Source of the DNA: an uncultured bacterium
Lineage (GTDB): Bacteria > Acidobacteriota > Thermoanaerobaculia > Multivoradales > JAHZIX01
Reading direction: 5' to 3'
Length of the DNA: 64,000 bases
Assembly: GCA_965368975.1 (NCBI GenBank)
Contig: CBDUPA010000013.1
Coordinates: 32,001-96,000 of the forward strand
Of the stretch, positions 1 to 64,000 are shown one piece after another (within the stretch, counting starts at the first letter, position 1; every line of letters begins with the position of its first letter). Both the position numbers and the translations under genes were made by a program. The notes beneath the pieces were generated by a model that was given only the letters and a program-made list of their open reading frames with translations, did not search any database and was not told the origin of the DNA.

Positions 1-1045
1 TGCCCAGTGCACCCACCGCGGAAGGGCAGGTAAACTCGATCTTCAGCTCAAGGCCGCGCTCTTCGATCGTTGCTGCGAGGGTACGCCGAGCGCAATCTGC
101 AACGTTGTGCAGATCGACGGCGTCCCCGGGTGTTGGTCGTCCGGCCCGATCCTCACGGGCGAGCAACAGCAGTGCTTCCACCGACCGGCTGAGACGTTCG
201 ATCTCGAGCAGCATCTCTTCACCGAGTTGTCGGTACTCGTCTTCACTGCGTGAGCGGCGGAGACACACCTGGAGGCTCGTGCGCAGGCTGGCCAGCGGTG
301 AACGTAGTTCATGCGAGGCGTTGGCCGTGAAGCGCTGCATGCGGTGTACCGCCGCCTCGACGCGCGACAGCAGTCGATTGAAGGCTCCGGCCAACGCACC
401 GATCTCGACTACGCGCCAGGGTTCCGGTACCCGCTGACTGAGGTCGTCGGGCGAGATCGAGTCGATACGCGACATCAGGCGCTGCACCGGTTGCAGAATC
501 GAGCGCGTCAGATAGCGACTGGCCAGCAGGCTGATCGGCAGCAGGATCAGCCCCGTCAGCAGCAAGCTGTCGAGCATCGAGCGCAGGCGGCGGTCGATCA
601 GGCGTGGACGCATGAACGCTTGCACACGCGTGTTCGGCTTGTTCCACACCGGGTGCTCTAGCCACACGAGGTGATCGCCGTCGGCGGCCTTGATGGAACG
701 CAGGTTGTCGGCCTCCGCCTTCTCCCCGCTGGTTTGCCAGTCGTCCGGCAAGCCCGGGAACCCGGGAGTCGCCGCTACCACTTCGCCATCGCGCAGTACG
801 CGCAGCCAGATCGGCCCGGGTGTGTGCTCCTCGTCCAACCGCACCAGCTCGGGAAAGTCGAGTCCACCGCCGGCCGCGAGGTAGGACGCCAGCGCCTCGA
901 CCTCCGAGTACAGCAAGTAGTTCAGTTCCGTGCGATTCTGACGACTCTGGATGCCCAGTAGGATCAGGCAGCCGGCCAGGTAGAGCACCGCTGCAATGGC
1001 GGTGAAGGCCAGCTGCAGGATGGTCGAGAAGCGGAGCGAACGCAT
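1..1045 (-). CDS. Sensor histidine kinase (TM-HAMP-HisKA), truncated by the window edge
   Basis: Not in the ORF track because it has no stop in the window. Manual translation from ATG at 1045 gives MRSLRFSTILQLAFTAIAAVLYLAG (TM), a second TM, a HAMP-like segment and the H-box RFTANASHELRSPL. The ATG overlaps the TGA of the upstream regulator (TGATG). Confidence 0.9.
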   Translation of the reverse strand, partial: MRSLRFSTILQLAFTAIAAVLYLAGCLILLGIQSRQNRTELNYLLYSEVEALASYLAAGGGLDFPELVRLDEEHTPGPIWLRVLRDGEVVAATPGFPGLPDDWQTSGEKAEADNLRSIKAADGDHLVWLEHPVWNKPNTRVQAFMRPRLIDRRLRSMLDSLLLTGLILLPISLLASRYLTRSILQPVQRLMSRIDSISPDDLSQRVPEPWRVVEIGALAGAFNRLLSRVEAAVHRMQRFTANASHELRSPLASLRTSLQVCLRRSRSEDEYRQLGEEMLLEIERLSRSVEALLLLAREDRAGRPTPGDAVDLHNVADCARRTLAATIEERGLELKIEFTCPSAVGALG

Positions 1046-1752
1046 CAGACCTCCCACCCGCGGTCGCTCTCGCCCGAGTCAGCCTGTTCGCGCAGCACGT
1101 AGCCCAAGCCCTTGACGGTGTGCAAGAGTCTTCGACCGCCAGCGGCGGCGATCTTGCGCCGTAGCCGCGAGATGACGACATCGATGACGTTGCTGTCGGG
1201 CATCGAGCTGTCGTCCCAGGCGTGCTCGAGCAGGTCGACGCGATCGATCACATGGCCGGGGTGCAGCAGGAACTGCTCGAGAACCGCCAGTTCCTTGGCC
1301 GTCAAGTTGAGCTGCTGGTCGCGCACACGAGCGGTTCGGGCGTCGCGGTCGAGGCGCAACTCTCCCAGGCTCAGTTCGCGCCGCGGCGCTACCTTCGGTC
1401 TCCGCAGCAAGCTGCGCAGACGTGCCAGCAACTCGTCGAAGTCGAACGGCTTGGTCAGGTAGTCGTCGGCTCCCTGGTCCAGGCCGTGCACCTTGTCTTC
1501 CAGCGTGTCGCGGGCGGTCAACAGGAGCACCGGCGCCACCAGCCCTTCGCGTCGCCACTGCCCGAGCAGGGTCAGACCGTCGCCGTCCGGGAGCATCAGG
1601 TCGAGGATGATCACATCATAGTCGTTGACCAGTGCCAGTTCGCTAGCGGCAGCCAGCGTAGCTCCGCAGTCGACCGCGTAGCCTTCCTCGCGCAGCCCCT
1701 GGACCAGCCGTCGCGCCAGTTGGTCTTCGTCTTCGATCAAGAGCACTCGCAT
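1045..1752 (-). CDS. OmpR/PhoB-family response regulator
   Basis: MRVLLIEDE...IILDLMLPDGDG...LLLTARD...GADDYLTKPF receiver domain plus winged helix (VVISRLRRK...HTVKGLGY). Start trimmed to ATG 1752. Confidence 0.95.
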   Translation of the reverse strand: MRVLLIEDEDQLARRLVQGLREEGYAVDCGATLAAASELALVNDYDVIILDLMLPDGDGLTLLGQWRREGLVAPVLLLTARDTLEDKVHGLDQGADDYLTKPFDFDELLARLRSLLRRPKVAPRRELSLGELRLDRDARTARVRDQQLNLTAKELAVLEQFLLHPGHVIDRVDLLEHAWDDSSMPDSNVIDVVISRLRRKIAAAGGRRLLHTVKGLGYVLREQADSGESDRGWEV

Positions 1753-1976
1753 ATCCAAGATGGTATCCCGATGCGGGGCTGGTCGCCATCGCGGGCCCGC
1801 CATCGCCAGTCCCTCAGCGGGGGCCTGTCTCGCGAGGCGGGCAGGCTCTGTCTCGGCACGCGTCTGCACGCAACTGGCGCTCCGCTTCGGTCGTTCATCT
1901 TCCGTTCATGTCGGCTCCATACACTGTCCGCGGCTGGCCGGCAGTCAAGCCGGCGCTTCCTCTCAAGGAGATCTCC

Positions 1977-2639
1977 ATGAGGCCGACACCCACATCTCTG
2001 ACGCTCCTAGCTCTCCTCTTCACCGTCCCCGTCCTGCCTGCCGTCTCGACTCTGCCGGCACACGCCGCACAGCAGCAACTCGTGCTGTCGCCGGACGAGA
2101 CCGAGATCACGATCTTCCTCGAGGCGACGGGCCACGACGTCCACGGCACGTTCTATCTGCAAGCCGGGACCATCACCTTCGACACCGAGACTGGCGAGGC
2201 CGACGGTCTGATTACCGTCGATGCGACGCGCGGCGAGACCGGCAACAAGAAGCGCGATCGCAAGATGCACGGCACGGTGCTGGAATCCGACAAGTTCCCG
2301 CTCATCCAGTTCCGCCCCGAGCGCGTTCACGGCACCGTCGCGGCCCAAGGCGAAAGTCAGCTCGACCTGTCGGGCAAGCTGTCGATCCACGGCAGCGAGC
2401 ACGACGTCACCCTGGCCGCCGAGGTGCACCGCGAAGGTGACCAGCTGCGGGCCGAGACCGACGTGCCGGTGCCCTTTGTCGAGTGGGGCATGGAAGATCC
2501 GAGCATCTTCATCCTTTCGGTCGCCAAAGTCGTCCAGGTCCACCTGAGCGCCGTCGGCACGCTGAGCGCTGTCGCAGCCTCTGCTGCGGAGCCCACCGAC
2601 GAACCTGCCGCCGCGACCGCTGGCGGAGTCCAGCGCTGA
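1977..2639 (+). CDS. YceI-family (polyisoprenoid-binding) secreted protein
   Basis: AAGGAG RBS before ATG 1977; signal peptide ending AHA; HDVHGTF...TGNKKRDRKM...VLESDKFPLIQF...GKLSIHG YceI pattern. Confidence 0.85.
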   Translation: MRPTPTSLTLLALLFTVPVLPAVSTLPAHAAQQQLVLSPDETEITIFLEATGHDVHGTFYLQAGTITFDTETGEADGLITVDATRGETGNKKRDRKMHGTVLESDKFPLIQFRPERVHGTVAAQGESQLDLSGKLSIHGSEHDVTLAAEVHREGDQLRAETDVPVPFVEWGMEDPSIFILSVAKVVQVHLSAVGTLSAVAASAAEPTDEPAAATAGGVQR

Positions 2640-2668
2640 GCGCCCTACCACTGCTCAGAGACGGCACG

Positions 2669-3703
2669 ATGACATCCCATCCTGTGACCCCCTTTCCTTC
2701 TACCGATGGACGACCTTCCAAGCGCCGACGTGCCCGACTGTTGCCACCGCCACAGATGCGTTACTTGCTCGACGGTTTCCGAGACCTGCTGCCGCTCCAT
2801 CAGGGCATCGAGCCGCACCTGCAGGCCGTCCTGCGTGACACCCTGAAACATCCCGGCAGTCTGCTGCGGGCGCAGATCGCCTACAGCCTGATGCACCGGC
2901 ACGGCGTCGAAGCTCGGCGCGCGCGCGCCGGCGCCATCGCCATCGAGTACTTCCACACCGCGTCGCTGATCTTCGACGACATGCCGAGCATGGACGATGC
3001 CGAGCAGCGACGCGGTCACCCCTGTCCGCACCGGCTGTACGGTGAAGCCGCCGCGACGCTCGGTGCGCTGGCCCTGATCACCCAAGCCTACGCCCTGGTC
3101 TGGCAGTCGCTGGACCACCTTCCGGCCAAGGCGCGCGGTGAAGCGACCAAGCTGGTGTCGTCGTGCCTCGGCGTCGGCGGCATCCTCAACGGTCAATCCT
3201 ATGACCTCCACTTCGCCGAGGTCGACGCGACTGGGGATGCCGAGGCCGTACTGCAGGTCGCCGAAGGCAAGACTGCGTCTCTGGTGCGCTTGTCGTTGCT
3301 GCTGCCGGCCTGGATCGCTGAACTGGATCCACGACCGCGTCATCTGCTCGACCGCCTGGCCACGCTGTGGGGTCTCAGCTACCAGATCGTCGACGACTTC
3401 GGCGATCTGTTCCTCGACCCGAGCGTCAGCGGCAAGTCGAGCCAGCGTGACGATCTGCTCGGTCGCCCCAACCTGCCCATGGCCAGCGGTGCCGCGGCGG
3501 CGCTGGAGCAGCTCGAGAACCTGCTCACCGAGGCACAGGCGCTGCTGCGCGAGCTCTATCGGGGCGCTTCGCTGACGGCTGAGCCGTGGACGGAGTTGGA
3601 ATCTCTACAGGGCTTGTTGAACGACGAGGCAGTCCGCTTGCGCAGCGAGCTGGGCCTACGCGAGCAATCCGACGCCAACATACCGGTCGGGGCCTGCGCC
3701 TGA
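2669..3703 (+). CDS. Polyprenyl diphosphate synthase (FPP/GGPP synthase family)
   Basis: EYFHTASLIFDDMPSMDDAEQRRG (FARM), GQSYDL, GKTASL, YQIVDDFGD (SARM). Start codon uncertain. Confidence 0.9.
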   Translation: MTSHPVTPFPSTDGRPSKRRRARLLPPPQMRYLLDGFRDLLPLHQGIEPHLQAVLRDTLKHPGSLLRAQIAYSLMHRHGVEARRARAGAIAIEYFHTASLIFDDMPSMDDAEQRRGHPCPHRLYGEAAATLGALALITQAYALVWQSLDHLPAKARGEATKLVSSCLGVGGILNGQSYDLHFAEVDATGDAEAVLQVAEGKTASLVRLSLLLPAWIAELDPRPRHLLDRLATLWGLSYQIVDDFGDLFLDPSVSGKSSQRDDLLGRPNLPMASGAAAALEQLENLLTEAQALLRELYRGASLTAEPWTELESLQGLLNDEAVRLRSELGLREQSDANIPVGACA

Positions 3704-3714
3704 AGGAGGCTGCG

Positions 3715-5214
3715 ATGGCGGTTGTGCCGGAGGACACGGTTCCGAGGTACACGGTGCCGGAGGACACGCGCGAGAACGTGCTGCGGCTGGTGACGGTCCA
3801 CAGCCTGACGTGGCTGGCGGTAGGCAACGCCGTCGGTCTGCTGCTGGCGACGCTGCTGCTGGTTCCGCGCCTGGGCGACTGGATAGCCCCGTTGACCTAC
3901 GGCCGCTGGATGCCGTTGCATCTCGACTTGCAGTTCTACGGCTGGTGCACGCTGCCGCTGGTCGCGCTCCTCTACCACCTCTACCTACCACCGCGGCCGG
4001 GGCGCTTGCCTTCGGTCGCGGTCGGGCTGTGGTCTGGAAGTCTGCTGTTCAGCGCCGTCTCCTGGTTGAGTGGCCACAGCAGCGGCAAGCTCTACCTCGA
4101 CTGGCAGGGTGCCGCTCGCTGGGCGCTGGCGCTCGGTCTGGCGGCACTGGCCCTGGCGATCATCCACGCCTACGGCCGCACGCTGCTGGAGTGGCGGCGC
4201 ATGTCCGCCACATCCGGCAGGGCTCGCGGCGACGGACGGATCCCGCGACAAGGACTCCTCCTCCGGGCCGCCGGCATCTTGCTACTCGTGCCGGCGCCTT
4301 TCCTGCTCTTCCTGGCCACCAGCCAGCGAGTCTACCAGCCAGTCAACCCAGCCGGCGGTGGTGCTACCCACACCAGCACGCTCGGTAGCGTCCTGGGTGT
4401 GGTGTTGATCGTGCTCCTCCTGCCCTCGCTGCTCGGCCTGCAACCGGCGACACCCGTGCGCCGTTTCGTCGTCCGCCTGCGCTGGCCGGCAGTTCTGCTC
4501 GGCTTCCACTTCCTCGTCTTCGCTCTCCTCGACCATGGAGACGTCTCGCACCGGGAGCCCCTGCAGTGGCTCTCACTGGTCACCCTCTTGCCCTGGCTGC
4601 CCTTGCTCACCGCCTACTACCGGCGCTTCGCCTGGCCGCGGGCTGCGCGGCCGTGGCTGCGCGCGATGGTGGTCTGGGGTGCGGTGCTGCTGCTCACCGG
4701 ACTGTTCGCCGGCCTGCCTGGTGGCCAGGAGCTGTGGAAGTTCACCAACGCCCTCGTCGGGCACGTGCACGCGGCGCTCGCCGGCCTGGTCTCGTGCTGG
4801 CTGGCTCTGCTCTTGCTCATGCTGGCCGTTCTGCAGAACGGCAGCCGCCGTGAGGACAGGAGCCCACGAACGCCGTTCGAGGACGGTTCCGCCTTCTGGG
4901 CCTGGCAACTGGGCGGCGCTGTGCACGTCGCGGCGCTGCTGGTTCTCGGGACCTTCGAAGGGCTCGACCCTCACCTTCTCACCACCCGCGGTACCGGTGT
5001 CGTTTTCGCCTACGCCTGCCGCTGGCTCGGTGGCCTGGCCATGTTCATCGCTGCCGCGCGCTGGTTGATCGCTGGCTTACGTTTGAGCGTCCCACAGAGG
5101 AAGCTCACGGAGATTCTCTCGCATGACCTCCACTCACCCGACAGCTTCTCCTCCGAGCCCAACCCCCACCTCGTCCCGTCTCCTGCTCTACAGTCTCGCC
5201 GCAGGGGGAGCTGA
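3715..5214 (+). CDS. Divergent cbb3-type oxidase subunit I (CcoN)-like polytopic membrane protein
   Basis: LTYGRWMPLH resembles CcoN FGRLRPLH; SSGKLYLDW resembles SKEYAELEW; FTNALVGHVHAALAG resembles YTDWTIGHVHSGALG. AAGGAGG RBS. CuB motifs not recognisable. Confidence 0.7.
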   Translation: MAVVPEDTVPRYTVPEDTRENVLRLVTVHSLTWLAVGNAVGLLLATLLLVPRLGDWIAPLTYGRWMPLHLDLQFYGWCTLPLVALLYHLYLPPRPGRLPSVAVGLWSGSLLFSAVSWLSGHSSGKLYLDWQGAARWALALGLAALALAIIHAYGRTLLEWRRMSATSGRARGDGRIPRQGLLLRAAGILLLVPAPFLLFLATSQRVYQPVNPAGGGATHTSTLGSVLGVVLIVLLLPSLLGLQPATPVRRFVVRLRWPAVLLGFHFLVFALLDHGDVSHREPLQWLSLVTLLPWLPLLTAYYRRFAWPRAARPWLRAMVVWGAVLLLTGLFAGLPGGQELWKFTNALVGHVHAALAGLVSCWLALLLLMLAVLQNGSRREDRSPRTPFEDGSAFWAWQLGGAVHVAALLVLGTFEGLDPHLLTTRGTGVVFAYACRWLGGLAMFIAAARWLIAGLRLSVPQRKLTEILSHDLHSPDSFSSEPNPHLVPSPALQSRRRGS

Positions 5215-7198
5215 CGCTCTTACTGGTCTGCTCCTTCTCTGCGCGCCTGGGCTGACGCTACGCTTGATGGGCGTGCAGGATATCCCCGCGGAGCCTGTGT
5301 TCCTGCGCTATCTGGGCGTTTTCGTTGCCGGCGTTGGCATCAGCTACCTCTACCCCTGGTGCCTACCGGCACCACGTCGACCGCGTCTGACCGTGGTGCT
5401 CGAAGTGACCGGCCTCCTACGTCTCGGAGTCGCCGCCTTCACCGGCATCGCCGTCGCGGCCGGTACGCTGGAACCAGCCTGGTTGCTGGTCACCGCCAGT
5501 GATCTGACACTCGCCCTGGTGCAACTCGGCCCCACTCGTCACTGGTTGCTCGCCAAACCGCCGGCCACGCCTTGGAGCCGACCGCCGCGCACTCCCGGTA
5601 TCGCCGCGATTGCCGCGACCTACGTCTACTTCCTGCTGTTCGCACAGTTTGCCTTTCTCGATCACCTCCAGCTGCAGCTCGATACCGAGGGTGTGCAGGC
5701 GGCGATGGCCGCCATGGGGCTGACCGGGCTGGCAGCCAGTGCCGTCACCGCCTGGGCGCTCCAGCGCGGTGAGCCCGCCACCTGGCTCCGCCGGGCCTTC
5801 TTGCTGTGTGCCGTCACCGCGGGCGTGGCGCCGTGGAGTCAAGGGATCGCTGCCTTGCTCGTGGTGTCCACGCTGATCGGCGCCGCACTGGGCATGTTGA
5901 CGGTCACCCTGGCCAGTCACCTGCGCCAGCTTCTGCCGGGCCCTCGCTTCGGCCTCGGCGTTGGCTTGGGTACAGGCATCGCCTACTTGATCTGCAATGT
6001 CCCGCCGCTGTTCGAAGCCTCGGTGACCGTACGCAGCCTGGTCTGTGCTCTGGCCGCGCTGGTGGGCGTCGCCCTGTTGCCCCGCCGTCTCGCCGCCGAG
6101 TCACACTGGCTCCCGGAGATTGGCGATGCTCGGCAGCCGTCCACGAAGCACGACGCCCGCGACGCCCACGGCCTCGCCTTCGTCACCCTCGTGCTGGCAT
6201 TGCTGGCGCTGGTGTGGCTCGACTCCGCCGCCTTTGCCATCATCCAAGAGACGCCGACACTCAAGGCAGTGACCTGGGGAGCCGGCGGCCGCAAGCTACT
6301 GCTGGGTCTCCTGCACTGCTGGGTCGCGGTGGCCGCCGGCTGGTGGCTGGACCGTGGACGGCTGCGGGCCCAGCTCCTGCTCACCTTCGTCCTCTTCCTA
6401 ACCGCCTTCAGCTGGTTGCAGGGCTTCCTGGCCGGCCCCCTGGAGCTAGCTGGTCCGCTGTACGTCGTGGGGATCTCGATCTACTCGACGCTGCTGGTGG
6501 CCTACCCTTCGCTCCACCCGGAGGGGCCCACCAGCGTACCGCGCCGTTGGCGCGCCGCAGCCGTCTACGGTGTCGCCGGCTGGCTGGGGTCTGCGCTCGG
6601 CGTTGGCATGGCGCAGAACCTGCGCCGCATTCCCGGGACCTTTCTGCTGGCCGCCGGTGCCTTGCTAGTGTTCGGCACCCTACTGCGCCAGCCGGCCGGT
6701 GTCGCCTTGCTGCGGGCTCATCGACTCACTCTCGGTGCCGGTGCTCTGGCCTTGATCTTCTATCTGGTCCTGCCCCGGGTGGGCGTGCCGGTCGAGGCTA
6801 CCGCGGACACGTCGAACACAGCCGTAGCGCGCGGTCGCCGGGTCTTCATCCAAGAGGGCTGCCTGCACTGCCACTCGCAGTACGTGCGCCCGGGCCGCGA
6901 CGAAGCCCTCTGGGGACCGCACCGCTCCGTCGATCGCCGGCAGTCTCCTCCGCTGCTCGGGGCCCGGCGCCACGGGCCGGATCTCAGCAACGTAGGCCAG
7001 CGGCGGACACACGACGAGCTCCGCCTGCAGCTGTTCGATCCGCGCGCCGACGGCACGCGATCGGCCATGCCCGCCTACGCCTATCTCTTCGCGCGCGGCC
7101 GCACGCAGGGCGAGGACCTCGTGGCCTACTTGTCGTCCTTGGGAGCAGTCTCCCCGGGAGCGGCTACCTCGAAAGCGTCCCATGGAGCTTCCCCGTGA
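5123..7198 (+). CDS. Multi-TM (MFS-like) membrane protein with C-terminal CcoO-like cytochrome c domain
   Basis: Many hydrophobic helices, then GRRVFIQEGCLHCHSQYVRP...GPDLSNVG...SAMPAYAYL, matching CcoO (CxxCH plus distal Met). As called, it overlaps the upstream gene by 92 nt, so the start is uncertain. Confidence 0.75.
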   Translation: MTSTHPTASPPSPTPTSSRLLLYSLAAGGADALTGLLLLCAPGLTLRLMGVQDIPAEPVFLRYLGVFVAGVGISYLYPWCLPAPRRPRLTVVLEVTGLLRLGVAAFTGIAVAAGTLEPAWLLVTASDLTLALVQLGPTRHWLLAKPPATPWSRPPRTPGIAAIAATYVYFLLFAQFAFLDHLQLQLDTEGVQAAMAAMGLTGLAASAVTAWALQRGEPATWLRRAFLLCAVTAGVAPWSQGIAALLVVSTLIGAALGMLTVTLASHLRQLLPGPRFGLGVGLGTGIAYLICNVPPLFEASVTVRSLVCALAALVGVALLPRRLAAESHWLPEIGDARQPSTKHDARDAHGLAFVTLVLALLALVWLDSAAFAIIQETPTLKAVTWGAGGRKLLLGLLHCWVAVAAGWWLDRGRLRAQLLLTFVLFLTAFSWLQGFLAGPLELAGPLYVVGISIYSTLLVAYPSLHPEGPTSVPRRWRAAAVYGVAGWLGSALGVGMAQNLRRIPGTFLLAAGALLVFGTLLRQPAGVALLRAHRLTLGAGALALIFYLVLPRVGVPVEATADTSNTAVARGRRVFIQEGCLHCHSQYVRPGRDEALWGPHRSVDRRQSPPLLGARRHGPDLSNVGQRRTHDELRLQLFDPRADGTRSAMPAYAYLFARGRTQGEDLVAYLSSLGAVSPGAATSKASHGASP

Positions 7199-8286
7199 GC
7201 TCAACGGACAGCCGGGCGGCAACCGTCTCACACCTGCCTGCCGCACCGGCAGCCTCCTCCCGTAGGCCAACAAGTGCCGCCCGTGTGCTCCGCGCTGCCG
7301 GACGGTTCGCCTCACTGCACGAAGGCTTTGGCTGGCTGCGCCCCGAGCGCCCCTGGCCTGAAGCCAGCGGCTGGGACGAGATCCGAGAAACAGAGCGTCC
7401 ACGCACGACGTCGCACACGCACGCTGGCTACCTCTGGCAGGGACCCGACGCGCCCCGCTTGCACTGGCTCGGCCACTCCGGCTTTCTACTCCGCTTCGCG
7501 AATCAGCGCCTCCTGATCGATCCGCACCTCGGCAACCGGTGCACGATCTCGCGACGCCGGCTCGCCTGTCCGGTCACGGCCGAGCAACTCACTGAAATCG
7601 ACGCGGTGTTGTTGACCCACGCTCACTTCGACCACCTCCACCTACCAACGCTCGCCGCCCTGCCGTCGCCGGGACGCTTCGTGGTTCCCGCCGGCTGTGA
7701 GGGCTACCTGCAGTCGCTGACAAGCCACGGCGCGGTCGTCGACTCCGTGCTGCCGGGCGAGAACTTCCTTCTCGACGATCTCGAGGTGTGCGTCGAGGCA
7801 GCGCGCCACCATGGCGGCCGCTGGCATCCCTTCCGTGCCGCGGCCCCAGCCCTGAGCTATGTCGTGCGGCGGGCAGGAGTCGAAGCCGCCACCGGACGTC
7901 CGTTTGACGCGGTGTACCTGGCAGGCGACACAGCGTACGGCGACCACTTCCGCGGCGTGCGCCGCCACCATGCACCGCGTGCCGCGGTCCTGCCGATCGG
8001 TGCCTATGCTCCACGCTGGCCGCTGCGCCACCACCACATGAACCCAGAGGAAGCCGTGTGCGCCGCCCTCGAACTCAATGTCGAGACCGTGGTCCCTTGC
8101 CACTTCGGCACCTTCACGCTCAGCTTCGACCACCCTGCCGCCGCACTCCCTCGCTTCGCGCACGCCGCTTCCTGCGCCGGCCTGCAGTGGCAGCTTCCGC
8201 GGCTGCTGGCCCCTGCAGCTGCCAGCCCTATGGGCGGAGCCGTGGACGAGACCGCAGAACCACTCGCCGGGACAGCGTCTACATGA
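7195..8286 (+). CDS. MBL-fold metallo-hydrolase (NAPE-PLD/RomA-like)
   Basis: WLGHSGF, THAHFDH, AGDT, LPIGAY...HMNPEEA, PCHFGTF. GTG start overlaps the upstream stop (GTGA). Confidence 0.88.
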   Translation: MSSTDSRAATVSHLPAAPAASSRRPTSAARVLRAAGRFASLHEGFGWLRPERPWPEASGWDEIRETERPRTTSHTHAGYLWQGPDAPRLHWLGHSGFLLRFANQRLLIDPHLGNRCTISRRRLACPVTAEQLTEIDAVLLTHAHFDHLHLPTLAALPSPGRFVVPAGCEGYLQSLTSHGAVVDSVLPGENFLLDDLEVCVEAARHHGGRWHPFRAAAPALSYVVRRAGVEAATGRPFDAVYLAGDTAYGDHFRGVRRHHAPRAAVLPIGAYAPRWPLRHHHMNPEEAVCAALELNVETVVPCHFGTFTLSFDHPAAALPRFAHAASCAGLQWQLPRLLAPAAASPMGGAVDETAEPLAGTAST

Positions 8287-10478
8287 GCCCCCGCCAGGAA
8301 ACCTGCCCCTTGCAGGGAACCGCGCGCCGTCTGGTGACTTTCAGCGTCCGTCACCCGCGCGCCGTGCTTACCACCTACCTGCTGGCGGTGCTCCTATCGT
8401 CCTTGATGGCGGTGCAGCGACTCGAGCTACACACCTCGAACCTCGACTTGATCGACGCTGATCTGGCACCGGTGGCGCGCTTCCGCGAAGCCGCACGCCG
8501 CCTGGGCACGCCGAATCTCTTGATCGTGGTGTTGGAAGGCAGTGCCGCAGAACTGGGACCGGCCGCCGATCAGCTCGGGCCGCGCCTACAGCAACTACCC
8601 GGAGTGCGTAGCGTGCTTTGGAGGGTGCCGTCCGCTGCAGATCAGGATGGGCGGGCTCGCGAAGAGCCACCTCTTGCTGTACCGGGCTTGGGCTACCTGC
8701 GCAGCCGCGACGGCGGCCTGGTCTTTCTCTTCGTACAGCCGGACGATCCGGACTCCGCGGCGACCACGCTCGCTCCTTTCGTCGACGCCGTGCGCAGCGA
8801 GCTGGCGTCGAGAGCAGAGAGCTGGCCGGGCATCCGTGCTGGCGTCACCGGTATGCCCGCCTACGCCCTCGACGATCGCGACGTCATCCAGCGCGACATC
8901 AGCCGTCTCTCCATCTTTGCCCTGCTCGCCGTTCTGCTGCTGTTCAGTGGCAGCTTCGGTGCCCTGCGCCGACCGCTGCTCGCCCTCACCGCTCTGCTGC
9001 TCGGTGTCGGCCTGATGCCCGGGCTGATCGCCCTGTACCCCGGGCACCTGACTCTGCTCTCCGCCTTCTTCGCTTCCATCCTCTTCGGCCTCGGCGTCGA
9101 CGCCGGCATCCACCTGCTGGCAGCGGTCGAGGAACACATGGCCCTAGGTCTGGCCGAAGCTGTCGCCCTGCCTCGCGCTGCCGCGCTGATCGGCCGCTCC
9201 CTGATTACCAGTACCGCGACCACGGCCTGCGTCCTCTTCGGCCTGCAGCTGAGCGGCTTCCGCGGCTTCGCCGAGTTGGGCGTGATCGCCGGCACCGGTA
9301 TGTTGCTGTGCCTGCTCGCCATGCTCACCGCCCTGCCTGCCCTGCTCGTCCTGTGGCCGACGTCGGGACGCGAAAAGGTGCTGCACGAACGCCGCAGCGG
9401 TCGTTTTCTGTGGGGCTTGCAGCAGCCACGGTGGCACCGTCCGCTCGCCGCGGTACTGATTCTGCTCGTGGTCTTCGGCGGCCTGACCGGCGGCGCGGGC
9501 TTCGACACCGACTACCTGAACCTGCAGCCAAGAGGGTCGGAAACGGTGCGCCTCGAGCGCGAGATGGTGCGCCGTTCGGAGTGGGCGCCGGTGTTCGCCC
9601 TTTTTCTCACCGACGAGCGCGAACGGGCGGTCGAGCTGCAGCGCCAGCTGCGCGCTGAGCCAACCGTCGCGGCGGTGCATTCGTGGCTCGACGTCGAGAC
9701 GCTACTCGGTCCCATGGCAGCCCGGCTGCTCCCCCCCCAACTCGCACAGGCCTCGCGCCCTCGAGGCGGGGGTTGGGCGATCTACGCCTATCCGCAGGAC
9801 GACGTTTGGCAGCCGCAGGCCCAGGCCGACTTCGTCCACCGGATGCAGACGCTCGATCCCGAAGTCACCGGCATGCCGATCCTCGGCCACTTCCTGGTGC
9901 AGCGTTCGCTGCGGGCGCTACGTATCGCGGGTGCGCTCGGGCTGGTGCTGCTGGCCCTCTGCGTCTGGCTCGACTTCCGTCGACCCTGGCCAGCGCTGCT
10001 GGCGATGTTGCCAGCACTCGCCACGGTGCCCGTGCTGCTCGGTCTGATGCGCCTGCTACAGCTCCCCTTCAACCCACTCAACGTCATGGCGTTACCGCTG
10101 ATCCTGGGCATCGCCGTCGACGATGGCGTGCACCTGGTGCACCGCTTCCTGCACGAGCACGGCGACCTGCGCGCGGTCCTCGCCGGCAGCGGGCACAGCA
10201 TCCTGCTGACGTCCCTCACCACCCTGGCCGCCTTCAGCAGCCTCGCCGTCACCAGCCACAGGGGTCTTGCCTCTTTTGCGCTGGCCCTGAGCCTCGGCGT
10301 CGTCGCCGCCTTCGCACTCACGGTTTCTTGGCTGCCTTGGCTGCTGCAGCGCTGGCCGCCTACCGCTTCCTATCCAAGACGATTGCTCTCGAGATCCCGC
10401 TCCTCTCAAGGGCAGCTCCTTGGTGGCCACGCGGCCGCCCACTATACTCAGGGCCTGCCGGCGGCACGGAATGTCTGA
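8283..10478 (+). CDS. MMPL/RND-family lipid exporter (HpnN-like)
   Basis: Two repeats with LFGLGVDAGIH and ILGIAVDDGVH motifs, N-terminal LHTSNLDLI, ATGA coupling to the MBL gene. Confidence 0.85.
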   Translation: MSPRQETCPLQGTARRLVTFSVRHPRAVLTTYLLAVLLSSLMAVQRLELHTSNLDLIDADLAPVARFREAARRLGTPNLLIVVLEGSAAELGPAADQLGPRLQQLPGVRSVLWRVPSAADQDGRAREEPPLAVPGLGYLRSRDGGLVFLFVQPDDPDSAATTLAPFVDAVRSELASRAESWPGIRAGVTGMPAYALDDRDVIQRDISRLSIFALLAVLLLFSGSFGALRRPLLALTALLLGVGLMPGLIALYPGHLTLLSAFFASILFGLGVDAGIHLLAAVEEHMALGLAEAVALPRAAALIGRSLITSTATTACVLFGLQLSGFRGFAELGVIAGTGMLLCLLAMLTALPALLVLWPTSGREKVLHERRSGRFLWGLQQPRWHRPLAAVLILLVVFGGLTGGAGFDTDYLNLQPRGSETVRLEREMVRRSEWAPVFALFLTDERERAVELQRQLRAEPTVAAVHSWLDVETLLGPMAARLLPPQLAQASRPRGGGWAIYAYPQDDVWQPQAQADFVHRMQTLDPEVTGMPILGHFLVQRSLRALRIAGALGLVLLALCVWLDFRRPWPALLAMLPALATVPVLLGLMRLLQLPFNPLNVMALPLILGIAVDDGVHLVHRFLHEHGDLRAVLAGSGHSILLTSLTTLAAFSSLAVTSHRGLASFALALSLGVVAAFALTVSWLPWLLQRWPPTASYPRRLLSRSRSSQGQLLGGHAAAHYTQGLPAARNV

Positions 10479-10521
10479 CGCCCCGGTGACGGTTGGCTTG
10501 CACCAGGAGGCTGAAAGACCC

Positions 10522-11838
10522 ATGCTCGAGATCCGCACCACCCCCAAGGCGATTCTGACGTCCAAGTCGATTCTGACATCCACCGCGACTCCGGCGGGCG
10601 CGCCCCGCCCCGCCAACCTGCCGGCCCTGCTCTGCGCTGCCCTGGCCGTGCTCCTGCTGTGGCCCGGCACCGCCGAGGCGCGCGACCGTACCGGCATCCT
10701 CGCCGGCATCGTCCTCGACGAACTCACCGGTGACGCCCTCGCCGGAGTCCAGGTGACGGTGGTCGACCCGGGATCCGAAGGGCGTCTGAGCGCGACCACC
10801 GATGCGCAGGGCCGCTTCCGTGTCACCCTGCCGGACACGCGCAACGAGTACCTGTTCCGGCTCGAGAAGGAAGACTACGAGACCTTCCTGGTCAACCTCA
10901 CTGGCGAACGCGGCAAGATCGTCGAGCAAACCTTCCGCATCATGCCCCTGGCCGGTCCGCAAGCCGTGCAGCAAGAAGCCGCGCGCATCTACAACGAGGG
11001 GGCCGACGCCTACAATGCCGGAGATCTCGAAGCGGCGCAAGCCAAGCTGACCGAGGCACTCGAACTCGACCCAACACTGCATGGAGCCTGGCTCGGCCTG
11101 GCGCGCATCTACATGGCGCAGCAGGACTTTACCGGCATCAAGGTCGCCACCGACAAGCTGATCGAAGCCGATACCGCCGATTCCGGCGTCTGGCAACTGC
11201 GGTTCGCCGCCGGCCTTGGCCTGGACGACCCCGACCTATTGCAGAGCGCCAGGGAAAAGATCGCTCCCGAGCACCACGCCACACTGGCGATCGACGCCTA
11301 CAACGACGGCGTGCACGCCAGCCAGAACGGCGACAACGACCGTGCCATCCGCCGCTTCCAACTCGCCGTCGACCTGGACCCGCAGCGCGCCGAAGCCTTC
11401 ACCGGTCTGACCACCCTCTACTACAACCGGCAAGAGTTCGCCGAAGCCGCCGAAGCCGCGCGTCGACTGCTCGAACTGGACCCGGGCAACCAGCACGGCC
11501 TCAAGGTGCGCTACCTGGCCCTAGATGCGCTGAACGACCCCGAGGCCGCTGCTGCCTTCCAAGCCTACCGGCAGGGCAATCCCACCTCGGCCGTCGAAGA
11601 ACTAGTCGATCGCGCCGACGAACTCTTCCGTCGCGGTGCTGCCGGTGAAGCCAAGAAGCTCGCCCAGCAGATCCTCGACACCGACACTAACCACGTGCGC
11701 GGCAACTTCCTGATGGCCATGTGCCTGCTCAACGGCGGCGACACCGCGAAGGCCAAGACCTACTTCCAAAAAGTCGTCGAGTTGGCGCCGGACTCCCCGT
11801 CCGCTGACGAAGCGCGCGAGATGCTGAGCTACCTATGA
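10522..11838 (+). CDS. Secreted TPR protein with N-terminal carboxypeptidase-regulatory-like domain
   Basis: AGGAGG RBS; signal peptide ending AEA; GIVLD..G..LAGVQV...TTDAQGRF; multiple TPRs (YNEG...ALELDP). Confidence 0.8.
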   Translation: MLEIRTTPKAILTSKSILTSTATPAGAPRPANLPALLCAALAVLLLWPGTAEARDRTGILAGIVLDELTGDALAGVQVTVVDPGSEGRLSATTDAQGRFRVTLPDTRNEYLFRLEKEDYETFLVNLTGERGKIVEQTFRIMPLAGPQAVQQEAARIYNEGADAYNAGDLEAAQAKLTEALELDPTLHGAWLGLARIYMAQQDFTGIKVATDKLIEADTADSGVWQLRFAAGLGLDDPDLLQSAREKIAPEHHATLAIDAYNDGVHASQNGDNDRAIRRFQLAVDLDPQRAEAFTGLTTLYYNRQEFAEAAEAARRLLELDPGNQHGLKVRYLALDALNDPEAAAAFQAYRQGNPTSAVEELVDRADELFRRGAAGEAKKLAQQILDTDTNHVRGNFLMAMCLLNGGDTAKAKTYFQKVVELAPDSPSADEAREMLSYL

Positions 11839-13124
11839 AGCTCCTCCGCACTCTCGGCCCCGGTATTCTGCTAGCCGCCACCTGCGTCGGTTCCAGCCAC
11901 ATCGTCATGAGCCCGGAGGCGGGGGCACGCTTCGAGTACCAGTTACTGTGGCTGATCGCCTTGACGCACTTGCTCAAGTATCCTGCCTTCGAATTCGCGC
12001 CGCGCTACGTGGCAGCACAGCGGGAGTCGTTGCTCGACGGCTACGCCAAGGTGCCGGGACGGAAGAACTGGGCTCTGTGGTTCGGGCTTATCGACATGGT
12101 GATCCAGGCGTCCGGCGTGCTGGCAGCACTGATCGGGCTGGCGGCAGCGTTCTTGGTGGTCGGCCTCGGAGGGCTGGGTCTGCTTGGTTGGAGCGTAGTG
12201 ATCGCCATAGCGCTGCTCGGCATGCTCGCCTGGGGACGCTATGCCTCATTGCGCTGGATCAACGTGATCCTGATGCTAGCGCTGGCGATCGGGACGTTGG
12301 TGGCGTTTCTCGGCGCGCCACCGTCGCCAGCAGCGATTCCTGCACTCGTGACGCCAGCGGTGCCAGAGGGTTCGATCTTGCTGTTGGCAGCGCTGCTTGG
12401 CTTCATGCCGACATCCGTGGCCGTGTCCGTCTGGCAATCGCTGTGGGCTGTCGAGCAAGGACGCTTCAAGCCCGGAACGCCGGACTCCCCTACAGAACGC
12501 CGCGAGCGCTTCCGCGCTGGGCTCTTCGATCTGCGCGTGGGGTATCTGCTGTCAGCCGTGTTGGGAGTTGCCTTCATGTGCCTGGGAGCGGTGCTGCTGT
12601 TCCCTCGCGGACTGGTACCGGAAGGGCCAGAAATGGCGGTGACGCTGTCGCAGCTCTACACTGACGTGATGGGCGAATGGATGCGACCAGTGTTTCTTAG
12701 CGTCGCGTTCTTCGCCATGTTCACCACCTGCTACACCTCGATGGACGGCTTTCCGCGTACCTTTGTGGCAACGCTGCGGGTGCTGCGCGGTCAGCGGTCC
12801 AGCAGCTTTGGGGAGAGCCCCGCTGGAGACAGTGCCGCGCCGACGCAACGGCCCTACTGGCTGTTCATCTGCACCGCGACCTTCGGCGGCATGGCACTGG
12901 TGGCGGCAGTGCCGGATCCGGCGATGGTGGTCAAGGTGGTGGGCGCGATCGGCCTGTTGACCTCACCGGTGTACATCGGTCTCAACCTGTGGGTGGTGAC
13001 CCACTTGATCGAAGATCCGAAGCTGCGACCGAGCAAGTCGATGGTCGGCCTGGCGCTCGGCGGTATCGTTCTCTTGGTGCTGGGAGCCGGCCTGCTGGTC
13101 TACGCGACGGTCACGGGGGCCTGA
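11835..13124 (+). CDS. Nramp-like divalent cation / APC-superfamily transporter
   Basis: LGPGILLAATCVGSSH...AGARFEYQLLW...LKYP..EF..RY; about 11 TM helices. Confidence 0.75.
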   Translation: MKLLRTLGPGILLAATCVGSSHIVMSPEAGARFEYQLLWLIALTHLLKYPAFEFAPRYVAAQRESLLDGYAKVPGRKNWALWFGLIDMVIQASGVLAALIGLAAAFLVVGLGGLGLLGWSVVIAIALLGMLAWGRYASLRWINVILMLALAIGTLVAFLGAPPSPAAIPALVTPAVPEGSILLLAALLGFMPTSVAVSVWQSLWAVEQGRFKPGTPDSPTERRERFRAGLFDLRVGYLLSAVLGVAFMCLGAVLLFPRGLVPEGPEMAVTLSQLYTDVMGEWMRPVFLSVAFFAMFTTCYTSMDGFPRTFVATLRVLRGQRSSSFGESPAGDSAAPTQRPYWLFICTATFGGMALVAAVPDPAMVVKVVGAIGLLTSPVYIGLNLWVVTHLIEDPKLRPSKSMVGLALGGIVLLVLGAGLLVYATVTGA

Positions 13125-13155
13125 GTTGCCCTCCACAACGAGCGTCTCGAGGAGG

Positions 13156-14469
13156 TTACGTCAGCGGCGCATCCACCAGTAGCAAGCGATCCCAGCGTGG
13201 TTCTTGATCGGTGACCGCGGCCAGTAGAGCGACACCACAGCCGGAGATACCGGTCAGGAAGCCGTGCTCTTCGCGGAGCTCGATCTCTTCGGCCGAGATC
13301 GGCTCCAGGCTCGGGAAGCCGCTGCGCCACTCGCCACCCTCTTCCGGGCCTTTCTCGGGCACCCACTCGAGGGCGTGGCGGTACCAGTCGATCGCGGTAT
13401 CGCGGCACACCTCGTCGCCAGTGGCCTGGTGCAGGCGGTTGAAGATGTGGGCCAGGCCGAGCGCACCGTGACACAGGCCGCAATCGCGAATGCCGGCGTC
13501 GTCCTTGGGGCGGCGAGCACAGCCGTGGGCGACGTCGAGACCGGCTTGCACCCATTTCTCATTGCCCGCTTGCTTGCCGGCCAGCACCAGTGTTGCGGCG
13601 ACGCCGGGATCACCGTAGCACCAGGCGAGCCGGCAGCGCTCGGGCTTGGCATCGGGCGCCATCATGCTGCTGAAGGACCAGTCGTCGCCCTCGTGTCGAC
13701 GGCCGAGCAACCAGGTGACGCTGGCATCGAGCATGCGGCGCGCGCGCGCCGAGACCGATAGATCAGCCGCCACCACGTGTCCGAGCAGCCCAACGACGCC
13801 GGGGACACCGTGCGCGACGCCTAAGTTGTAGTAGCCGTCGGGAAACAGCACGCGCTGGTGTTCGGGGAGAAGGTCTGGCTTGGTGAACCAGGTGAGGCCG
13901 CCGTTCTCGGGCTGACTCATCTCTTCCAGGTGGTCGAGCACGCGCTCCAGGATCGGTTCGCCTGTCGGGGCGTGCCGGCGTTCGAGTCCGTAGACGCCGA
14001 GGCCGACCAGGCCGCTGATCAGGTCGTAGTCGAGACGCCAGGGCTTGTGGTCCAGGAAGGTGAGCAAGGCCTCGTCGATGTCGGCGTTGCCGTCTTCCTC
14101 GTCTTCCTCGAACAGCAGGCCTTCGAGATGCTGCGCGACCCATGCGGTACCTGCGAAGCCGCCATAGAGCGTGGCGTTACTGAGCTGCTCCGCGAGCTTC
14201 TCCACCGCGCTGTCGAGGCAGCTGATTGCTTGGTCTGCGGCGGTGTCGTCGTCCTGGGCCACCGCATAGTAGGTCCAGAACAGAGCCTCGCCGGGCCCAC
14301 CGGAACCCACGCCCTGCTCGGAGCGCACCATCTGTGCACCAGCCTCGCGGCGTTTGTGGCTGGCGGCGCGCACGGCGGGCAGTTGCTCTGCGATGGTCTG
14401 GATGCGGCGGCGGGCCGTCTCGGCGTCGGTGCCCTGCAAGAGCGGGCGCCAGGTGCGGGATTCGGTCAC
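13156..14469 (-). CDS. lanC: Lanthionine synthetase C-like cyclase (LanC1, canonical)
   Basis: YDLISG, LGVAHG, RLAWCYG, GLCHG, GFLTG..G, WDRLLL; GGAGG RBS before GTG. Confidence 0.93.
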   Translation of the reverse strand: MTESRTWRPLLQGTDAETARRRIQTIAEQLPAVRAASHKRREAGAQMVRSEQGVGSGGPGEALFWTYYAVAQDDDTAADQAISCLDSAVEKLAEQLSNATLYGGFAGTAWVAQHLEGLLFEEDEEDGNADIDEALLTFLDHKPWRLDYDLISGLVGLGVYGLERRHAPTGEPILERVLDHLEEMSQPENGGLTWFTKPDLLPEHQRVLFPDGYYNLGVAHGVPGVVGLLGHVVAADLSVSARARRMLDASVTWLLGRRHEGDDWSFSSMMAPDAKPERCRLAWCYGDPGVAATLVLAGKQAGNEKWVQAGLDVAHGCARRPKDDAGIRDCGLCHGALGLAHIFNRLHQATGDEVCRDTAIDWYRHALEWVPEKGPEEGGEWRSGFPSLEPISAEEIELREEHGFLTGISGCGVALLAAVTDQEPRWDRLLLVDAPLT

Positions 14470-14545
14470 GATGGGTCTCCTCCAGGTCGATCAGAAAGGC
14501 CGCGTTCGCTAAACAGGATGGAGCGACGCGGGAAGGGGCAGCATA

Positions 14546-15820
14546 TCAGTCACGCAGCAGCAAGCAGCGGTCCCAGCCGGCAGTGTAGGTCTCGGCCGTG
14601 TGAATATCGGCCGTGCGATCACCGGCCGCAGCCAGCAGCACCAACCCGACGCCAGCGGCGCCGCGCAGCAGACCACCACGCTCCTGCAGCTGTGCGACGT
14701 GGCCGGGCGGCGCGGTGTGGGGGCCGAAGCGATCTTCGAGCACGCCGGTCGTCGGGCTGGCACGCTTCGTGGGCTCGATCTGGTCGAGCAACTCGGCGAT
14801 CCAGGCACGCGCCGCGTCCGCCAATATCGGGTCGCCGGTCAGCTGGTAGAGGCGGTGGAAGGTGTGCGCGACGCCCGCGGTTCCATGGCAGATACCGGCA
14901 TCGCGCAGCCGGCTCGCTGGGCGTTCGGCGGCGGCGCGTGCCATCTCGACGCCGACGCTGCGCCATGCCGCTTCGTCCAGCAACTTCCCCGCCAACACCA
15001 GAGCCGCCGCCCGGCCGCACGCACCGGAGCACCACGACGGCACCTCTGGGCGGCCGCCTTCGGTGGCGCGCAGCCAGGCCACGGCCTCGTGCAGCATGTC
15101 ACCGCAGGCGTCCGTGCGGATGCCGCTGGCGGCGATTCGGGCGAGGGTGACGACCACGGCCGGGACGCCGTGTGCCAGGCCACGGTGAAACGCGCCATCG
15201 GGATGGGCGCCCTGGCGATCTTTGGGCAGTGCACTGACGGGAATGTTCCAGCTGCGTCCGTGCGGGGTCTCGACGCGCATGTGCAGCAAGTGCTCGACGA
15301 TGCGTTCCAGGCAGGCAATCGCCATCTCGCGCACGCGCTCGGATGGCCGGCGATAGCGTTCGAGGGCATAGACCGCGAAGCCTGCCAGCCCTTTGGGCAG
15401 GTCGTAGGCAAAGCTGCCGGGAGGCGCGCCGAGCGCGGTCGCCAACGCGGTGTCGATGTCGTCGTTGGCATCTTCCTCCTCGACCAGCCCCAACCGGGTC
15501 TCGACGTGCTCCACGGCCCAAGCGGTGCCACAGAAACCGGCCCACAGCGACGGTGTCAGCGACGGGATCTGACCGAGTTCGTCGATCGCCTGGTCGAGCG
15601 CCGCCTCCGCCGGCTCCGGCCGCGGCGGCTGGCTGTAGGCCCAGAACAGCGCGTTGCCAACGCGGCCGCAGTCCAGGCACATCGATCCTTGCAGGCGGGC
15701 GCGGGGGTTGTCGCTGTAGCCGACGGGCAGCGCATCGAGATGCTGGTGGATGCGCGCAGCCGCGGCGCGCGCACGCTCTGCGGTCAGTGCGTCGAGTACT
15801 GGGTCTGTCGCGGAGTGCAT
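14546..15820 (-). CDS. lanC: Second, divergent LanC-like protein (LanC2)
   Basis: YDLPKG, GLAHG, SWCSG, GICHG, GLLRG..G, WDRCLL; colinear with LanC1. Confidence 0.85.
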   Translation of the reverse strand: MHSATDPVLDALTAERARAAAARIHQHLDALPVGYSDNPRARLQGSMCLDCGRVGNALFWAYSQPPRPEPAEAALDQAIDELGQIPSLTPSLWAGFCGTAWAVEHVETRLGLVEEEDANDDIDTALATALGAPPGSFAYDLPKGLAGFAVYALERYRRPSERVREMAIACLERIVEHLLHMRVETPHGRSWNIPVSALPKDRQGAHPDGAFHRGLAHGVPAVVVTLARIAASGIRTDACGDMLHEAVAWLRATEGGRPEVPSWCSGACGRAAALVLAGKLLDEAAWRSVGVEMARAAAERPASRLRDAGICHGTAGVAHTFHRLYQLTGDPILADAARAWIAELLDQIEPTKRASPTTGVLEDRFGPHTAPPGHVAQLQERGGLLRGAAGVGLVLLAAAGDRTADIHTAETYTAGWDRCLLLRD

Positions 15821-15840
15821 TTGGGTATGCTAGCGCAAGT

Positions 15841-15866
15841 GAGAAGGGGCGCCCCCCCCCCTTCTC
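15841..15866 (-). terminator. GC-rich hairpin downstream of the precursor genes (terminator or mRNA stabiliser)
   Basis: GAGAAGGGG-8nt-CCCCTTCTC inverted repeat, 22 nt after the lanA1 stop; no strong U tract. Confidence 0.55.
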
Positions 15867-15888
15867 GGCAATCAGCCCTACGGTGGGA

Positions 15889-16104
15889 TCAGGCGCAGTT
15901 GACCGGCTCGACGGTATCCGTGTAGGGACAGATACAGCGAGACGGACCACACTGCGTGAAATCCGGTGACGGGTAGACCTGGCAAGAATCCGTGCACTGA
16001 ATACTGCCGCAGCCGAAGGCACCACCGGCACCGTTCAGCTGTGCGGCGTCCAGGTTTTGCAGGGTTTCACGGCTCAGGCTCAGCTTGCGGGCTCGCTTCT
16101 TCAT
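15889..16104 (-). CDS. lanA: Class I lanthipeptide precursor LanA1 (71 aa)
   Basis: MKKRARKLSLSRETLQNL leader, GAGG, then a core with 7 Cys and 8 Ser/Thr; AAGGAG RBS; lies between lanB and lanC. Confidence 0.92.
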   Translation of the reverse strand: MKKRARKLSLSRETLQNLDAAQLNGAGGAFGCGSIQCTDSCQVYPSPDFTQCGPSRCICPYTDTVEPVNCA

Positions 16105-16209
16105 GTTCTTGCTCCTTGGGAAGATCCAGGGTTGGAGAATCAGAGGGCAATGCAGGAGCCCGAGCGCTGAAGGCAAACACCACCGTCAACGATCAGACTC
16201 CTCGCGTCT

Positions 16210-16422
16210 TCAGCAGTACTCCGGAATACCTGTCGCCGTCGCGGCGCAGATACAGAGAGTCGGACCACACTGCGTGAAGTTCGGCGCGGTGTACTCACAG
16301 GACTGCGAACAGTCGTCGCTGCCGCAAGCGAAACCGCCAGCTGCAGCTTGCTGCACATCGCTGGCGTCCAGGCTTTGCAGGGTCTCTCGCAGGAGACGGA
16401 GCTTACGGGCTCGCTTCTTCAT
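16210..16422 (-). CDS. lanA: Class I lanthipeptide precursor LanA2 (70 aa)
   Basis: MKKRARKLRLLRETLQSL leader, AAGG, then a core with 7 Cys and 8 Ser/Thr; GGAGG RBS; paralogous to LanA1. Confidence 0.92.
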   Translation of the reverse strand: MKKRARKLRLLRETLQSLDASDVQQAAAGGFACGSDDCSQSCEYTAPNFTQCGPTLCICAATATGIPEYC

Positions 16423-16439
16423 CTTCGTGCCTCCAAGTC

Positions 16440-16560
16440 AGGAAGTGAGTAGAGATTCAACTTCCAAGAAGTCTATCGCAAGCCAGAAGACTCTCTTTTG
16501 TGCAAGGCCTTTTTTTACAATTATTTACATTCCGACTGATCGATGCTTCCTCTGGATTCT
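16440..16560 (-). promoter_or_regulatory. AT-rich probable promoter region for the precursor genes
   Basis: Local AT spike (ttttttacaattatttacat) in a GC-rich background between lanB and lanA2; TAGACT is a -10 candidate. Confidence 0.35.
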
Positions 16561-16589
16561 CGTCGGGACGACCTCCCATGCCTGGAGTC

Positions 16590-19500
16590 TCAGGCGGTGC
16601 CCTTCTTCTCCTTCTTCTTCTGCTTCTTTTTCCCCTGCCGCTGTCGAGCTAGCAAAGAGACGTACGTCTGTTGCAGCAAGTCGTACATCACCATTTCCTG
16701 CGCGCGTTGGCTCGAACGCATCAGGCGGTTGACGAACATGTGGCCGTAGCTGGGCACGATATCGCGCACCCGCCCGCGCAGTGCGCCTTCTTTCTCGAGC
16801 GCGAACAACTGCTCGATCACGGACTTCGAGCGCTTGGAGCGGGCATGCAGGGCAGCGAAGCCGGGCCAGAGCTCGCTCTCCTGATCCTGTGCTGGATCGA
16901 GGAGCGAGAAGAGATCACGCCGATGCTTGCGCACCAGGTCGGCGAGTTGGGCCTTGACGCCCTTGTTGTCGTTGGCGTCGTACTCACGACCGTACATCGA
17001 GCGCATCTGCGTCGCCAGCTCCAGCTTCTGGTCGAGGCCGAGGCCGAAGTCCTCGAACAGCATGTCGAGGCCGCGAACACCGAGGCGCCAGCGATACTCG
17101 GCGCCTTCGTCGCCATCCAGCATCCGGACAATAGCCAGCACGGCTTCGCTGTCGTACTCGAACAGCTTCTCGCTCGGCTCCATGCCGGCGGGACCGCCGT
17201 AGCGTTCCATCTCGCGCTCATAAGTGTCGAGGCGCAGGCGCCACAGACGGCCGTCGCCGAGCATTGGTGCAACCCCTTGGCGCAGCGCCGGCAAGACCTC
17301 GGCCGCCAGGCGACCGGGATCACCATGGAAGCGCAGCCGTAGATGCAGATCCGGATCCGCGTAACGGATGAAGAACCAGCTGTCGGCGGCACCGGAGCGC
17401 AGCGCTTGTCGAACCACAGGAGCGATGCCGTCCGCCAGGACCTGGTCGGCCGAGGCGGCACCCCCATAGAGCGTGGCGTACAGCCACTCCGAGCCTGGCT
17501 CGAAGCTGCGGGTGACCTGACGCGCTAGCTGCCTGTCCTGGACCTTGCCGGTAGCCGCGCCCTCCTGTGCCTCAGGCTGTGGTGGCCGGCGAGTGAACGG
17601 TAGGTTGATCTCGTGCACGAAGCGACCTTCTGGACTCTCGACGCACAGCGCTGTGTCCTCGGGGCTCGGGAACGGCTCCACCAGGCGCAGCTGCGTGCGA
17701 TCACTCACCAGCTCTACGAAGCTATCGACCAGCAGCGGGTTGGTCAGGTCGAGCAAGAGCTCATTGTCGGCGTCGGCCAGAGATACCCAGCGCGGCAGCC
17801 AGCGCTCACGGCGCCAACGCTCGACCGCCAACAAGCGCTCGGTCTCCTTGACCTTGGTCAGCGCTTCGATCTCGCTGCGCGTCACCTGCCAGCTGGCGCG
17901 CGCCAGGAGCAGATTGCCGCGCCGCACACGTGGCAAGAAGGGCAGGTTGTCGAGCGGGCCCCAGGTCCACATGACGCCCGGTGCCAGGTTCTGTGCCTGC
18001 AGTTCGCACAAGAAACGGTAGACACCAACGCTGCGACCACTGTAATTGTGGGCGCTGGTTAGCCGCGGGATGACTTCCTTGCCGAGGCTACGCGAACGTA
18101 GCAGGATGCGATTGCCGGCAACGGTCACCGTCAAGTCCGAAACCGGTAGTTGACGCTCGGCGTCGGCACCCGAGCGCCCGAGGTAGGGAATCTCATAGGT
18201 GCGCAGCACTGGCCGGCACAGGATGTTGCCGATCCGGCCTTCCGGAAGGTGCACGATCTCGGCGAACACGGCGTCGGGGCGCAAGGCCTCCTCCAGATCC
18301 ACGTGGTCGCGGACACCGGCTTCCAGCTCCGGGTCGCCGTGGCAGAAGCGGCCGAGCAGACGTGCGCCGGACGGGCCATAGGCACCGCGCAAGTGCAGGT
18401 CGAAGTCGCCCTGTGCCACAGCCTCGGACGAGGCGCCGGCGAGCACGATCATCGCCTGGAAGGCGTCGGGTAGCGGCGCCGGGTCCGTCTCGCTCAGGGC
18501 TTCGAGGTCCTTGTCGTCGAGCTCGAGTTCACGCTCCCCCGCCGCGCTCGCCAGCTGCACTCGCCGCAGCAGCCAGCTATCGCGACGGTTCCAGTTGATC
18601 TGGTTCTGCTGTTGCCGCGGTGAGCCGAGCGCCAGCCCCTGGAGCAGCGGCGCGACATCGGCACTGCGCGAGCCACTGAAACCGATGCCGGCCTCTTCGT
18701 CCAGGACGTCGAACAGCGGCATCTCGCGACCGTCACCGTAGCGCTCGGTGAACTTCTCGCGGAAGTCCGCCAAGCCCCCGCGCGAGGGCCGCGGCGTGAT
18801 GCGGTACAGCAGCTCCATGGCTTCGAGGGTCCGTTGCGACACCGCCGCCGGTAGGTGCAGGCTCTCCGCCGGTTTGACCATGTCGACCTGGAACAAGCGT
18901 GACAGTTCGACGTCGGTCGGCAGTGGATCGAGGATCTCGGCGATCGCGCGATAGCGTTGAGGTTCGGAGCCGAGCCCAGCGTTATCGATCGCGTCGATGT
19001 CGTTGCGCACACGGTCGAGCAGCTGTGCCACTGGCTTGCCGGTCTCCAGTTCCGCCAACTGTGGCACCAGAGCGTGGATCGGTTCTGGGCCGGTGACCGG
19101 TGGGCTCAGATCGCTGACCAGCAGCTGACTATCGATCAATTCGTAGACGTAGCCTAGCGCCTCTTCCTGGGTGATCTCACCGTCTGGGTCGAGGGCCACC
19201 AGCACCTGGCTCAACTCGGCGACGTTCGCTCCGTCCGGTCGGGACGCGGCCGCCAGGGCTGCCTGCAGGTACTCGTCCTCATCGACCGCCACCAGGTGGT
19301 GGGCCCGTGCCTTGCCTTGCAGACGTGCCTCGGCGTAGCGCAGCCGTCCGGCCGCGCGATACAGGCTACTCGACGGCCGGAAACGCAGCTCGCCACGCAG
19401 CGCCGGATCCTTGCTCAGCTGTTCCGTAAGAGCGAAGAGGTAGTCCATGTCCAGGCGAGTGTGGCGCTGGTAGTCGGCGAGCGGTCCGAGGTGCAACCCT

Positions 19501-20069
19501 CCAGAGGCCGGCTTCGCGGGAGCGCTTTCTCCCTCGTCGGCCGGCTGCATGTCGCCGGGTTGACCCGCTACCGGCTGGTCTTCTACGGGCTGAGTTTCTA
19601 CAGGACCGACTGAACAACCGGAGAACAGACCGAACGGCGTCGCACGGCTGGTCATGCGCAAGAAATAGCGCACCAGAGCGGCGATCGCGCGGTCGCTGGT
19701 CGCGGCTTCTCCACCCTCGACCCAGGAGGTCAGCTCTGCTTCGAGCGACGGCGAGGCGACGAAGACGGCCTCGCGCAACTCAGGGCGGCGGAACAGGTTT
19801 CGCAGCCGTTCACGCAGCAGCTTGCTGTCCGCATCGGCGGCCTCGGTCAAGTGTGCGCGCCGAGTCTCGTCGGCCCCTACGGTCTCGAGCCCAGCCGCAT
19901 CGAGCCCGGCCAGCATCTCTGGGACTTGCAGCGCATCCTGCCAGCGCAGCAATTCGTCGAAGGCCAGCAGGGGTGTGCGCAGGACGAAGAACGAGGCGGC
20001 CGCCAGCTCGGGCAGGCCGGGTACTTCCGGCAGGCCTTGGCCCGACGTGTTCCGATCAGATCGCGACAT
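16590..20069 (-). CDS. lanB: Full-length lantibiotic dehydratase LanB (glutamylation plus elimination domains)
   Basis: VLRTPLL, YFLRMTSRATPFGLF, GRFC, NILCRP, PRLTSAHN, LPFLPRV, WLYATLY, FFIRYADP.HLRLRF, YEREMERYGG, HMFVNR; 1159 aa. Confidence 0.96.
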   Translation of the reverse strand: MSRSDRNTSGQGLPEVPGLPELAAASFFVLRTPLLAFDELLRWQDALQVPEMLAGLDAAGLETVGADETRRAHLTEAADADSKLLRERLRNLFRRPELREAVFVASPSLEAELTSWVEGGEAATSDRAIAALVRYFLRMTSRATPFGLFSGCSVGPVETQPVEDQPVAGQPGDMQPADEGESAPAKPASGGLHLGPLADYQRHTRLDMDYLFALTEQLSKDPALRGELRFRPSSSLYRAAGRLRYAEARLQGKARAHHLVAVDEDEYLQAALAAASRPDGANVAELSQVLVALDPDGEITQEEALGYVYELIDSQLLVSDLSPPVTGPEPIHALVPQLAELETGKPVAQLLDRVRNDIDAIDNAGLGSEPQRYRAIAEILDPLPTDVELSRLFQVDMVKPAESLHLPAAVSQRTLEAMELLYRITPRPSRGGLADFREKFTERYGDGREMPLFDVLDEEAGIGFSGSRSADVAPLLQGLALGSPRQQQNQINWNRRDSWLLRRVQLASAAGERELELDDKDLEALSETDPAPLPDAFQAMIVLAGASSEAVAQGDFDLHLRGAYGPSGARLLGRFCHGDPELEAGVRDHVDLEEALRPDAVFAEIVHLPEGRIGNILCRPVLRTYEIPYLGRSGADAERQLPVSDLTVTVAGNRILLRSRSLGKEVIPRLTSAHNYSGRSVGVYRFLCELQAQNLAPGVMWTWGPLDNLPFLPRVRRGNLLLARASWQVTRSEIEALTKVKETERLLAVERWRRERWLPRWVSLADADNELLLDLTNPLLVDSFVELVSDRTQLRLVEPFPSPEDTALCVESPEGRFVHEINLPFTRRPPQPEAQEGAATGKVQDRQLARQVTRSFEPGSEWLYATLYGGAASADQVLADGIAPVVRQALRSGAADSWFFIRYADPDLHLRLRFHGDPGRLAAEVLPALRQGVAPMLGDGRLWRLRLDTYEREMERYGGPAGMEPSEKLFEYDSEAVLAIVRMLDGDEGAEYRWRLGVRGLDMLFEDFGLGLDQKLELATQMRSMYGREYDANDNKGVKAQLADLVRKHRRDLFSLLDPAQDQESELWPGFAALHARSKRSKSVIEQLFALEKEGALRGRVRDIVPSYGHMFVNRLMRSSQRAQEMVMYDLLQQTYVSLLARQRQGKKKQKKKEKKGTA

Positions 20070-20195
20070 AGTGAGTCCTCCAGGGGCGGAAAGCTACCAT
20101 ACGCATCCTCTCGATTTCAGGCTTGCGGGCACGCGCCGGGTGCCCCTACCTGCTGGCGGCGCTATACTGGAGCTGCCACCAAAAGGAGGTGTGCG

Positions 20196-20396
20196 ATGGT
20201 CAAGATGATCCATGGCAAAGACCCGCTGAGCGGCGCCGAGATCGACGTCGAAAGGTCCGAAGACGATGTCGTCGAGATCGAGGGCCGGACCCGCGAGTTC
20301 AAGCAGTCCTACCAGGCGCACTTTGGTCATGCACCGGGAGAACGGGAGCTTGAACGTTGGTACGAAGAAGGGATGCCGGAGTTCGTCCAGGACTGA
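20196..20396 (+). CDS. Small acidic hypothetical protein (66 aa)
   Basis: Strong AAGGAGGT RBS, TATACT -10 candidate upstream, GC3-biased codons. Confidence 0.65.
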   Translation: MVKMIHGKDPLSGAEIDVERSEDDVVEIEGRTREFKQSYQAHFGHAPGERELERWYEEGMPEFVQD

Positions 20397-20417
20397 TCTC
20401 GGCGCTGGCGTCACCTG

Positions 20418-22337
20418 CTAGGGAGCCGGGCCGAAGCCGGCTTCGAGTTGGAAGCGATAGCCATCGCTCGGCTTCGGAGCGTCTTCGGGCATTGCCAGGT
20501 CGAGCTGGTACAAGTAGACGCCATCGGCCAGCCGGTCACCCTGCAGCCACCACATGCGGTGACGAGCGCGGGGCTCCTGCAGATAGATCTGGAAGCCAGT
20601 ACCGCCGGTAGCCAGGAAGACCGTGTCGCCGAGGATGCCGCCGTCGACATTGAGGCGGGCACTGCCCGGTGGTTCGAAACGGAGATAGAGGCTTTCCAGC
20701 GGTTGCGAGCTGCCAATCAGCAGCCCTCCACGCTTGCCGGTCGCCAGACGTAGGCGCTGGGCTTGCGCTCCGCCATCGCTGGCATGCAGATCGTCGGCGC
20801 TCAAGCTGGTGTCCAGCAGCTTGATCCACAGACCGTTGTGCAGGAAGTCCTCCTGGCCAGACGGCTTGAGGTGACTCTGCGTCGTTTCATAGGGCAGCCA
20901 CGCACGTGCCTGGGCTGCAACGTACGCGTAGCCGCCGCTGGCGTCACGCAAGAAGGCGCGCGGATGCAGCCAGGTGGGATAGAGAAACGGGGCGCCTAGC
21001 AGCACGGCGGTAACGGCCAGACCCACCAAGGTGCGCGGGCTCCTCTGCTGCCGCGACCCTCCCCCGCCCACCTGGGTCACGAGGAACCAGAAGGCCGGGT
21101 ACAGCGGTAGGAAGTAGCGGTTCGCCAGAGCACCGCCGCCGCCGTAGAAGTTGAAGGGGCGCACCAGCAGGAAGCACGTGACGGCCAGGGCGACCGCCAA
21201 CAGCAGCGCCCAGCGTCCGCGCCGTGGGCGGAAGGCGAGCAGGCCGAGCAGCAGCGGCAGAAAATAGGGAATGACTCCCACGTGGCGGCCGACAAGGTAG
21301 TAGACGAGGTTCCAGCGCAGCTGCGCCGCCTCGACGTCCGGCATCAAGCTAGCCGCCCGCGTCCACGAACCACCGCGTTCCTCGACTCCGCGTCGCCACG
21401 CCCCTTCCGGGTAATCGACCTCGGGAAAGCCGGTGTAGCCGTAGAAGCCTTGCCGTTCGCCGCCGTAGCTGGTCCACGTACCGCGCACCAGGAAGTTGAC
21501 GCCGATGCTGAGCACGATCACGACGGCTGCGCCAGCGACCAACGCCAAGCGTCCTTGCCGGCGGCTACTCTGGATGCGCTCCGCACCGGTATCGGCTTCC
21601 CGCAGGGCCTGCAGACCACGGGGCACCGCGAGGAAAGCGGGCAGGAAGAGCGCAGCGTAGAAGGGGCGCGAGACGGCGACAATCGCCAACAACGCTCCGA
21701 CGGTCACCCAGCGGAGAAGGAACGGCCGCCCGCCTTCTTCGCCCGGGGGCCGATAGACGTCGGGCAGCTCGTCATGGGCCCACACGGCATCGGCGCGCCC
21801 ACGGTAGGCCAGCGCCAGAGCGATAGCGCTACAGCTCATCAGAAAGAGGTCAGCGTGGACCCAGAAGACGTGGGCGAAGGTCACCGAGCCGAAGACGAAG
21901 ACGGTGACCCACAGCGGCGCTGCCAGCGAGCCCAGGCGAGGCACGAGCGTGCGTGCCGCCAGGAACGACGCGAGTGTCAGCAGAAGTACATTGGCGATCA
22001 AAGGCCCACGGACCGGCGCCAGGCGTACAAAGGGAGCCAGGTACGCCGAATAGAAGACCGGCTTGCCGTAGACGAAGGATTGCCCACCGTCCGGACTCTG
22101 CAAGATCAAGCCGTCGGGACGCCGCTGCCAGGTGTCGAGGAAGCGGTCGTAGTCAGCGCGTGAGTAGGTGATGTCGAGGTCGTAGGCGAGGCTTCCCGCT
22201 TGCATCAAATAGGCGGCTTCGTCGCCCACCAGCTGCGGCCACTGGCGGCGGTCGAAAGTCAGGGCACCGAGCAACAAAGCCAGCAACAGACTGCCGAGGA
22301 GCCCCCAGCCGACGAATGCGCTCAAACGTGCTTTCAT
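20418..22337 (-). CDS. Polytopic membrane protein, probable GT-C-fold glycosyltransferase
   Basis: First TM followed by GDEAAY acidic motif, many TMs, late GGG..NRYF motif, soluble C-terminal domain. Confidence 0.55.
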   Translation of the reverse strand: MKARLSAFVGWGLLGSLLLALLLGALTFDRRQWPQLVGDEAAYLMQAGSLAYDLDITYSRADYDRFLDTWQRRPDGLILQSPDGGQSFVYGKPVFYSAYLAPFVRLAPVRGPLIANVLLLTLASFLAARTLVPRLGSLAAPLWVTVFVFGSVTFAHVFWVHADLFLMSCSAIALALAYRGRADAVWAHDELPDVYRPPGEEGGRPFLLRWVTVGALLAIVAVSRPFYAALFLPAFLAVPRGLQALREADTGAERIQSSRRQGRLALVAGAAVVIVLSIGVNFLVRGTWTSYGGERQGFYGYTGFPEVDYPEGAWRRGVEERGGSWTRAASLMPDVEAAQLRWNLVYYLVGRHVGVIPYFLPLLLGLLAFRPRRGRWALLLAVALAVTCFLLVRPFNFYGGGGALANRYFLPLYPAFWFLVTQVGGGGSRQQRSPRTLVGLAVTAVLLGAPFLYPTWLHPRAFLRDASGGYAYVAAQARAWLPYETTQSHLKPSGQEDFLHNGLWIKLLDTSLSADDLHASDGGAQAQRLRLATGKRGGLLIGSSQPLESLYLRFEPPGSARLNVDGGILGDTVFLATGGTGFQIYLQEPRARHRMWWLQGDRLADGVYLYQLDLAMPEDAPKPSDGYRFQLEAGFGPAP

Positions 22338-22346
22338 GGCCGCAGT

Positions 22347-23036
22347 CTACTCCGCTCCGGCCTGCATTGGGGTGGCTGCTGCTTTCCTCTGGACGGCCTC
22401 GTACATGGCCTCGACCACCGCCTCGGCTTCCAGTCCGCTGGTATCGAGCACGGTGTACGAGGCGTCGTGGGTCAGCGGTGACTCTTCACGGTTGGCGTCG
22501 CGTTCGTCACGAAGCACGATCTCCGCTTCGAGAGCTTCGCGGTCAACGCTCTCACCGCGTTCCTCCAGCTGGCGAGCTCGCCGCTCGGCGCGCACACCTG
22601 GGTGCGCGGTGAGGAAGAACTTGTGCGGCGTCTCGGGCACGACGCGCGTGCCGATGTCGCGACCTTCGAGCACACCGCCGAGGCGGTGGGCCGACTCCTG
22701 CTGCAACTGCACCAGGTAGCGCCGCACTGCCGGCTGGACCGCCACGCGCGAGGCGGCTTGCCCGGCTGCTTCCGTGCGGATGTGTGCCTCGACGTCCTCG
22801 CCATCAAGCAGCACGTGCACGGTGCCACCCTCCGCGGCGAGACGCAAATCCAGCCCCTCGACCAGCGCGGTGATGGCGTCGCGGTCCTCCAGGTCGATAC
22901 CGCGTCGCAAGGCCTGCAAGCCGACCGCCCGGTACATGGCACCAGTATCGAGATAGGGAATCCCGAGGCGTGCGGCGAGCGTACGGGCAGCGGTGCTCTT
23001 ACCGACGCCGGCCGGCCCGTCGATGGCGATGATCAC
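22347..23036 (-). CDS. cmk: Cytidylate kinase
   Basis: IAIDGPAGVGKST, YLDTGAMYR, EGRDIGT.V.P, RDERD..R..SPL. Confidence 0.97.
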   Translation of the reverse strand: MIIAIDGPAGVGKSTAARTLAARLGIPYLDTGAMYRAVGLQALRRGIDLEDRDAITALVEGLDLRLAAEGGTVHVLLDGEDVEAHIRTEAAGQAASRVAVQPAVRRYLVQLQQESAHRLGGVLEGRDIGTRVVPETPHKFFLTAHPGVRAERRARQLEERGESVDREALEAEIVLRDERDANREESPLTHDASYTVLDTSGLEAEAVVEAMYEAVQRKAAATPMQAGAE

Positions 23037-24229
23037 CGACCTCTACCTCCGCGCCCTGAACCTCCCCCTGGCCTCGAGCGGCCAGTACCCGAGCGGCCAG
23101 TACCCGGGCGGCCAGTACCCGAGCGGCCCTTCCCTGGACCTCCTGACTTCGGGCCTCGCGAACCCGGCACCGCCTTCTTGGGGCTACGCGGCGAGGAGCC
23201 CTTACCAGAGGGGCCCTTGCCGACGCCCACCTTGCCGGGGCCGCGGCTCTTGCCAGGACCGGGACTCTTGCCTGTACTGCGGCCCTTGGCTGGACTTTCC
23301 GCCGAGCGACTCGTCGGCCGCTTGGTCCGACCTCTGCCCCGCCCAGCACCCCGCGCGTCACCGTCGGCCGCCGGCTTGCGACGTGGGAAGCGTGGCTTGC
23401 GGATCTTGGTCCCAGCGGCTTTGGACGCTTCCTTGGCCTTGGCCTTGGCGTCGAGCCGGAACTCGACGTCGCCGCGGGCTACCGTCTTGCTAGTGCTCTG
23501 CATCAGCGCCCGCACTTCGCCTTCGGTCAGTTCACGCAGCTGGCCCATAGGCAACGAGATGTCGCTGATGGGACCGATTGCCACGCGGCGCAGCTTCTGG
23601 GCGGAATGACCGATGCGGAAGAACATTTCGCGGATCTGGCGGTTGCGCCCCTGGGCCAGCTCGACCCGCCACCAGGTGTTGTCACCACCGTCTCCCGGTG
23701 GACTCGGCATGGCCTCGATGCGGCAAGTGCCGATCGGTTTGTCATCGATTTTGAGGCGTCCTTGGCGCAGGCGGTCGAGAGCGGCTTCGTTCGGCCTGCC
23801 ATGCACCTTGACCTCGTACAGCTTGGTGCAACCGTAGCGCGGATGGGCCAGGCGGTGCGCGAAGTCACCATCGGTGGTCAGCAGCAGCAGGCCGGAAGTC
23901 TGGAAATCGAGACGACCGACCGGCACCAGCCCCTTGCGCAGGCCCGGCGGTACCAGGTCCAGGACAGTCGTGCGATCGCCTTCGCTGTCGATCAACGCGG
24001 TCAGCACGCCGCGTGGCTTGTGCATGAGCAGGTAGCGGTGCGGCACCGCCTGCAGGTCCAGACGCTTGCCATCCAGCTTGACGGCATCGCGTGCGGGATC
24101 AGCCTTGTCGCCGAGTCCGGCAACCTGTCCATTGACGGTCACTCGGCCGGCGGCGATCAACTCCTCGGCGTGTCGGCGCGAACCGTGGCCGGCACGAGCG
24201 AGCAGTTTTTGAATACGTTCTTCGCTCAT
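23033..24229 (-). CDS. rluB: 23S rRNA pseudouridine synthase (RluB/RsuA family) with long basic Gly/Lys/Arg tail
   Basis: S4 domain ERIQKLLARAG.GSRR; PVGRLD...GLLLLTTDG; GRNRQIR; follows scpAB. Confidence 0.92.
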   Translation of the reverse strand: MSEERIQKLLARAGHGSRRHAEELIAAGRVTVNGQVAGLGDKADPARDAVKLDGKRLDLQAVPHRYLLMHKPRGVLTALIDSEGDRTTVLDLVPPGLRKGLVPVGRLDFQTSGLLLLTTDGDFAHRLAHPRYGCTKLYEVKVHGRPNEAALDRLRQGRLKIDDKPIGTCRIEAMPSPPGDGGDNTWWRVELAQGRNRQIREMFFRIGHSAQKLRRVAIGPISDISLPMGQLRELTEGEVRALMQSTSKTVARGDVEFRLDAKAKAKEASKAAGTKIRKPRFPRRKPAADGDARGAGRGRGRTKRPTSRSAESPAKGRSTGKSPGPGKSRGPGKVGVGKGPSGKGSSPRSPKKAVPGSRGPKSGGPGKGRSGTGRPGTGRSGTGRSRPGGGSGRGGRGR

Positions 24230-25092
24230 CAGTCTTCCGTTTCTTCACCGTCCGCGTCGTCCGCGGCCGGTTCGTCGGTGTCGGGATCATTCTCGACACC
24301 TTCCTCTGCAGAACGTTCCTCTGAAGAACCGTCTCCTGCAGCGTCCTCAGCCTCTTCGGCAGTGTCGGCAGGCGCTTCGTCGAGATCGATTTCGTCGGCC
24401 TCCTGCTCCGCCTCCGCGGCCTGCACCGCCAGCTCGTCTTCCACTTCGGCTTCCTTCGCCTGGTGCTCGGCCTCTGCCTCTTCGATCTCTTCGGCGCTGC
24501 GCAGCAGCAGTTCCTCTTCGTCCGAACCGGGCAGCAGATCGTCCCCCATCTCGGCGGCCAACGCCTCCTCGAATTCTTCGAGCGGCGGCAGGTCCTTCAA
24601 GCTGGGCAGGCCGAAGTGAACCAGGAACTCGCGTGTCGTGCAATACAGGAAAGGCTTGCCGACGACTTCCTTGCGGCCGGCGATGCGGATCAGCCGCCGC
24701 TCGAGCAGCGTCTTGAGCACACCGGAAGGGTTGACACCGCGCAGTTCCTGGATCTCGGGACCGGTGACCGGCTGCCGGTAGGCGACGATGGCGAGGGTCT
24801 CGAGGGCGCCCATCGACAGCCGGCGGTGACCTCCGGACTCGAAGAAGCGGCGCAGCCAGTCGTGAACCTCCGGCCGGGTCACCAAGCGTACGCCACCTGC
24901 CGCCTCGTCGAGCATGACACCTCGGCCGTCACCACCGCCGCGATAGCGTTCGAGCACGGCGTCGAGCGCGGCCTCGGCCTGCTCCTTGTCGCCATCGTCG
25001 AACATGTCGGTCAGACGCTGGCGAGACACCGGCTCAGCCGATACGAAGAGCACGGCTTCGATCGCCGCTTGCATGTCGTGGACTTCGGTCAT
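24229..25092 (-). CDS. scpB: SMC-Scp complex subunit ScpB with acidic tail
   Basis: IEAVLF, LETLAIVAYRQPVT..EI..LRGV, GKPFLY.TT..FL.HFGL.SL.DLP. Confidence 0.96.
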   Translation of the reverse strand: MTEVHDMQAAIEAVLFVSAEPVSRQRLTDMFDDGDKEQAEAALDAVLERYRGGGDGRGVMLDEAAGGVRLVTRPEVHDWLRRFFESGGHRRLSMGALETLAIVAYRQPVTGPEIQELRGVNPSGVLKTLLERRLIRIAGRKEVVGKPFLYCTTREFLVHFGLPSLKDLPPLEEFEEALAAEMGDDLLPGSDEEELLLRSAEEIEEAEAEHQAKEAEVEDELAVQAAEAEQEADEIDLDEAPADTAEEAEDAAGDGSSEERSAEEGVENDPDTDEPAADDADGEETED

Positions 25093-25982
25093 CCCTGAAT
25101 GCTCTCCAGATGTTCACTCTCCAACTCCCGCGTCGTGCGATACAGGAGCACCTCACCGTCGTCAGTCTGGTGGACCCGGATCAGGCTCAGGCGGGCCAGC
25201 TCGAGAATCGCCAAGAACGAGGCGATCGCTTCGGCGCGGCACGAGCACAGGCGTAGATCGTCGAGGACGTCGAAGGGCTTTTCCGGCCGCAGCTTGCCGA
25301 GGAGGCGATGAAACTGATCCTTGACCGAGAAGGTCTCGCCGCGCAGGTGGATCGGCGGCGGATTCTCGCGATGGAAGCGGTCCATCGCGGTCTTGAAGGC
25401 CGACAGCAAGTCGAACAGGGACAGCTCCCCCAGGTCGACGCTTTCGTCACTCTCGTCCACCAACTTGGGGGGCGGAGCCTGGCGTGTCCACAACCCGCGC
25501 CGTAGCAGCGACACTTCCGCTAGCGACTGGGCGGCCTCTTTGAGCCGGCGGTACTCGAGCAGGCGCTGCACAAGCTCCTCGCGCGGATCCTCTTCGGCCT
25601 CGCCGTCCTCGTTCTTCATCAGCGGCAGCAGCAGTTTTGACTTCAGGCGCACCAGCATGGCGGCTTCGTAGATGAACTCGCCCGCGATATCGAGATTGAG
25701 GTCCTCCATCAGCTGCAGGTACTGGTGGAATTGGTCACAGATCTGTAGCACCGGGATGTCGTAGATGTCGACCTTGTTGACCTTGATCAGGTGCAGCAAG
25801 AGGTCGAGTGGACCTTCGAAGATCGGCAGATGCACCTTCCAGGCATCGGGCAGACCGCTGCCGGCAGCATCCACTTCCTGCTGGACAGCTTCGAACTGAG
25901 CCGCCGCGAGCTGATCTACGGGTAGCTCGACGGCGGACGCATCCTCGGAGGTCTCTTCTGGAGGACGATCTTGCGGCGTCAT
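25089..25982 (-). CDS. scpA: Segregation and condensation protein ScpA
   Basis: FEGPLDLLLHLI...DIYDIP, LKSKLLLP, DPREELV.RLLEY, FLAILEL. Confidence 0.96.
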   Translation of the reverse strand: MTPQDRPPEETSEDASAVELPVDQLAAAQFEAVQQEVDAAGSGLPDAWKVHLPIFEGPLDLLLHLIKVNKVDIYDIPVLQICDQFHQYLQLMEDLNLDIAGEFIYEAAMLVRLKSKLLLPLMKNEDGEAEEDPREELVQRLLEYRRLKEAAQSLAEVSLLRRGLWTRQAPPPKLVDESDESVDLGELSLFDLLSAFKTAMDRFHRENPPPIHLRGETFSVKDQFHRLLGKLRPEKPFDVLDDLRLCSCRAEAIASFLAILELARLSLIRVHQTDDGEVLLYRTTRELESEHLESIQG

Positions 25983-26497
25983 GCCTCGACTCCAGGCGCG
26001 GAGTTCATCGTCGCCGCGCCGTCACGGATCTGGACCAGCAAGCGGTCGTTGTCGCGCAGCACTTCGGCGGTACGCACGACCGCCAGCACGTGACAGACCA
26101 TTCCGAGCAACCACAGCAACCCGTGCAGCCTTGGCGGCATCAGGCCGGTGAGCACTTCCGTGCCGGAGAGAAACAGAGCCGCATTGAAGACCACTGCCGT
26201 GGTCAACCAGGGCAAGACGCGTCGACGGTGCTGGGCATGTCGTGCGCCCGCCTCCTGCTGCAGGCTGGCCGCCGCGGCTTCACGCAGCAGCCCGGAGCGC
26301 AGGCAGATCAGGTAGAGGCCGACCCACACGTGGCTGAGCAACAGCAACAGCAGACCGACCAGGCCGATCGCCAGATGCCGGCTCACGGCCTGCCGGTTGG
26401 TGTAGTCGAGAAAGACTCCGGTCACGCCGACATACGCCAAGACCAGCGCCGCCACGACCCCGGCGGTCAGGATAGCCCTACGGATCATCTTGTTCAT
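25979..26497 (-). CDS. Hypothetical 4-TM membrane protein
   Basis: Four hydrophobic segments with His residues; ATGA-coupled on both sides. Confidence 0.65.
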   Translation of the reverse strand: MNKMIRRAILTAGVVAALVLAYVGVTGVFLDYTNRQAVSRHLAIGLVGLLLLLLSHVWVGLYLICLRSGLLREAAAASLQQEAGARHAQHRRRVLPWLTTAVVFNAALFLSGTEVLTGLMPPRLHGLLWLLGMVCHVLAVVRTAEVLRDNDRLLVQIRDGAATMNSAPGVEA

Positions 26498-27726
26498 GTT
26501 TGGATCGCTCGTAGCCAGTGTTGGGCCGCGTGGTGTGGTCGGAAGTTGTCGTCCAGGCGCCGCCGACCGGCTGCGCCCCGGCGGCGACTCTCGCCCGGCT
26601 GGCTCCAGGCCTCGACGAGTGCCGTCCGCAGTGCATCGACGTTCTCGGCTGGCACCAGCCAGCCTGTCTCACCGTCGACCACGACTTCGGGAATGCCGCT
26701 GACCCTGCTGGCAATGACCGGTGTCCCAGCCTCCATGGCCTCGAGGACGACCAGCGGCATCCCCTCGTAGATGGAGGGTACCACCAGAGCGCGGGCGGCG
26801 GAAAGCAGCTCGCGCACGCGCCGGGCATCGCAGCGGCCGAGGAAGGTGACGTCCGACAGCGCGCGCTGCCGGCACGCCTCCTCCAGTGCCTGCCGGTGTT
26901 CGCCCTCCCCTGCGATCCAGAGCCGGGCGTCCGGGTGCTCCGCGTGCAGCGCTTCGAGTGCCGCCAGCAGTACCTCGACGCCCTTGCGCAGGCGCAGCCG
27001 GCCGACGAAGAGAAAGGCGGTTTCGGCGTCCTCGGACACTGGGGCAGCAAAATCCTTGGCGACCGTCTCCCGACCTTCGAGCACCGCACCGGTGACGTTC
27101 GGCAGGACTTCGATGCTCTGTCGCTCGACACCGTAGTCGCGGGAGACCTCGTCGGCAGTGACCGCGCTCGGCGTCAACAGCTGGTCGGCGAGTCGAGCGG
27201 TCAGCCAGCCGAGCACGATGTGCAGCGGGGCCTTGAAGCGCCGGAAACGGCGTTCGACGGCCCCGGGGCGCCCCAACTCCCTGCCGTGCTCGTCCCGCAG
27301 CGGCCTCACCGCGTGACGCTCTCGGCAGTAACTGACCTGCAGCAAGGCCAGCAGCCGCGGTGTCGCTGCGCCGTCCTCGCTGCGCCCGCGCGCCGAGGCA
27401 CGGAGAAAGCGCCGCAGTAGGCGCGTGACCAGCGCGGCCAACGCACCGTCGCTCTCGTGCACCTGCACGACGTCCGGTCGGTCGCGCCACACGGCTAGGG
27501 CGGCCGGCAGCGCCACCGTCAGCGGAAACAGCAGCTTGGGACCGCGCGCGCCACCGTCGCCACGGCCCAGCACGTGCACGTCGACGCCTTGCTCGCGCAG
27601 ACCGGCAGCCAGTTGCAGTACTTGCTCGCCGACGCCGGAAATATCGTGCGGTGGCAGGGTATTGGCGATCAGCAAGACACGCAACGCCGTGTGTTGCCCC
27701 GTGTGGCGCCGACTGGACGGCTTCAA
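26494..27726 (-). CDS. Glycosyltransferase family 4
   Basis: FVGRL...KGV, PSIYEGMPLVVLEAM..G.PVIASRVSGIPEVV. Confidence 0.9.
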   Translation of the reverse strand: MKPSSRRHTGQHTALRVLLIANTLPPHDISGVGEQVLQLAAGLREQGVDVHVLGRGDGGARGPKLLFPLTVALPAALAVWRDRPDVVQVHESDGALAALVTRLLRRFLRASARGRSEDGAATPRLLALLQVSYCRERHAVRPLRDEHGRELGRPGAVERRFRRFKAPLHIVLGWLTARLADQLLTPSAVTADEVSRDYGVERQSIEVLPNVTGAVLEGRETVAKDFAAPVSEDAETAFLFVGRLRLRKGVEVLLAALEALHAEHPDARLWIAGEGEHRQALEEACRQRALSDVTFLGRCDARRVRELLSAARALVVPSIYEGMPLVVLEAMEAGTPVIASRVSGIPEVVVDGETGWLVPAENVDALRTALVEAWSQPGESRRRGAAGRRRLDDNFRPHHAAQHWLRAIQT

Positions 27727-28505
27727 CTGATGTGGAAGGTCATGTTGACCACGCCGAAGCGCAACTCGTCCTGGTCCTTGACCTCGACCGGTACCCCGGT
27801 CTCCAGGCGTGTGCCGTTGACAAACGTGCCGTTCATCGTGCCGATCTCTTCCGACGCGTAGAACTTGCCGGCACGGCGGTAGACCTTGGAATGGCGACGG
27901 CTGGTCGAGCGCTGCGTGTCGACGGGCGTCAGGTCGACATCCGGGTAGATTCCGGTCACCGGGTCACGGCGGCCGACCGTCGTCTCCTCGCCCTGCGCCA
28001 GCAGGAACTCCATGCCCGACTTGACGTGGACCAGGCGCTCGGGCCCGTACTTCTTGTCCTTGTCGATGTCCGGCGCCGGCATTTCGGCCATCAGGCCGGC
28101 CGACGATTCGGTCGTTCCCAGGGCTTTCTTGAGCAGCGTGTCCGTCTCGCGCAAGCGGCGCGAGAACTTGCGCATGATGCGCACTGCGATCTCGGGATCC
28201 TTGCGCAGCATCTGGGCGAAGGTCGCGCCGTTGATGCGCACCAGCTTCGCCGGATTCAGCGCGCGCGCGGCAGCATTGCGCGGCATGTCGTCGAGCAGCG
28301 ACATCTCGCCGAAAAAGTCGCCCTTCTCGAGGACGGCCAGCTGCTTGAGATCGCTGCCGACCCGTTTCAGGATCTCGATCTGCCCCTCGTGGATGATGAA
28401 CATGTCCGTGCCGAGGTCGCCCTCGTCGAACACCATCTCCCCCGCCTTGAATTCGGCGGTGTAGTTGCCACTCTGGCCAGTTGCTTTGAAGACAGGTTTG
28501 CTCAT
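27723..28505 (-). CDS. Cyclic-nucleotide-binding domain plus FHA domain protein
   Basis: GDFFGEMSLL...PRNAAARA (cNMP); VGRRD...SRRH...NGTFVNG (FHA). Confidence 0.9.
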   Translation of the reverse strand: MSKPVFKATGQSGNYTAEFKAGEMVFDEGDLGTDMFIIHEGQIEILKRVGSDLKQLAVLEKGDFFGEMSLLDDMPRNAAARALNPAKLVRINGATFAQMLRKDPEIAVRIMRKFSRRLRETDTLLKKALGTTESSAGLMAEMPAPDIDKDKKYGPERLVHVKSGMEFLLAQGEETTVGRRDPVTGIYPDVDLTPVDTQRSTSRRHSKVYRRAGKFYASEEIGTMNGTFVNGTRLETGVPVEVKDQDELRFGVVNMTFHIS

Positions 28506-28545
28506 CGTCGCTCAGCTCGGGTTCGTCACTCACCCTTCCGGAGCA

Positions 28546-29452
28546 CTACCCGAGTTCGAGGACGCCTTCGCCAGGGTCCAAACGGGCCTGCATTCCCAAG
28601 GGCAAGGTGAGATTAGGACATTGGTGGCCTGCCGGCAACTTGCCGGCCAACGGCCGTTCGGGAAGTGTTTCGCGGCAGGTCTCTATGAGTGCCTTCCAGG
28701 CCATGTCGGAATTGACCGACTCTGGCCACCAGATATGGCCGATACACATGCCCGAGATTGTCGAGAGCCTACCCGACAGGTGAAGGTGAGTCAACATTCG
28801 ATCCAGCCGGTAGAGGGGTTCTTGTAGTTCTTCCCAGAACAATACACAGCCTTCCAAGTTCGGAGCATACGGCGTTCCGAGCAGCGACACGAGCAAGCTC
28901 AAGCAACCACCGAGCAGCGGGCCGCACACCGCCGGTGCCTGACGATCGGCCCACCACTGCGGCTCCAGGCGCTGCGGGTAGCGGCCAGCCAGGGCGTCGA
29001 GCAGGCTGCGCTCCTCGTCTACTTCGAGTCCACGCGCCAGGTCGACGGCCGGCATCGGCCCGTGGAAAGCGACGAGGTGCAGGCGCCGCACCACTTCGAG
29101 CAGGAAAGGAGTCAGGTCCGAGTAGCCGAGATACGCCCGCGGATTCGCTGCCAGTAGGTCCCAGTCGAAGTGCGGCAGCAGCCGCATCACTCCATAGCCA
29201 CCGCGTGCGAAAGCGATGGCGCGCAAACTCGGATCGGCGGCCAGCTCGTGGAAGGCATCGAGCCGCTCGGCATCACTGCCGGCGAACAGGCCGCACGCCG
29301 AACGGCTGCGCAGGTTGGCCGCCGGCACCGGCTCGAAGCCGAGGTCGCGCAGCGCCTGCAGACCAGCGTCGACACGCTGCGGTTGCACCGGCCCGGACAG
29401 CGCGGCCACGCCGATCCGGTCTCCGGGCTCGACAGGTGGTGGAAGAACAGCA

Positions 29453-29469
<17 letters not shown>
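28546..29469 (-). CDS. ldcA: LD-carboxypeptidase (peptidase S66)
   Basis: PGDRIGVAALS, ARGGYG, GYSDLT (Ser), FHGP, GGCLS, LFWEE (Glu), AGH (His). Confidence 0.9.
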
Positions 29470-29852
<383 letters not shown>

Positions 29853-29860
29853 CGACGGCC

Positions 29861-29869
29861 ATTGTAGCA
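29861..29869 (-). promoter_or_regulatory. Extended -10 promoter of rnpB
   Basis: TGCTACAAT on the minus strand, 8 nt before the P1 5' strand. Confidence 0.65.
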
Positions 29870-29909
29870 GCCTGTCGGCCTCAGCTACCCTCGCTGACTC
29901 GTTCCCGGT

Positions 29910-31457
29910 TCAAATGCGTGCCAGTCGCTCCAGCGCCACCTTCGCTTCGGCGTGCTTCGGGTTCAACTCCAATACCATCTGGTAGTGGCGGCGCGCTTGG
30001 TCAAGCTGCTGCAGGCCAGCGTACACCTCGCCGAGATTGAGATGTACGTCGGCGAGCCGGATCTGCTTGCCCTGCGGGTCTCGACGCAAGGCCTCGTCCA
30101 AGCTCTCTCCAGCACGCCGCAGCCAGTTCGGGTTGCGCATTTGCACCTCGCCCAACAGCACGTAGTACTCTGCCCGCGGATCCCGTCGCACAGCATCGTT
30201 GAGAAGCTCGTGGGCTTGGTGAAAATTTGCCGCCGCGAGCATGCTCCGCGCTCGCTCGACGTGTGCCTGTGCCAGCAACCGCTCCCGCTCCGCTGGTTCC
30301 GGCTCCTCCGTCGCCCCTTGCAGCAGGCCAGGTTGACGGTTGTACTCGCGTCGCCGGGGCGGCGAGCTGAGCACGCGATAGGCTTCGGTAACTTGCTCGA
30401 AGAGGCGCGCCAAGGCGCTCGCTTCCTGCGGCATGCCCAGCCTGACGGCGTGACTCGGGTGCACCAGTCGAGCCACGCGTTCAAAGGCCTCGCGGACTTG
30501 CACGTCGTTGGCACTCAGGGGGACATCGAGCAGCCGGTAGTGGTCGAGGCGGACACCACGAGCCAGCAAGTCCTTCAGCTTCGCCCGGTGATCGTCCGGC
30601 CGCAGATTCGAGGGTTGACGCTGCAACTCGTGGCCAATACGTTCCAGCAGACGCTGTGGCAAGGGGACGGACACCTTCGGTGCTGCTGTGTCAGCCGCCT
30701 TGTCGCCGGATGGGCGGGTAGGTTTGTCGTGGACCTCAGCGGTTTCGGGACGCACACTGGCGGCAGGTCGCTGCGGCGCCTCGACAGCGCGAATCCAGCC
30801 AACAGCCAGCAGGCGGCACAACCGCGGCAAGGCTTCTCTTGCCGTCAAACCAGTCTCGCGCGGCAACGCCGCCAGCACCGCTGGCTGTGCCAGGCGCGCG
30901 AGCAAGAAGCCGCTCGAGGGATCGAGCCAAAAAGCCGATGTCAGCTCATCGCTGTGTCCCGCGGCTTGCAGCCAGGCCTCGTCCCCTCCGAGGCGCTGGC
31001 GCAGGACGGACTCGTCCTCATCACCGTCAACCGCCAGCCGCATCACGAGGCAGGCTGTCGGCAAGGGGCCGGCCGCAGTCGGTGAGACCTCCTCGTTCGC
31101 CGCGGCGGTGAACGTCAACTCGTCCAAGCCGCGCCCTCGTAGACTGTCGGCCAGGTGTTCGAGCAGCGCTTTGACCTCGGGCTGCGCTTTGCGCGGCAGG
31201 GTCTTGTTCTCAGCAGACTCCAGCAAGCCGGCCAGCCGGCGCGCTGGCAAGTAGTCGGAAGGCAGAAACAGGGCGCCATCGACGAAGATCAGGCGCACAG
31301 ATAGGCCCGTTTGTACGGTCAGCACACCGGATCGACGTTGCTGGTAAAGCTCGTTGAGCAACGGTAGTGCCGGGGGCACAGTACTAGCGCTCGGGGTCGG
31401 CAACACTACGGGTGCGGCACTATCTTCTGCTGAAGCCATTGAGGCAGAACGAGTCAT
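29910..31457 (-). CDS. J-domain-like plus TPR protein
   Basis: DHYRLLDV...VREAFERVARLVHPS...F.QVTEAYRVLS.P.RR.EY J-domain pattern with HPS in place of HPD; C-terminal TPRs. Start uncertain. Confidence 0.75.
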   Translation of the reverse strand: MTRSASMASAEDSAAPVVLPTPSASTVPPALPLLNELYQQRRSGVLTVQTGLSVRLIFVDGALFLPSDYLPARRLAGLLESAENKTLPRKAQPEVKALLEHLADSLRGRGLDELTFTAAANEEVSPTAAGPLPTACLVMRLAVDGDEDESVLRQRLGGDEAWLQAAGHSDELTSAFWLDPSSGFLLARLAQPAVLAALPRETGLTAREALPRLCRLLAVGWIRAVEAPQRPAASVRPETAEVHDKPTRPSGDKAADTAAPKVSVPLPQRLLERIGHELQRQPSNLRPDDHRAKLKDLLARGVRLDHYRLLDVPLSANDVQVREAFERVARLVHPSHAVRLGMPQEASALARLFEQVTEAYRVLSSPPRRREYNRQPGLLQGATEEPEPAERERLLAQAHVERARSMLAAANFHQAHELLNDAVRRDPRAEYYVLLGEVQMRNPNWLRRAGESLDEALRRDPQGKQIRLADVHLNLGEVYAGLQQLDQARRHYQMVLELNPKHAEAKVALERLARI

Positions 31458-31562
31458 GATGTGCTTTCCGTTTTCCGACAAGTGATTCGAACTCCCGCAT
31501 GCAGGAGGAGTCGGGCTAGCGGAGCAGAAAGCAAAGTAAAAGAATGAATACAAGTATAGCGC

Positions 31563-31597
31563 AAACTATGGCGAGAACGGAATCGCTCTCGCCATAG
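31563..31597 (-). terminator. Probable intrinsic terminator
   Basis: CTATGGCGAGA-10nt-TCTCGCCATAG followed by TTTG on the minus strand, 40 nt after the 31638 stop. Confidence 0.6.
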
Positions 31598-31637
31598 CCA
31601 GGCTCAACGTCGCTGGACGTCCGCCAGAGAAGAAACG

Positions 31638-32522
31638 TCAGCGGAACTCGACGCGCACGGGCTCGTCCAGCTGCATCTTGATACCGGGAACACCCTCGAG
31701 CATGCGCTGCAACTCGGCCGGCGAGCCCGGCTCGCCACCTGCCATCAGCTCCTCGAGCACACCCGGCGCGGCCAGCAGCTGGTCGAAATCGAGTTCCATC
31801 AGTGTGATCGTGCCCTGGTCGTCTACGTAGCGGGCGTTGGTGCTCAGCACCTCACCCTCGGGTACGAGACGCATGCGGACTCGCAATCCCTGGAAGAATT
31901 GCTTCATCATGGCCAGCGCCATCTCTTCCTGTGCTAGCTCCTCGGGTGTCTTCTCCGCTTCCGGCTCGTCGGCCTCAGCGCTGTCCGTCTCGTCGCTTTC
32001 GGCATTCCAGCCACCCGTCGGCTCCGGGGGAATGAGGGTCAGCACCGACTTGCCGCCCGAACGTTCGAGCGTGAACCGCAGCTTCTCGTCGTCCGCACGG
32101 CCCGCCTCGTCGCCGCCCCCGCTGCCCGGCGGGCCTGGCGTGGCCGAGGTCTGGACTTGGGTGATGTCGGTGAAGGCGTAGGTGGCCCGGGCACCTTCGA
32201 AGTCTTCACCGTCCAGACGCTCGGTCTCGACCAGCGTCACGCCCGGTCCCATCGACTCGCCCATCTCGCGCAGTGAATCTTCCGAGAACAGGTCGGGCGA
32301 CTCTGGCGTCTCGCCGTCTTCGGCAAAGGTCGCAGCCATGGCTTGCATTTGCTGCAGGAAAGCGTTCTTGACGGTGAACTCGTTCTTCACCGTGCCCGTG
32401 CCATCGGGCTTGACGGTCATCAAGACATCGACGGTGAAACAAGCCGTGTTGGCCAGCAGCAGGACAGTCAGCAGCGCCAGCAGCAGACCACGGCAACGAA
32501 AGCGGGAGATCAAGCTCGACAT
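31638..32522 (-). CDS. Hypothetical lipoprotein
   Basis: Signal peptide with lipobox-like LANTAC; acidic mature domain (VKPDGTG). Confidence 0.75.
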   Translation of the reverse strand: MSSLISRFRCRGLLLALLTVLLLANTACFTVDVLMTVKPDGTGTVKNEFTVKNAFLQQMQAMAATFAEDGETPESPDLFSEDSLREMGESMGPGVTLVETERLDGEDFEGARATYAFTDITQVQTSATPGPPGSGGGDEAGRADDEKLRFTLERSGGKSVLTLIPPEPTGGWNAESDETDSAEADEPEAEKTPEELAQEEMALAMMKQFFQGLRVRMRLVPEGEVLSTNARYVDDQGTITLMELDFDQLLAAPGVLEELMAGGEPGSPAELQRMLEGVPGIKMQLDEPVRVEFR

Positions 32523-32658
32523 TTCAGGCTCCTTGGGATCACAGAATCAACGGGATGTTCAGCGGCTGGTCGCCAACCCCGGCCTGTAGCAGGCGCACTT
32601 CGACCGTTTGGGGCTGCTCGGCGCTCGTACTCTGGTCGGCCTCCTTCCTCGGTCGGGA

Positions 32659-33462
32659 TCATTCGGAGTCGTCGACGTCGTCCGACAACGCCATGATGCT
32701 AAACCCGGCGTCTACGTACAGGGTCTGCCCGGTGATGCCGGATGCGTCGGCACCGAGCAGGAAACCGCTGGCTCCGGCAACCTCTTCGAGCGTGATGTTG
32801 CGCTTCATCGGGGTCATCTGGTCGTAGAACTTCATCACCCGACTGAAACCACCAACACCGCGCGCCGATACCGTCTGCAAAGGTCCGGCGGATACCGCGT
32901 TGACGCGGATGCCGAGCGGGCCCAACTCATAGGCCAGCTGGCGCACGATGTGCTCCAGCGCCGCCTTGGCGGTCCCCATGACATTGTAGTTGGCAACCAC
33001 GCGCTGCGAGGCGATGTAGGTCATGGCGATGATCGAGCCACCGCCCGGCTGATCGCCCTCGTGCATGTAGCGTTTGGCGTGCTTGGCCATCGGGATCAAG
33101 CTGTAGGCACTGATGTCGAGCGCCATCTTGAAGCCGTCGCGGCTGGTCTCGGTGAAGGCGCCGCTGAGGTCGTCGTGCTGGGCGAAGGCAATGCTGTGGA
33201 CCACATGGTCGAGCCTTCCCCGGGCTTCGTGGTGCTTTGCGAATACCTGCTCGATCGAGCCTTCCTCGGTGACATCGCAGGGTACCAGTACGGCATCGTT
33301 GATGCCTTCGTCTTCCAGCAGTTTCTCCAGACCGCGCAGGAAGCGATCCTGGTAGGCCAGGGTCAGCTTGACCCCCTCGGTATGCAACTTGCGGGTGATG
33401 CCCCAGGCGATACTGCGCTTGTTGGCCACGCCGAAGACGATGGCCGCTCTATCCTCGCTCAT
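32659..33462 (-). CDS. fabI: Enoyl-ACP reductase
   Basis: GVANKRSIAWGI, HSIAFA, DISAYSL, YNVMGTAKAALE, RVNAVSAGP, ITGQTLYVDAG. Confidence 0.96.
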   Translation of the reverse strand: MSEDRAAIVFGVANKRSIAWGITRKLHTEGVKLTLAYQDRFLRGLEKLLEDEGINDAVLVPCDVTEEGSIEQVFAKHHEARGRLDHVVHSIAFAQHDDLSGAFTETSRDGFKMALDISAYSLIPMAKHAKRYMHEGDQPGGGSIIAMTYIASQRVVANYNVMGTAKAALEHIVRQLAYELGPLGIRVNAVSAGPLQTVSARGVGGFSRVMKFYDQMTPMKRNITLEEVAGASGFLLGADASGITGQTLYVDAGFSIMALSDDVDDSE

Positions 33463-33501
33463 ATATCGAATCTCCTTGAATGTAGTTTCGGTGCGCCGAA
33501 C

Positions 33502-35421
33502 TCAGGCCCCGGCACCGTCCCACGGCCAGCCCAGGATCGCGTCGACGGTATCGCGCGAGACGGCGTGGTAGAGCGGGCGGGCCTGCTCGTAGATCGCGCG
33601 GGCCCGCAGCTTGCTTTCTTCGGACTCGGCCAGATTCTCGTACAGGGGCTTGAGGAACTTGCGCCGCCCCATACCGGTCAGGAAGGTCTCGAGCGCCGGA
33701 TAGCCGGGTGCGTAGTCGTTGTCGATCACATGGTGCAGCCAGGCGTGCAGGATCTCGGAGTTACCGCTCTGGGTGAAACCGTTGGCGGCGTCCAGGTCAG
33801 CCATCTGCGGCTCGCTCAGCTCGCTGGGCAGCTGACGCAGGAAGTGCAGCCACTCATGACTACTCCAGCCCTCGGTTTCCAGGTCGGCGGCAGGGGTGCC
33901 GGCCTGCCAGGTAGCGATCTGGGCTTCGACCTTGGTGAAGGCCTCGGACTGTACCGCCGGGACGTTGGCTGGGATGCCGGGACCGTAGATCCAAGCGTCG
34001 AGCTGCAGCTTGGCGGCCAGCTCGTCGTTGCCGGCGATCAAGTTCTGGTTCAGGTAGTCGAGAAACTGCGCCGTGGTCACCGACTCGAAAGCACGAGTCT
34101 CGAAGTAGGCGCGCAGGAAGTCGTCGAAGGCCTCGCGCCCGACACTCTCCTCCAGCAGACGCAGCAGGAAGTAGCCTTTCTCGTAAGCGATATCGGTCAT
34201 GCCGTCGTCGGGATTGCGGCCAGCGAGGTCGAGGTAGAGATGGGTGTCGGGACTCTCGGCGCCCAGCTCCTCCACCGTCGCTTGCAAGTCCTGCCAGCCG
34301 AGCTGTGCCAGCATCTCGGAGTAGTCACGGCCGTAGAGGGCCTCCATGATTCGACGCTCGAAGTAGACGGTGAAGCCTTCGTTGAGCCAGAAGTCGTTCC
34401 AGGTGGCATTGGTCACCAGGTTGCCGGACCAGCTGTGCGCCAGCTCGTGCGCCACCAGAGCGGTGAGCGAGCGATCACCGGCAAGGATGGTGGGCGTGAG
34501 GAAGGTCAGGCGTGGGTTCTCCATACCACCGAAGGGAAAGCTGGGTGGCAGTACGAGCATGTCGTAGCGCTCCCAACGATAGGGGCCGTACAGCTCCTCG
34601 GAAGCCTCGATCATCTTCTCTGTATCGGCGAATTCATAGGCCGCGGCTTCGACCACTGACGGCAGTGCATAGACGCCCGTGCGCTCTCCGATGGCACGGA
34701 ACTCGAGGTCACCGACGCCGAGAGCCAGCAGGTAGGACGGGACCGGCTGCTGCATCTGGAAGCTGTAGACGCCGTCGTCGCTCTTCTCCTGCGGGTTGGC
34801 GGCGCTCATTACCGCCATCAGGCCAGCCGGTACGCGGATCGTCGCCTCGTAGGTCATGCGCACTTCCGGCGTATCCTGGCACGGCACCCAGGTGCGGGCG
34901 AGAATGGCCTGCGACTGGCTGAGCAGGAACGGGTGGTCACCGCCGGTCTGTGACGGTTCGAGCCACTGCAGGGCGGCGGCGTCTGGGCTACTGAAGTAGT
35001 CGATGTGCACGACCTTCGTATCCGGCTGGATGTCGATGATCAGCGGGCTGCCGAAGTGCTCTTTGGCTTCCCCTACCGTGTAGGTTGCCTGTGCCTCACT
35101 GTCGTCGAGGGTGACGCCTCGGATCGTGAGGTCGCGCGTGTCGAGATGCAGCTCGCTGGCGCCAGTGGGGTTGTCCAGGTGCACGCTGGCGATGCCGCTC
35201 AGCTGCCGAGTCTGGAAGTCGACACCCAGGTCGAGCGCCAAGTGCCGCACGCGCACTTCGTCGGGACGAGAATAGGAGTGTGGGTCGACGGCATCGCTGG
35301 GGCTCGCGGAATCCACGCTCGCGCTTCCCTCAGGAGTTGGGCCGCCACAGGCGGCTGGCAACAGCAGGATGGAAAACAGCATGGAAACGGCCAGCAGGAG
35401 TCGGAAGCTTCGAATGTGCAT
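33502..35421 (-). CDS. M1-family aminopeptidase (leukotriene A4 hydrolase-like), lipoprotein
   Basis: GGMEN, HELAH-18x-E (WLNEG), YEKG; lipobox LPAAC; start trimmed to ATG 35421. Confidence 0.93.
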   Translation of the reverse strand: MHIRSFRLLLAVSMLFSILLLPAACGGPTPEGSASVDSASPSDAVDPHSYSRPDEVRVRHLALDLGVDFQTRQLSGIASVHLDNPTGASELHLDTRDLTIRGVTLDDSEAQATYTVGEAKEHFGSPLIIDIQPDTKVVHIDYFSSPDAAALQWLEPSQTGGDHPFLLSQSQAILARTWVPCQDTPEVRMTYEATIRVPAGLMAVMSAANPQEKSDDGVYSFQMQQPVPSYLLALGVGDLEFRAIGERTGVYALPSVVEAAAYEFADTEKMIEASEELYGPYRWERYDMLVLPPSFPFGGMENPRLTFLTPTILAGDRSLTALVAHELAHSWSGNLVTNATWNDFWLNEGFTVYFERRIMEALYGRDYSEMLAQLGWQDLQATVEELGAESPDTHLYLDLAGRNPDDGMTDIAYEKGYFLLRLLEESVGREAFDDFLRAYFETRAFESVTTAQFLDYLNQNLIAGNDELAAKLQLDAWIYGPGIPANVPAVQSEAFTKVEAQIATWQAGTPAADLETEGWSSHEWLHFLRQLPSELSEPQMADLDAANGFTQSGNSEILHAWLHHVIDNDYAPGYPALETFLTGMGRRKFLKPLYENLAESEESKLRARAIYEQARPLYHAVSRDTVDAILGWPWDGAGA

Positions 35422-35558
35422 GTCGTACCTTTCGAGAGGATGCTCGTTGGCAAGCAGATCTGGCAGTGGGGATGGAGGTCGGACCGCGGTCAGGGAGTAG
35501 CATGTGGGTTGAACCGGGGGTATTGGAAGGTCGCCTGAGAGTATCACAGCGCCTGGCC

Positions 35559-36410
35559 TCACCCAGGACTGGAAGCAGGCAGAACCGTGGTACCACCATG
35601 CGGCGCTGACGCATCGACCAGCACCTGCCGCAGTAACCCGGGCCGCCGACCATCGAGCAGGCAAGACTCGATGCCACGGGCCGCCAGGTTGCGCACGGTC
35701 TGCAGGCGCAGCTCCATACCGCCCGTGACGTCGGTACCACGGGGAGCACGAATCACCTGGCTGCCTCCATCTCGTAGCCATCCGTCCAACTGCGTCGCCG
35801 GCAGAGACGCCACGGTGGCTCCGTCCGCATCGAGCAACCCGGCGGTCTCCCCCAGCCAGAGGGCGCGACGGACTGTGTGCCCCGCCGCCTGCAAGGGGCT
35901 GCACAGCGCTGCCAAGACATGTTCGGTGGAGCGAATGCACGCCCCCCAGGTGAGATCGAGCACGACATCGCCGCAGACCACCGGCAAGAGTCCTTGCTCG
36001 AGCGCGCACAGGAGCGGCTCCGTCTGCAGGCTGGCGATGCGCCCGGCGTCGGTGGTCAGGAAGGCCGACGGTGACAAGGAAAAGGGACGGGCTCCGGCCT
36101 GCACCAGGCTGTCGAGTACCAGCCGGTGCAAGGCCGCGGCGGCAGCTTGGGTCGCGGCGATCCCGTCGGCCAGCGGGACGTGAGCCTCCGTGGCGACTGG
36201 GGCTCCGCTGCTCAGACCCGCGCGGCGTGCCTCGACATGACCAAAGGAGCCGCTGCCGTGCCCCAAGACAAGCCCTGTCTGCTCGCTCAGGTCTCGGCGT
36301 GCGGCGGCCAGCTCGGCGGCCAGACGTTCGATCACGTCGCGGCGTGCGTGGCCGGGCCGCGTCTTGTCGGTGAGCAGCGAACCGCCCAGCTTGACCAGCA
36401 CGACGTCCAC
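35559..36410 (-). CDS. ipk: Isopentenyl phosphate kinase (amino-acid-kinase fold)
   Basis: KLGGSLLTDK, HGSGSFGH (IPK-specific His), GDVV, DVTGGM; adjacent to a mevalonate decarboxylase. Confidence 0.85.
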   Translation of the reverse strand: MDVVLVKLGGSLLTDKTRPGHARRDVIERLAAELAAARRDLSEQTGLVLGHGSGSFGHVEARRAGLSSGAPVATEAHVPLADGIAATQAAAAALHRLVLDSLVQAGARPFSLSPSAFLTTDAGRIASLQTEPLLCALEQGLLPVVCGDVVLDLTWGACIRSTEHVLAALCSPLQAAGHTVRRALWLGETAGLLDADGATVASLPATQLDGWLRDGGSQVIRAPRGTDVTGGMELRLQTVRNLAARGIESCLLDGRRPGLLRQVLVDASAPHGGTTVLPASSPG

Positions 36411-36458
36411 TAGAGGATTCCCTTCATCGGTAGTAGCCCTCCATCGTACCGTCGTCCG

Positions 36459-37538
36459 TCAAAAGAACGGCTCAACCTCAACGCGCGGCCCGTCGCCGAC
36501 GCGGTCGCGGAGGACCTGGTGCACGCCATCGACCCGTGCCAGCGTGGTGGTGACGCGCTCGCTTTCGGCCTGGGCGCAGATCACGTGGACGTTGGCGCCG
36601 GCATCCATCGTGCTCCAGGCCGAGCAGCCATCCTCGCGCAGCTGACGCACGGCCGCCAGGACGGCAAGCGTGGCCGGCTGCCAGTAGAAGATCGGCGGCT
36701 GGCTGGACATGGCGATCAAGTGCAGCTCGATCGCGTCTTGCTCCAGGAGCGGCCCGAGACGGTCCAGGTCGCGCGCCAACACCGCCGAGCGCACCGCTTC
36801 CAGCCGCGCCGGCAGCAAGGCCTGGCGCGCCGCGAAGTGCGGACTGCTGGCAGCGCGGCGGTGGCCGTCGAGCGAGGCGACAGCCTTGGGACCGGTCTCG
36901 ACCAGGGCAATGACGTCAGCCAAGTCCCAGTGTTGCGCTGGCGCCATCTGGCGCGCCACGCAAGTCGTCTCGGCATCTGCGGCATCGGCGGACCAGTCAG
37001 GCGGCGGCCACTCGACGAAGCCGCCGAGTACCGAGCGCGACGCCGACCCGGAACCACTGCGGCGAGCCAGCAGCGAGCGCGTGTCGGCGTCGGGATCGAG
37101 GCCGAGTGCGCCGCACGCGGCGAGTGTCAGAGCGGCGAAGCCGGAAGCCGAGGAGGCCAGGCCCGCGGCGGCCGGAAAGCTGTTGCGCGTCACGACCCGC
37201 CAGTGTCCTTCGCTGGGGTGCCCCTGGGTACGTGCCCAGGCCCGCAGACGTTCCAGATGGTCGAGGGCTCGCTGGCGAAAGCGCGGGGGTGGCTCGAGCA
37301 CTTGACTGCCGCGAGCTTCCTCGACAGCCAAGTGGATCGTCGACTTCCCCGGGCCGGGCACGAGCTCTACCGTGCAGCGACTGCGGCACACACTCAGCGT
37401 CATCGAGATCGAGCCGTTGCAGGGCAAGGCTCGTTCGAGATCGGTGGTTCCCCAATACTTGATGAAGGCGATGTTGGCCGGAGCCGAGACCGTGCACTTG
37501 CCAGGGCTGAAGCTTTCCGTGGAATCGAGAGACTGCAT
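36459..37538 (-). CDS. mvaD: (Di)phosphomevalonate decarboxylase (GHMP family)
   Basis: APANIAFIKYWG, NSFPAAAGLASSASGFAAL, RRSGSGSASRS, TMDAGANVH. Confidence 0.9.
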   Translation of the reverse strand: MQSLDSTESFSPGKCTVSAPANIAFIKYWGTTDLERALPCNGSISMTLSVCRSRCTVELVPGPGKSTIHLAVEEARGSQVLEPPPRFRQRALDHLERLRAWARTQGHPSEGHWRVVTRNSFPAAAGLASSASGFAALTLAACGALGLDPDADTRSLLARRSGSGSASRSVLGGFVEWPPPDWSADAADAETTCVARQMAPAQHWDLADVIALVETGPKAVASLDGHRRAASSPHFAARQALLPARLEAVRSAVLARDLDRLGPLLEQDAIELHLIAMSSQPPIFYWQPATLAVLAAVRQLREDGCSAWSTMDAGANVHVICAQAESERVTTTLARVDGVHQVLRDRVGDGPRVEVEPFF

Positions 37539-37584
37539 AGCTGATGCGCAGTCTACACCAGCAGCGAAAGCTGGGTACCCGACC

Positions 37585-38028
37585 TCAAGCCCCCGGATCC
37601 TCCTCCAGCCGATCCGCGATCGATGCCGGGATCGGCACCGTCTTCAAGCCCTCTGGCAGCCCCATCAGGCAGCATGCAGCGGCTGTGTGGCCGCGCGCCA
37701 GCAGGCGGCCGTCGCAGTGGATCTCCCAGGCGTAGGTCATTGACGTCCGGCCCTTGCGACGGATGCGCAAGTGCACGTCGAGAACATCCTCGAAGCGCGC
37801 CGGTGCCTTGAAGTCAGCCGACGACGCGAGCCGCGGCCAGCCGGCACGCTGGCCATCGACCTCAAACTCGACGCTGGTGCCGAGCGAGCGCAAGAAGGCG
37901 TGCTCGGCCTCCTCGGCGAAAACGAAGTAGCGAGAGAAATGCAGGATGCCACCCATGTCTGTGTCCGCGAACTCGACCCGACGCTGGTAGTGGAAGTCGC
38001 GGACCTTCGGTGCGGGTAATGGGCTCAC
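37585..38028 (-). CDS. Acyl-CoA thioesterase (hot-dog, 4HBT/YbgC family)
   Basis: RRVEFADTDMGGILHFSRYF..AEEAE; GTGA-coupled. Confidence 0.88.
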   Translation of the reverse strand: MSPLPAPKVRDFHYQRRVEFADTDMGGILHFSRYFVFAEEAEHAFLRSLGTSVEFEVDGQRAGWPRLASSADFKAPARFEDVLDVHLRIRRKGRTSMTYAWEIHCDGRLLARGHTAAACCLMGLPEGLKTVPIPASIADRLEEDPGA

Positions 38029-39362
38029 GCGGCCCTCCCTGCGGCTTGGGTCACCAGCTTCTCGTAGATGTCCAGCGTCCGTCGCGCCATCGCCTCGTCA
38101 CTGTGTTCCGTGTGCACGACCTTGCGTGCCCGCTCCCCCATGCTGTGACGGTGCTCGCGGCTGCGCATCAGCAACATCAACGCGGCAGCGACGGCGTCCG
38201 CGGATTCAGGTTCGACGAGCAGGCCGCCGCCGGTGCGTTCCAGCATCTCGGGGAAGACCCCGTGGTGAGGCACGACGACCGGGACGCCAGCGGCCTGTGC
38301 CTCGAGCAGACTCAATCCCTTGGATTCGCGGTAGACAGTGGGCACCGCCACCGCATCGACGCTGCGCAGGAGCGCCAACTTGCCCGCCCGGTCGACCTCA
38401 CCGAGCATCTCGACCTGCTCCGCCAACCCCCACTCCTGCAGTCGTGCCATCTGCTCGGCAGCGTAGGCCTGGTCCTTGGGCCCCAGGTACCCGGCGATGC
38501 GCAGGCGTACTCTCGACTTGCCAGCCTGTTCTGCCAGCTGACGGAAAGCCTCGACCAGGATGTGCAGGCCTTTCTCAGGACAGATGCGCGCCAGGAAGCC
38601 AATGGCGAATGGGGGCTCCTCCGCTGCCGCCTCGACAGTGGCGCGCGGCAAGGGCGTGCCGGGCGGGTCGAAGTCCTGCAACAAGAGACCGAAGGGAACG
38701 ATGTGAATGCGCTCGCGCTCGACGTGGAGGTAGTCGGCCATGAAATCGGCGTACTCGCTGCTGCCACAGAGGAAGGCGTCGGCATCGTGCACGCGCTCGT
38801 ACAGCACCTGGCGAGCGCGCGTCCGGTAGGGCTCGATGAGGTCGTCGAGGAAGATCTCCTCCCCCAACAGGGAGCACACGACCGGCACGCCGAGTTCCTG
38901 CTTGACGCGCCGTGCGACCCCGAGCAGCATCGAATTCTGCAGCTGCACGACGTCGGGCCGCAGATCGGAGCGCAGCCAGTCGACCAGGGCCTCTAGCTCA
39001 CTGGCGCTGTTGCCGTCTTCGCCTTCGAGCATGGTGACGGTCAGGCGACCGAGGTCGCGCGCGTCACTGCTGGCGCTGAAACGCGATACGTACTCGAGCA
39101 CCGAGCGGCGATCGAGCCAGCGGTGCAAGAAGCCGGGCAGACGCGCAAACCAGCGCGAGCGGCTCTGCAGATAGACGTTGACCGCCCCGAAAAACACGCG
39201 ATCCATGCTGACATTGGTCTCGTCGGTGCGCATCGGCGTGTAGAGCGGGATCAGCGCCGCATCGTGGCCGAGGCGTTGCAGCGCCGCCGCCAGGGTGTTG
39301 TCGTGGATACAGGCGCCGCACAGCATGCCGGCGGCACCCGCGGAGATCATGCCGACCTTCAT
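38025..39362 (-). CDS. Glycosyltransferase family 4 with N-terminal CxxCxxD motif
   Basis: GAAGMLCGACIHDN; ARICPEKGL; PTVYRESKGLSLLEAQAAGVPVV. Confidence 0.88.
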   Translation of the reverse strand: MKVGMISAGAAGMLCGACIHDNTLAAALQRLGHDAALIPLYTPMRTDETNVSMDRVFFGAVNVYLQSRSRWFARLPGFLHRWLDRRSVLEYVSRFSASSDARDLGRLTVTMLEGEDGNSASELEALVDWLRSDLRPDVVQLQNSMLLGVARRVKQELGVPVVCSLLGEEIFLDDLIEPYRTRARQVLYERVHDADAFLCGSSEYADFMADYLHVERERIHIVPFGLLLQDFDPPGTPLPRATVEAAAEEPPFAIGFLARICPEKGLHILVEAFRQLAEQAGKSRVRLRIAGYLGPKDQAYAAEQMARLQEWGLAEQVEMLGEVDRAGKLALLRSVDAVAVPTVYRESKGLSLLEAQAAGVPVVVPHHGVFPEMLERTGGGLLVEPESADAVAAALMLLMRSREHRHSMGERARKVVHTEHSDEAMARRTLDIYEKLVTQAAGRAA

Positions 39363-40846
39363 GTCGTGCTCCCGGCTCCCCGGGGAGCGAAGAAGCGCGC
39401 CACGTGTTCGCTCGACGGCGGGCGACTGGCCAACGAGACGACGATCAACACCAGAGCCGCGCTGAGCAGGATAATGGCCACGGGCATCACGCCGCTACCG
39501 GCCACCGTGTAGCCCGGCACCTGCCAACCGTGGACGAAGAAGAAGATCCACAGCACAATCACCGTCAACACCGCAGCGATGGCGCCGGCGCGCGTGCTGC
39601 GCCGCCAGTAGAGGGCGGCCACGACCAACGGCACCAGCGCCGCGAAGCCGGTGAAGGACCACACACCGAGCTTGAAGATCGACGCCGGCGACACCAGCGA
39701 CAGCAGGAAGGTCAGCGCCAGCAGGCCACCGACAAACCAGCGGCCGGTCCGCACCTGCGCGGCCTCACTCATTGTCTTGCCGCGAGCGTGCTGTACCGGA
39801 CGCACGACGTCCTGTGTGAACATCGTCGACAACGCCAACACCTGCGAGTCGAGCGACGACATGATGGCCGCGAAGACGCCCGCGGTGAGCAGACCGGCGA
39901 GCAGTTCCGGGGTGTGCAGACCGATCATGCGCACCAGCACCGAGCTGGCCTCCGGGCCCTGCAGCGCCGGAAAGTCGAGCTTGCCGAGCATGCCGATCAG
40001 GACACTGGGCACCCACACGATCACCAAACACAGCGGGTAGGCGATCATCGGCAGGCGAAAGCTGCGCGCGTCGCGGGCCGAGAGCCAGTGCAAGAAGATG
40101 TGCGGGAACATACCGACCGACAGCGGAATCAGCGTGTAGCTGAGGAGCTTTTGCCAGGGCATGCCGTCACCGCGCCGCAGCAACTCGGGTTCGACCGCCG
40201 CCAGGCGTCCCAGCGCCGCTTCCAGGCCACCAACTTGGCGCAGGATGAGGAAGAAAGTGACAGCGCCCAGCGTCATGAAGACCAGTGTCTGGAAGGTGTT
40301 GGCCCAGGCAGTGCCGCGCAGACCGCCATAGCTGACGTAGGTCAGGACAACGGCCGTGATGACCAGACTTCCCAACCACTGCGGCACCTCACCACCGGTG
40401 ATCTGCGCCACCGCGACGCCACCGCCGAGGACACCGATCAACAAGTATGGGATGACCAGGAGCACCAACACGGCGAACAGCAGCACGCCGAGGCCGCGGC
40501 TCTGGTAGCGCGCCTGGAAGAATTGCACTTGCGTCAGGTAGCCGTGCCGCTTCCCCACCGCCCACAGCCGGATGCCGACGAAGAAGAAGACCAGCGGCAC
40601 GACGATCGCCGATGCTGAGGCCATCAGCGCAAAGACGCCGACCCCCTGGCGGTAGGCCTCACCCGAGGCGCCGAGCAGTGAGAACGACGTCATGTGCGTA
40701 CCGAACAGGCTCATCAGCAGCACGAAGGGGCCAATCGTCCGCGTGGCGAGGAAGAAGTCCTCACCGGTACCTCGAAACAAACGATGGCTGAGCAAGCCGA
40801 TGCTCAAGACCAGCATGAGGTAGAGCACCAAGACTGCGATGATCAT
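39359..40846 (-). CDS. Sodium:solute symporter
   Basis: DFFLA.R.IG, YVSYGGLRGTAWANTFQ, FAAIMSSLDSQ, ALYWRR; about 13 TM. Confidence 0.92.
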   Translation of the reverse strand: MIIAVLVLYLMLVLSIGLLSHRLFRGTGEDFFLATRTIGPFVLLMSLFGTHMTSFSLLGASGEAYRQGVGVFALMASASAIVVPLVFFFVGIRLWAVGKRHGYLTQVQFFQARYQSRGLGVLLFAVLVLLVIPYLLIGVLGGGVAVAQITGGEVPQWLGSLVITAVVLTYVSYGGLRGTAWANTFQTLVFMTLGAVTFFLILRQVGGLEAALGRLAAVEPELLRRGDGMPWQKLLSYTLIPLSVGMFPHIFLHWLSARDARSFRLPMIAYPLCLVIVWVPSVLIGMLGKLDFPALQGPEASSVLVRMIGLHTPELLAGLLTAGVFAAIMSSLDSQVLALSTMFTQDVVRPVQHARGKTMSEAAQVRTGRWFVGGLLALTFLLSLVSPASIFKLGVWSFTGFAALVPLVVAALYWRRSTRAGAIAAVLTVIVLWIFFFVHGWQVPGYTVAGSGVMPVAIILLSAALVLIVVSLASRPPSSEHVARFFAPRGAGSTT

Positions 40847-41070
40847 GCCGCGGACTCCTCCTCGGAGACATTTTGCGGCCAGCCGACTCGCACTAGAAGA
40901 GCCATGACGCCGGCGACCAGGAAGCAGTAGCCAACGTGGTAGAGAAAGACCGCCGGTAGCCCGAGCCAGAGGCGGTCAGCGCCATCGACGGGCACCAGTC
41001 GCCACAACCAGGCGTCTTCGTGCAGCAGGTAGACGCTTGCCAACAGGAGTAGCAGAGGGAGCCGGCGCAT
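40843..41070 (-). CDS. Small 2-TM accessory protein of the SSS transporter (DUF3311-like)
   Basis: YLLHEDAWLW...LGLP..FLYH; ATGA-coupled directly upstream of the SSS gene. Confidence 0.75.
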   Translation of the reverse strand: MRRLPLLLLLASVYLLHEDAWLWRLVPVDGADRLWLGLPAVFLYHVGYCFLVAGVMALLVRVGWPQNVSEEESAA

Positions 41071-41087
41071 GGTTTCCAGCTGTTCTC

Positions 41088-42425
41088 TCAGACGCCGGCA
41101 CGCAGGTGTGCAGCGCCTTCCGTTACGTCCGCGGGGGCGCTGAGCGTGAAGGGTTCCAGGGCCCAGGCCCCTGGGATCTGCGTCATCTCGGCCATGTCCT
41201 CGAACATCCCGTCGAAATCATGATCGAAGACGCCGCCGAGCAGAATCTTGACGACATCGTCACGACGCTCGGGGAAGCGGCGCAGGAAGTCGGCAAAGCT
41301 GAAGTCCTTGTCGTAGAAGGCGTAGACTAGCTTGCGAAAAGCCTCCATGCCGCCCAGGAACTCCGCCTCGAAGGCGCCCAGCCGAGCGCCCGAGACATCG
41401 CCATCGGCGAGACCGGCGCAGATCGCGTCCGCCGCCATCTCACCGCTCTTGAGCGCCAGCAACACGCCGCTCGAGTAGAGCGGATCGATAAAGCCGTAGG
41501 CATCACCGACCAGTACCCAACCGTCGCCGGCCCGCTCACGGCTACGGTAGGTGAAGTCCCGCAGGACTTGCGCCGGGAACGCCTGGAAGGCCCCTTCAAG
41601 CCGCTCGGCCAGAGCTGGACACAACGCCACCTGCTCGTCGAAGACGTCCTGCGGCGGTCGCTTGTCGTCTGGCCGCACGAGGTATTCTAGCGGCGCGACC
41701 ACTCCAACACTGACCTGGTCCCCGGGCAGCGGGATGTACCAGAACCAGGAATCCTTGTCGCGCGTCTCCATCACCAGCGTGGCTCCCTCGTCGATACCAG
41801 GATCGCGCCGCGCAGCCTTGAAGTGGCTGAAGATGGCGGCGTTGCGCAGCTCCGGATCTTCCTGCCGCAGCCCGAAACGGCGTGCCAGCATGCCGCTCTG
41901 CCCGCTGGCGTCGACCACCACCGAGGCCATCAGATGCCGCGTCGATGTCGTGTCTCCATCCTGGGCAGCACCGCGGGCCGCCTTGACTTCGACGCCGACC
42001 GCGCGGTCGCCATCGAACAGCACATCGACAACCTTGACGCCGCGGTGGACCTCGGCACCCAGGCGGGCGGCGTTGTCGAGCAGCATCTGGTCGAACTCGG
42101 AACGCACCACCTGCCAGGTCTGCGGGTGCTCGAAGCCCTCGGCTTCTTCGAAGTAGAAGGGCGCCGAAGCCTTCTCCCCGCGGCTGAAGAACTGCACGCT
42201 GTACTTCTTGGTGAAGTGACTGGCTTGCAGCTGCTCGACCATGCCCAGCCGCTCCAACGTGTCATAGGTCGCCGGGATCAGCGACTCGCCGATCTTGAAG
42301 CGCGGCGAAGGGTCGCGCTCCAAGAGCAGCACACGCAGGCCTCGGTCGGCGATCAGAGCCGCTGCTGTGGCCCCCGCCGGGCCACCACCAACGACGATAA
42401 CGTCATAGCTGTCGGACTGGAACAT
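41088..42425 (-). CDS. Flavin-dependent halogenase-like oxidoreductase
   Basis: GGGPAG, RFKIGESL, FTKKYSVQF (Lys in the catalytic position), WFWYIP (WxWxIP), GDAYGFIDPLYSSGV. Confidence 0.85.
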   Translation of the reverse strand: MFQSDSYDVIVVGGGPAGATAAALIADRGLRVLLLERDPSPRFKIGESLIPATYDTLERLGMVEQLQASHFTKKYSVQFFSRGEKASAPFYFEEAEGFEHPQTWQVVRSEFDQMLLDNAARLGAEVHRGVKVVDVLFDGDRAVGVEVKAARGAAQDGDTTSTRHLMASVVVDASGQSGMLARRFGLRQEDPELRNAAIFSHFKAARRDPGIDEGATLVMETRDKDSWFWYIPLPGDQVSVGVVAPLEYLVRPDDKRPPQDVFDEQVALCPALAERLEGAFQAFPAQVLRDFTYRSRERAGDGWVLVGDAYGFIDPLYSSGVLLALKSGEMAADAICAGLADGDVSGARLGAFEAEFLGGMEAFRKLVYAFYDKDFSFADFLRRFPERRDDVVKILLGGVFDHDFDGMFEDMAEMTQIPGAWALEPFTLSAPADVTEGAAHLRAGV

Positions 42426-42458
42426 GGTCTCTCCTCGGGTTGCATCCGTGGACGGCGC

Positions 42459-43802
42459 TCAGCCGATCTGCAGGCTGACCAGGACTTCTTCGTCGCGCAC
42501 GAACAGGCGGTCACCGACCAGGGTCGGCATGGTCCAGGTCTTGCTGTCGAAGAGCTGCAGGCGATCCTGCTCCTTGTAGCCTTCGGGCGTTGCCTCGACT
42601 AGTACCAGCTGCCCCCGCTCGCCGAGCACGTAGAGGTAGCCGTCGGCATAGACCAAAGAGCCGTGACCCAGGCCACGTTCGGCCCACACTTGCTCCCCGT
42701 CAGAGACGCGGATGCACTTGAGCGTCTTGTTGTCGAAGCCGTAGAGGTGGTCACCGAGCAAGATCGAAGAGCTGAACTGATTGCGCATGCGCGGGTTGTT
42801 CCACACCTCACGAACGCTGAAGCCGTCCCCCTCGCCGCGCTGCAACTCGAGCAAGGCGGCACCGGTGCTGTAGCCGGAAGCCACGAACAGGCGGTTGGGA
42901 GCGATGAAGATCGGCGTCGCGGCATTGACGTCGTAGTCGGTACGCCAGTCGTGCTGCCACAGCACCCGACCATCGGCGGGCGCCACACCCACCACCTTGG
43001 CGGCCAAGAAGAAGACGATCTGCCGCACGCCATCGACCTCGATCGGCAGTGGTGCCGAGTAGCCGGCGCCATCGTCGCGACCGGCGGAGGTCGTCCACAC
43101 GGTCTCGCCCGTCTTCTTGTTCAGCGCCACGATCGAATTGCTGCCGGCGCCACCGACGTCGACCAGGAGCAGGTCGCCCTCGACCAGCGGCGCCATCGAG
43201 ATGCCCCAGGTCGGAATGCGCGCGCCGAAGGTCTTGATCAGGTCGACGTGCCAGCGCTCCTCCCCATCTTGGACGCCCAGGGCATAGAGTTGCCCCTGGG
43301 CACCCAATGCGTAGACCGTGTCACCGTCGATCGTCGGGGTCGAGCGCGGCCCGTCGCCGAATTGGTTGCGGAACACGGCATCCAAGCGCTGCTCCCACAC
43401 GCGCTCGCCCGAAGCGGTGTCGAAGGCGCCCGCGAACTCACCATCACCGCGACTGTAGAGCGTGAAGAGCCGTCCCTGGGCGATCGACAGCCCCGAGTAG
43501 CCGCCACCGACCTCGGTGCGCCACAGCATCTTCGGACCGGCGTCCGGCCAATCATGCAGCAAACCCGTGGCTGGCGACTTGCCGTCTCGCTGCGGCCCGC
43601 GGTACTCCGGCCAACTGCCCTCGACGGGCGTCGGTGCGGTGCTGGTGCCGGTATCGGCTGTCGGTAGGGCATCGGCCTGCGAGGCCGTGCCATTGCAGGC
43701 GACCAGCAGGGCGGCGGACGCAAGCACGAGCAGCATCACGGCGACCAGAGGCTGGGTGCGAAGGCGAGAGCGAAGGGATGAAGAGCGGCGGTCGGGCATC
43801 AT
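42459..43802 (-). CDS. PQQ-like beta-propeller lipoprotein
   Basis: Lipobox LVAC; WPEYRGP.RDG; GPRSTP; repeated A...TG...W blades. Confidence 0.85.
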   Translation of the reverse strand: MMPDRRSSSLRSRLRTQPLVAVMLLVLASAALLVACNGTASQADALPTADTGTSTAPTPVEGSWPEYRGPQRDGKSPATGLLHDWPDAGPKMLWRTEVGGGYSGLSIAQGRLFTLYSRGDGEFAGAFDTASGERVWEQRLDAVFRNQFGDGPRSTPTIDGDTVYALGAQGQLYALGVQDGEERWHVDLIKTFGARIPTWGISMAPLVEGDLLLVDVGGAGSNSIVALNKKTGETVWTTSAGRDDGAGYSAPLPIEVDGVRQIVFFLAAKVVGVAPADGRVLWQHDWRTDYDVNAATPIFIAPNRLFVASGYSTGAALLELQRGEGDGFSVREVWNNPRMRNQFSSSILLGDHLYGFDNKTLKCIRVSDGEQVWAERGLGHGSLVYADGYLYVLGERGQLVLVEATPEGYKEQDRLQLFDSKTWTMPTLVGDRLFVRDEEVLVSLQIG

Positions 43803-43808
43803 GTTCTC

Positions 43809-45278
43809 CTAAAGTCCGTCCGGTGCATCGGGGGGGAGGGTCCCGGCGGCTCCGGGATGGGCTTCTCCGCTACCCTTCGACGCGCGACCGGTTTCGGGTT
43901 CAACTTCGGCGTCACAGAGACAATCTTGCGCTGCCTCGGTGGCACCCGGCGGGGCGGTTCCAGTGACCGCCGCCAGCTTGCGCAGTGCCGACGAGCGCAG
44001 GTCCAAGCGTACCAGTTCCCCGTGAGTGCTCGACGCTCCACGGCTCGCTGCGCTCGCGGCAGTACCGCGCAGGTAGAGGAATCCATCGGCGAGCGCTGGC
44101 AAGGCCCAGGTCTTCCCCTCGAAGACTTGCAGACGCCCGAGTTCACGGTATGCCTCCGGCGTCGCTTCGGCCAGCACGAGCGTGCCTTTCTCGCCGTAGA
44201 GCAGCAGCCTGCCGTCGGCGAGGAGCACCGAGCCCTTGCCGAGGGCGGGCCTCGCGTCGCGGCCGCGGCCCCGATCCGCCCAGCGCGTCGCACCGCTAAC
44301 GGCGTCCAGGCACTTGAGGGTGCCATCGTCGAAGCCATACAGGTGGCCGTCGTGATAGATGGCCGAATGGAAGTGCGTCTTGATGTCGCGGCTCCGCCAC
44401 AGAGCCTGCGCACTCGGCTGACCGTCCGTGGCCGTCACTTGCAGCAGCGCCCCGCCGACGTCGTAACTGGCCGCAACAAAGACACGGTCGTTCGGCAGCA
44501 CCAAGGGGGTAGCGATGTTGGTGCCGTAGAAGGTATCCCACGGATCGTGCCAGTAGCGCGTGCCGCTTTCCGGGTCGATGCTCGTCAGACCGGCGGCGTG
44601 GAAGAAGAGCACCTGCCGAACCCCAGCCAATTCAGCGATCACCGGAGCCGCATAGCCGGCGCCACCGGTGCCATCGCGCCACAGCAAGCTGCCGGTTGTA
44701 CGCTCGAAAGCGGCAAAGGTGCCCGTGTCTCCACCGACCTCGACGATCACCTTGCCTCCCGCCGGATCACGGACAACCAGGGGCGAGCCGGAATAGCCGA
44801 AGTGCGGTCCCTTGCCGCCGTACTCGGCGACCAGATCGTGCCGCCAACGCTCCACGCCCTCGACCGCATCGGCCGCCACCAGCACGCCGGTTCCACTGAG
44901 AGCGAAGACCATGCCGTCGTCGACGGTCGGCGTCGCGCGCGGACCGTCGCCCTGGTCGTTGCGCAGGACAGGGCTCATGCGCAGGCGCCAGACGCGGGCC
45001 CCGTCTTCGGCGCGCAGGCAGGTCAGGTACTCGTGTCGATCGTCGGCTTCCTGCGTATAGAGCAGCCCACCGACCACCGCGACGCTCGAATAGCCGGCAC
45101 CGAGCGGTACGCGCCAGAGCTCCGGTGGTCCCTCGGCAGGCCAGGTCGTGAGCAGGCCGTCTTCGGTCGAGATTCCGTCGCGGTTGGGGCCCTGGTATTG
45201 CGGCCAATCGGCGGCCAGGAGGAAAGGGAGCAGGACGCTGAGGAACCCTGCAAGAGCCAACCTTCCTATGCCTCTCAC
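43809..45278 (-). CDS. PQQ-like beta-propeller protein, secreted
   Basis: Signal peptide then ADWPQYQGPNRDG; GPRATP; paralogous to the neighbouring gene. Confidence 0.85.
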   Translation of the reverse strand: MRGIGRLALAGFLSVLLPFLLAADWPQYQGPNRDGISTEDGLLTTWPAEGPPELWRVPLGAGYSSVAVVGGLLYTQEADDRHEYLTCLRAEDGARVWRLRMSPVLRNDQGDGPRATPTVDDGMVFALSGTGVLVAADAVEGVERWRHDLVAEYGGKGPHFGYSGSPLVVRDPAGGKVIVEVGGDTGTFAAFERTTGSLLWRDGTGGAGYAAPVIAELAGVRQVLFFHAAGLTSIDPESGTRYWHDPWDTFYGTNIATPLVLPNDRVFVAASYDVGGALLQVTATDGQPSAQALWRSRDIKTHFHSAIYHDGHLYGFDDGTLKCLDAVSGATRWADRGRGRDARPALGKGSVLLADGRLLLYGEKGTLVLAEATPEAYRELGRLQVFEGKTWALPALADGFLYLRGTAASAASRGASSTHGELVRLDLRSSALRKLAAVTGTAPPGATEAAQDCLCDAEVEPETGRASKGSGEAHPGAAGTLPPDAPDGL

Positions 45279-46636
45279 GTGTACCTCGCTCCCTGGTACT
45301 TCTCTTCATAGAACGACGGCAGCAAGCCATCTACCTGCAACAAGCCCGTGGGCGTCAACTCGACGGTCTCGCCCTCGACCTGGAGCAAGCCCCGTTCCTG
45401 CAACTGGCGCAGCTGCGGCTCGAAGGTCTCGATCGGGTCGATGCCGTACTTCTCGCGCAGCGGGGCCGTCGGAAGCTTGCCCAGCTTGAGCTGCAGGATC
45501 AGCTCACGCGTGAAGCGCTCGCGTTCCGTCGTGGCGAAGGCGCGGCCCACGGGCAGGCCGCCGGACTCGACGGCGTCGAGGTAGGGCTTCCAGCCGCTCA
45601 GGTTCTGGTAGTGGACACCACTCAGATGACCGAAGGCCGAGACGCCGGCTGCCAGCAGGTCAGTGCCGTGCCAGAGCGAGTCGCGGTAGACGAAGGGCTC
45701 GCGGGTGCCCTGCTTGACCAGGGTGTAGGCGCTGGAGACTTCGTAGCCGTGGGCGCACAGCTCGTCGATGGCGTACTGCTGCCACTCGCGCTTGAGTTGC
45801 CAGTCGGCGATGCGCGGCACGCCCTCACCACTATCTGCTTCCCCCTTGCCGAGGAGGCGCTGCGAGTAGACGGTGTTGTAGGGCAACTCCATCTGGTAGA
45901 TCGTGACGCTGTCCGGGTCAGCCTCGATGGTCTTCGCCACCGTGTCTTTCCAGGTCTCCCAGCGCTCCCCCACCATGCCGGAGATGAGATCGATGTTCAG
46001 CTGCCGGAAGCCCAGTTCCTGGATCCAGGGCAGCACGCGGTAAATCTCCTTGGAGACGTGGGCGCGGCCGTTCTCAGCCAGGATGGTGTCGTCGAAGTGC
46101 TCGACGCCCAGGCTCAGGCGGGTGACGCCGACCTCCTTGATCGCTTCCAACTTGGAACGCGTGAGGGTGCCGGGCTCCGCCTCGAAGGCGAATTCGCGCA
46201 GCGTGCCATCCTGCCAGTTCAACTCGTCGCGGATGTGGCCGACCAGGTTCTTCAGGTGCGGCACGCTGATGTAGCTGGGCGTGCCACCACCGAAGTAGAG
46301 AAAGTCGAGCGGCCGCTCGACCACCGCGGGCAGGGCACCATAGATCGCTAGCTCGCGCCCGACCGCGTCGACGTAGCCGCCGATCTGATCGGCGTTCTTG
46401 TCGGTGTAGACCTTGAAGTAGCAGAACTTACAGCGCTTGCGGCAAAAGGGAATATGGACGTAGAGGCCCATGGCCACGCCCGGGCGCGGTGGCAGCTGGC
46501 AGACGCGGTGAAAGTCTGCGAGCGCGTCCTCGTTCCAGAAGGAGTAGGGCGGATAGTTGGAAACGAAGACGCTGCCGACCTGGGTCGTGGCGCTGCTGGC
46601 GGCAGCAGAACTGGTGGCAGGTTCGGGGTTGGCCAT
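45275..46636 (-). CDS. HemN-like (class C) radical SAM enzyme
   Basis: YVHIPFCRKRCKFCYF (CxxxCxxC), GGGTPS, RLSLGV, NIDLI.G; N-terminal SNYPPYS; GGAG RBS before ATG 46636. Confidence 0.92.
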   Translation of the reverse strand: MANPEPATSSAAASSATTQVGSVFVSNYPPYSFWNEDALADFHRVCQLPPRPGVAMGLYVHIPFCRKRCKFCYFKVYTDKNADQIGGYVDAVGRELAIYGALPAVVERPLDFLYFGGGTPSYISVPHLKNLVGHIRDELNWQDGTLREFAFEAEPGTLTRSKLEAIKEVGVTRLSLGVEHFDDTILAENGRAHVSKEIYRVLPWIQELGFRQLNIDLISGMVGERWETWKDTVAKTIEADPDSVTIYQMELPYNTVYSQRLLGKGEADSGEGVPRIADWQLKREWQQYAIDELCAHGYEVSSAYTLVKQGTREPFVYRDSLWHGTDLLAAGVSAFGHLSGVHYQNLSGWKPYLDAVESGGLPVGRAFATTERERFTRELILQLKLGKLPTAPLREKYGIDPIETFEPQLRQLQERGLLQVEGETVELTPTGLLQVDGLLPSFYEEKYQGARYT

Positions 46637-46703
46637 ATGGAGAACTCCTAAGTGCGGAGATGAGCGGCTGTGCGCGGAGCTGAGAGCCGAAGAGAGGGCG
46701 ATT

Positions 46704-47852
46704 TCAGCCGAAGCAGTAGAGCGTGCCGTCAACGGTGCCGATCACCAAGCGCCCGTCGGCGATAGCGGGTGAGGCGAGGATGTCGGAGCCGGTGGTGAAC
46801 TGCCATTGCACCTCGCCGCTCTCTACATCGAGCGCTAGCAGGGTGCCGTCGAGCGGCGCCGCGTAGACGCGTGAGCCAGCGATCACCGGCGACGCATCGT
46901 AGCGCGCGCGGCTGCTGTGGCTCCACAACTCTGCGCCGGTCGCGCTGTCGAGGGCACGCAGGATCTTGTCCCGGCCGCCGATCACGACCCGCCCACTCTC
47001 CCCCGCAGTCTTTCCCGCGGCGAGCGCCGCCGAGGCGAAGTACGGGAACTTGCGCACGGGGTGCTCATAACGCCAGACGACTTCAGCCTTGCTCAGGTCG
47101 ATGCCCAGAACCTCGTTCTCGAAAGTGCCGACGTAGGCCCTCCCGTCGAGGATGGCGGCACCGGCGGCGGTATAACCACCGAGCGGAATCTGCGCGAGCT
47201 CCTTGCCGTCACTCAGGCGGACGCGGCGCAGGACTCCATCGCAGCCGGCGGACAGCGCGCTGCCCTGCCACAGTGCCGGCGGTGCGTGCACCGGCCCTCC
47301 CGTCTCGACCTTCCAGCGCAGTTGGCCATCGGCAGGATTCAGGCAGTAGAGGAACTGGTCGTACGAGCCGAAGAGCACGCAGCCCTCGGCGAGCAGGGCC
47401 GACGACGTCACTTCGGCTTCTGCCTCGAACGTCCACAACACCTTGCCGTCCTTGGCCGACAGCGCGTGGAAGGTGCCTCCTTCGTCACCGAAGTAGAGCT
47501 TGCCGTCCACGACCGTCGGCGTCGACTTGATCTCGATGCCGGCGCTGTACTTCCATTTCAGTTCCCCGCTGGCGAGGTCCAGAGCATAGAGGTGACCGTC
47601 CAGCGACCCGACGAAGACCGCGCCATCGACCACGGCAGCCGCCGCTTCGAAGCCTCCTTCGGCATGGAAGGTCCAGCGCGCTTCCAGCTCGGCGGGCAGC
47701 GCAACGGCACGGTGGCCGGTCAGCTGTGGATCCCCGCGAAAGCTCGGCCAGTCGCCGGCATCCGCGCGGGCTACCGGCGCGCCCAGAGCCAGCAGGGTCA
47801 GGAGGAGGCAAGAAGAGGCGTGGAACAGGACCACTGAACAGCGGGGCTTCAC
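46704..47852 (-). CDS. PQQ-like / BamB-like beta-propeller protein
   Basis: Signal peptide then DWPSFRGD; eight repeats of the type VFVGS.DG.LYALD..SG..KW; GTGA-coupled. Confidence 0.85.
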   Translation of the reverse strand: MKPRCSVVLFHASSCLLLTLLALGAPVARADAGDWPSFRGDPQLTGHRAVALPAELEARWTFHAEGGFEAAAAVVDGAVFVGSLDGHLYALDLASGELKWKYSAGIEIKSTPTVVDGKLYFGDEGGTFHALSAKDGKVLWTFEAEAEVTSSALLAEGCVLFGSYDQFLYCLNPADGQLRWKVETGGPVHAPPALWQGSALSAGCDGVLRRVRLSDGKELAQIPLGGYTAAGAAILDGRAYVGTFENEVLGIDLSKAEVVWRYEHPVRKFPYFASAALAAGKTAGESGRVVIGGRDKILRALDSATGAELWSHSSRARYDASPVIAGSRVYAAPLDGTLLALDVESGEVQWQFTTGSDILASPAIADGRLVIGTVDGTLYCFG

Positions 47853-49123
47853 GATGCGCGGGCTCCTTGATGCACGGGGGATGTCGGCTCGCTGCGACGG
47901 CGCGGCTCGAGCGCTTCGAGATACAGATTCTCCAGGTCTTGCTCGCTCACCGGGCGTGGATTGAAGCCAGCGGTCCACTGCTCCATCGCCTCGGCGGCCA
48001 GGCGCGGCAGCGCCTCCGCATCGACTCCAAACGCCTGCAGACGGCCGAGACTGGCGGCACGGTTGAGCTGTTCGAGGCGCAGTGCCAGACGCTCTCCGGC
48101 TTCGTCTTCGCTCACCTCGAGGTCACTCGCCTGCAGCAACTCGACGTAGGCCGCGGCGGCACCGCTGGCCGGATCGGCGGCGTTGAAGCGCACCACCGGT
48201 GGCAACATCAAGCCGACGGCGAAGCCGTGCGGTACGCCGTGGCGGGCTGTCAGCGGGTTGGCGCAAGCGTGTGCGGCGCCGAGCATCGACAGCTCGATAC
48301 CGCTACCGGCGAGAAACGATCCAAGCAGCATGGCGCGCCGCGCCTGCGAATCTTCAGGGGCCACCAGGTAGGACTCGAGCGCGCCTTCCAGCAACCGCCA
48401 ACCCTCGCGCGAGAACAGCCGCGAAATCGGGTTGTGGCGCGTACTGACATAGCTCTCGACGGCGTGGGCCACGGCGTCGACGCCGGTGTGGGCGGCGGTC
48501 TCCCGCGGCACCGACGAGATCAAACACGGGTCGAGCAGGACGCTGCGAAAGCGTGCCTTACGGTCGCCGCATGCCATCTTCGTCTTGCTGGCAGCCTGGG
48601 AGATCAGTGCGTAGCTCTGGGCCTCGCTGCCGGTGCCAGCGGTGGTAGGCACACCGATCGACGGCAGCATCGGCTGGCTTGCCTTGCCGCTGCCCCAGTA
48701 GTCTTCCATGCAGCCACCGTTGCTGAGCAGGAAGTTGATGCCTTTGGCGCAGTCCATGGCCGACCCGCCGCCGAAGCCCAAAATCAGATCCACTCGACCC
48801 CAGGCCTCGGCCACGGCACGGCCGGCCTCGACATGTGCGGTCGTCGGATTCGACTCGATGTCGGCGAACACCCGTACTTCCACACCAGCGTCAGCCAGGA
48901 CGGCCAGGGCTCGATCTGCGTGACCAGCCGCCTGCACTCCGGCATCGGTGACCAGCAGCACGTGCACCGCGTCGGCTGCGTCCCCACCAGTGGCCGCGGA
49001 CTCGCGCGCCAGCACGGTGCGCACTTGTTCGCCCAGCCGATCGAGGATGCCATCGCCGAACAGCACCTCGGCACCGTTCAACTCGGCGGTCCAGGAACCC
49101 GACGGTCGCAGATGAAAGTCCAT
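47849..49123 (-). CDS. Iron-containing alcohol dehydrogenase
   Basis: GGGSAMDCAK, PTTAGTGSE, DAVAHAVESY, GAAHACANPL...HG; AAGGAG RBS before ATG 49123. Confidence 0.93.
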   Translation of the reverse strand: MDFHLRPSGSWTAELNGAEVLFGDGILDRLGEQVRTVLARESAATGGDAADAVHVLLVTDAGVQAAGHADRALAVLADAGVEVRVFADIESNPTTAHVEAGRAVAEAWGRVDLILGFGGGSAMDCAKGINFLLSNGGCMEDYWGSGKASQPMLPSIGVPTTAGTGSEAQSYALISQAASKTKMACGDRKARFRSVLLDPCLISSVPRETAAHTGVDAVAHAVESYVSTRHNPISRLFSREGWRLLEGALESYLVAPEDSQARRAMLLGSFLAGSGIELSMLGAAHACANPLTARHGVPHGFAVGLMLPPVVRFNAADPASGAAAAYVELLQASDLEVSEDEAGERLALRLEQLNRAASLGRLQAFGVDAEALPRLAAEAMEQWTAGFNPRPVSEQDLENLYLEALEPRRRSEPTSPVHQGARAS

Positions 49124-49162
49124 GACGTACTCCTTGCCGTGCGGTCCAATATTCAGCGGGCT

Positions 49163-49216
49163 GGCTGCAGCGATTTTGGCTGCAGCGATTTTGGCTTCAG
49201 CGAGGTTGGCTTCAGC
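49163..49216. repeat. 15-bp tandem repeat (about 3.6 copies), intergenic
   Basis: ggctgcagcgatttt x2, ggcttcagcgaggtt, ggcttcagc. Confidence 0.85.
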
Positions 49217-50723
49217 CGCCAGCGGCCTGGAAGGCTCGCTGACGGTACAAATGTTCGAACAGGCTGCCCTCGTGCGGCTGATCCCAGGCAATGTGCGCCG
49301 TCGCGATAGCCCCCAGGTTGAGGCGGTCGATGTGCGGACATTCAAGGGCCCGGCGCTGAAAGTCCGGGTCGTCGCTGATCACGCTGCCGACCAAGGTCGA
49401 GCCGATGCGTTGCAGCAAGTCCGCTTCGGGCACCTCGACCACCGTCATGAAGGGGAAGACGAATTCTGCACTGGCCAGCGGATGCTCGGGATCGTCGCAG
49501 CGGATCACCGTCGGCCGCAGGAAGGTGCAACCCGCTATCTCGGCGACACGCGAGGCGTCTCCTCCCTGTTCTCGACGCAGGCGTGCCGTGACATCCTCGG
49601 CGCCGTCCAGCTGTAGTTGTTGCTCGATCATAGCGTCGACGGCGTGCGCCACTGCCGGATTGGCGAAGGCGGCCAGGCTCGCGTCGGGATCGTCGAGCGG
49701 CCGCGGTTCGAGCACTGCCAGACGCTCCGCCAGCGCTTCTGCGAGCGCCCGCGCACGACGGCCCGGCTTGTGCGGGTCGGTCGGCAACCAGACGCCCGAA
49801 GCGTTGATGCACGAGCGGCCTCCGTTGGCTGCCGCGCTCTCCACCAGCATGTCGAGGTGCTGGTCCCAGGCGTCGGCGGCATCGGGAGCGAAAATCACCT
49901 TGCTCCAGCCCGGACCGTGCGGCTGCACGCGCGGATCCTTGGCGAATCTCTCCACCGTCGCGGCGTCGCCAAACATCATCGAGCGACCGCAGCGCTGCAA
50001 CACCATCGGGCCGGCCGAGCGATCGGCTGGGTAGAAGCTGATCGCCTCTCGCGGGCAGCCGGCGGCGTAGAGTGCTTGTGCTACCCGCAACGGTGTCCAC
50101 GGCTCGGTGCTACCGGGTTTGAGTACCAACGCGACCTTGAGCGGAATCGCCGGCAGCCACAGCGTGTGCACGCCGGGTGAATTATTGGGCAGCACAGCGC
50201 CGAGCGTCTCGGAAAGACGCAGGTAACTCAACTTGCGCGCGTCCTGCTCTCCCCAACCGGCGTCGAGAACGCTCAGATCGAGACCGCGGGTCAGGCCACC
50301 GAGCACGGCGTCCATATTCTGCAGCACACCCGCCACCTTGAACATGTTCGCGCGCGCCAGCGCGTGCGGCATGCCGGTGGTGGACGACAGCTGGTGTACG
50401 TAGTCCTGTGTGGACTGGGTCGTCTGCGCCCGGCTTGCCGATGCCGGCGCAGTCTCGTCAAGGGGTAACTCGGCATCGAGGAAAAGGGCGGCAGCGCGGC
50501 CGCAGATTTCGACCAGCTCGGCGACGGTAAACGCGTCGAGCGGCCGGCGCAGCGTCTCGGGTTCGCGCAGATCGCGCGAGATCATGCCCGCCGTCGCTTG
50601 ACTCACCTGCGCGACCGGCTCGCCAGTGCGCACGTCGGTCAGGGTTTCGAGCGCCAGACTCCGGTAGGGCCGTCCGGCGCGTAGCAGCGGAAGGTGCGGT
50701 AGCTGTTCCTGCATGCGATCCAT
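49212..50723 (-). CDS. Aldehyde dehydrogenase-superfamily protein (acylating / EhpG- or LuxC-like reductase)
   Basis: VLPNNSPG, VLKPG, NGGRSCINAS (catalytic Cys), EFVFP; HGPGWSK replaces the usual ELGG. Confidence 0.8.
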   Translation of the reverse strand: MDRMQEQLPHLPLLRAGRPYRSLALETLTDVRTGEPVAQVSQATAGMISRDLREPETLRRPLDAFTVAELVEICGRAAALFLDAELPLDETAPASASRAQTTQSTQDYVHQLSSTTGMPHALARANMFKVAGVLQNMDAVLGGLTRGLDLSVLDAGWGEQDARKLSYLRLSETLGAVLPNNSPGVHTLWLPAIPLKVALVLKPGSTEPWTPLRVAQALYAAGCPREAISFYPADRSAGPMVLQRCGRSMMFGDAATVERFAKDPRVQPHGPGWSKVIFAPDAADAWDQHLDMLVESAAANGGRSCINASGVWLPTDPHKPGRRARALAEALAERLAVLEPRPLDDPDASLAAFANPAVAHAVDAMIEQQLQLDGAEDVTARLRREQGGDASRVAEIAGCTFLRPTVIRCDDPEHPLASAEFVFPFMTVVEVPEADLLQRIGSTLVGSVISDDPDFQRRALECPHIDRLNLGAIATAHIAWDQPHEGSLFEHLYRQRAFQAAGG

Positions 50724-50741
50724 CCTTCGGTCGACGCCGAT

Positions 50742-51830
50742 TCAGTAAACGCCGACCGTGACCGAGGTCTTGAGGCTGGAGAGCAGCCGCAGATTGCTCA
50801 CGCCGTCCCAAGGGTAGAGTGCCGTCGGTTCGGTTCGTTCACCTTCGTCGCGTTCCGGAAAGCGCGGCATGAAGAACTCGCGCGTCAGTGTGGTGAGCAA
50901 CACGCGACCGGTCTGTCCGTAGTCTACCGCCTTGTCAAGGTCCTCAGGGTCGACGATCTCGAAAATGGCGCGCGGAGCTGGCGCGTAGTAGGTGATCGTG
51001 TAGTCCTTGAGCTGCGGATCGAACGGCTTGGACTTGGCCAGCCCCATCAGGGTGTTGCCGTAGACCGGCACGAAGTCGATGCCCGGTACCAGCTCCTCGC
51101 GGGCGAAGCGGTGGAATTGCTTGTTCATCTCCGTGCCGCCGCAGAAGATGCCCCGGATACCCAGCTTGGCCAGGTCGACCTTCTCGCACAGCGCTTCGAG
51201 CAGCTTGGGCGTGGTGAAGATGCAGCGAATCTCGTGCGCGCGCAAAATGGTCAAGCCCTGGTGGATGACGTGTTCCTTGTACGCCTCCATCTCCTCGAAG
51301 CGCTGCGCCCTGAGCAGCTTGTTGACCCAGCGCGGATCGAGGTCGACGTGGAACGCAATACCACCGCGATATTGCGCCAGGTGCTCGATCGCCAGCCGCA
51401 GGCGACGAGGCCCCGTGGGCCCCAGCATCAACCAGTCGGCACCGCGCGGGAAGCCCTCAGAGTCGAGCGAGTCGGCCATCTCTTCGTAGTCGACGCGGAA
51501 GTCGTTGATGTTGATGCGGCTCTTGGGAACACCAGTAGAACCTCCTGTCTCGAACACGGAGACCGGCTGATCCGCTAGGGCCCGAGGCACCCAGCGGCGA
51601 ACCGGGCCACCGCGCAGCCACTCGTCTTGGAAGTGACCGAGCAGCTTGAGGTCGTCGTAGTTGCCAATCTCCTTGCGCGGGTCGAAGTCGAGCCCTCGCG
51701 CGTACTCGAGCCAGAAAGGGCAGCCACTGGCGGGATCGAAGTGCCAGGAGACCATCTCGCGGACGTGCTCGTCGAGACGGTCGCGGGCGGCGGCAATGGC
51801 GTCGGAAAGAGGGGTGCTGAGAGTATCCAT
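50742..51830 (-). CDS. Short adenylate-forming enzyme, EhpF-like / phenylacetate-CoA-ligase-like
   Basis: WHFDP.SGCPFW, ETGGSTGVPK (P-loop), DLDPRWV, YGNT, GRVLLTTL, ERDEG; lacks the small C-terminal ANL domain. Confidence 0.72.
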   Translation of the reverse strand: MDTLSTPLSDAIAAARDRLDEHVREMVSWHFDPASGCPFWLEYARGLDFDPRKEIGNYDDLKLLGHFQDEWLRGGPVRRWVPRALADQPVSVFETGGSTGVPKSRININDFRVDYEEMADSLDSEGFPRGADWLMLGPTGPRRLRLAIEHLAQYRGGIAFHVDLDPRWVNKLLRAQRFEEMEAYKEHVIHQGLTILRAHEIRCIFTTPKLLEALCEKVDLAKLGIRGIFCGGTEMNKQFHRFAREELVPGIDFVPVYGNTLMGLAKSKPFDPQLKDYTITYYAPAPRAIFEIVDPEDLDKAVDYGQTGRVLLTTLTREFFMPRFPERDEGERTEPTALYPWDGVSNLRLLSSLKTSVTVGVY

Positions 51831-51993
51831 GGAGTGCTCGGCCCGAGTGCGAGGTCAGCGGGAAAGCGCGCTGGTCGCGCGCCCGAAGGTGTCAACTACG
51901 ACTCTCCTGGTACGTCCGCGCGGTCGGCAAGGTTGCTTTGCCGTGCACCGCCGAGGTCGTTCGAAGATTCGTCTTCCGAGGGTTCGTAGCCAA

Positions 51994-52020
51994 CCGACCG
52001 CCGGATGTGCCGGCGGTCGG
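51994..52020 (-). terminator. 11-bp perfect hairpin between the propeller pair and the enzyme operon
   Basis: CCGACCGCCGG-ATGTG-CCGGCGGTCGG, 44 nt after the 52065 stop; only a weak U tail. Confidence 0.55.
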
Positions 52021-52064
52021 ATTCTGTGTCGTTGTGCAGTCTACCGCCCGAAGGCGCGGCGGAC

Positions 52065-53573
52065 TCAGCCGTCCGACGGCTTCAGCATCGCGCCTTCTTT
52101 GAGCGCGAACAACTGCGTGCGGCTCAGTATGTAGAGCACGCCGTCCTGCGCCACCGGTGTGGTGTAGACAGCGCTGCCCAGGTTGATCTCGGCCAGCACC
52201 TTCTTGGTCTTACTGTGCTCGAGCACAACCAGGTCGCCGTCCTCGTCGCCCAGGTAAACCTTGCCATCGGCAACGAAGGGCGAACCCCAGACCGCGGCGA
52301 AGGCGTCGTAGGTCCAGTAGTGCTCACCGGTATCGGCGTTGAGCGCGTAGAGGAAGCCAGACAGGTCTGCGGCGTAGGCGATGTCGTCCTTGATCGCGAC
52401 CGTCGAGATGGTGCGGTGGAAGTCTTCGCCACCGCGGTGCCAGATCACCGCCTTGTCGGTGACGTCCCCACGCTGCTTGCCGTCGACCACCCACAGGTGT
52501 CCCGGTCCCTCACCGTGCTCGGGATCCTGGCCGACCGCGATGTAGACACGGTCCTTGTGAATCACCGGCGTCGAGATGATGTTGTTGCGCGTGCCGGCGC
52601 CACCGAGACGCCACTGCGAGTCCTTGGGGTTGCAGTCGAACTTCCAGATCAGGTCGCCGGTCTTGGGGTCGAGCGAGTAGAGCCAGCCATCGCCCCCCGG
52701 GTAGATCAGCATCGGCGTGCCGCCGATGACGCCATACGACGGGTTCGACCAGCTACCGTGCAGGATGTTCTCGCCCGGCATGGTGTTGTCCCACACCAGC
52801 TTACCGGTGTCCTTGTGCACCGCGACCAGGCTGGGGCCGAAGGGCGACGGCACGTTGACGTGGCCCTCGTCGACACCATTGCCCGTCACCGCGTACACCA
52901 GGTCGCCGACGATCAGCGGCGAGCCGGCAGCCAGGTTGTGCGGGAAGACGTCCAACTCGCCGATCAGGTCGAGCGACCAGATCAGATCCGGGCCGTTCTC
53001 GGACTTGTCGTTCTCGTCCTTGATCGGACCGTCGTTCTCGCCGTCGTGCAAGCCCTCGGTGTCGGCGCACACGAGTTCAGCGCGGTTGGACACGTAGTAG
53101 AGGCGATCCCCTTCGATGTAGGGCGTCGAGCAGATCCCCTGCAGTGGCCAGTCGTGCACGCGGCCATCGGGCAGTTTGGTGTGGGTGGACTGCCAGAGCA
53201 GCGCTCCGTTCTCGAGGTCGAAGGCCATGATCACACCGCGGTCACCGGTGAGCTGGGGGTTCTTCTCGGCCTCGTTGTTGGTGCCGACGTAAACCTTGCC
53301 ACCGGCCACGACCGGTCCAGCGTAGCTTTGCGAGCCGACGCGGGCTGTCCACAGGATGTTCTTGCCACTCGCCGGGTCGAATTCGGTCGGCAGACCGGTC
53401 TCGTCGGACACCATGTTGCGGGACGGCGTGTTGCCGTACATCGCGACTTCCTGGGCCTGCACGGCCGGAGTTCCTACCAAGCCTGACGACAGAAGGGCCG
53501 CCACCAGGATCAGGGCCAGCGCCCACGCTTGCACCATCGGGATCGAGTTTGCGCGTCTCGAGGTCGTGCTCAT
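52065..53573 (-). CDS. PQQ-like beta-propeller protein, secreted
   Basis: Signal peptide ending VQA; MYGNTPSRN; repeated blades; acidic insert DTEGLHDGENDGP. Confidence 0.85.
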   Translation of the reverse strand: MSTTSRRANSIPMVQAWALALILVAALLSSGLVGTPAVQAQEVAMYGNTPSRNMVSDETGLPTEFDPASGKNILWTARVGSQSYAGPVVAGGKVYVGTNNEAEKNPQLTGDRGVIMAFDLENGALLWQSTHTKLPDGRVHDWPLQGICSTPYIEGDRLYYVSNRAELVCADTEGLHDGENDGPIKDENDKSENGPDLIWSLDLIGELDVFPHNLAAGSPLIVGDLVYAVTGNGVDEGHVNVPSPFGPSLVAVHKDTGKLVWDNTMPGENILHGSWSNPSYGVIGGTPMLIYPGGDGWLYSLDPKTGDLIWKFDCNPKDSQWRLGGAGTRNNIISTPVIHKDRVYIAVGQDPEHGEGPGHLWVVDGKQRGDVTDKAVIWHRGGEDFHRTISTVAIKDDIAYAADLSGFLYALNADTGEHYWTYDAFAAVWGSPFVADGKVYLGDEDGDLVVLEHSKTKKVLAEINLGSAVYTTPVAQDGVLYILSRTQLFALKEGAMLKPSDG

Positions 53574-55843
53574 TCGCTTACCATCACTTTCACGTTGTCA
53601 TAGTAAATGTCTACCGGCGCGTAGCCGTAGAGGCCGGGGCTGCCAGTCTCGATTGGCAGCGTGTCTTCCACCACCAGAGTCCAGTCGCCCGGCTCGGCCT
53701 CGTCTCGCGGCCACACTTTACCGCGGATGATCGCCTTGCCTTCCGCCTGGTCGACGCGCAGTTTCATGGTGTACCAGCGGTCCATGTCCCAGGCATAGTC
53801 GATCCGCTGCATCATCCGTAGCTCAGCCGCCCAGGAGCGAACTTCCAGGCGCTGGTGATTGCCCTGCAAGTCGAGGGTGTAGCCGCCATTGATGACACCC
53901 GCGTCAGGCCTGCGGCGGCCTTCCTGGGTGCCTTTGAAGTCGACCTGGACGGTATAGCCGGACATGTCGGTGGGACCGAGGAAAGGGGTCGAGCGCGGTA
54001 CGCCCCGCGGCGCGCGCGGCATGTGCAAGACCTTGCCGGTCACCGCCGGATCCTCGATCTCGGCAACCGCAGCGCGGCCGGCGATACCGATCCAGATCTC
54101 AGGGACCGAGCCAACCTCGAGAGCTTCGAAGTCTTCCTCGATCGGCAGCGGACCGAAGACGCGCAGCCACGACTTGGCCGCCCGCTCCCCGACCTTGGCG
54201 ACGACTTGGCCGGTCTGGCCCGCGGTCGCGGCGTCGGTGCTGAACGTGCCGTCGCCATCGACGGCACCTTGCAGACTCTCCAGCGTCCAGGTGACATCGT
54301 CGACCGGTCCCAAGTAGTTGCCGTGCGCGTCATAGCCACGCACTTCGAAGTCCTGCGACTCCCCGGAGCGCAGCAGCTGTACCGCCGGCACCACCTGCAG
54401 TTGCGCCAGGGTTCCTTCGCCGCCAGTCGGTTTACCAGTCGGGTTGGCAGTAGCCTGCGCGGCGGGCGTGGCGGCCTGCATCAGCTGCGGGAACGGCTGG
54501 CTCTTGTCACCCAGCGCATAGATGCCTTCTTCCGTCGTGAAGTAGATGCGGCCGTAGGCGATCGCCGCCGAACCGTAGATCTCAGCGTAGCGGCCGTCGG
54601 GCATCTCGATATGTACCTCGTGCACCACCGTTCCCTCGGCAGCTTCCCCGCCCTCCGTGGGCGGCTCGACGATCAGCACGTTGCCGTTGACCTCATTGAT
54701 GTAGATGCGGCCGTCGGCCCACACCGGTGAAGCCTTGCCGACATTGCCGTAGTTGACTTCCCACAACGGCTTGCCGCTGGACGCTTCGAGGGCGTGCAGG
54801 TTGGCCGAATTGTCGGCCACGTAGAGGCGGCCCTCGTGCAACAATGGCGTCGGGAAGCCCGAGGAGATATCGCTACGCCAGCGCTCGTGTGTCTTGGTCA
54901 CGTCGCCGCTGCCGGTAGCGTCGATCGCCACCACGCGGCCCATCACCGCCGAGTCGATGTTTTCTTCGCTGTGCGCGGCGTAGACGGTAGCACCGTCCGC
55001 CACGACCGAGGCGTTGATACCGCGCTGGCTGAGGTGGAACTGCCACACCAGCTTACCGGTCCGTGACTGCAGCGCGTAGATCCAGCCATCGGCACCGCCG
55101 CCGACCACCAGCCGCTGACCGTCGACCTCGGTGATCACCGGAATACTCTGGGTGTTGAAGTCGGCGACGCCGGTACCAACGGTGGTGAACCACAGCACCT
55201 CACCGGTGCGCTTGTCGAAGGCGTAAAAGCGGTGCCGCGGGCCAGCTTCTTTGCCCCACATCTTGCCGATCAGACTGATGATCATGCGGTCTTCGTCGAG
55301 GATCGGCGTGTGCGTGCGGCCGCCATAGCCCGAGAAGCGCCCCAGTTCCTCGAAGGTGCGGCGCGTCCAGACGATCTCGCCGTCGCGATCGAAGCACACG
55401 AGCTGGCCATCGACGTTGGTGACGTAGAGGTAGCCGGTCTCGGGATCCCCCGCCACACTCCCCCAGCCAACCCGGTTGAAAGGCACCGTCGTGTTGTACA
55501 CGTTGAACGTGCGCTGCCACAGTAGCTCACCGCTCTCGGCGTTCCAGCACGCCACGATCTCTTGCTTGGTGGCGCCGTCACCCGTACGGCCGTTGGCGCA
55601 CGCGCGACCGTCGAAGACCGCCGGCGTCGAACGGCCGGTGAAGTCATGACGCCAGATTAGATGCTCGCCGTCCAGGGACCACGACGTGATCAGGTCGCTG
55701 GCCGTCGACACACCGGTCTGCTGCGGTCCGCGCCAGCCGGCCCACTCTTCCACCGCGGTCGCGGGTCCGGCCATCGCTACCGCCGCCAGGATGGCGATCG
55801 AGGCGGCGACGAGAGCCACCGCATACTTCAAATTTTTGCGCAT
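53570..55843 (-). CDS. Large secreted PQQ-like beta-propeller with C-terminal Ig-like and lectin/LamG-like domains
   Basis: GGAGG RBS, signal peptide, WAGWRGP, propeller blades, linker, then a beta-sandwich ending WYTMKLRV...GKVWP...YYDNVKV. Confidence 0.82.
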   Translation of the reverse strand: MRKNLKYAVALVAASIAILAAVAMAGPATAVEEWAGWRGPQQTGVSTASDLITSWSLDGEHLIWRHDFTGRSTPAVFDGRACANGRTGDGATKQEIVACWNAESGELLWQRTFNVYNTTVPFNRVGWGSVAGDPETGYLYVTNVDGQLVCFDRDGEIVWTRRTFEELGRFSGYGGRTHTPILDEDRMIISLIGKMWGKEAGPRHRFYAFDKRTGEVLWFTTVGTGVADFNTQSIPVITEVDGQRLVVGGGADGWIYALQSRTGKLVWQFHLSQRGINASVVADGATVYAAHSEENIDSAVMGRVVAIDATGSGDVTKTHERWRSDISSGFPTPLLHEGRLYVADNSANLHALEASSGKPLWEVNYGNVGKASPVWADGRIYINEVNGNVLIVEPPTEGGEAAEGTVVHEVHIEMPDGRYAEIYGSAAIAYGRIYFTTEEGIYALGDKSQPFPQLMQAATPAAQATANPTGKPTGGEGTLAQLQVVPAVQLLRSGESQDFEVRGYDAHGNYLGPVDDVTWTLESLQGAVDGDGTFSTDAATAGQTGQVVAKVGERAAKSWLRVFGPLPIEEDFEALEVGSVPEIWIGIAGRAAVAEIEDPAVTGKVLHMPRAPRGVPRSTPFLGPTDMSGYTVQVDFKGTQEGRRRPDAGVINGGYTLDLQGNHQRLEVRSWAAELRMMQRIDYAWDMDRWYTMKLRVDQAEGKAIIRGKVWPRDEAEPGDWTLVVEDTLPIETGSPGLYGYAPVDIYYDNVKVMVSE

Positions 55844-56019
55844 TGTCGGGATCCTCCGTACGGCCCGGAGCAAACCCACCGGCAGCCGGCTTCAGGCCGG
55901 TGCCGCGAGATTCATCAGCGAGTATCGATAGGGAACGGAAGTGGGAGAGGTGGGAATGTGGGCCGGTCATCCATAGACACGTTGATCCTACTATGGATGT
56001 CGGAGACTGGGCAAGAGGG

Positions 56020-57501
56020 CTACCCTGCCAGCAGCTCACCACCGATCCACGCTTGAACCAAAGGCACTTCTTCGGACGCCAACTCCAGCTGTGCACGCTC
56101 GCACAGGGTGAAGACATTGAGCAGGAAGGTCCGCGCCAACTTCTCTGGTCGCTCCGCTCCGCCACCGTCTTCGGCCGCCCGGCCCAGCGGATGGCCAGCA
56201 AAGTTGATGCCCCGCAGCACAAAGTTCACGTCCGCACGCCCCACCGGAAACCCCCTCTGGTTGCAGGAATCGCGCACGGCCTTGGAGGTATGGGTCAAGT
56301 GGTAGTTCTTGTCGTTGACTTCCCTGGCGATCTCGTCGAACAGGACATCGAACGTCGCGGGCGGCAAGTACGGTACCTCCGTGAGGTCGTGCACCTTACG
56401 AGCGACTGCAGCCAGTTCCGGAGCCTGCTCGGCCCAGTCGAGGATCTCGCGCGCCGGGGTTTCAGCCACAGTGTGGCGCTCAGGGTCATAGACCAGGCCG
56501 GGCATGACGTCCGAGATGCGCAGCGAGCCGAGGTCGAGGCGCTCCAGGAAGGCTTTGAACGAACCCGCCCCCTGCCAGCCGCCAGCGCGCACGGGGTCAC
56601 CGAAGTGTTGACTCAGGCGGTGCGCCAACATGGCCAGATGCACCGGGTCGTCCGCCTCCAGGACCTGCGCGGTCACGAAGCGGGCAACCTCGTCCAGTTG
56701 CGGCACGCTCTTGCCAGCCCCGTTTCGCACAGCCGCATCCAACTCGACCCGCCAAGCCTGTGCATCGGTGCCACTCTCGACCAAGCGGACACCGGTCCCG
56801 GCCGTCAACAGCGCCTCCGTCATTGGCCGCAAGCCACCGAAACCAAGCCAATCCTGGCTGCGCCGGAACTCCTCGAAGCGTTTATAGAAAGAGGGCAACT
56901 CGGCTGCCTGCAGGCCGCCCGTGAGCCCCACCTGCGCCTCCAGTTCTCGCGCGATGCGGGGTAGCACTTCGTTCACCGCTTCGCTGGTTTCCAAGTCCAC
57001 ATCGAGCGACAGGCCACGCTGCAGGAAAGCGTCGTTGTCCAGCACCGTGTCGGCAGCCGCCTTGTAGGCCGTCGAAGCCGGGCCGACAGCCAGCACCGTG
57101 GTACGCCGATCGTGCTTGCGCAGACGCAGCAGCACAGGGGTGAAGTCGGCGTCACCCGAGAATAGAATGAACTCGTCGAAGTGCGTCTGGTGGTGCAGCA
57201 GGGCCATGATGTCCAGGGCCATCAGCATATCTGTGCTGGTCTTGCCCTGGGCCGTCAGGGACGGACAATCCACCACTTCGAAGGCGGAACGGATCAGGTA
57301 GGGCCTGAAACGCTGGAAAGGACGGGGGTTCATGTAGCAACGGCGCACCAAGATGCGCCGCTCGGGCCCGCCGCTGCGCTCCAAGAACTGTAGCCACAGC
57401 TCCGGCTTGGTGGCGAAGCGTTCCGCCGCTTCCGGCTGCTCGCGGTCAAGGCCGATATAGACGTTGTCGAAGTCGATGAAGAGTGCGCTACGTAAAGCCA
57501 A
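56020..57501 (-). CDS. NYN-domain (LabA/DUF88, PIN-like) protein with probable LOTUS/OST-HTH repeats
   Basis: LFIDFDNV, GKTSTD..MALD, FSGDADFTPVL..LR; W.G.G.F/L helical repeats; GGAGG 8 nt before TTG 57501. Confidence 0.85.
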   Translation of the reverse strand: MALRSALFIDFDNVYIGLDREQPEAAERFATKPELWLQFLERSGGPERRILVRRCYMNPRPFQRFRPYLIRSAFEVVDCPSLTAQGKTSTDMLMALDIMALLHHQTHFDEFILFSGDADFTPVLLRLRKHDRRTTVLAVGPASTAYKAAADTVLDNDAFLQRGLSLDVDLETSEAVNEVLPRIARELEAQVGLTGGLQAAELPSFYKRFEEFRRSQDWLGFGGLRPMTEALLTAGTGVRLVESGTDAQAWRVELDAAVRNGAGKSVPQLDEVARFVTAQVLEADDPVHLAMLAHRLSQHFGDPVRAGGWQGAGSFKAFLERLDLGSLRISDVMPGLVYDPERHTVAETPAREILDWAEQAPELAAVARKVHDLTEVPYLPPATFDVLFDEIAREVNDKNYHLTHTSKAVRDSCNQRGFPVGRADVNFVLRGINFAGHPLGRAAEDGGGAERPEKLARTFLLNVFTLCERAQLELASEEVPLVQAWIGGELLAG

Positions 57502-57910
57502 GGTGCATGCCTCCGGCAAGGTTAAAAGTCTCTGGCCTAGAACGCGGCAAGGGCACGTCGGCGAGACCATGGGCGCATGTCGTCGCCATTTTCTTCGCCT
57601 TCCAGAGGTCGCGGACGCAACCTTGGGCAAGCTAGAAAGTAGCGGTAGCAGGGCGGGAGAAACGCCCCGGCGAGCTAGGCAAACGCACCCGGATGCGCTA
57701 AGATCCAGCTCATTGTTGCCGGTGCTCTGTACCCACGCGGTGCCCGCCGCACTTGCCGGCAGTTACATTTACTTAGCTCAGATCTTTCGAGATCTACATC
57801 TCTCTAGGAAGGGTGGACGCGATTCCTCCCATCCCTGCCAGGTTCATCGATTCGGCCTCGCTTCGTTGCGTGCCCAAGCCGGCCACGCTGCTCTAGCTCT
57901 ATACAGTCTG

Positions 57911-57960
57911 GGAACTTACCTATCCGGAACTTACCGTCCTGGCACTTACCGTGGCGGAAT
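57911..57960. repeat. 15-bp tandem repeat (GG[AC]ACTTACC core x3), intergenic
   Basis: ggaacttacctatcc, ggaacttaccgtcct, ggcacttaccgtggc, ggaat. Confidence 0.8.
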
Positions 57961-58041
57961 CTGCAGCTAGCAATCTGCACTCCAGATCCTCGACGCACAT
58001 CGGGCCGCTATGCTCTCTCTTGACCTCATGGAGTCGAAGCC

Positions 58042-61000
58042 TTGAGAACTACCATCGACAAGACCAAAACTCGCATCGTGCACCAGCTGCGCCGCCTTGC
58101 CGGGCGCTTCCGGCCGCCACTGCGCAATCATGCTCGCCTGTCGGATGAAGAGCTCGACTTGCTCGCGCGCCACCTCTCGGGCCTGCACGAGATCGATCCG
58201 GCGCTACCCTGGCGATTGCTCTGTTACCTGGTCGACGGTAGTCAGACCGAAATGCTGCAATTGCTGCGCGAGAACTCGACGCGTGCCGCACGCCGGCTCG
58301 ACGTGCAAGTTGTGCACCCGGGACGCAACGAGGGCAAGACGCCGCGCGAGCGCTTTTTCCAGCAGCAGCGGATCGACGACCCCGCCTTCTTCCTGCGCAT
58401 GGCCGCGGTCTATCAGGCCGCCGCAGGCGACACACCGCCGCACCGTCGCTTGCAGTGGCTGACGGAATCAACCCCCGCCTGGTACGAGACCTTCGTGTGG
58501 CAAACGGTCGGCTTCGAGCCGGCGCCCGACGAGTTGGTTCCGGGCGTCAGCGCTACGGTGCTGGCGCGCATGCTGGAAACCGATGGCTGCGGTACCGACG
58601 TGATCGCACGCATGGCGTTCGAACTCCCGCCGGAGAACGTCGAGTTCAGCGCTCAGGACCGTGCCGCCGTGCGCACCTTCGGCCGCCTGCCACAGATCGG
58701 GGCGGTGATCAACCGTCACCCCGAGGTCGTGCGCCAGGCCCTCGAAGAAGGTGACGCCGAACACGTTGCCTACATCCTGCGCACGCTCGAAGGCGCGAAT
58801 GCAGATCCGAAGCCGTTCAGCGACCTGCTCGCCCATGTGGCCGTATCGGATGCCGCCGAACGGGTACGGACGACCGCAGAGCTGCTGCTGCGCCGGGCCG
58901 GCACACGCGCGCTCGAGCCGGTACGCGAACTGTGCTCGAGCACCGACTCTGCACGCCGACGCCGGGCCGTCGAGCTGCTCGTCCGCCTCGACGGCAACGC
59001 CAGTAGCTTCCTCCAGGATCGGGTGCAGGACGAGACCGACGGTGACGTGCGCGAGGTGATCGAGGACGTGCTGCACACACCCAACCGCCTCGACGACGGT
59101 GGTCTGCGCGACATGCTCTCGCCACTGCCACCCGTGCAGCTGGAAGGATCTCTGCCCGAATCCGTGCGTGCCGATCTCTTTGCCCTGTGCGACGCCTGGC
59201 GTGAGCGCCAGCAGACTGAACCCGAGCCGCGCTGGGGCCGGGGGCGACCGGCAGCTCCCGCCTTGCCGCAGCCACGCGTCATACAAGCGGCGGACCAGCT
59301 CGACAGCACCGAGATCGGCCGCCGCCCGGGCCCCTTGCTTTCCGACCTTCTGCGCGACGGTGAGTTCGTACCCAAAGTCGAGGCTTTCGTACGCCGGCCC
59401 GAGCTGCAACCGCTGCACTTGGTGCGCCTGCTGTGTCTGTTCGACGACCTGGAAGTAGATCCCGAAGAAGGCATCCTGCGCTCGCGGTTGTTGCCCGACG
59501 TACTGGAACGCATCCACAAGCGCGACCGCGCTTTCGGCTTGCGCCAGGCCGCGGGGCTGCTGGAAGCCGTGGGTCTGGACGCCGATGCGCTCGGGCGGAC
59601 CGAGCTGAGCGACCCGGAGTACTTACCCACATGGCCCGACGACGCCCGCTGGCCCTACTTCGCCGAGCACCTCGAGGTACTGATGGAAGGCCTGCGCCCG
59701 TTGTCGGGCGAAGGCCGGACCGAAACCCTGCAGGCCCGGCGGCTGCATGCGCTCGAGCTCCTGCAGACGCTCCCCCACCTGCCACCCGTCTTCCAGCAAC
59801 TGTGTTGGCAGCTCGCTCTCGAGAGCGATTCCGAAGAGGAGCGGACGGTGGCAGAGCGCTGCCTCACCGCACAGCCGATCCAGCTGATCGTGTCCCTGCA
59901 CGACGCTGACCCGCAGGTGCGCAGCCAGGCGGCGCGCTGGCTGGCCGACTTGCAGGTGCGCGAAGCACGGCCGGCGCTCGAAGAGGCCCTGCGCGGTGAG
60001 CTAGATGTCGAGGTGGCACTGCAGTTGGAACGAGCGCTCGTCTCCCTGGCTCCGGAAGCAGCTGCGGATCTCACCCCTGCTGCCGCCGACCTGCTGGTTG
60101 GCGATCGCTCGCCGCTCAACGACCGACAGCAGCAGCTGGCCGACAGCCTCTACGAGGCCCTGTGCATGCAGACCGAGTGGCCGCTGGAGACCTGGTACCG
60201 CGACTGGGGCCGGAATCCGATCGCAGCGCCTGTCTGCCGGCGCTTGGTATGGGGAGCTCACGACAGCGGCGGCAACCTGCGTGCGACCTTCCGTCCGCTC
60301 GCCGATGGCTCGCTGGTCGATGCCACCGGTGAGGCGGTCTCGATCGAAGGCATGACCAGTATCCGCCTCAGCCACGAATGCACTGTGAACACAGAAGTCA
60401 GCGACGCCTGGCTGGGCCATTTCGAAGAACATGGAGTCGAACCACCGTTCGCGCAGTTCGGCCGGGGTGTCTTCCACCTGCCCGACGATCGGCAGCAAGA
60501 GCAGCTGCTGCACGAGTTCGAGGGCAACATCGTGCAGGCTGGAACGCTCGAACGCCTGACGCGACGCCTCGGCTACCACTTGACCACCAACGGTGCCGGC
60601 TCGGAACAAGGACGAAGCTACGTCAAGCCTCTCACGGACCTGCGCCTCAACCTGCTTCTGGAGGTTGCCGGCGAAGCAGAAGCCGCGGACAGCCCGATGG
60701 CGCTGCGCTACCTGGTCTTCTTCAGCGATGGTGGCACTGGTCGCAGCACACCCTTGCGTCTGCGGCAGGTACCGCCGGTCTTGCTGGCCGAAGCTTGGCA
60801 GCACCTTCGGACGCTGGCCAACGCCGGCGAGGGCTACGATCACTCGTGGCGTATGCGCACGGGCCTCGGCGAGAACGATGACGAAGCGTTTGCGGACGGC
60901 GAGATCGGCGCGAGTGACGGCACCGCTGACGACGAAGCCAGGGCTGCACAAGCGCACCTCGAGGACTCCGACGACGTGACGGAGACGGCAGCCCCCTCCG

Positions 61001-61050
61001 CCGCGCCACAAGCCACGACAGAGGCCTCCGCACCGTCGCCGTCGATCTAG
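58042..61050 (+). CDS. HEAT-repeat / DUF4132-like protein
   Basis: HEAT-like repeats (VRSQAARWLADL); C-terminal LYEALC.Q..W...W....NPI....RRLVW...FRPLADG...AW..HF....PPFAQF.R pattern; TTG start after GGAG. Confidence 0.75.
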   Translation: MRTTIDKTKTRIVHQLRRLAGRFRPPLRNHARLSDEELDLLARHLSGLHEIDPALPWRLLCYLVDGSQTEMLQLLRENSTRAARRLDVQVVHPGRNEGKTPRERFFQQQRIDDPAFFLRMAAVYQAAAGDTPPHRRLQWLTESTPAWYETFVWQTVGFEPAPDELVPGVSATVLARMLETDGCGTDVIARMAFELPPENVEFSAQDRAAVRTFGRLPQIGAVINRHPEVVRQALEEGDAEHVAYILRTLEGANADPKPFSDLLAHVAVSDAAERVRTTAELLLRRAGTRALEPVRELCSSTDSARRRRAVELLVRLDGNASSFLQDRVQDETDGDVREVIEDVLHTPNRLDDGGLRDMLSPLPPVQLEGSLPESVRADLFALCDAWRERQQTEPEPRWGRGRPAAPALPQPRVIQAADQLDSTEIGRRPGPLLSDLLRDGEFVPKVEAFVRRPELQPLHLVRLLCLFDDLEVDPEEGILRSRLLPDVLERIHKRDRAFGLRQAAGLLEAVGLDADALGRTELSDPEYLPTWPDDARWPYFAEHLEVLMEGLRPLSGEGRTETLQARRLHALELLQTLPHLPPVFQQLCWQLALESDSEEERTVAERCLTAQPIQLIVSLHDADPQVRSQAARWLADLQVREARPALEEALRGELDVEVALQLERALVSLAPEAAADLTPAAADLLVGDRSPLNDRQQQLADSLYEALCMQTEWPLETWYRDWGRNPIAAPVCRRLVWGAHDSGGNLRATFRPLADGSLVDATGEAVSIEGMTSIRLSHECTVNTEVSDAWLGHFEEHGVEPPFAQFGRGVFHLPDDRQQEQLLHEFEGNIVQAGTLERLTRRLGYHLTTNGAGSEQGRSYVKPLTDLRLNLLLEVAGEAEAADSPMALRYLVFFSDGGTGRSTPLRLRQVPPVLLAEAWQHLRTLANAGEGYDHSWRMRTGLGENDDEAFADGEIGASDGTADDEARAAQAHLEDSDDVTETAAPSAAPQATTEASAPSPSI

Positions 61051-61078
61051 CTGAGCGTCCGCTGGCTGAACCCCAGAC

Positions 61079-62260
61079 TCACGTCGCACCTTCCTCGTGC
61101 GACTTCCGCCATTGAACCCGGCTGCTCACCGCCTGCAGGTGGTGAGCCAGCCGCTCAGCCCCCTCCGGTGCCGCTAGCTCCCGCAGCCCGCAACGACTGA
61201 GCGCGAGCACCATCAGCGAGCGACGGCGCAAGCTCCGCTCGGCACGCCCCCAGACCTGCGCGTCGACCTGCTCCACGGTCCGAGCCGCCACTCGCAGCTC
61301 GCGCTGCAGCTGCACGAACGCGTCGTCCGACAGAGCTGGCTCTCCCCTGTACAGGTGTAGCCGGCCCTGGTCACGCAATCCACCGCACTCTTCGGTTTCA
61401 AGACCAATGCAGCGCAGAAACCAGTCGGCCCGGAAGCGCCCGACGGCAGCGGCGATACCGGCATAGTCGGCCAGCAGCTCGTCGAGCGCGTGATTCTTCA
61501 TCGAGCCGAGCAAGCGCCGCGTCAGGTAGTGAGCGCATTCGTGCTCACGCCGGATCACCAGGGACTTCGCCTTCCAGTCGTCCGGGTCGAGTCCCAAGTC
61601 GCCCGCCGGCACGGCGCCGTACGGCCCGTCACTCAGCAGGATGAAGCGATCCTGGTAGAGATCCCTGTCTGCCTTGATGCGCGCGAACTCCTCGTTCCAA
61701 CTGTCGGTCTCTCGTGCCTCCGGCACTGTCTGCTCCCAGGCTTCACGCAACGCGCGCAGGCGCGCCCAATTGTTGAAGCCAGCCACCATCTGCGCCCCCT
61801 GAGCGTCCGCCACCGGCACAGGCTCGCCGCGACGGCACAGGGCCCGCAACAACGCCACGAATTCCGGGCGTCGACGCACGATGAGCAGCGGGATGTGACC
61901 CGCGGCCGTGCCGTGCAGGCGTAGCTCCAACGCCTCTGGCTGCTCCAGGTGGAGACCCGTCGCGGTCTCCAAATCGGCCGGGTCGCGTCCCGCCAGCGTC
62001 GCGGCCCGGTAGTCCGGTTCACGGCTGATGCCTTCGCGGATCGGGAAACTCAGCTGAGGCAAGGATCGGGCCAGAACGTCGAACGCCAACATCCCCGAGG
62101 CACCGCTGACGAGCTTGGTCCAAGACCTCCAACAAGCAACAAAGGGTTCATCGTCCATCGGCAGCAGAACGCTCGAGCGCAGGGGCTCAGGATCGAAGTC
62201 ACGGCGGTAGTAGGCGGCCAGCTCCGAGGCCGCCGCATCAGGTTGCATGTTCCCGGGCAT
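61079..62260 (-). CDS. Hypothetical protein with HExxH motif
   Basis: RREHECAHY...DELLADYAGI; FILLSDGPY; good GC3 bias. Confidence 0.75.
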   Translation of the reverse strand: MPGNMQPDAAASELAAYYRRDFDPEPLRSSVLLPMDDEPFVACWRSWTKLVSGASGMLAFDVLARSLPQLSFPIREGISREPDYRAATLAGRDPADLETATGLHLEQPEALELRLHGTAAGHIPLLIVRRRPEFVALLRALCRRGEPVPVADAQGAQMVAGFNNWARLRALREAWEQTVPEARETDSWNEEFARIKADRDLYQDRFILLSDGPYGAVPAGDLGLDPDDWKAKSLVIRREHECAHYLTRRLLGSMKNHALDELLADYAGIAAAVGRFRADWFLRCIGLETEECGGLRDQGRLHLYRGEPALSDDAFVQLQRELRVAARTVEQVDAQVWGRAERSLRRRSLMVLALSRCGLRELAAPEGAERLAHHLQAVSSRVQWRKSHEEGAT

Positions 62261-62284
62261 TCGGCTAGCTTAGCACCCACAGTC

Positions 62285-63916
62285 ATGCTCAGAGTTTGCA
62301 ACATATCGGCTGGCAATTCCTCAGCTTCACGATCGCGGGTGCTCGTCTCCGCGACGCTCCTTCTATGTGCGTGCCAGCTCGTGGGTCTGCACGCGCAGCC
62401 CCGACCGGCCGCAGCGGATCCTGGGCGGCCGACGCATGGCCTGCCCCTGCTCGACGCCATCGAGCTGACGCTGAACCTCGACCCCAACATCGAGTTGGTC
62501 GAGGCACAGCTCGATGCCTCACGCGGTAGCTTGATGAGCGCCAGCAGCCGCTTCGATCCACAACTGACGGCTGACCTGCAGCGCGACGACGTGCGAACCG
62601 CCACGGGCGAGAACAGTTCGTCACGCTCCGAGTCGCTGAGTGCCAGCACTGGTCTGAGGTACGAGTTGCGTTCCGGACTACTGCTGACACCGTCGGTGAG
62701 CCTCGACCGCGACGAGCGCGACGCCGCGAACCAGGCCACCGTGGCTTTCAGCCTACGCCAGCCGCTGCTGCGTGGTCGGGGTCGCGATGTCGTGGCCGCA
62801 GCCGAGAGCGCGGCCGCGGGGGAGGTCGAAGCCAGCTACCACGACCTGCAGCACACCATCGCCCAGCGGCTACGCACCGTGACACAGTTCTATTGGCAGT
62901 TGCTGGCAGCTCAAGAGAACCTGGCGATTCTGCGCCAGGGTGAGGCACGGTCGCGCACGCTGATGGAAACGACGCGCCGCCTGATCGAAGCAGATGTGAC
63001 ACCGGCTGCCGACCTGATCCAGTTGCAAGCCGACCTCACCGCCCGCGAAGCCGCACGCATCGGAGGCGAAGAGAACGTCTTCTCCGCACGCCAGGTGCTG
63101 GGCCGGGAAATCGGTCTCGACGCCGAGGCCATCGCGGCTCTGCCCGCGGCCTCGGAACCGTTTCCCGAGCCCGTGCTGCCGGCGAGTCTGCGGGCGGACG
63201 CCGGACGCTTCATCGCGCGTGCACGCGCACTGCGCTCGGACCTGCAGGCGCAGCGCGTGCGTTCCGCCAACTCCCGCACGCTCGAACGCGCCGCCGCCAA
63301 CGCCGTGCAGCCGAGCCTCGACCTGATCTTCACGCCCAGCTACAGCGGCTTCACCTCGGGCAGCGCCGGCAGTGACTTTCTGGCTCCACTGTGGCGCGAA
63401 GTCCCCGGCCTCTCGGCGTCGATCGGCCTCAGCTTGACGCTGCCCATTGGGCACCGCCTGGCTGAAGGGCAGTTGTTACAAGAGCAGTCGGCACGGCGGC
63501 AGCGGGATCTGCAACGCGACTTGCTAGAGACGGCCATCGGTGCCGACGTACCCGCGGCGCTCGAAGCGGTGATCAGTGGTGCCGCACAGCTGGAGCGGGC
63601 CCGCGAAGCAGTGAGCCTGTTCGAGCAGGCGGTCGAGAACGAAGAGAAGAAGCAGCGCGTCGGTCGCTCGACGCTGCTCGACGTGATCAACCAGCGGGAC
63701 CGGCTGACTTCGGCACAACAACGCCTGGTGAACGCCCGCCTGAACCTGGCCCTGGCCCTGCTCGACTTGCGCTTCCAGACCGGCACCTTGTGGACGCCGG
63801 CACCCGTAGCAGATGGCAACAGCGGTAGCGGGGCGCGAACCGCGAACCGCGTCAGCCTGCAGCAACTCACGACGCTGCCGCCGCTACCGGCGGCGAATGA
63901 GGAGCCCGGACGATGA
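62285..63916 (+). CDS. TolC-family outer membrane efflux protein
   Basis: Signal peptide; L.LLDAIELTL..DP.I; SLRQPLLRG; YWQL; RSDL; G.STLLDVI..RDRL. Confidence 0.88.
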   Translation: MLRVCNISAGNSSASRSRVLVSATLLLCACQLVGLHAQPRPAAADPGRPTHGLPLLDAIELTLNLDPNIELVEAQLDASRGSLMSASSRFDPQLTADLQRDDVRTATGENSSSRSESLSASTGLRYELRSGLLLTPSVSLDRDERDAANQATVAFSLRQPLLRGRGRDVVAAAESAAAGEVEASYHDLQHTIAQRLRTVTQFYWQLLAAQENLAILRQGEARSRTLMETTRRLIEADVTPAADLIQLQADLTAREAARIGGEENVFSARQVLGREIGLDAEAIAALPAASEPFPEPVLPASLRADAGRFIARARALRSDLQAQRVRSANSRTLERAAANAVQPSLDLIFTPSYSGFTSGSAGSDFLAPLWREVPGLSASIGLSLTLPIGHRLAEGQLLQEQSARRQRDLQRDLLETAIGADVPAALEAVISGAAQLERAREAVSLFEQAVENEEKKQRVGRSTLLDVINQRDRLTSAQQRLVNARLNLALALLDLRFQTGTLWTPAPVADGNSGSGARTANRVSLQQLTTLPPLPAANEEPGR

Positions 63917-63975
63917 TCCCATGCCAGCAGCACAGGCCCTGAGCCCAGCGCATCCATCCTGAAGAAAGACCGACC

Positions 63976-64000
63976 ATGAGCACCAAGATCTTCCGCAAGG
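63976..64000 (+). CDS. N-terminus of a probable NHLP/NHLM-type secretion adaptor (HlyD family), truncated
   Basis: Only MSTKIFRK is visible. This resembles the typical start IFRKxALERLSSPEQLD and follows tolC. Confidence 0.4.

Follow-up and report, generated by a model that had tools for sequence, protein, structure and literature searches.

A conserved 18-kb operon of Acidobacteriota and Planctomycetota and its association with a multi-copy family of exported beta-propellers

Organisation of the operon

The window (the whole stretch analysed, 64,000 nucleotides of an uncultured member of the Acidobacteriota) contains 14 intact minus-strand ORFs without internal stops, running from the ATG of a first propeller gene (P1) at 55843 to the stop of a thioesterase gene at 37585. 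An original prediction, made from the letters alone, had described 14 co-oriented genes in this order with six 4-nt overlaps, and ORF mapping located exactly six (P1/P2, Fe-ADH/P3, rSAM/P4, DUF3311/SSS, SSS/GT4 and GT4/TE), the remaining seven intergenic gaps being 6-234 nt. The family labels it had given held in profile and PDB searches, and no NRPS, PKS or cyclase family was matched among the 14 genes, as it had claimed.

53570..55843, minus strand: P1, exported PQQ-like propeller, 757 aa, with C-terminal extension (PF13360, E 1.7e-30; signal-like segment)
52065..53573, minus strand: P2, exported 8-bladed propeller (AlphaFold pLDDT 89.3)
50742..51830, minus strand: EhpF/GriC-like truncated adenylating enzyme, 362 aa (PDB 3L2K/3HGU, E 2e-41, residues 17-350)
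49212..50723, minus strand: EhpG/GriD-like ALDH-fold reductase, 503 aa (PF00171, E 1.5e-12)
47849..49123, minus strand: iron-containing alcohol dehydrogenase (Fe-ADH), 424 aa (PF00465 and PF25137 above cut-off)
46704..47852, minus strand: P3, exported single-copy propeller, ACSF4 type (PF13570, 188.6 bits against a cut-off of 133)
45275..46636, minus strand: HemN-like (class C) radical SAM enzyme (rSAM), 453 aa (PF04055 and PF06969)
43809..45278, minus strand: P4, exported propeller, 41% identical to its paralogue P5
42459..43802, minus strand: P5, exported propeller of a genome-wide expanded WPxxRGP family (AlphaFold pLDDT 94.6, eight blades)
41088..42425, minus strand: flavin-dependent halogenase-like protein, 445 aa, PltA/CndH type (best PDB E 8e-65)
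40843..41070, minus strand: DUF3311-like small membrane protein, symporter partner (PF11755, E 9e-4, below cut-off)
39359..40846, minus strand: sodium:solute symporter (SSS; PF00474, E 2e-41)
38025..39362, minus strand: GT4 glycosyltransferase with N-terminal CxxCxxD motif, core gene (PF00534, E 1e-31)
37585..38028, minus strand: hot-dog (4HBT/YbgC-like) thioesterase (TE; PF03061 above cut-off)

All five predicted secreted propellers score above the PQQ_2 gathering threshold, and a single hydrophobic segment is present at each N-terminus. The models of P2 and P5 both have the eight-bladed propeller fold, with YxaL as the best match of P2 (7EQ5, Z 37.1, rmsd 2.1, 334 aligned) and a similar match to YxaL for P5 (Z 34.9, rmsd 2.6, 331 aligned). 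P2 has numerous His, Asp and Asn residues that do not vary, four His/Asp and others being invariant across 39 sequences, and these are a candidate metal or catalytic site. Read directly from the sequence, P5 may carry a lipobox (LLVAC). The C-terminal extension of P1 gives a weak, below cut-off match to 3-keto-disaccharide-hydrolase/ConA-like domains (PF06439, E 0.057). The Asp/His/His/His metal ligands of the Fe-ADH are conserved in 41 sequences. The DUF3311 score is 19.7 against a cut-off of 30 bits and the "-like" label is therefore correct; the gene precedes the SSS gene in the loci of relatives.

A carboxylate reductase pair and its tailoring enzymes

The EhpF-like protein can be aligned with EhpF along its length and keeps the ATP-binding motifs; ETGGSTG, YGNT and ERD are conserved in 81 sequences. 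After an 18-nt gap it is followed by an ALDH-fold partner in which the catalytic Cys and Asn are kept and His replaces the general-base Glu (58 sequences), the best PDB match being a CoA-acylating methylmalonate-semialdehyde dehydrogenase (E 1.1e-7). The same succession of a truncated adenylating enzyme and an ALDH-fold gene is seen in EhpF/EhpG of the D-alanylgriseoluteic acid phenazine cluster (EhpF being PDB 3L2K and 3HGU) and in GriC/GriD of grixazone, and relatives of the window protein at 33-36% are annotated as "arylcarboxylate reductase" or phenazine protein. Excerpts of the published accounts place ehpF and ehpG as neighbours in a phenazine operon (PMC11278526) and describe GriC/GriD as forming an acyl-AMP and reducing 3-amino-4-hydroxybenzoate to the aldehyde (PMC10179220). 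The comparison supports the acid reduction step that had been predicted, with the two genes encoding a putative EhpF/EhpG-type acid-to-aldehyde reductase. The window protein nonetheless belongs to a separate subfamily, whose members are 50-79% identical to it whereas phenazine and Streptomyces homologues reach 32-36%, and the phz core genes of the ehp cluster were not found among the 14 genes or in the scanned flanks.

The acid had been predicted to be imported. Candidate importers are indeed encoded, but chorismate-lyase-like, PaaK-like and other genes in the operons of relatives and elsewhere in this genome indicate that the acid is probably also made, and is probably aromatic. A DUF98-like gene lies between the rSAM and halogenase genes in planctomycete operons and is paired with a PaaK-like gene in this genome. 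The chorismate-lyase-like protein here (G000:C15) has no Pfam match; it falls in Atlas clusters (0.94-0.96) in which 11-19% of members have PF01947/PF04345, and its profile matches PDB 2NWI (E 8e-7), which we take to be a DUF98 protein.

Motifs are intact in the proteins that had been labelled halogenase-like, radical SAM and GT4. On the strength of family membership and motifs these enzymes may carry out the methylation, halogenation and glycosylation that had been predicted, and the 14 genes are presumably co-transcribed. Nine of the ten best PDB matches of the first are halogenases or named halogenase-family proteins, and the flavin-dependent halogenase motifs GxGxxG and WxWxIP and the catalytic Lys are present, with K74 invariant (27/27) and W227, W229, I231 and P232 in at least 90% of sequences; the related flavoproteins QhpG, LodB and GGR score lower, all below their own cut-offs. 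An intact CxxxCxxC core together with a HemN_C domain places the rSAM enzyme in the HemN-like class C, and identity with HemN (169.7 against 324.95) or HemW (156.2 against 205.4) was rejected on the equivalog scores. The GT4 has GT-B domains with the Arg/Lys and EX7E donor-binding motifs, and among 47 sequences C15, D21 and E354 are invariant with C18, R259 and E346 in at least 90%.

Conservation across phyla and genes outside the window

The operon is genuine and common to several little-studied bacterial phyla rather than a chance arrangement. The EhpF-like gene has 199 relatives in GTDB genomes, with gene order preserved in Acidobacteriota, Planctomycetota, Latescibacterota and others. Of the 80 loci compared, 69 extend at least 1.5 kb downstream, and 60 of these have the ALDH-like gene; 51 extend at least 9.5 kb, of which 32 have all of ALDH, Fe-ADH, P3 and rSAM and 4 have the EhpF-like gene alone. 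Upstream, a P1 orthologue occurs in 36 of the 62 loci with at least 5 kb, and P2 was found in 24 of 26 EhpF-close Planctomycetota genomes. This multi-phylum gene set had been anticipated, and the phyla named were largely right (Acidobacteriota and Planctomycetota, Verrucomicrobiota lying outside the sample). No published description of this system was found. In Tuwongella immobilis, a locus whose annotations follow this order is expressed at the protein level (PMC8567305).

The 18-kb operon stood as predicted, but it is not the complete system. The operons of relatives also contain an ABC exporter (an ATPase and a double-FtsX permease of ~1200 aa), a TonB receptor, a PaaK-like ligase and chorismate-lyase-like and EamA-like proteins, all of which lie elsewhere in this genome. 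In most Acidobacteriota loci compared the TE sits between the GT4 and ABC genes. P3 adjoins GT4/ABC in an alternative operon and was present in 7/7 propeller-only genomes tested and 0/2 negatives; it belongs to a core with the GT4 and the ABC exporter.

The propeller family follows the GT4 and ABC core

The propeller family, usually annotated BamB/PQQ-like, has 19 copies in this genome. BamB itself was rejected as an identity (TIGR03300, best score 152.9 against 285.2; 19 copies rather than one), as was a type I PQQ-dependent dehydrogenase (TIGR03075, best 89.8 against 480 bits), the five operon propellers being far below both cut-offs and without vicinal Cys-Cys. PQQ is an unlikely ligand: in this 99%-complete genome neither PqqC (best score 40.5 against 240) nor a PQQ dehydrogenase scores above cut-off. 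The closest folds are the cofactor-free YxaL, BamB, tetrathionate hydrolase and Rv3035, which score above quinoproteins (Z 33-37 to YxaL and BamB against 28-30 to PedH, XoxF and QH-ADH).

In a sample of 151 Acidobacteriota genomes, all at least 90% complete, a close EhpF-like gene was found in 40 and P5-type propellers in 42, with 40 genomes having both, 2 propellers only and 109 neither; propellers were therefore present in 40/40 genomes with the close gene and 2/111 others. As P4 and P5 lie inside the operon one match per carrier is trivial, and the evidence comes only from the high copy numbers and from the lack of matches in negatives: 39 of the 42 carriers had at least three matches (median 6, with up to 12 scored per genome). 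In Planctomycetota propellers were found in 26/26 close-EhpF genomes, 11/105 others and 0/13 genomes with only distant (33-38%) EhpF homologues. A non-operon paralogue used as query (E <= 1e-8) gave 17 matches in a genome with the operon (G127) and none in its same-family sister (G115) and three other negatives of 6.4-7.8 Mb.

A panel of 80 genomes was hand-picked as 42 of the 65 EhpF-close (EhpF+), 13 of the 13 propeller-only and 25 of the 203 negative genomes; related genomes in these counts are not independent. The giant double-FtsX permease was found in 41/42 EhpF+, 13/13 propeller-only and 0/25 negative genomes (54 of 55 propeller-bearing) and the GT4 in 42/42, 10/13 and 0/25 (52 of 55). 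The halogenase (38/42, 0/13, 1/25) and rSAM (39/42, 0/13, 0/25), each not found in three to four EhpF+ genomes, mark the aromatic module, which the SSS (39/42, 0/13, 1/25) follows rather than the core; the chorismate-lyase-like gene (19/42, 0/13, 0/25) was not found in 23 of the 42. A DUF116-polyprenyl synthase, queried from one propeller-only genome, was found in 16/42, 10/13 and 0/25.

The multi-copy propeller family tracks the system, is almost restricted to sampled genomes with the pathway exporter, and depends at the genome level on the GT4 and ABC core. The predicted link between pathway and propellers is thus borne out, and is stronger than could be seen from the window because it covers the entire genome-wide family. 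The core pairs with the aromatic-acid module of the window and/or with an SHC-like cyclase module. As 13 propeller-bearing genomes are without the aromatic module, a product common to all carriers would have to be formed by more than one chemical route.

Co-occurrence carries no direction, and instead of supplying a cofactor the core may have the propellers themselves, or a lipid, as its target.

A possible aryl glycoside for the propellers

The reading we favour, tentatively and with the case nearly balanced, is that the operon is the aromatic front end of a larger system supplying periplasmic 8-bladed propellers, together with some genes of its core; with similar reserve, a glycosylated aryl compound may be made, exported and loaded on the propellers as ligand or prosthetic group. 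A hydroxybenzoate-type acid would be imported (TonB receptor, SSS/DUF3311) or formed from chorismate (DUF98-like lyase). The PaaK-like ligase would probably link it to CoA, the halogenase-like and class C radical SAM enzymes would tailor the ring, and the hot-dog thioesterase would free the acid again. Adenylation and reduction to the aldehyde would fall to the EhpF-like and ALDH-like proteins, the Fe-ADH would give the alcohol and the GT4 would add a sugar. Family precedent makes these four steps, their order and the aromatic substrate probable. The fifth we infer purely from co-occurrence: the product would reach the periplasm through the dedicated ABC exporter, with P3 as its probable receiver, and finally be bound by the many scattered propellers.

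An alternative that we consider unlikely is an envelope glycolipid or meroterpenoid-like lipid, with an aryl head supplied by the module of the window and, in genomes that have the SHC-like module, a further part of prenyl or cyclic terpenoid type, extracted from the inner membrane by the LolCDE/MacB-like ABC system, the propellers being carriers or assembly scaffolds like BamB rather than cofactor users. FtsX-type permeases typically handle lipid-anchored cargo, and the closest folds of the propellers are scaffolds. The DUF116-polyprenyl synthase of the SHC-like module is confined to propeller-bearing panel genomes. In G213 it lies beside the P1-P2-SSS-EhpF block, in G182 beside the GT4-P3-ABC block, and in the T. 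immobilis locus it comes after rSAM. However, 22 of 24 EhpF+ Acidobacteriota gave no match to this synthase, a search of this genome at E <= 1e-5 found neither the SHC-like cyclase nor its prenyltransferase-fold partner, acyltransferase, ketosynthase and UbiA genes were not identified in the operon, and the mevalonate genes adjoining it are peculiar to this genome.

It is more doubtful still that the pathway yields a metal chelator or a signal/defence metabolite that is secreted through the ABC system and re-imported through the TonB receptor and SSS, the propellers serving to bind or process it in the periplasm. This would fit a TonB receptor that passes the siderophore-receptor cut-off (TIGR01783, 249.9 against 223.5 bits) and directly precedes the halogenase in many loci, the structure of the PQQ-like propeller Rv3035 in complex with FecB (PDB 9P3F), and the assignment, in a planctomycete, of brominated p-anisic acid to a chorismate lyase and halogenase pair (10.1101/723874). 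Yet carboxylate reduction removes a chelating group, secondary-metabolite clusters are usually patchy whereas the operon fills entire families (8/8 and 4/4 genomes), the locus was detected in proteomes for which no induction is stated, and the loss of dozens of unlinked propellers together with the core is left unexplained.

An uptake and detoxification or catabolic route, which would dispose of imported aromatic acids by reduction and glycosylation, with a hydroxylase or reductase in place of a halogenase, is very improbable: catabolic operons commonly include two importers, an ALDH-fold protein and an Fe-ADH, and the SSS follows the aromatic module and not the core, but the ATP-dependent carboxylate reduction, class C radical SAM enzyme and chorismate-lyase-like gene point to biosynthesis, the halogenase motifs are intact, and no ring-cleavage gene or regulator recurs across the loci compared.

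An extension of the aryl glycoside reading, which we hold to be rather unlikely as a whole, is that the dozens of propellers annotated "BamB/PQQ-like" in Planctomycetota, Acidobacteriota and related phyla work in the periplasm as enzymes needing an undescribed small-molecule cofactor, namely the tailored aryl glycoside delivered via the ABC exporter and P3; in some lineages an NADH-fed membrane redox chain and the orphan SHC-like terpenoid module would extend or replace the aryl route.

Comparison with known systems

In mycofactocin and PQQ systems a single biosynthetic locus encodes a radical SAM enzyme together with a glycosyltransferase or an exporter, and the expanded clients are scattered and found only in carriers. 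The restriction of an expanded client family to carriers is seen here also, with the GT4/FtsX core in two phyla. The window operon differs in its HemN-like rSAM enzyme without a SPASM maturase, in having no peptide precursor among ORFs of at least 60 aa, and in a GT4 rather than a GT2; its clients are exported propellers, no PqqC passes the cut-off and the cofactor is hypothetical. We know of no precedent for dependence of BamB or YxaL on a GT4 and ABC core.

The baaAB locus for 3,5-dibromo-p-anisic acid of Planctomycetales strain 10988, like bmp, also has a chorismate-lyase-like gene beside a flavin halogenase (10.1101/723874). It is a two-gene locus with BaaB ~44% similar to Bmp5 (the window enzyme being PltA/CndH-like), and the available part of its description mentions no reductase pair, GT4, ABC or propellers. 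An "SHC-like" clade, with a DxDD cyclase-like gene and the DUF116-polyprenyl synthase in PVC and Acidobacteriota (PMC7306690; PMC12414744), is linked to the core in other genomes and without a match in the window or its genome; the available sections of both papers mention no propeller, GT4 or ABC partner, and our clade assignment is from family scores rather than a tree. In T. immobilis, 28 genes are annotated as BamB paralogues (PMC8567305).

Several observations count against the favoured reading. The closest folds of the propellers are the cofactor-free ones named above, and no shared redox partner of the scattered propellers, such as a cytochrome c, was found among 28 neighbouring ORFs in this genome. 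Across 17 paralogues the conserved positions are mostly structural Trp, Gly and Pro, with only two Arg, one aromatic residue and some Ser/Thr as possible ligand contacts.

Conservation of the operon

Re-checking of the open reading frames reproduced the 14 operon genes with the order, coordinates and six 4-nt overlaps of the original prediction, and their family labels were upheld by Pfam, NCBIfam and PDB searches. The gene set had also been expected to occur together elsewhere, and relatives of the EhpF-like gene with kept neighbours were indeed found in Acidobacteriota, Planctomycetota and other phyla. The window spans positions 32001-96000 of contig C13, and the source genome (7.1 Mb, 99% complete) has its closest named relatives in Acidobacteriota, largely Thermoanaerobaculia. 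GTDB genomes hold 199 confirmed relatives of the operon's EhpF-like gene. The 80 best of these, at 62-79% identity, are from Acidobacteriota, Latescibacterota, Gemmatimonadota, Poribacteria, Calditrichia and Planctomycetota, and the protein finds matches in at least 8000 protein clusters. Among the 51 loci with enough flank, the ALDH, Fe-ADH, third propeller (P3) and radical SAM genes lie 3' of the EhpF-like gene in 32, and the gene is solitary in four.

A complete version in a planctomycete (locus L123) runs P1, P2, SSS, EhpF, ALDH, Fe-ADH, P3, radical SAM, chorismate-lyase-like, halogenase, GT4, hot-dog thioesterase, EamA-like, PaaK-like, ABC ATPase and FtsX permease. Acidobacterial versions have an extra propeller (P5) and a TonB receptor ahead of the halogenase, and end 3' with GT4, thioesterase, ABC and FtsX genes. 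Upstream of the EhpF-like gene, ten Latescibacterota and Gemmatimonadota loci (L036-L046, L068) carry lactate-racemase-like, PcRGLX-like and two Gfo/Idh/MocA genes instead of P1-P2. In genome G232 a P2 homolog is followed by a radical SAM gene (L100:10610-12253) whose best NCBIfam match is the tetraether synthase Tes, at 174.7 bits against a cut-off of 450.

Scans for promoters and terminators gave no signal exceeding that of shuffled sequence. The 234-nt gap between P2 and the EhpF-like gene (51831-52064) holds an 11-bp G+C-rich inverted repeat at 51994-52020, which may be a repeat element, a processing site or a terminator within the operon. The upstream neighbours of the operon in the window are as follows:

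56020-57630, minus strand: NYN-domain protein
58042-61050, plus strand: DUF4132/HEAT protein
61079-62260, minus strand: DUF7005 protein
61949-63916, plus strand: TolC-like protein

The NYN gene, the one upstream neighbour checked, did not recur among 80 related loci.

Co-occurrence of the propeller family with the operon

In 151 Acidobacteriota genomes at least 90% complete, the EhpF-like query matched 41 (40 at 57% identity or more, one at 36%) and P5 matched 42 at E <= 1e-30, such that 40 genomes carried both, two carried propellers only and 109 carried neither; carriers had a median of 6 P5-type matches, with up to 12 scored in each. Among 131 Planctomycetota genomes, for which completeness was not reported, propellers were found at E <= 1e-50 in 26/26 genomes with a close EhpF-like gene versus 11/105 others. 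As P5 itself sits in the operon, we repeated the search with a non-operon paralog, which at E <= 1e-8 gave 17 matches in genome G127 but was absent from G115, a sister genome of the same family, and from three further negative genomes. These counts include related and hence non-independent genomes, so that the very small Fisher values derived from them overstate the significance; the stronger evidence that the family depends on the operon is its recurrence in two separate phyla together with the contrast between G127 and G115.

In the source genome the survey listed 20 ORFs, from which one unrelated Tat-type protein was excluded, leaving 19 family members, 14 of them outside the operon. A WPxxRG-like motif is present in 18 of the 19, and 17 aligned paralogs have a median pairwise identity of 26%. 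One member joins a Kelch propeller and a WPxxRG propeller in a single protein, with a TonB receptor upstream (L155:7151-9394, contig C1), and two scattered propellers adjoin very long ORFs of 5841 and 8946 aa (C6:92826-110351 and C12:193734-220574).

By cut-off or motif the operon propellers are neither BamB nor PQQ dehydrogenases. The predicted folds of P2 and P5 are eight-bladed propellers (pLDDT 89 and 95), for which YxaL, BamB and tetrathionate hydrolase rank first and quinoproteins after.

A conserved core with alternative front ends

We compared a panel of 80 genomes comprising 42 of 65 with a close EhpF-like gene (EhpF+), all 13 propeller-only genomes and 25 of 203 negatives (including G023, flagged as unpublished). 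The panel splits the system into two layers, a core and an aromatic front end.

Genes detected in EhpF+, propeller-only and negative genomes
Core, FtsX permease: 41/42, 13/13, 0/25
Core, GT4: 42/42, 10/13, 0/25
Core, P3: 7/7 of the propeller-only genomes checked
Aromatic front end, halogenase: 38/42, 0/13, 1/25
Aromatic front end, radical SAM: 39/42, 0/13, 0/25
Aromatic front end, SSS: 39/42, 0/13, 1/25
Aromatic front end, chorismate-lyase-like (profile built partly from five panel genomes): 19/42, 0/13, 0/25
DUF116-polyprenyl synthase: 16/42, 10/13, 0/25

In propeller-only planctomycetes (L089/L090 of G161, L091-L097) the core lies in a different operon, consisting of an NHL-repeat protein, a small ferredoxin, a NapH-like membrane ferredoxin, a membrane-anchored propeller, NuoEF-like and NuoG/GltD-like proteins, P3, GT4, ABC, FtsX and an SHC-like module. 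This gene set suggests a route by which electrons from NADH reach the periplasm. The SHC-like module comprises a DUF116-polyprenyl synthase, a prenyltransferase-fold protein, an SHC-like cyclase and a radical SAM enzyme, with recurrent neighbours including GcvH-like, CobW-like and aminotransferase-V genes; the SHC-like clade is described as of unknown function in the available portions of two publications (PMC7306690, PMC12414744). In G213 and G182 the DUF116 synthase borders the aromatic module or the core. Mutual exclusion of the two modules was rejected, with 16 of the 42 EhpF+ genomes also carrying the synthase, as was the idea that propeller-only genomes import the product for salvage, these having other front ends and SSS in none of the 13. 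A search run without a positive control did not detect the SHC-like gene in G163, G169 or G094, so in some carriers neither of the two front ends was seen.

Enzymes of the pathway

Every operon enzyme falls, by sequence, in a known family. The EhpF-like protein keeps its adenylation motifs and, as in EhpF, has no C-terminal subdomain. Its ALDH-like partner would fit a reductase of the activated acyl group, since it retains the ALDH Cys and Asn, carries His at the position of the general-base Glu and finds its best PDB match in a CoA-acylating ALDH; GriC/GriD are described as reducing 3-amino-4-hydroxybenzoate in the same manner (PMC10179220, available text). Of 27 flavoprotein sequences, all have the halogenase Lys and at least 90% have WxWxIP, and the GT4 keeps EX7E with an additional conserved CxxCxxD. 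The operon radical SAM enzyme is HemN-like, yet neither HemN nor HemW. MqnK is a class C radical SAM precedent for ring methylation, and by analogy the HemN-like enzyme may methylate a ring.

System parts absent from the window operon are encoded at other sites of the source genome:

C2, 100102-102303: TonB receptor (53% identity)
C3: ABC ATPase, 1196-aa permease and second Fe-ADH
C8: EamA-like gene and membrane-anchored propeller
C15: chorismate-lyase-like and PaaK-like pair, facing another propeller

The chorismate-lyase identity of the C15 gene is a lead of moderate strength. A second halogenase-like paralog (C5:140274-141413) has 40% identity to that of the operon. The break between thioesterase and ABC genes is bordered on either side by mevalonate genes, as if a mevalonate operon had been inserted and later split:

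Window 35559-37538, minus strand: MVD-like and isopentenyl-phosphate-kinase-like genes, 3' of the thioesterase
L085:3575-6776 (C3): polyprenyl synthase and mevalonate-kinase-like genes, ahead of the ABC genes

These neighbours are confined to the source genome among the surveyed loci and MVD is distant from the permease in 5/5 near relatives, so a mevalonate link to the operon was rejected in favour of a lineage-specific insertion.

Possible nature of the product

In mycofactocin and PQQ systems, one locus for biosynthesis and export goes with an expanded protein family whose genes are scattered and which is lost without the locus. The present system resembles them, having a single locus and a scattered propeller family that vanishes without it, and we tentatively favour as the product a glycosylated aryl compound that would serve the propellers as a ligand or prosthetic group. 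Against a cofactor stand the lack of redox neighbours common to the scattered propellers, the cofactor-free nature of the closest propeller folds, weak pocket conservation and the existence of propeller carriers without the aromatic module. PQQ itself is not supported as the ligand, with no PqqC above cut-off in a family-profile search of the source genome. A protein-derived quinone, made by a QhpG/LodB-type flavoprotein on the Trp of WPxxRGP, is not favoured because halogenases outscore these families and the propeller's N-terminal segment, which is ordered, aligns structurally with YxaL. An envelope lipid for which the propellers act as carriers is a rather unlikely alternative to the aryl ligand, a secreted chelator or metabolite is more doubtful still, and detoxification is improbable.

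The literature covered, with subscription journals mostly outside it, describes no system of such make-up. The pathway is probably overlooked by standard cluster rules because it has no core synthase. It is carried by 40/151 Acidobacteriota (about a quarter) and 26/131 Planctomycetota (about a fifth) of the sampled genomes, phyla abundant in soil and the sea. If the aryl-ligand reading is true, it would explain a large paralog family now filed as BamB, connect the SHC-like cyclases, long without an explanation, with a defined glycosyltransferase and exporter, and predict a new cofactor or envelope molecule.

An apparently matching locus in Tuwongella immobilis

A planctomycete in culture has an expressed locus that appears to match, which makes a direct test feasible. 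Tuwongella immobilis is reported to have 28 'BamB' paralogs (PMC8567305), and its locus GMBLW1_45360-45160 was matched by annotation, size and order alone from parts 73 and 74 of Table S3 of that paper. It begins with a propeller, PaaK-like, two large PQQ_2 proteins, a pulG-like protein, 45-kDa and 14-kDa hypothetical proteins, two 10-TM proteins, ALDH and Fe-ADH, and continues with a propeller, HemN-like, GcvH, ferredoxin, radical SAM and SHC-like proteins, two unrelated genes and a DUF116-polyprenyl synthase. The Table S3 rows in parts 73 and 74 list no halogenase, GT4 or giant permease. According to these rows, mass spectrometry detected both large propellers as well as the 45-kDa protein, ALDH, Fe-ADH and the HemN-like enzyme, but neither the P3-sized propeller nor the SHC-like protein.
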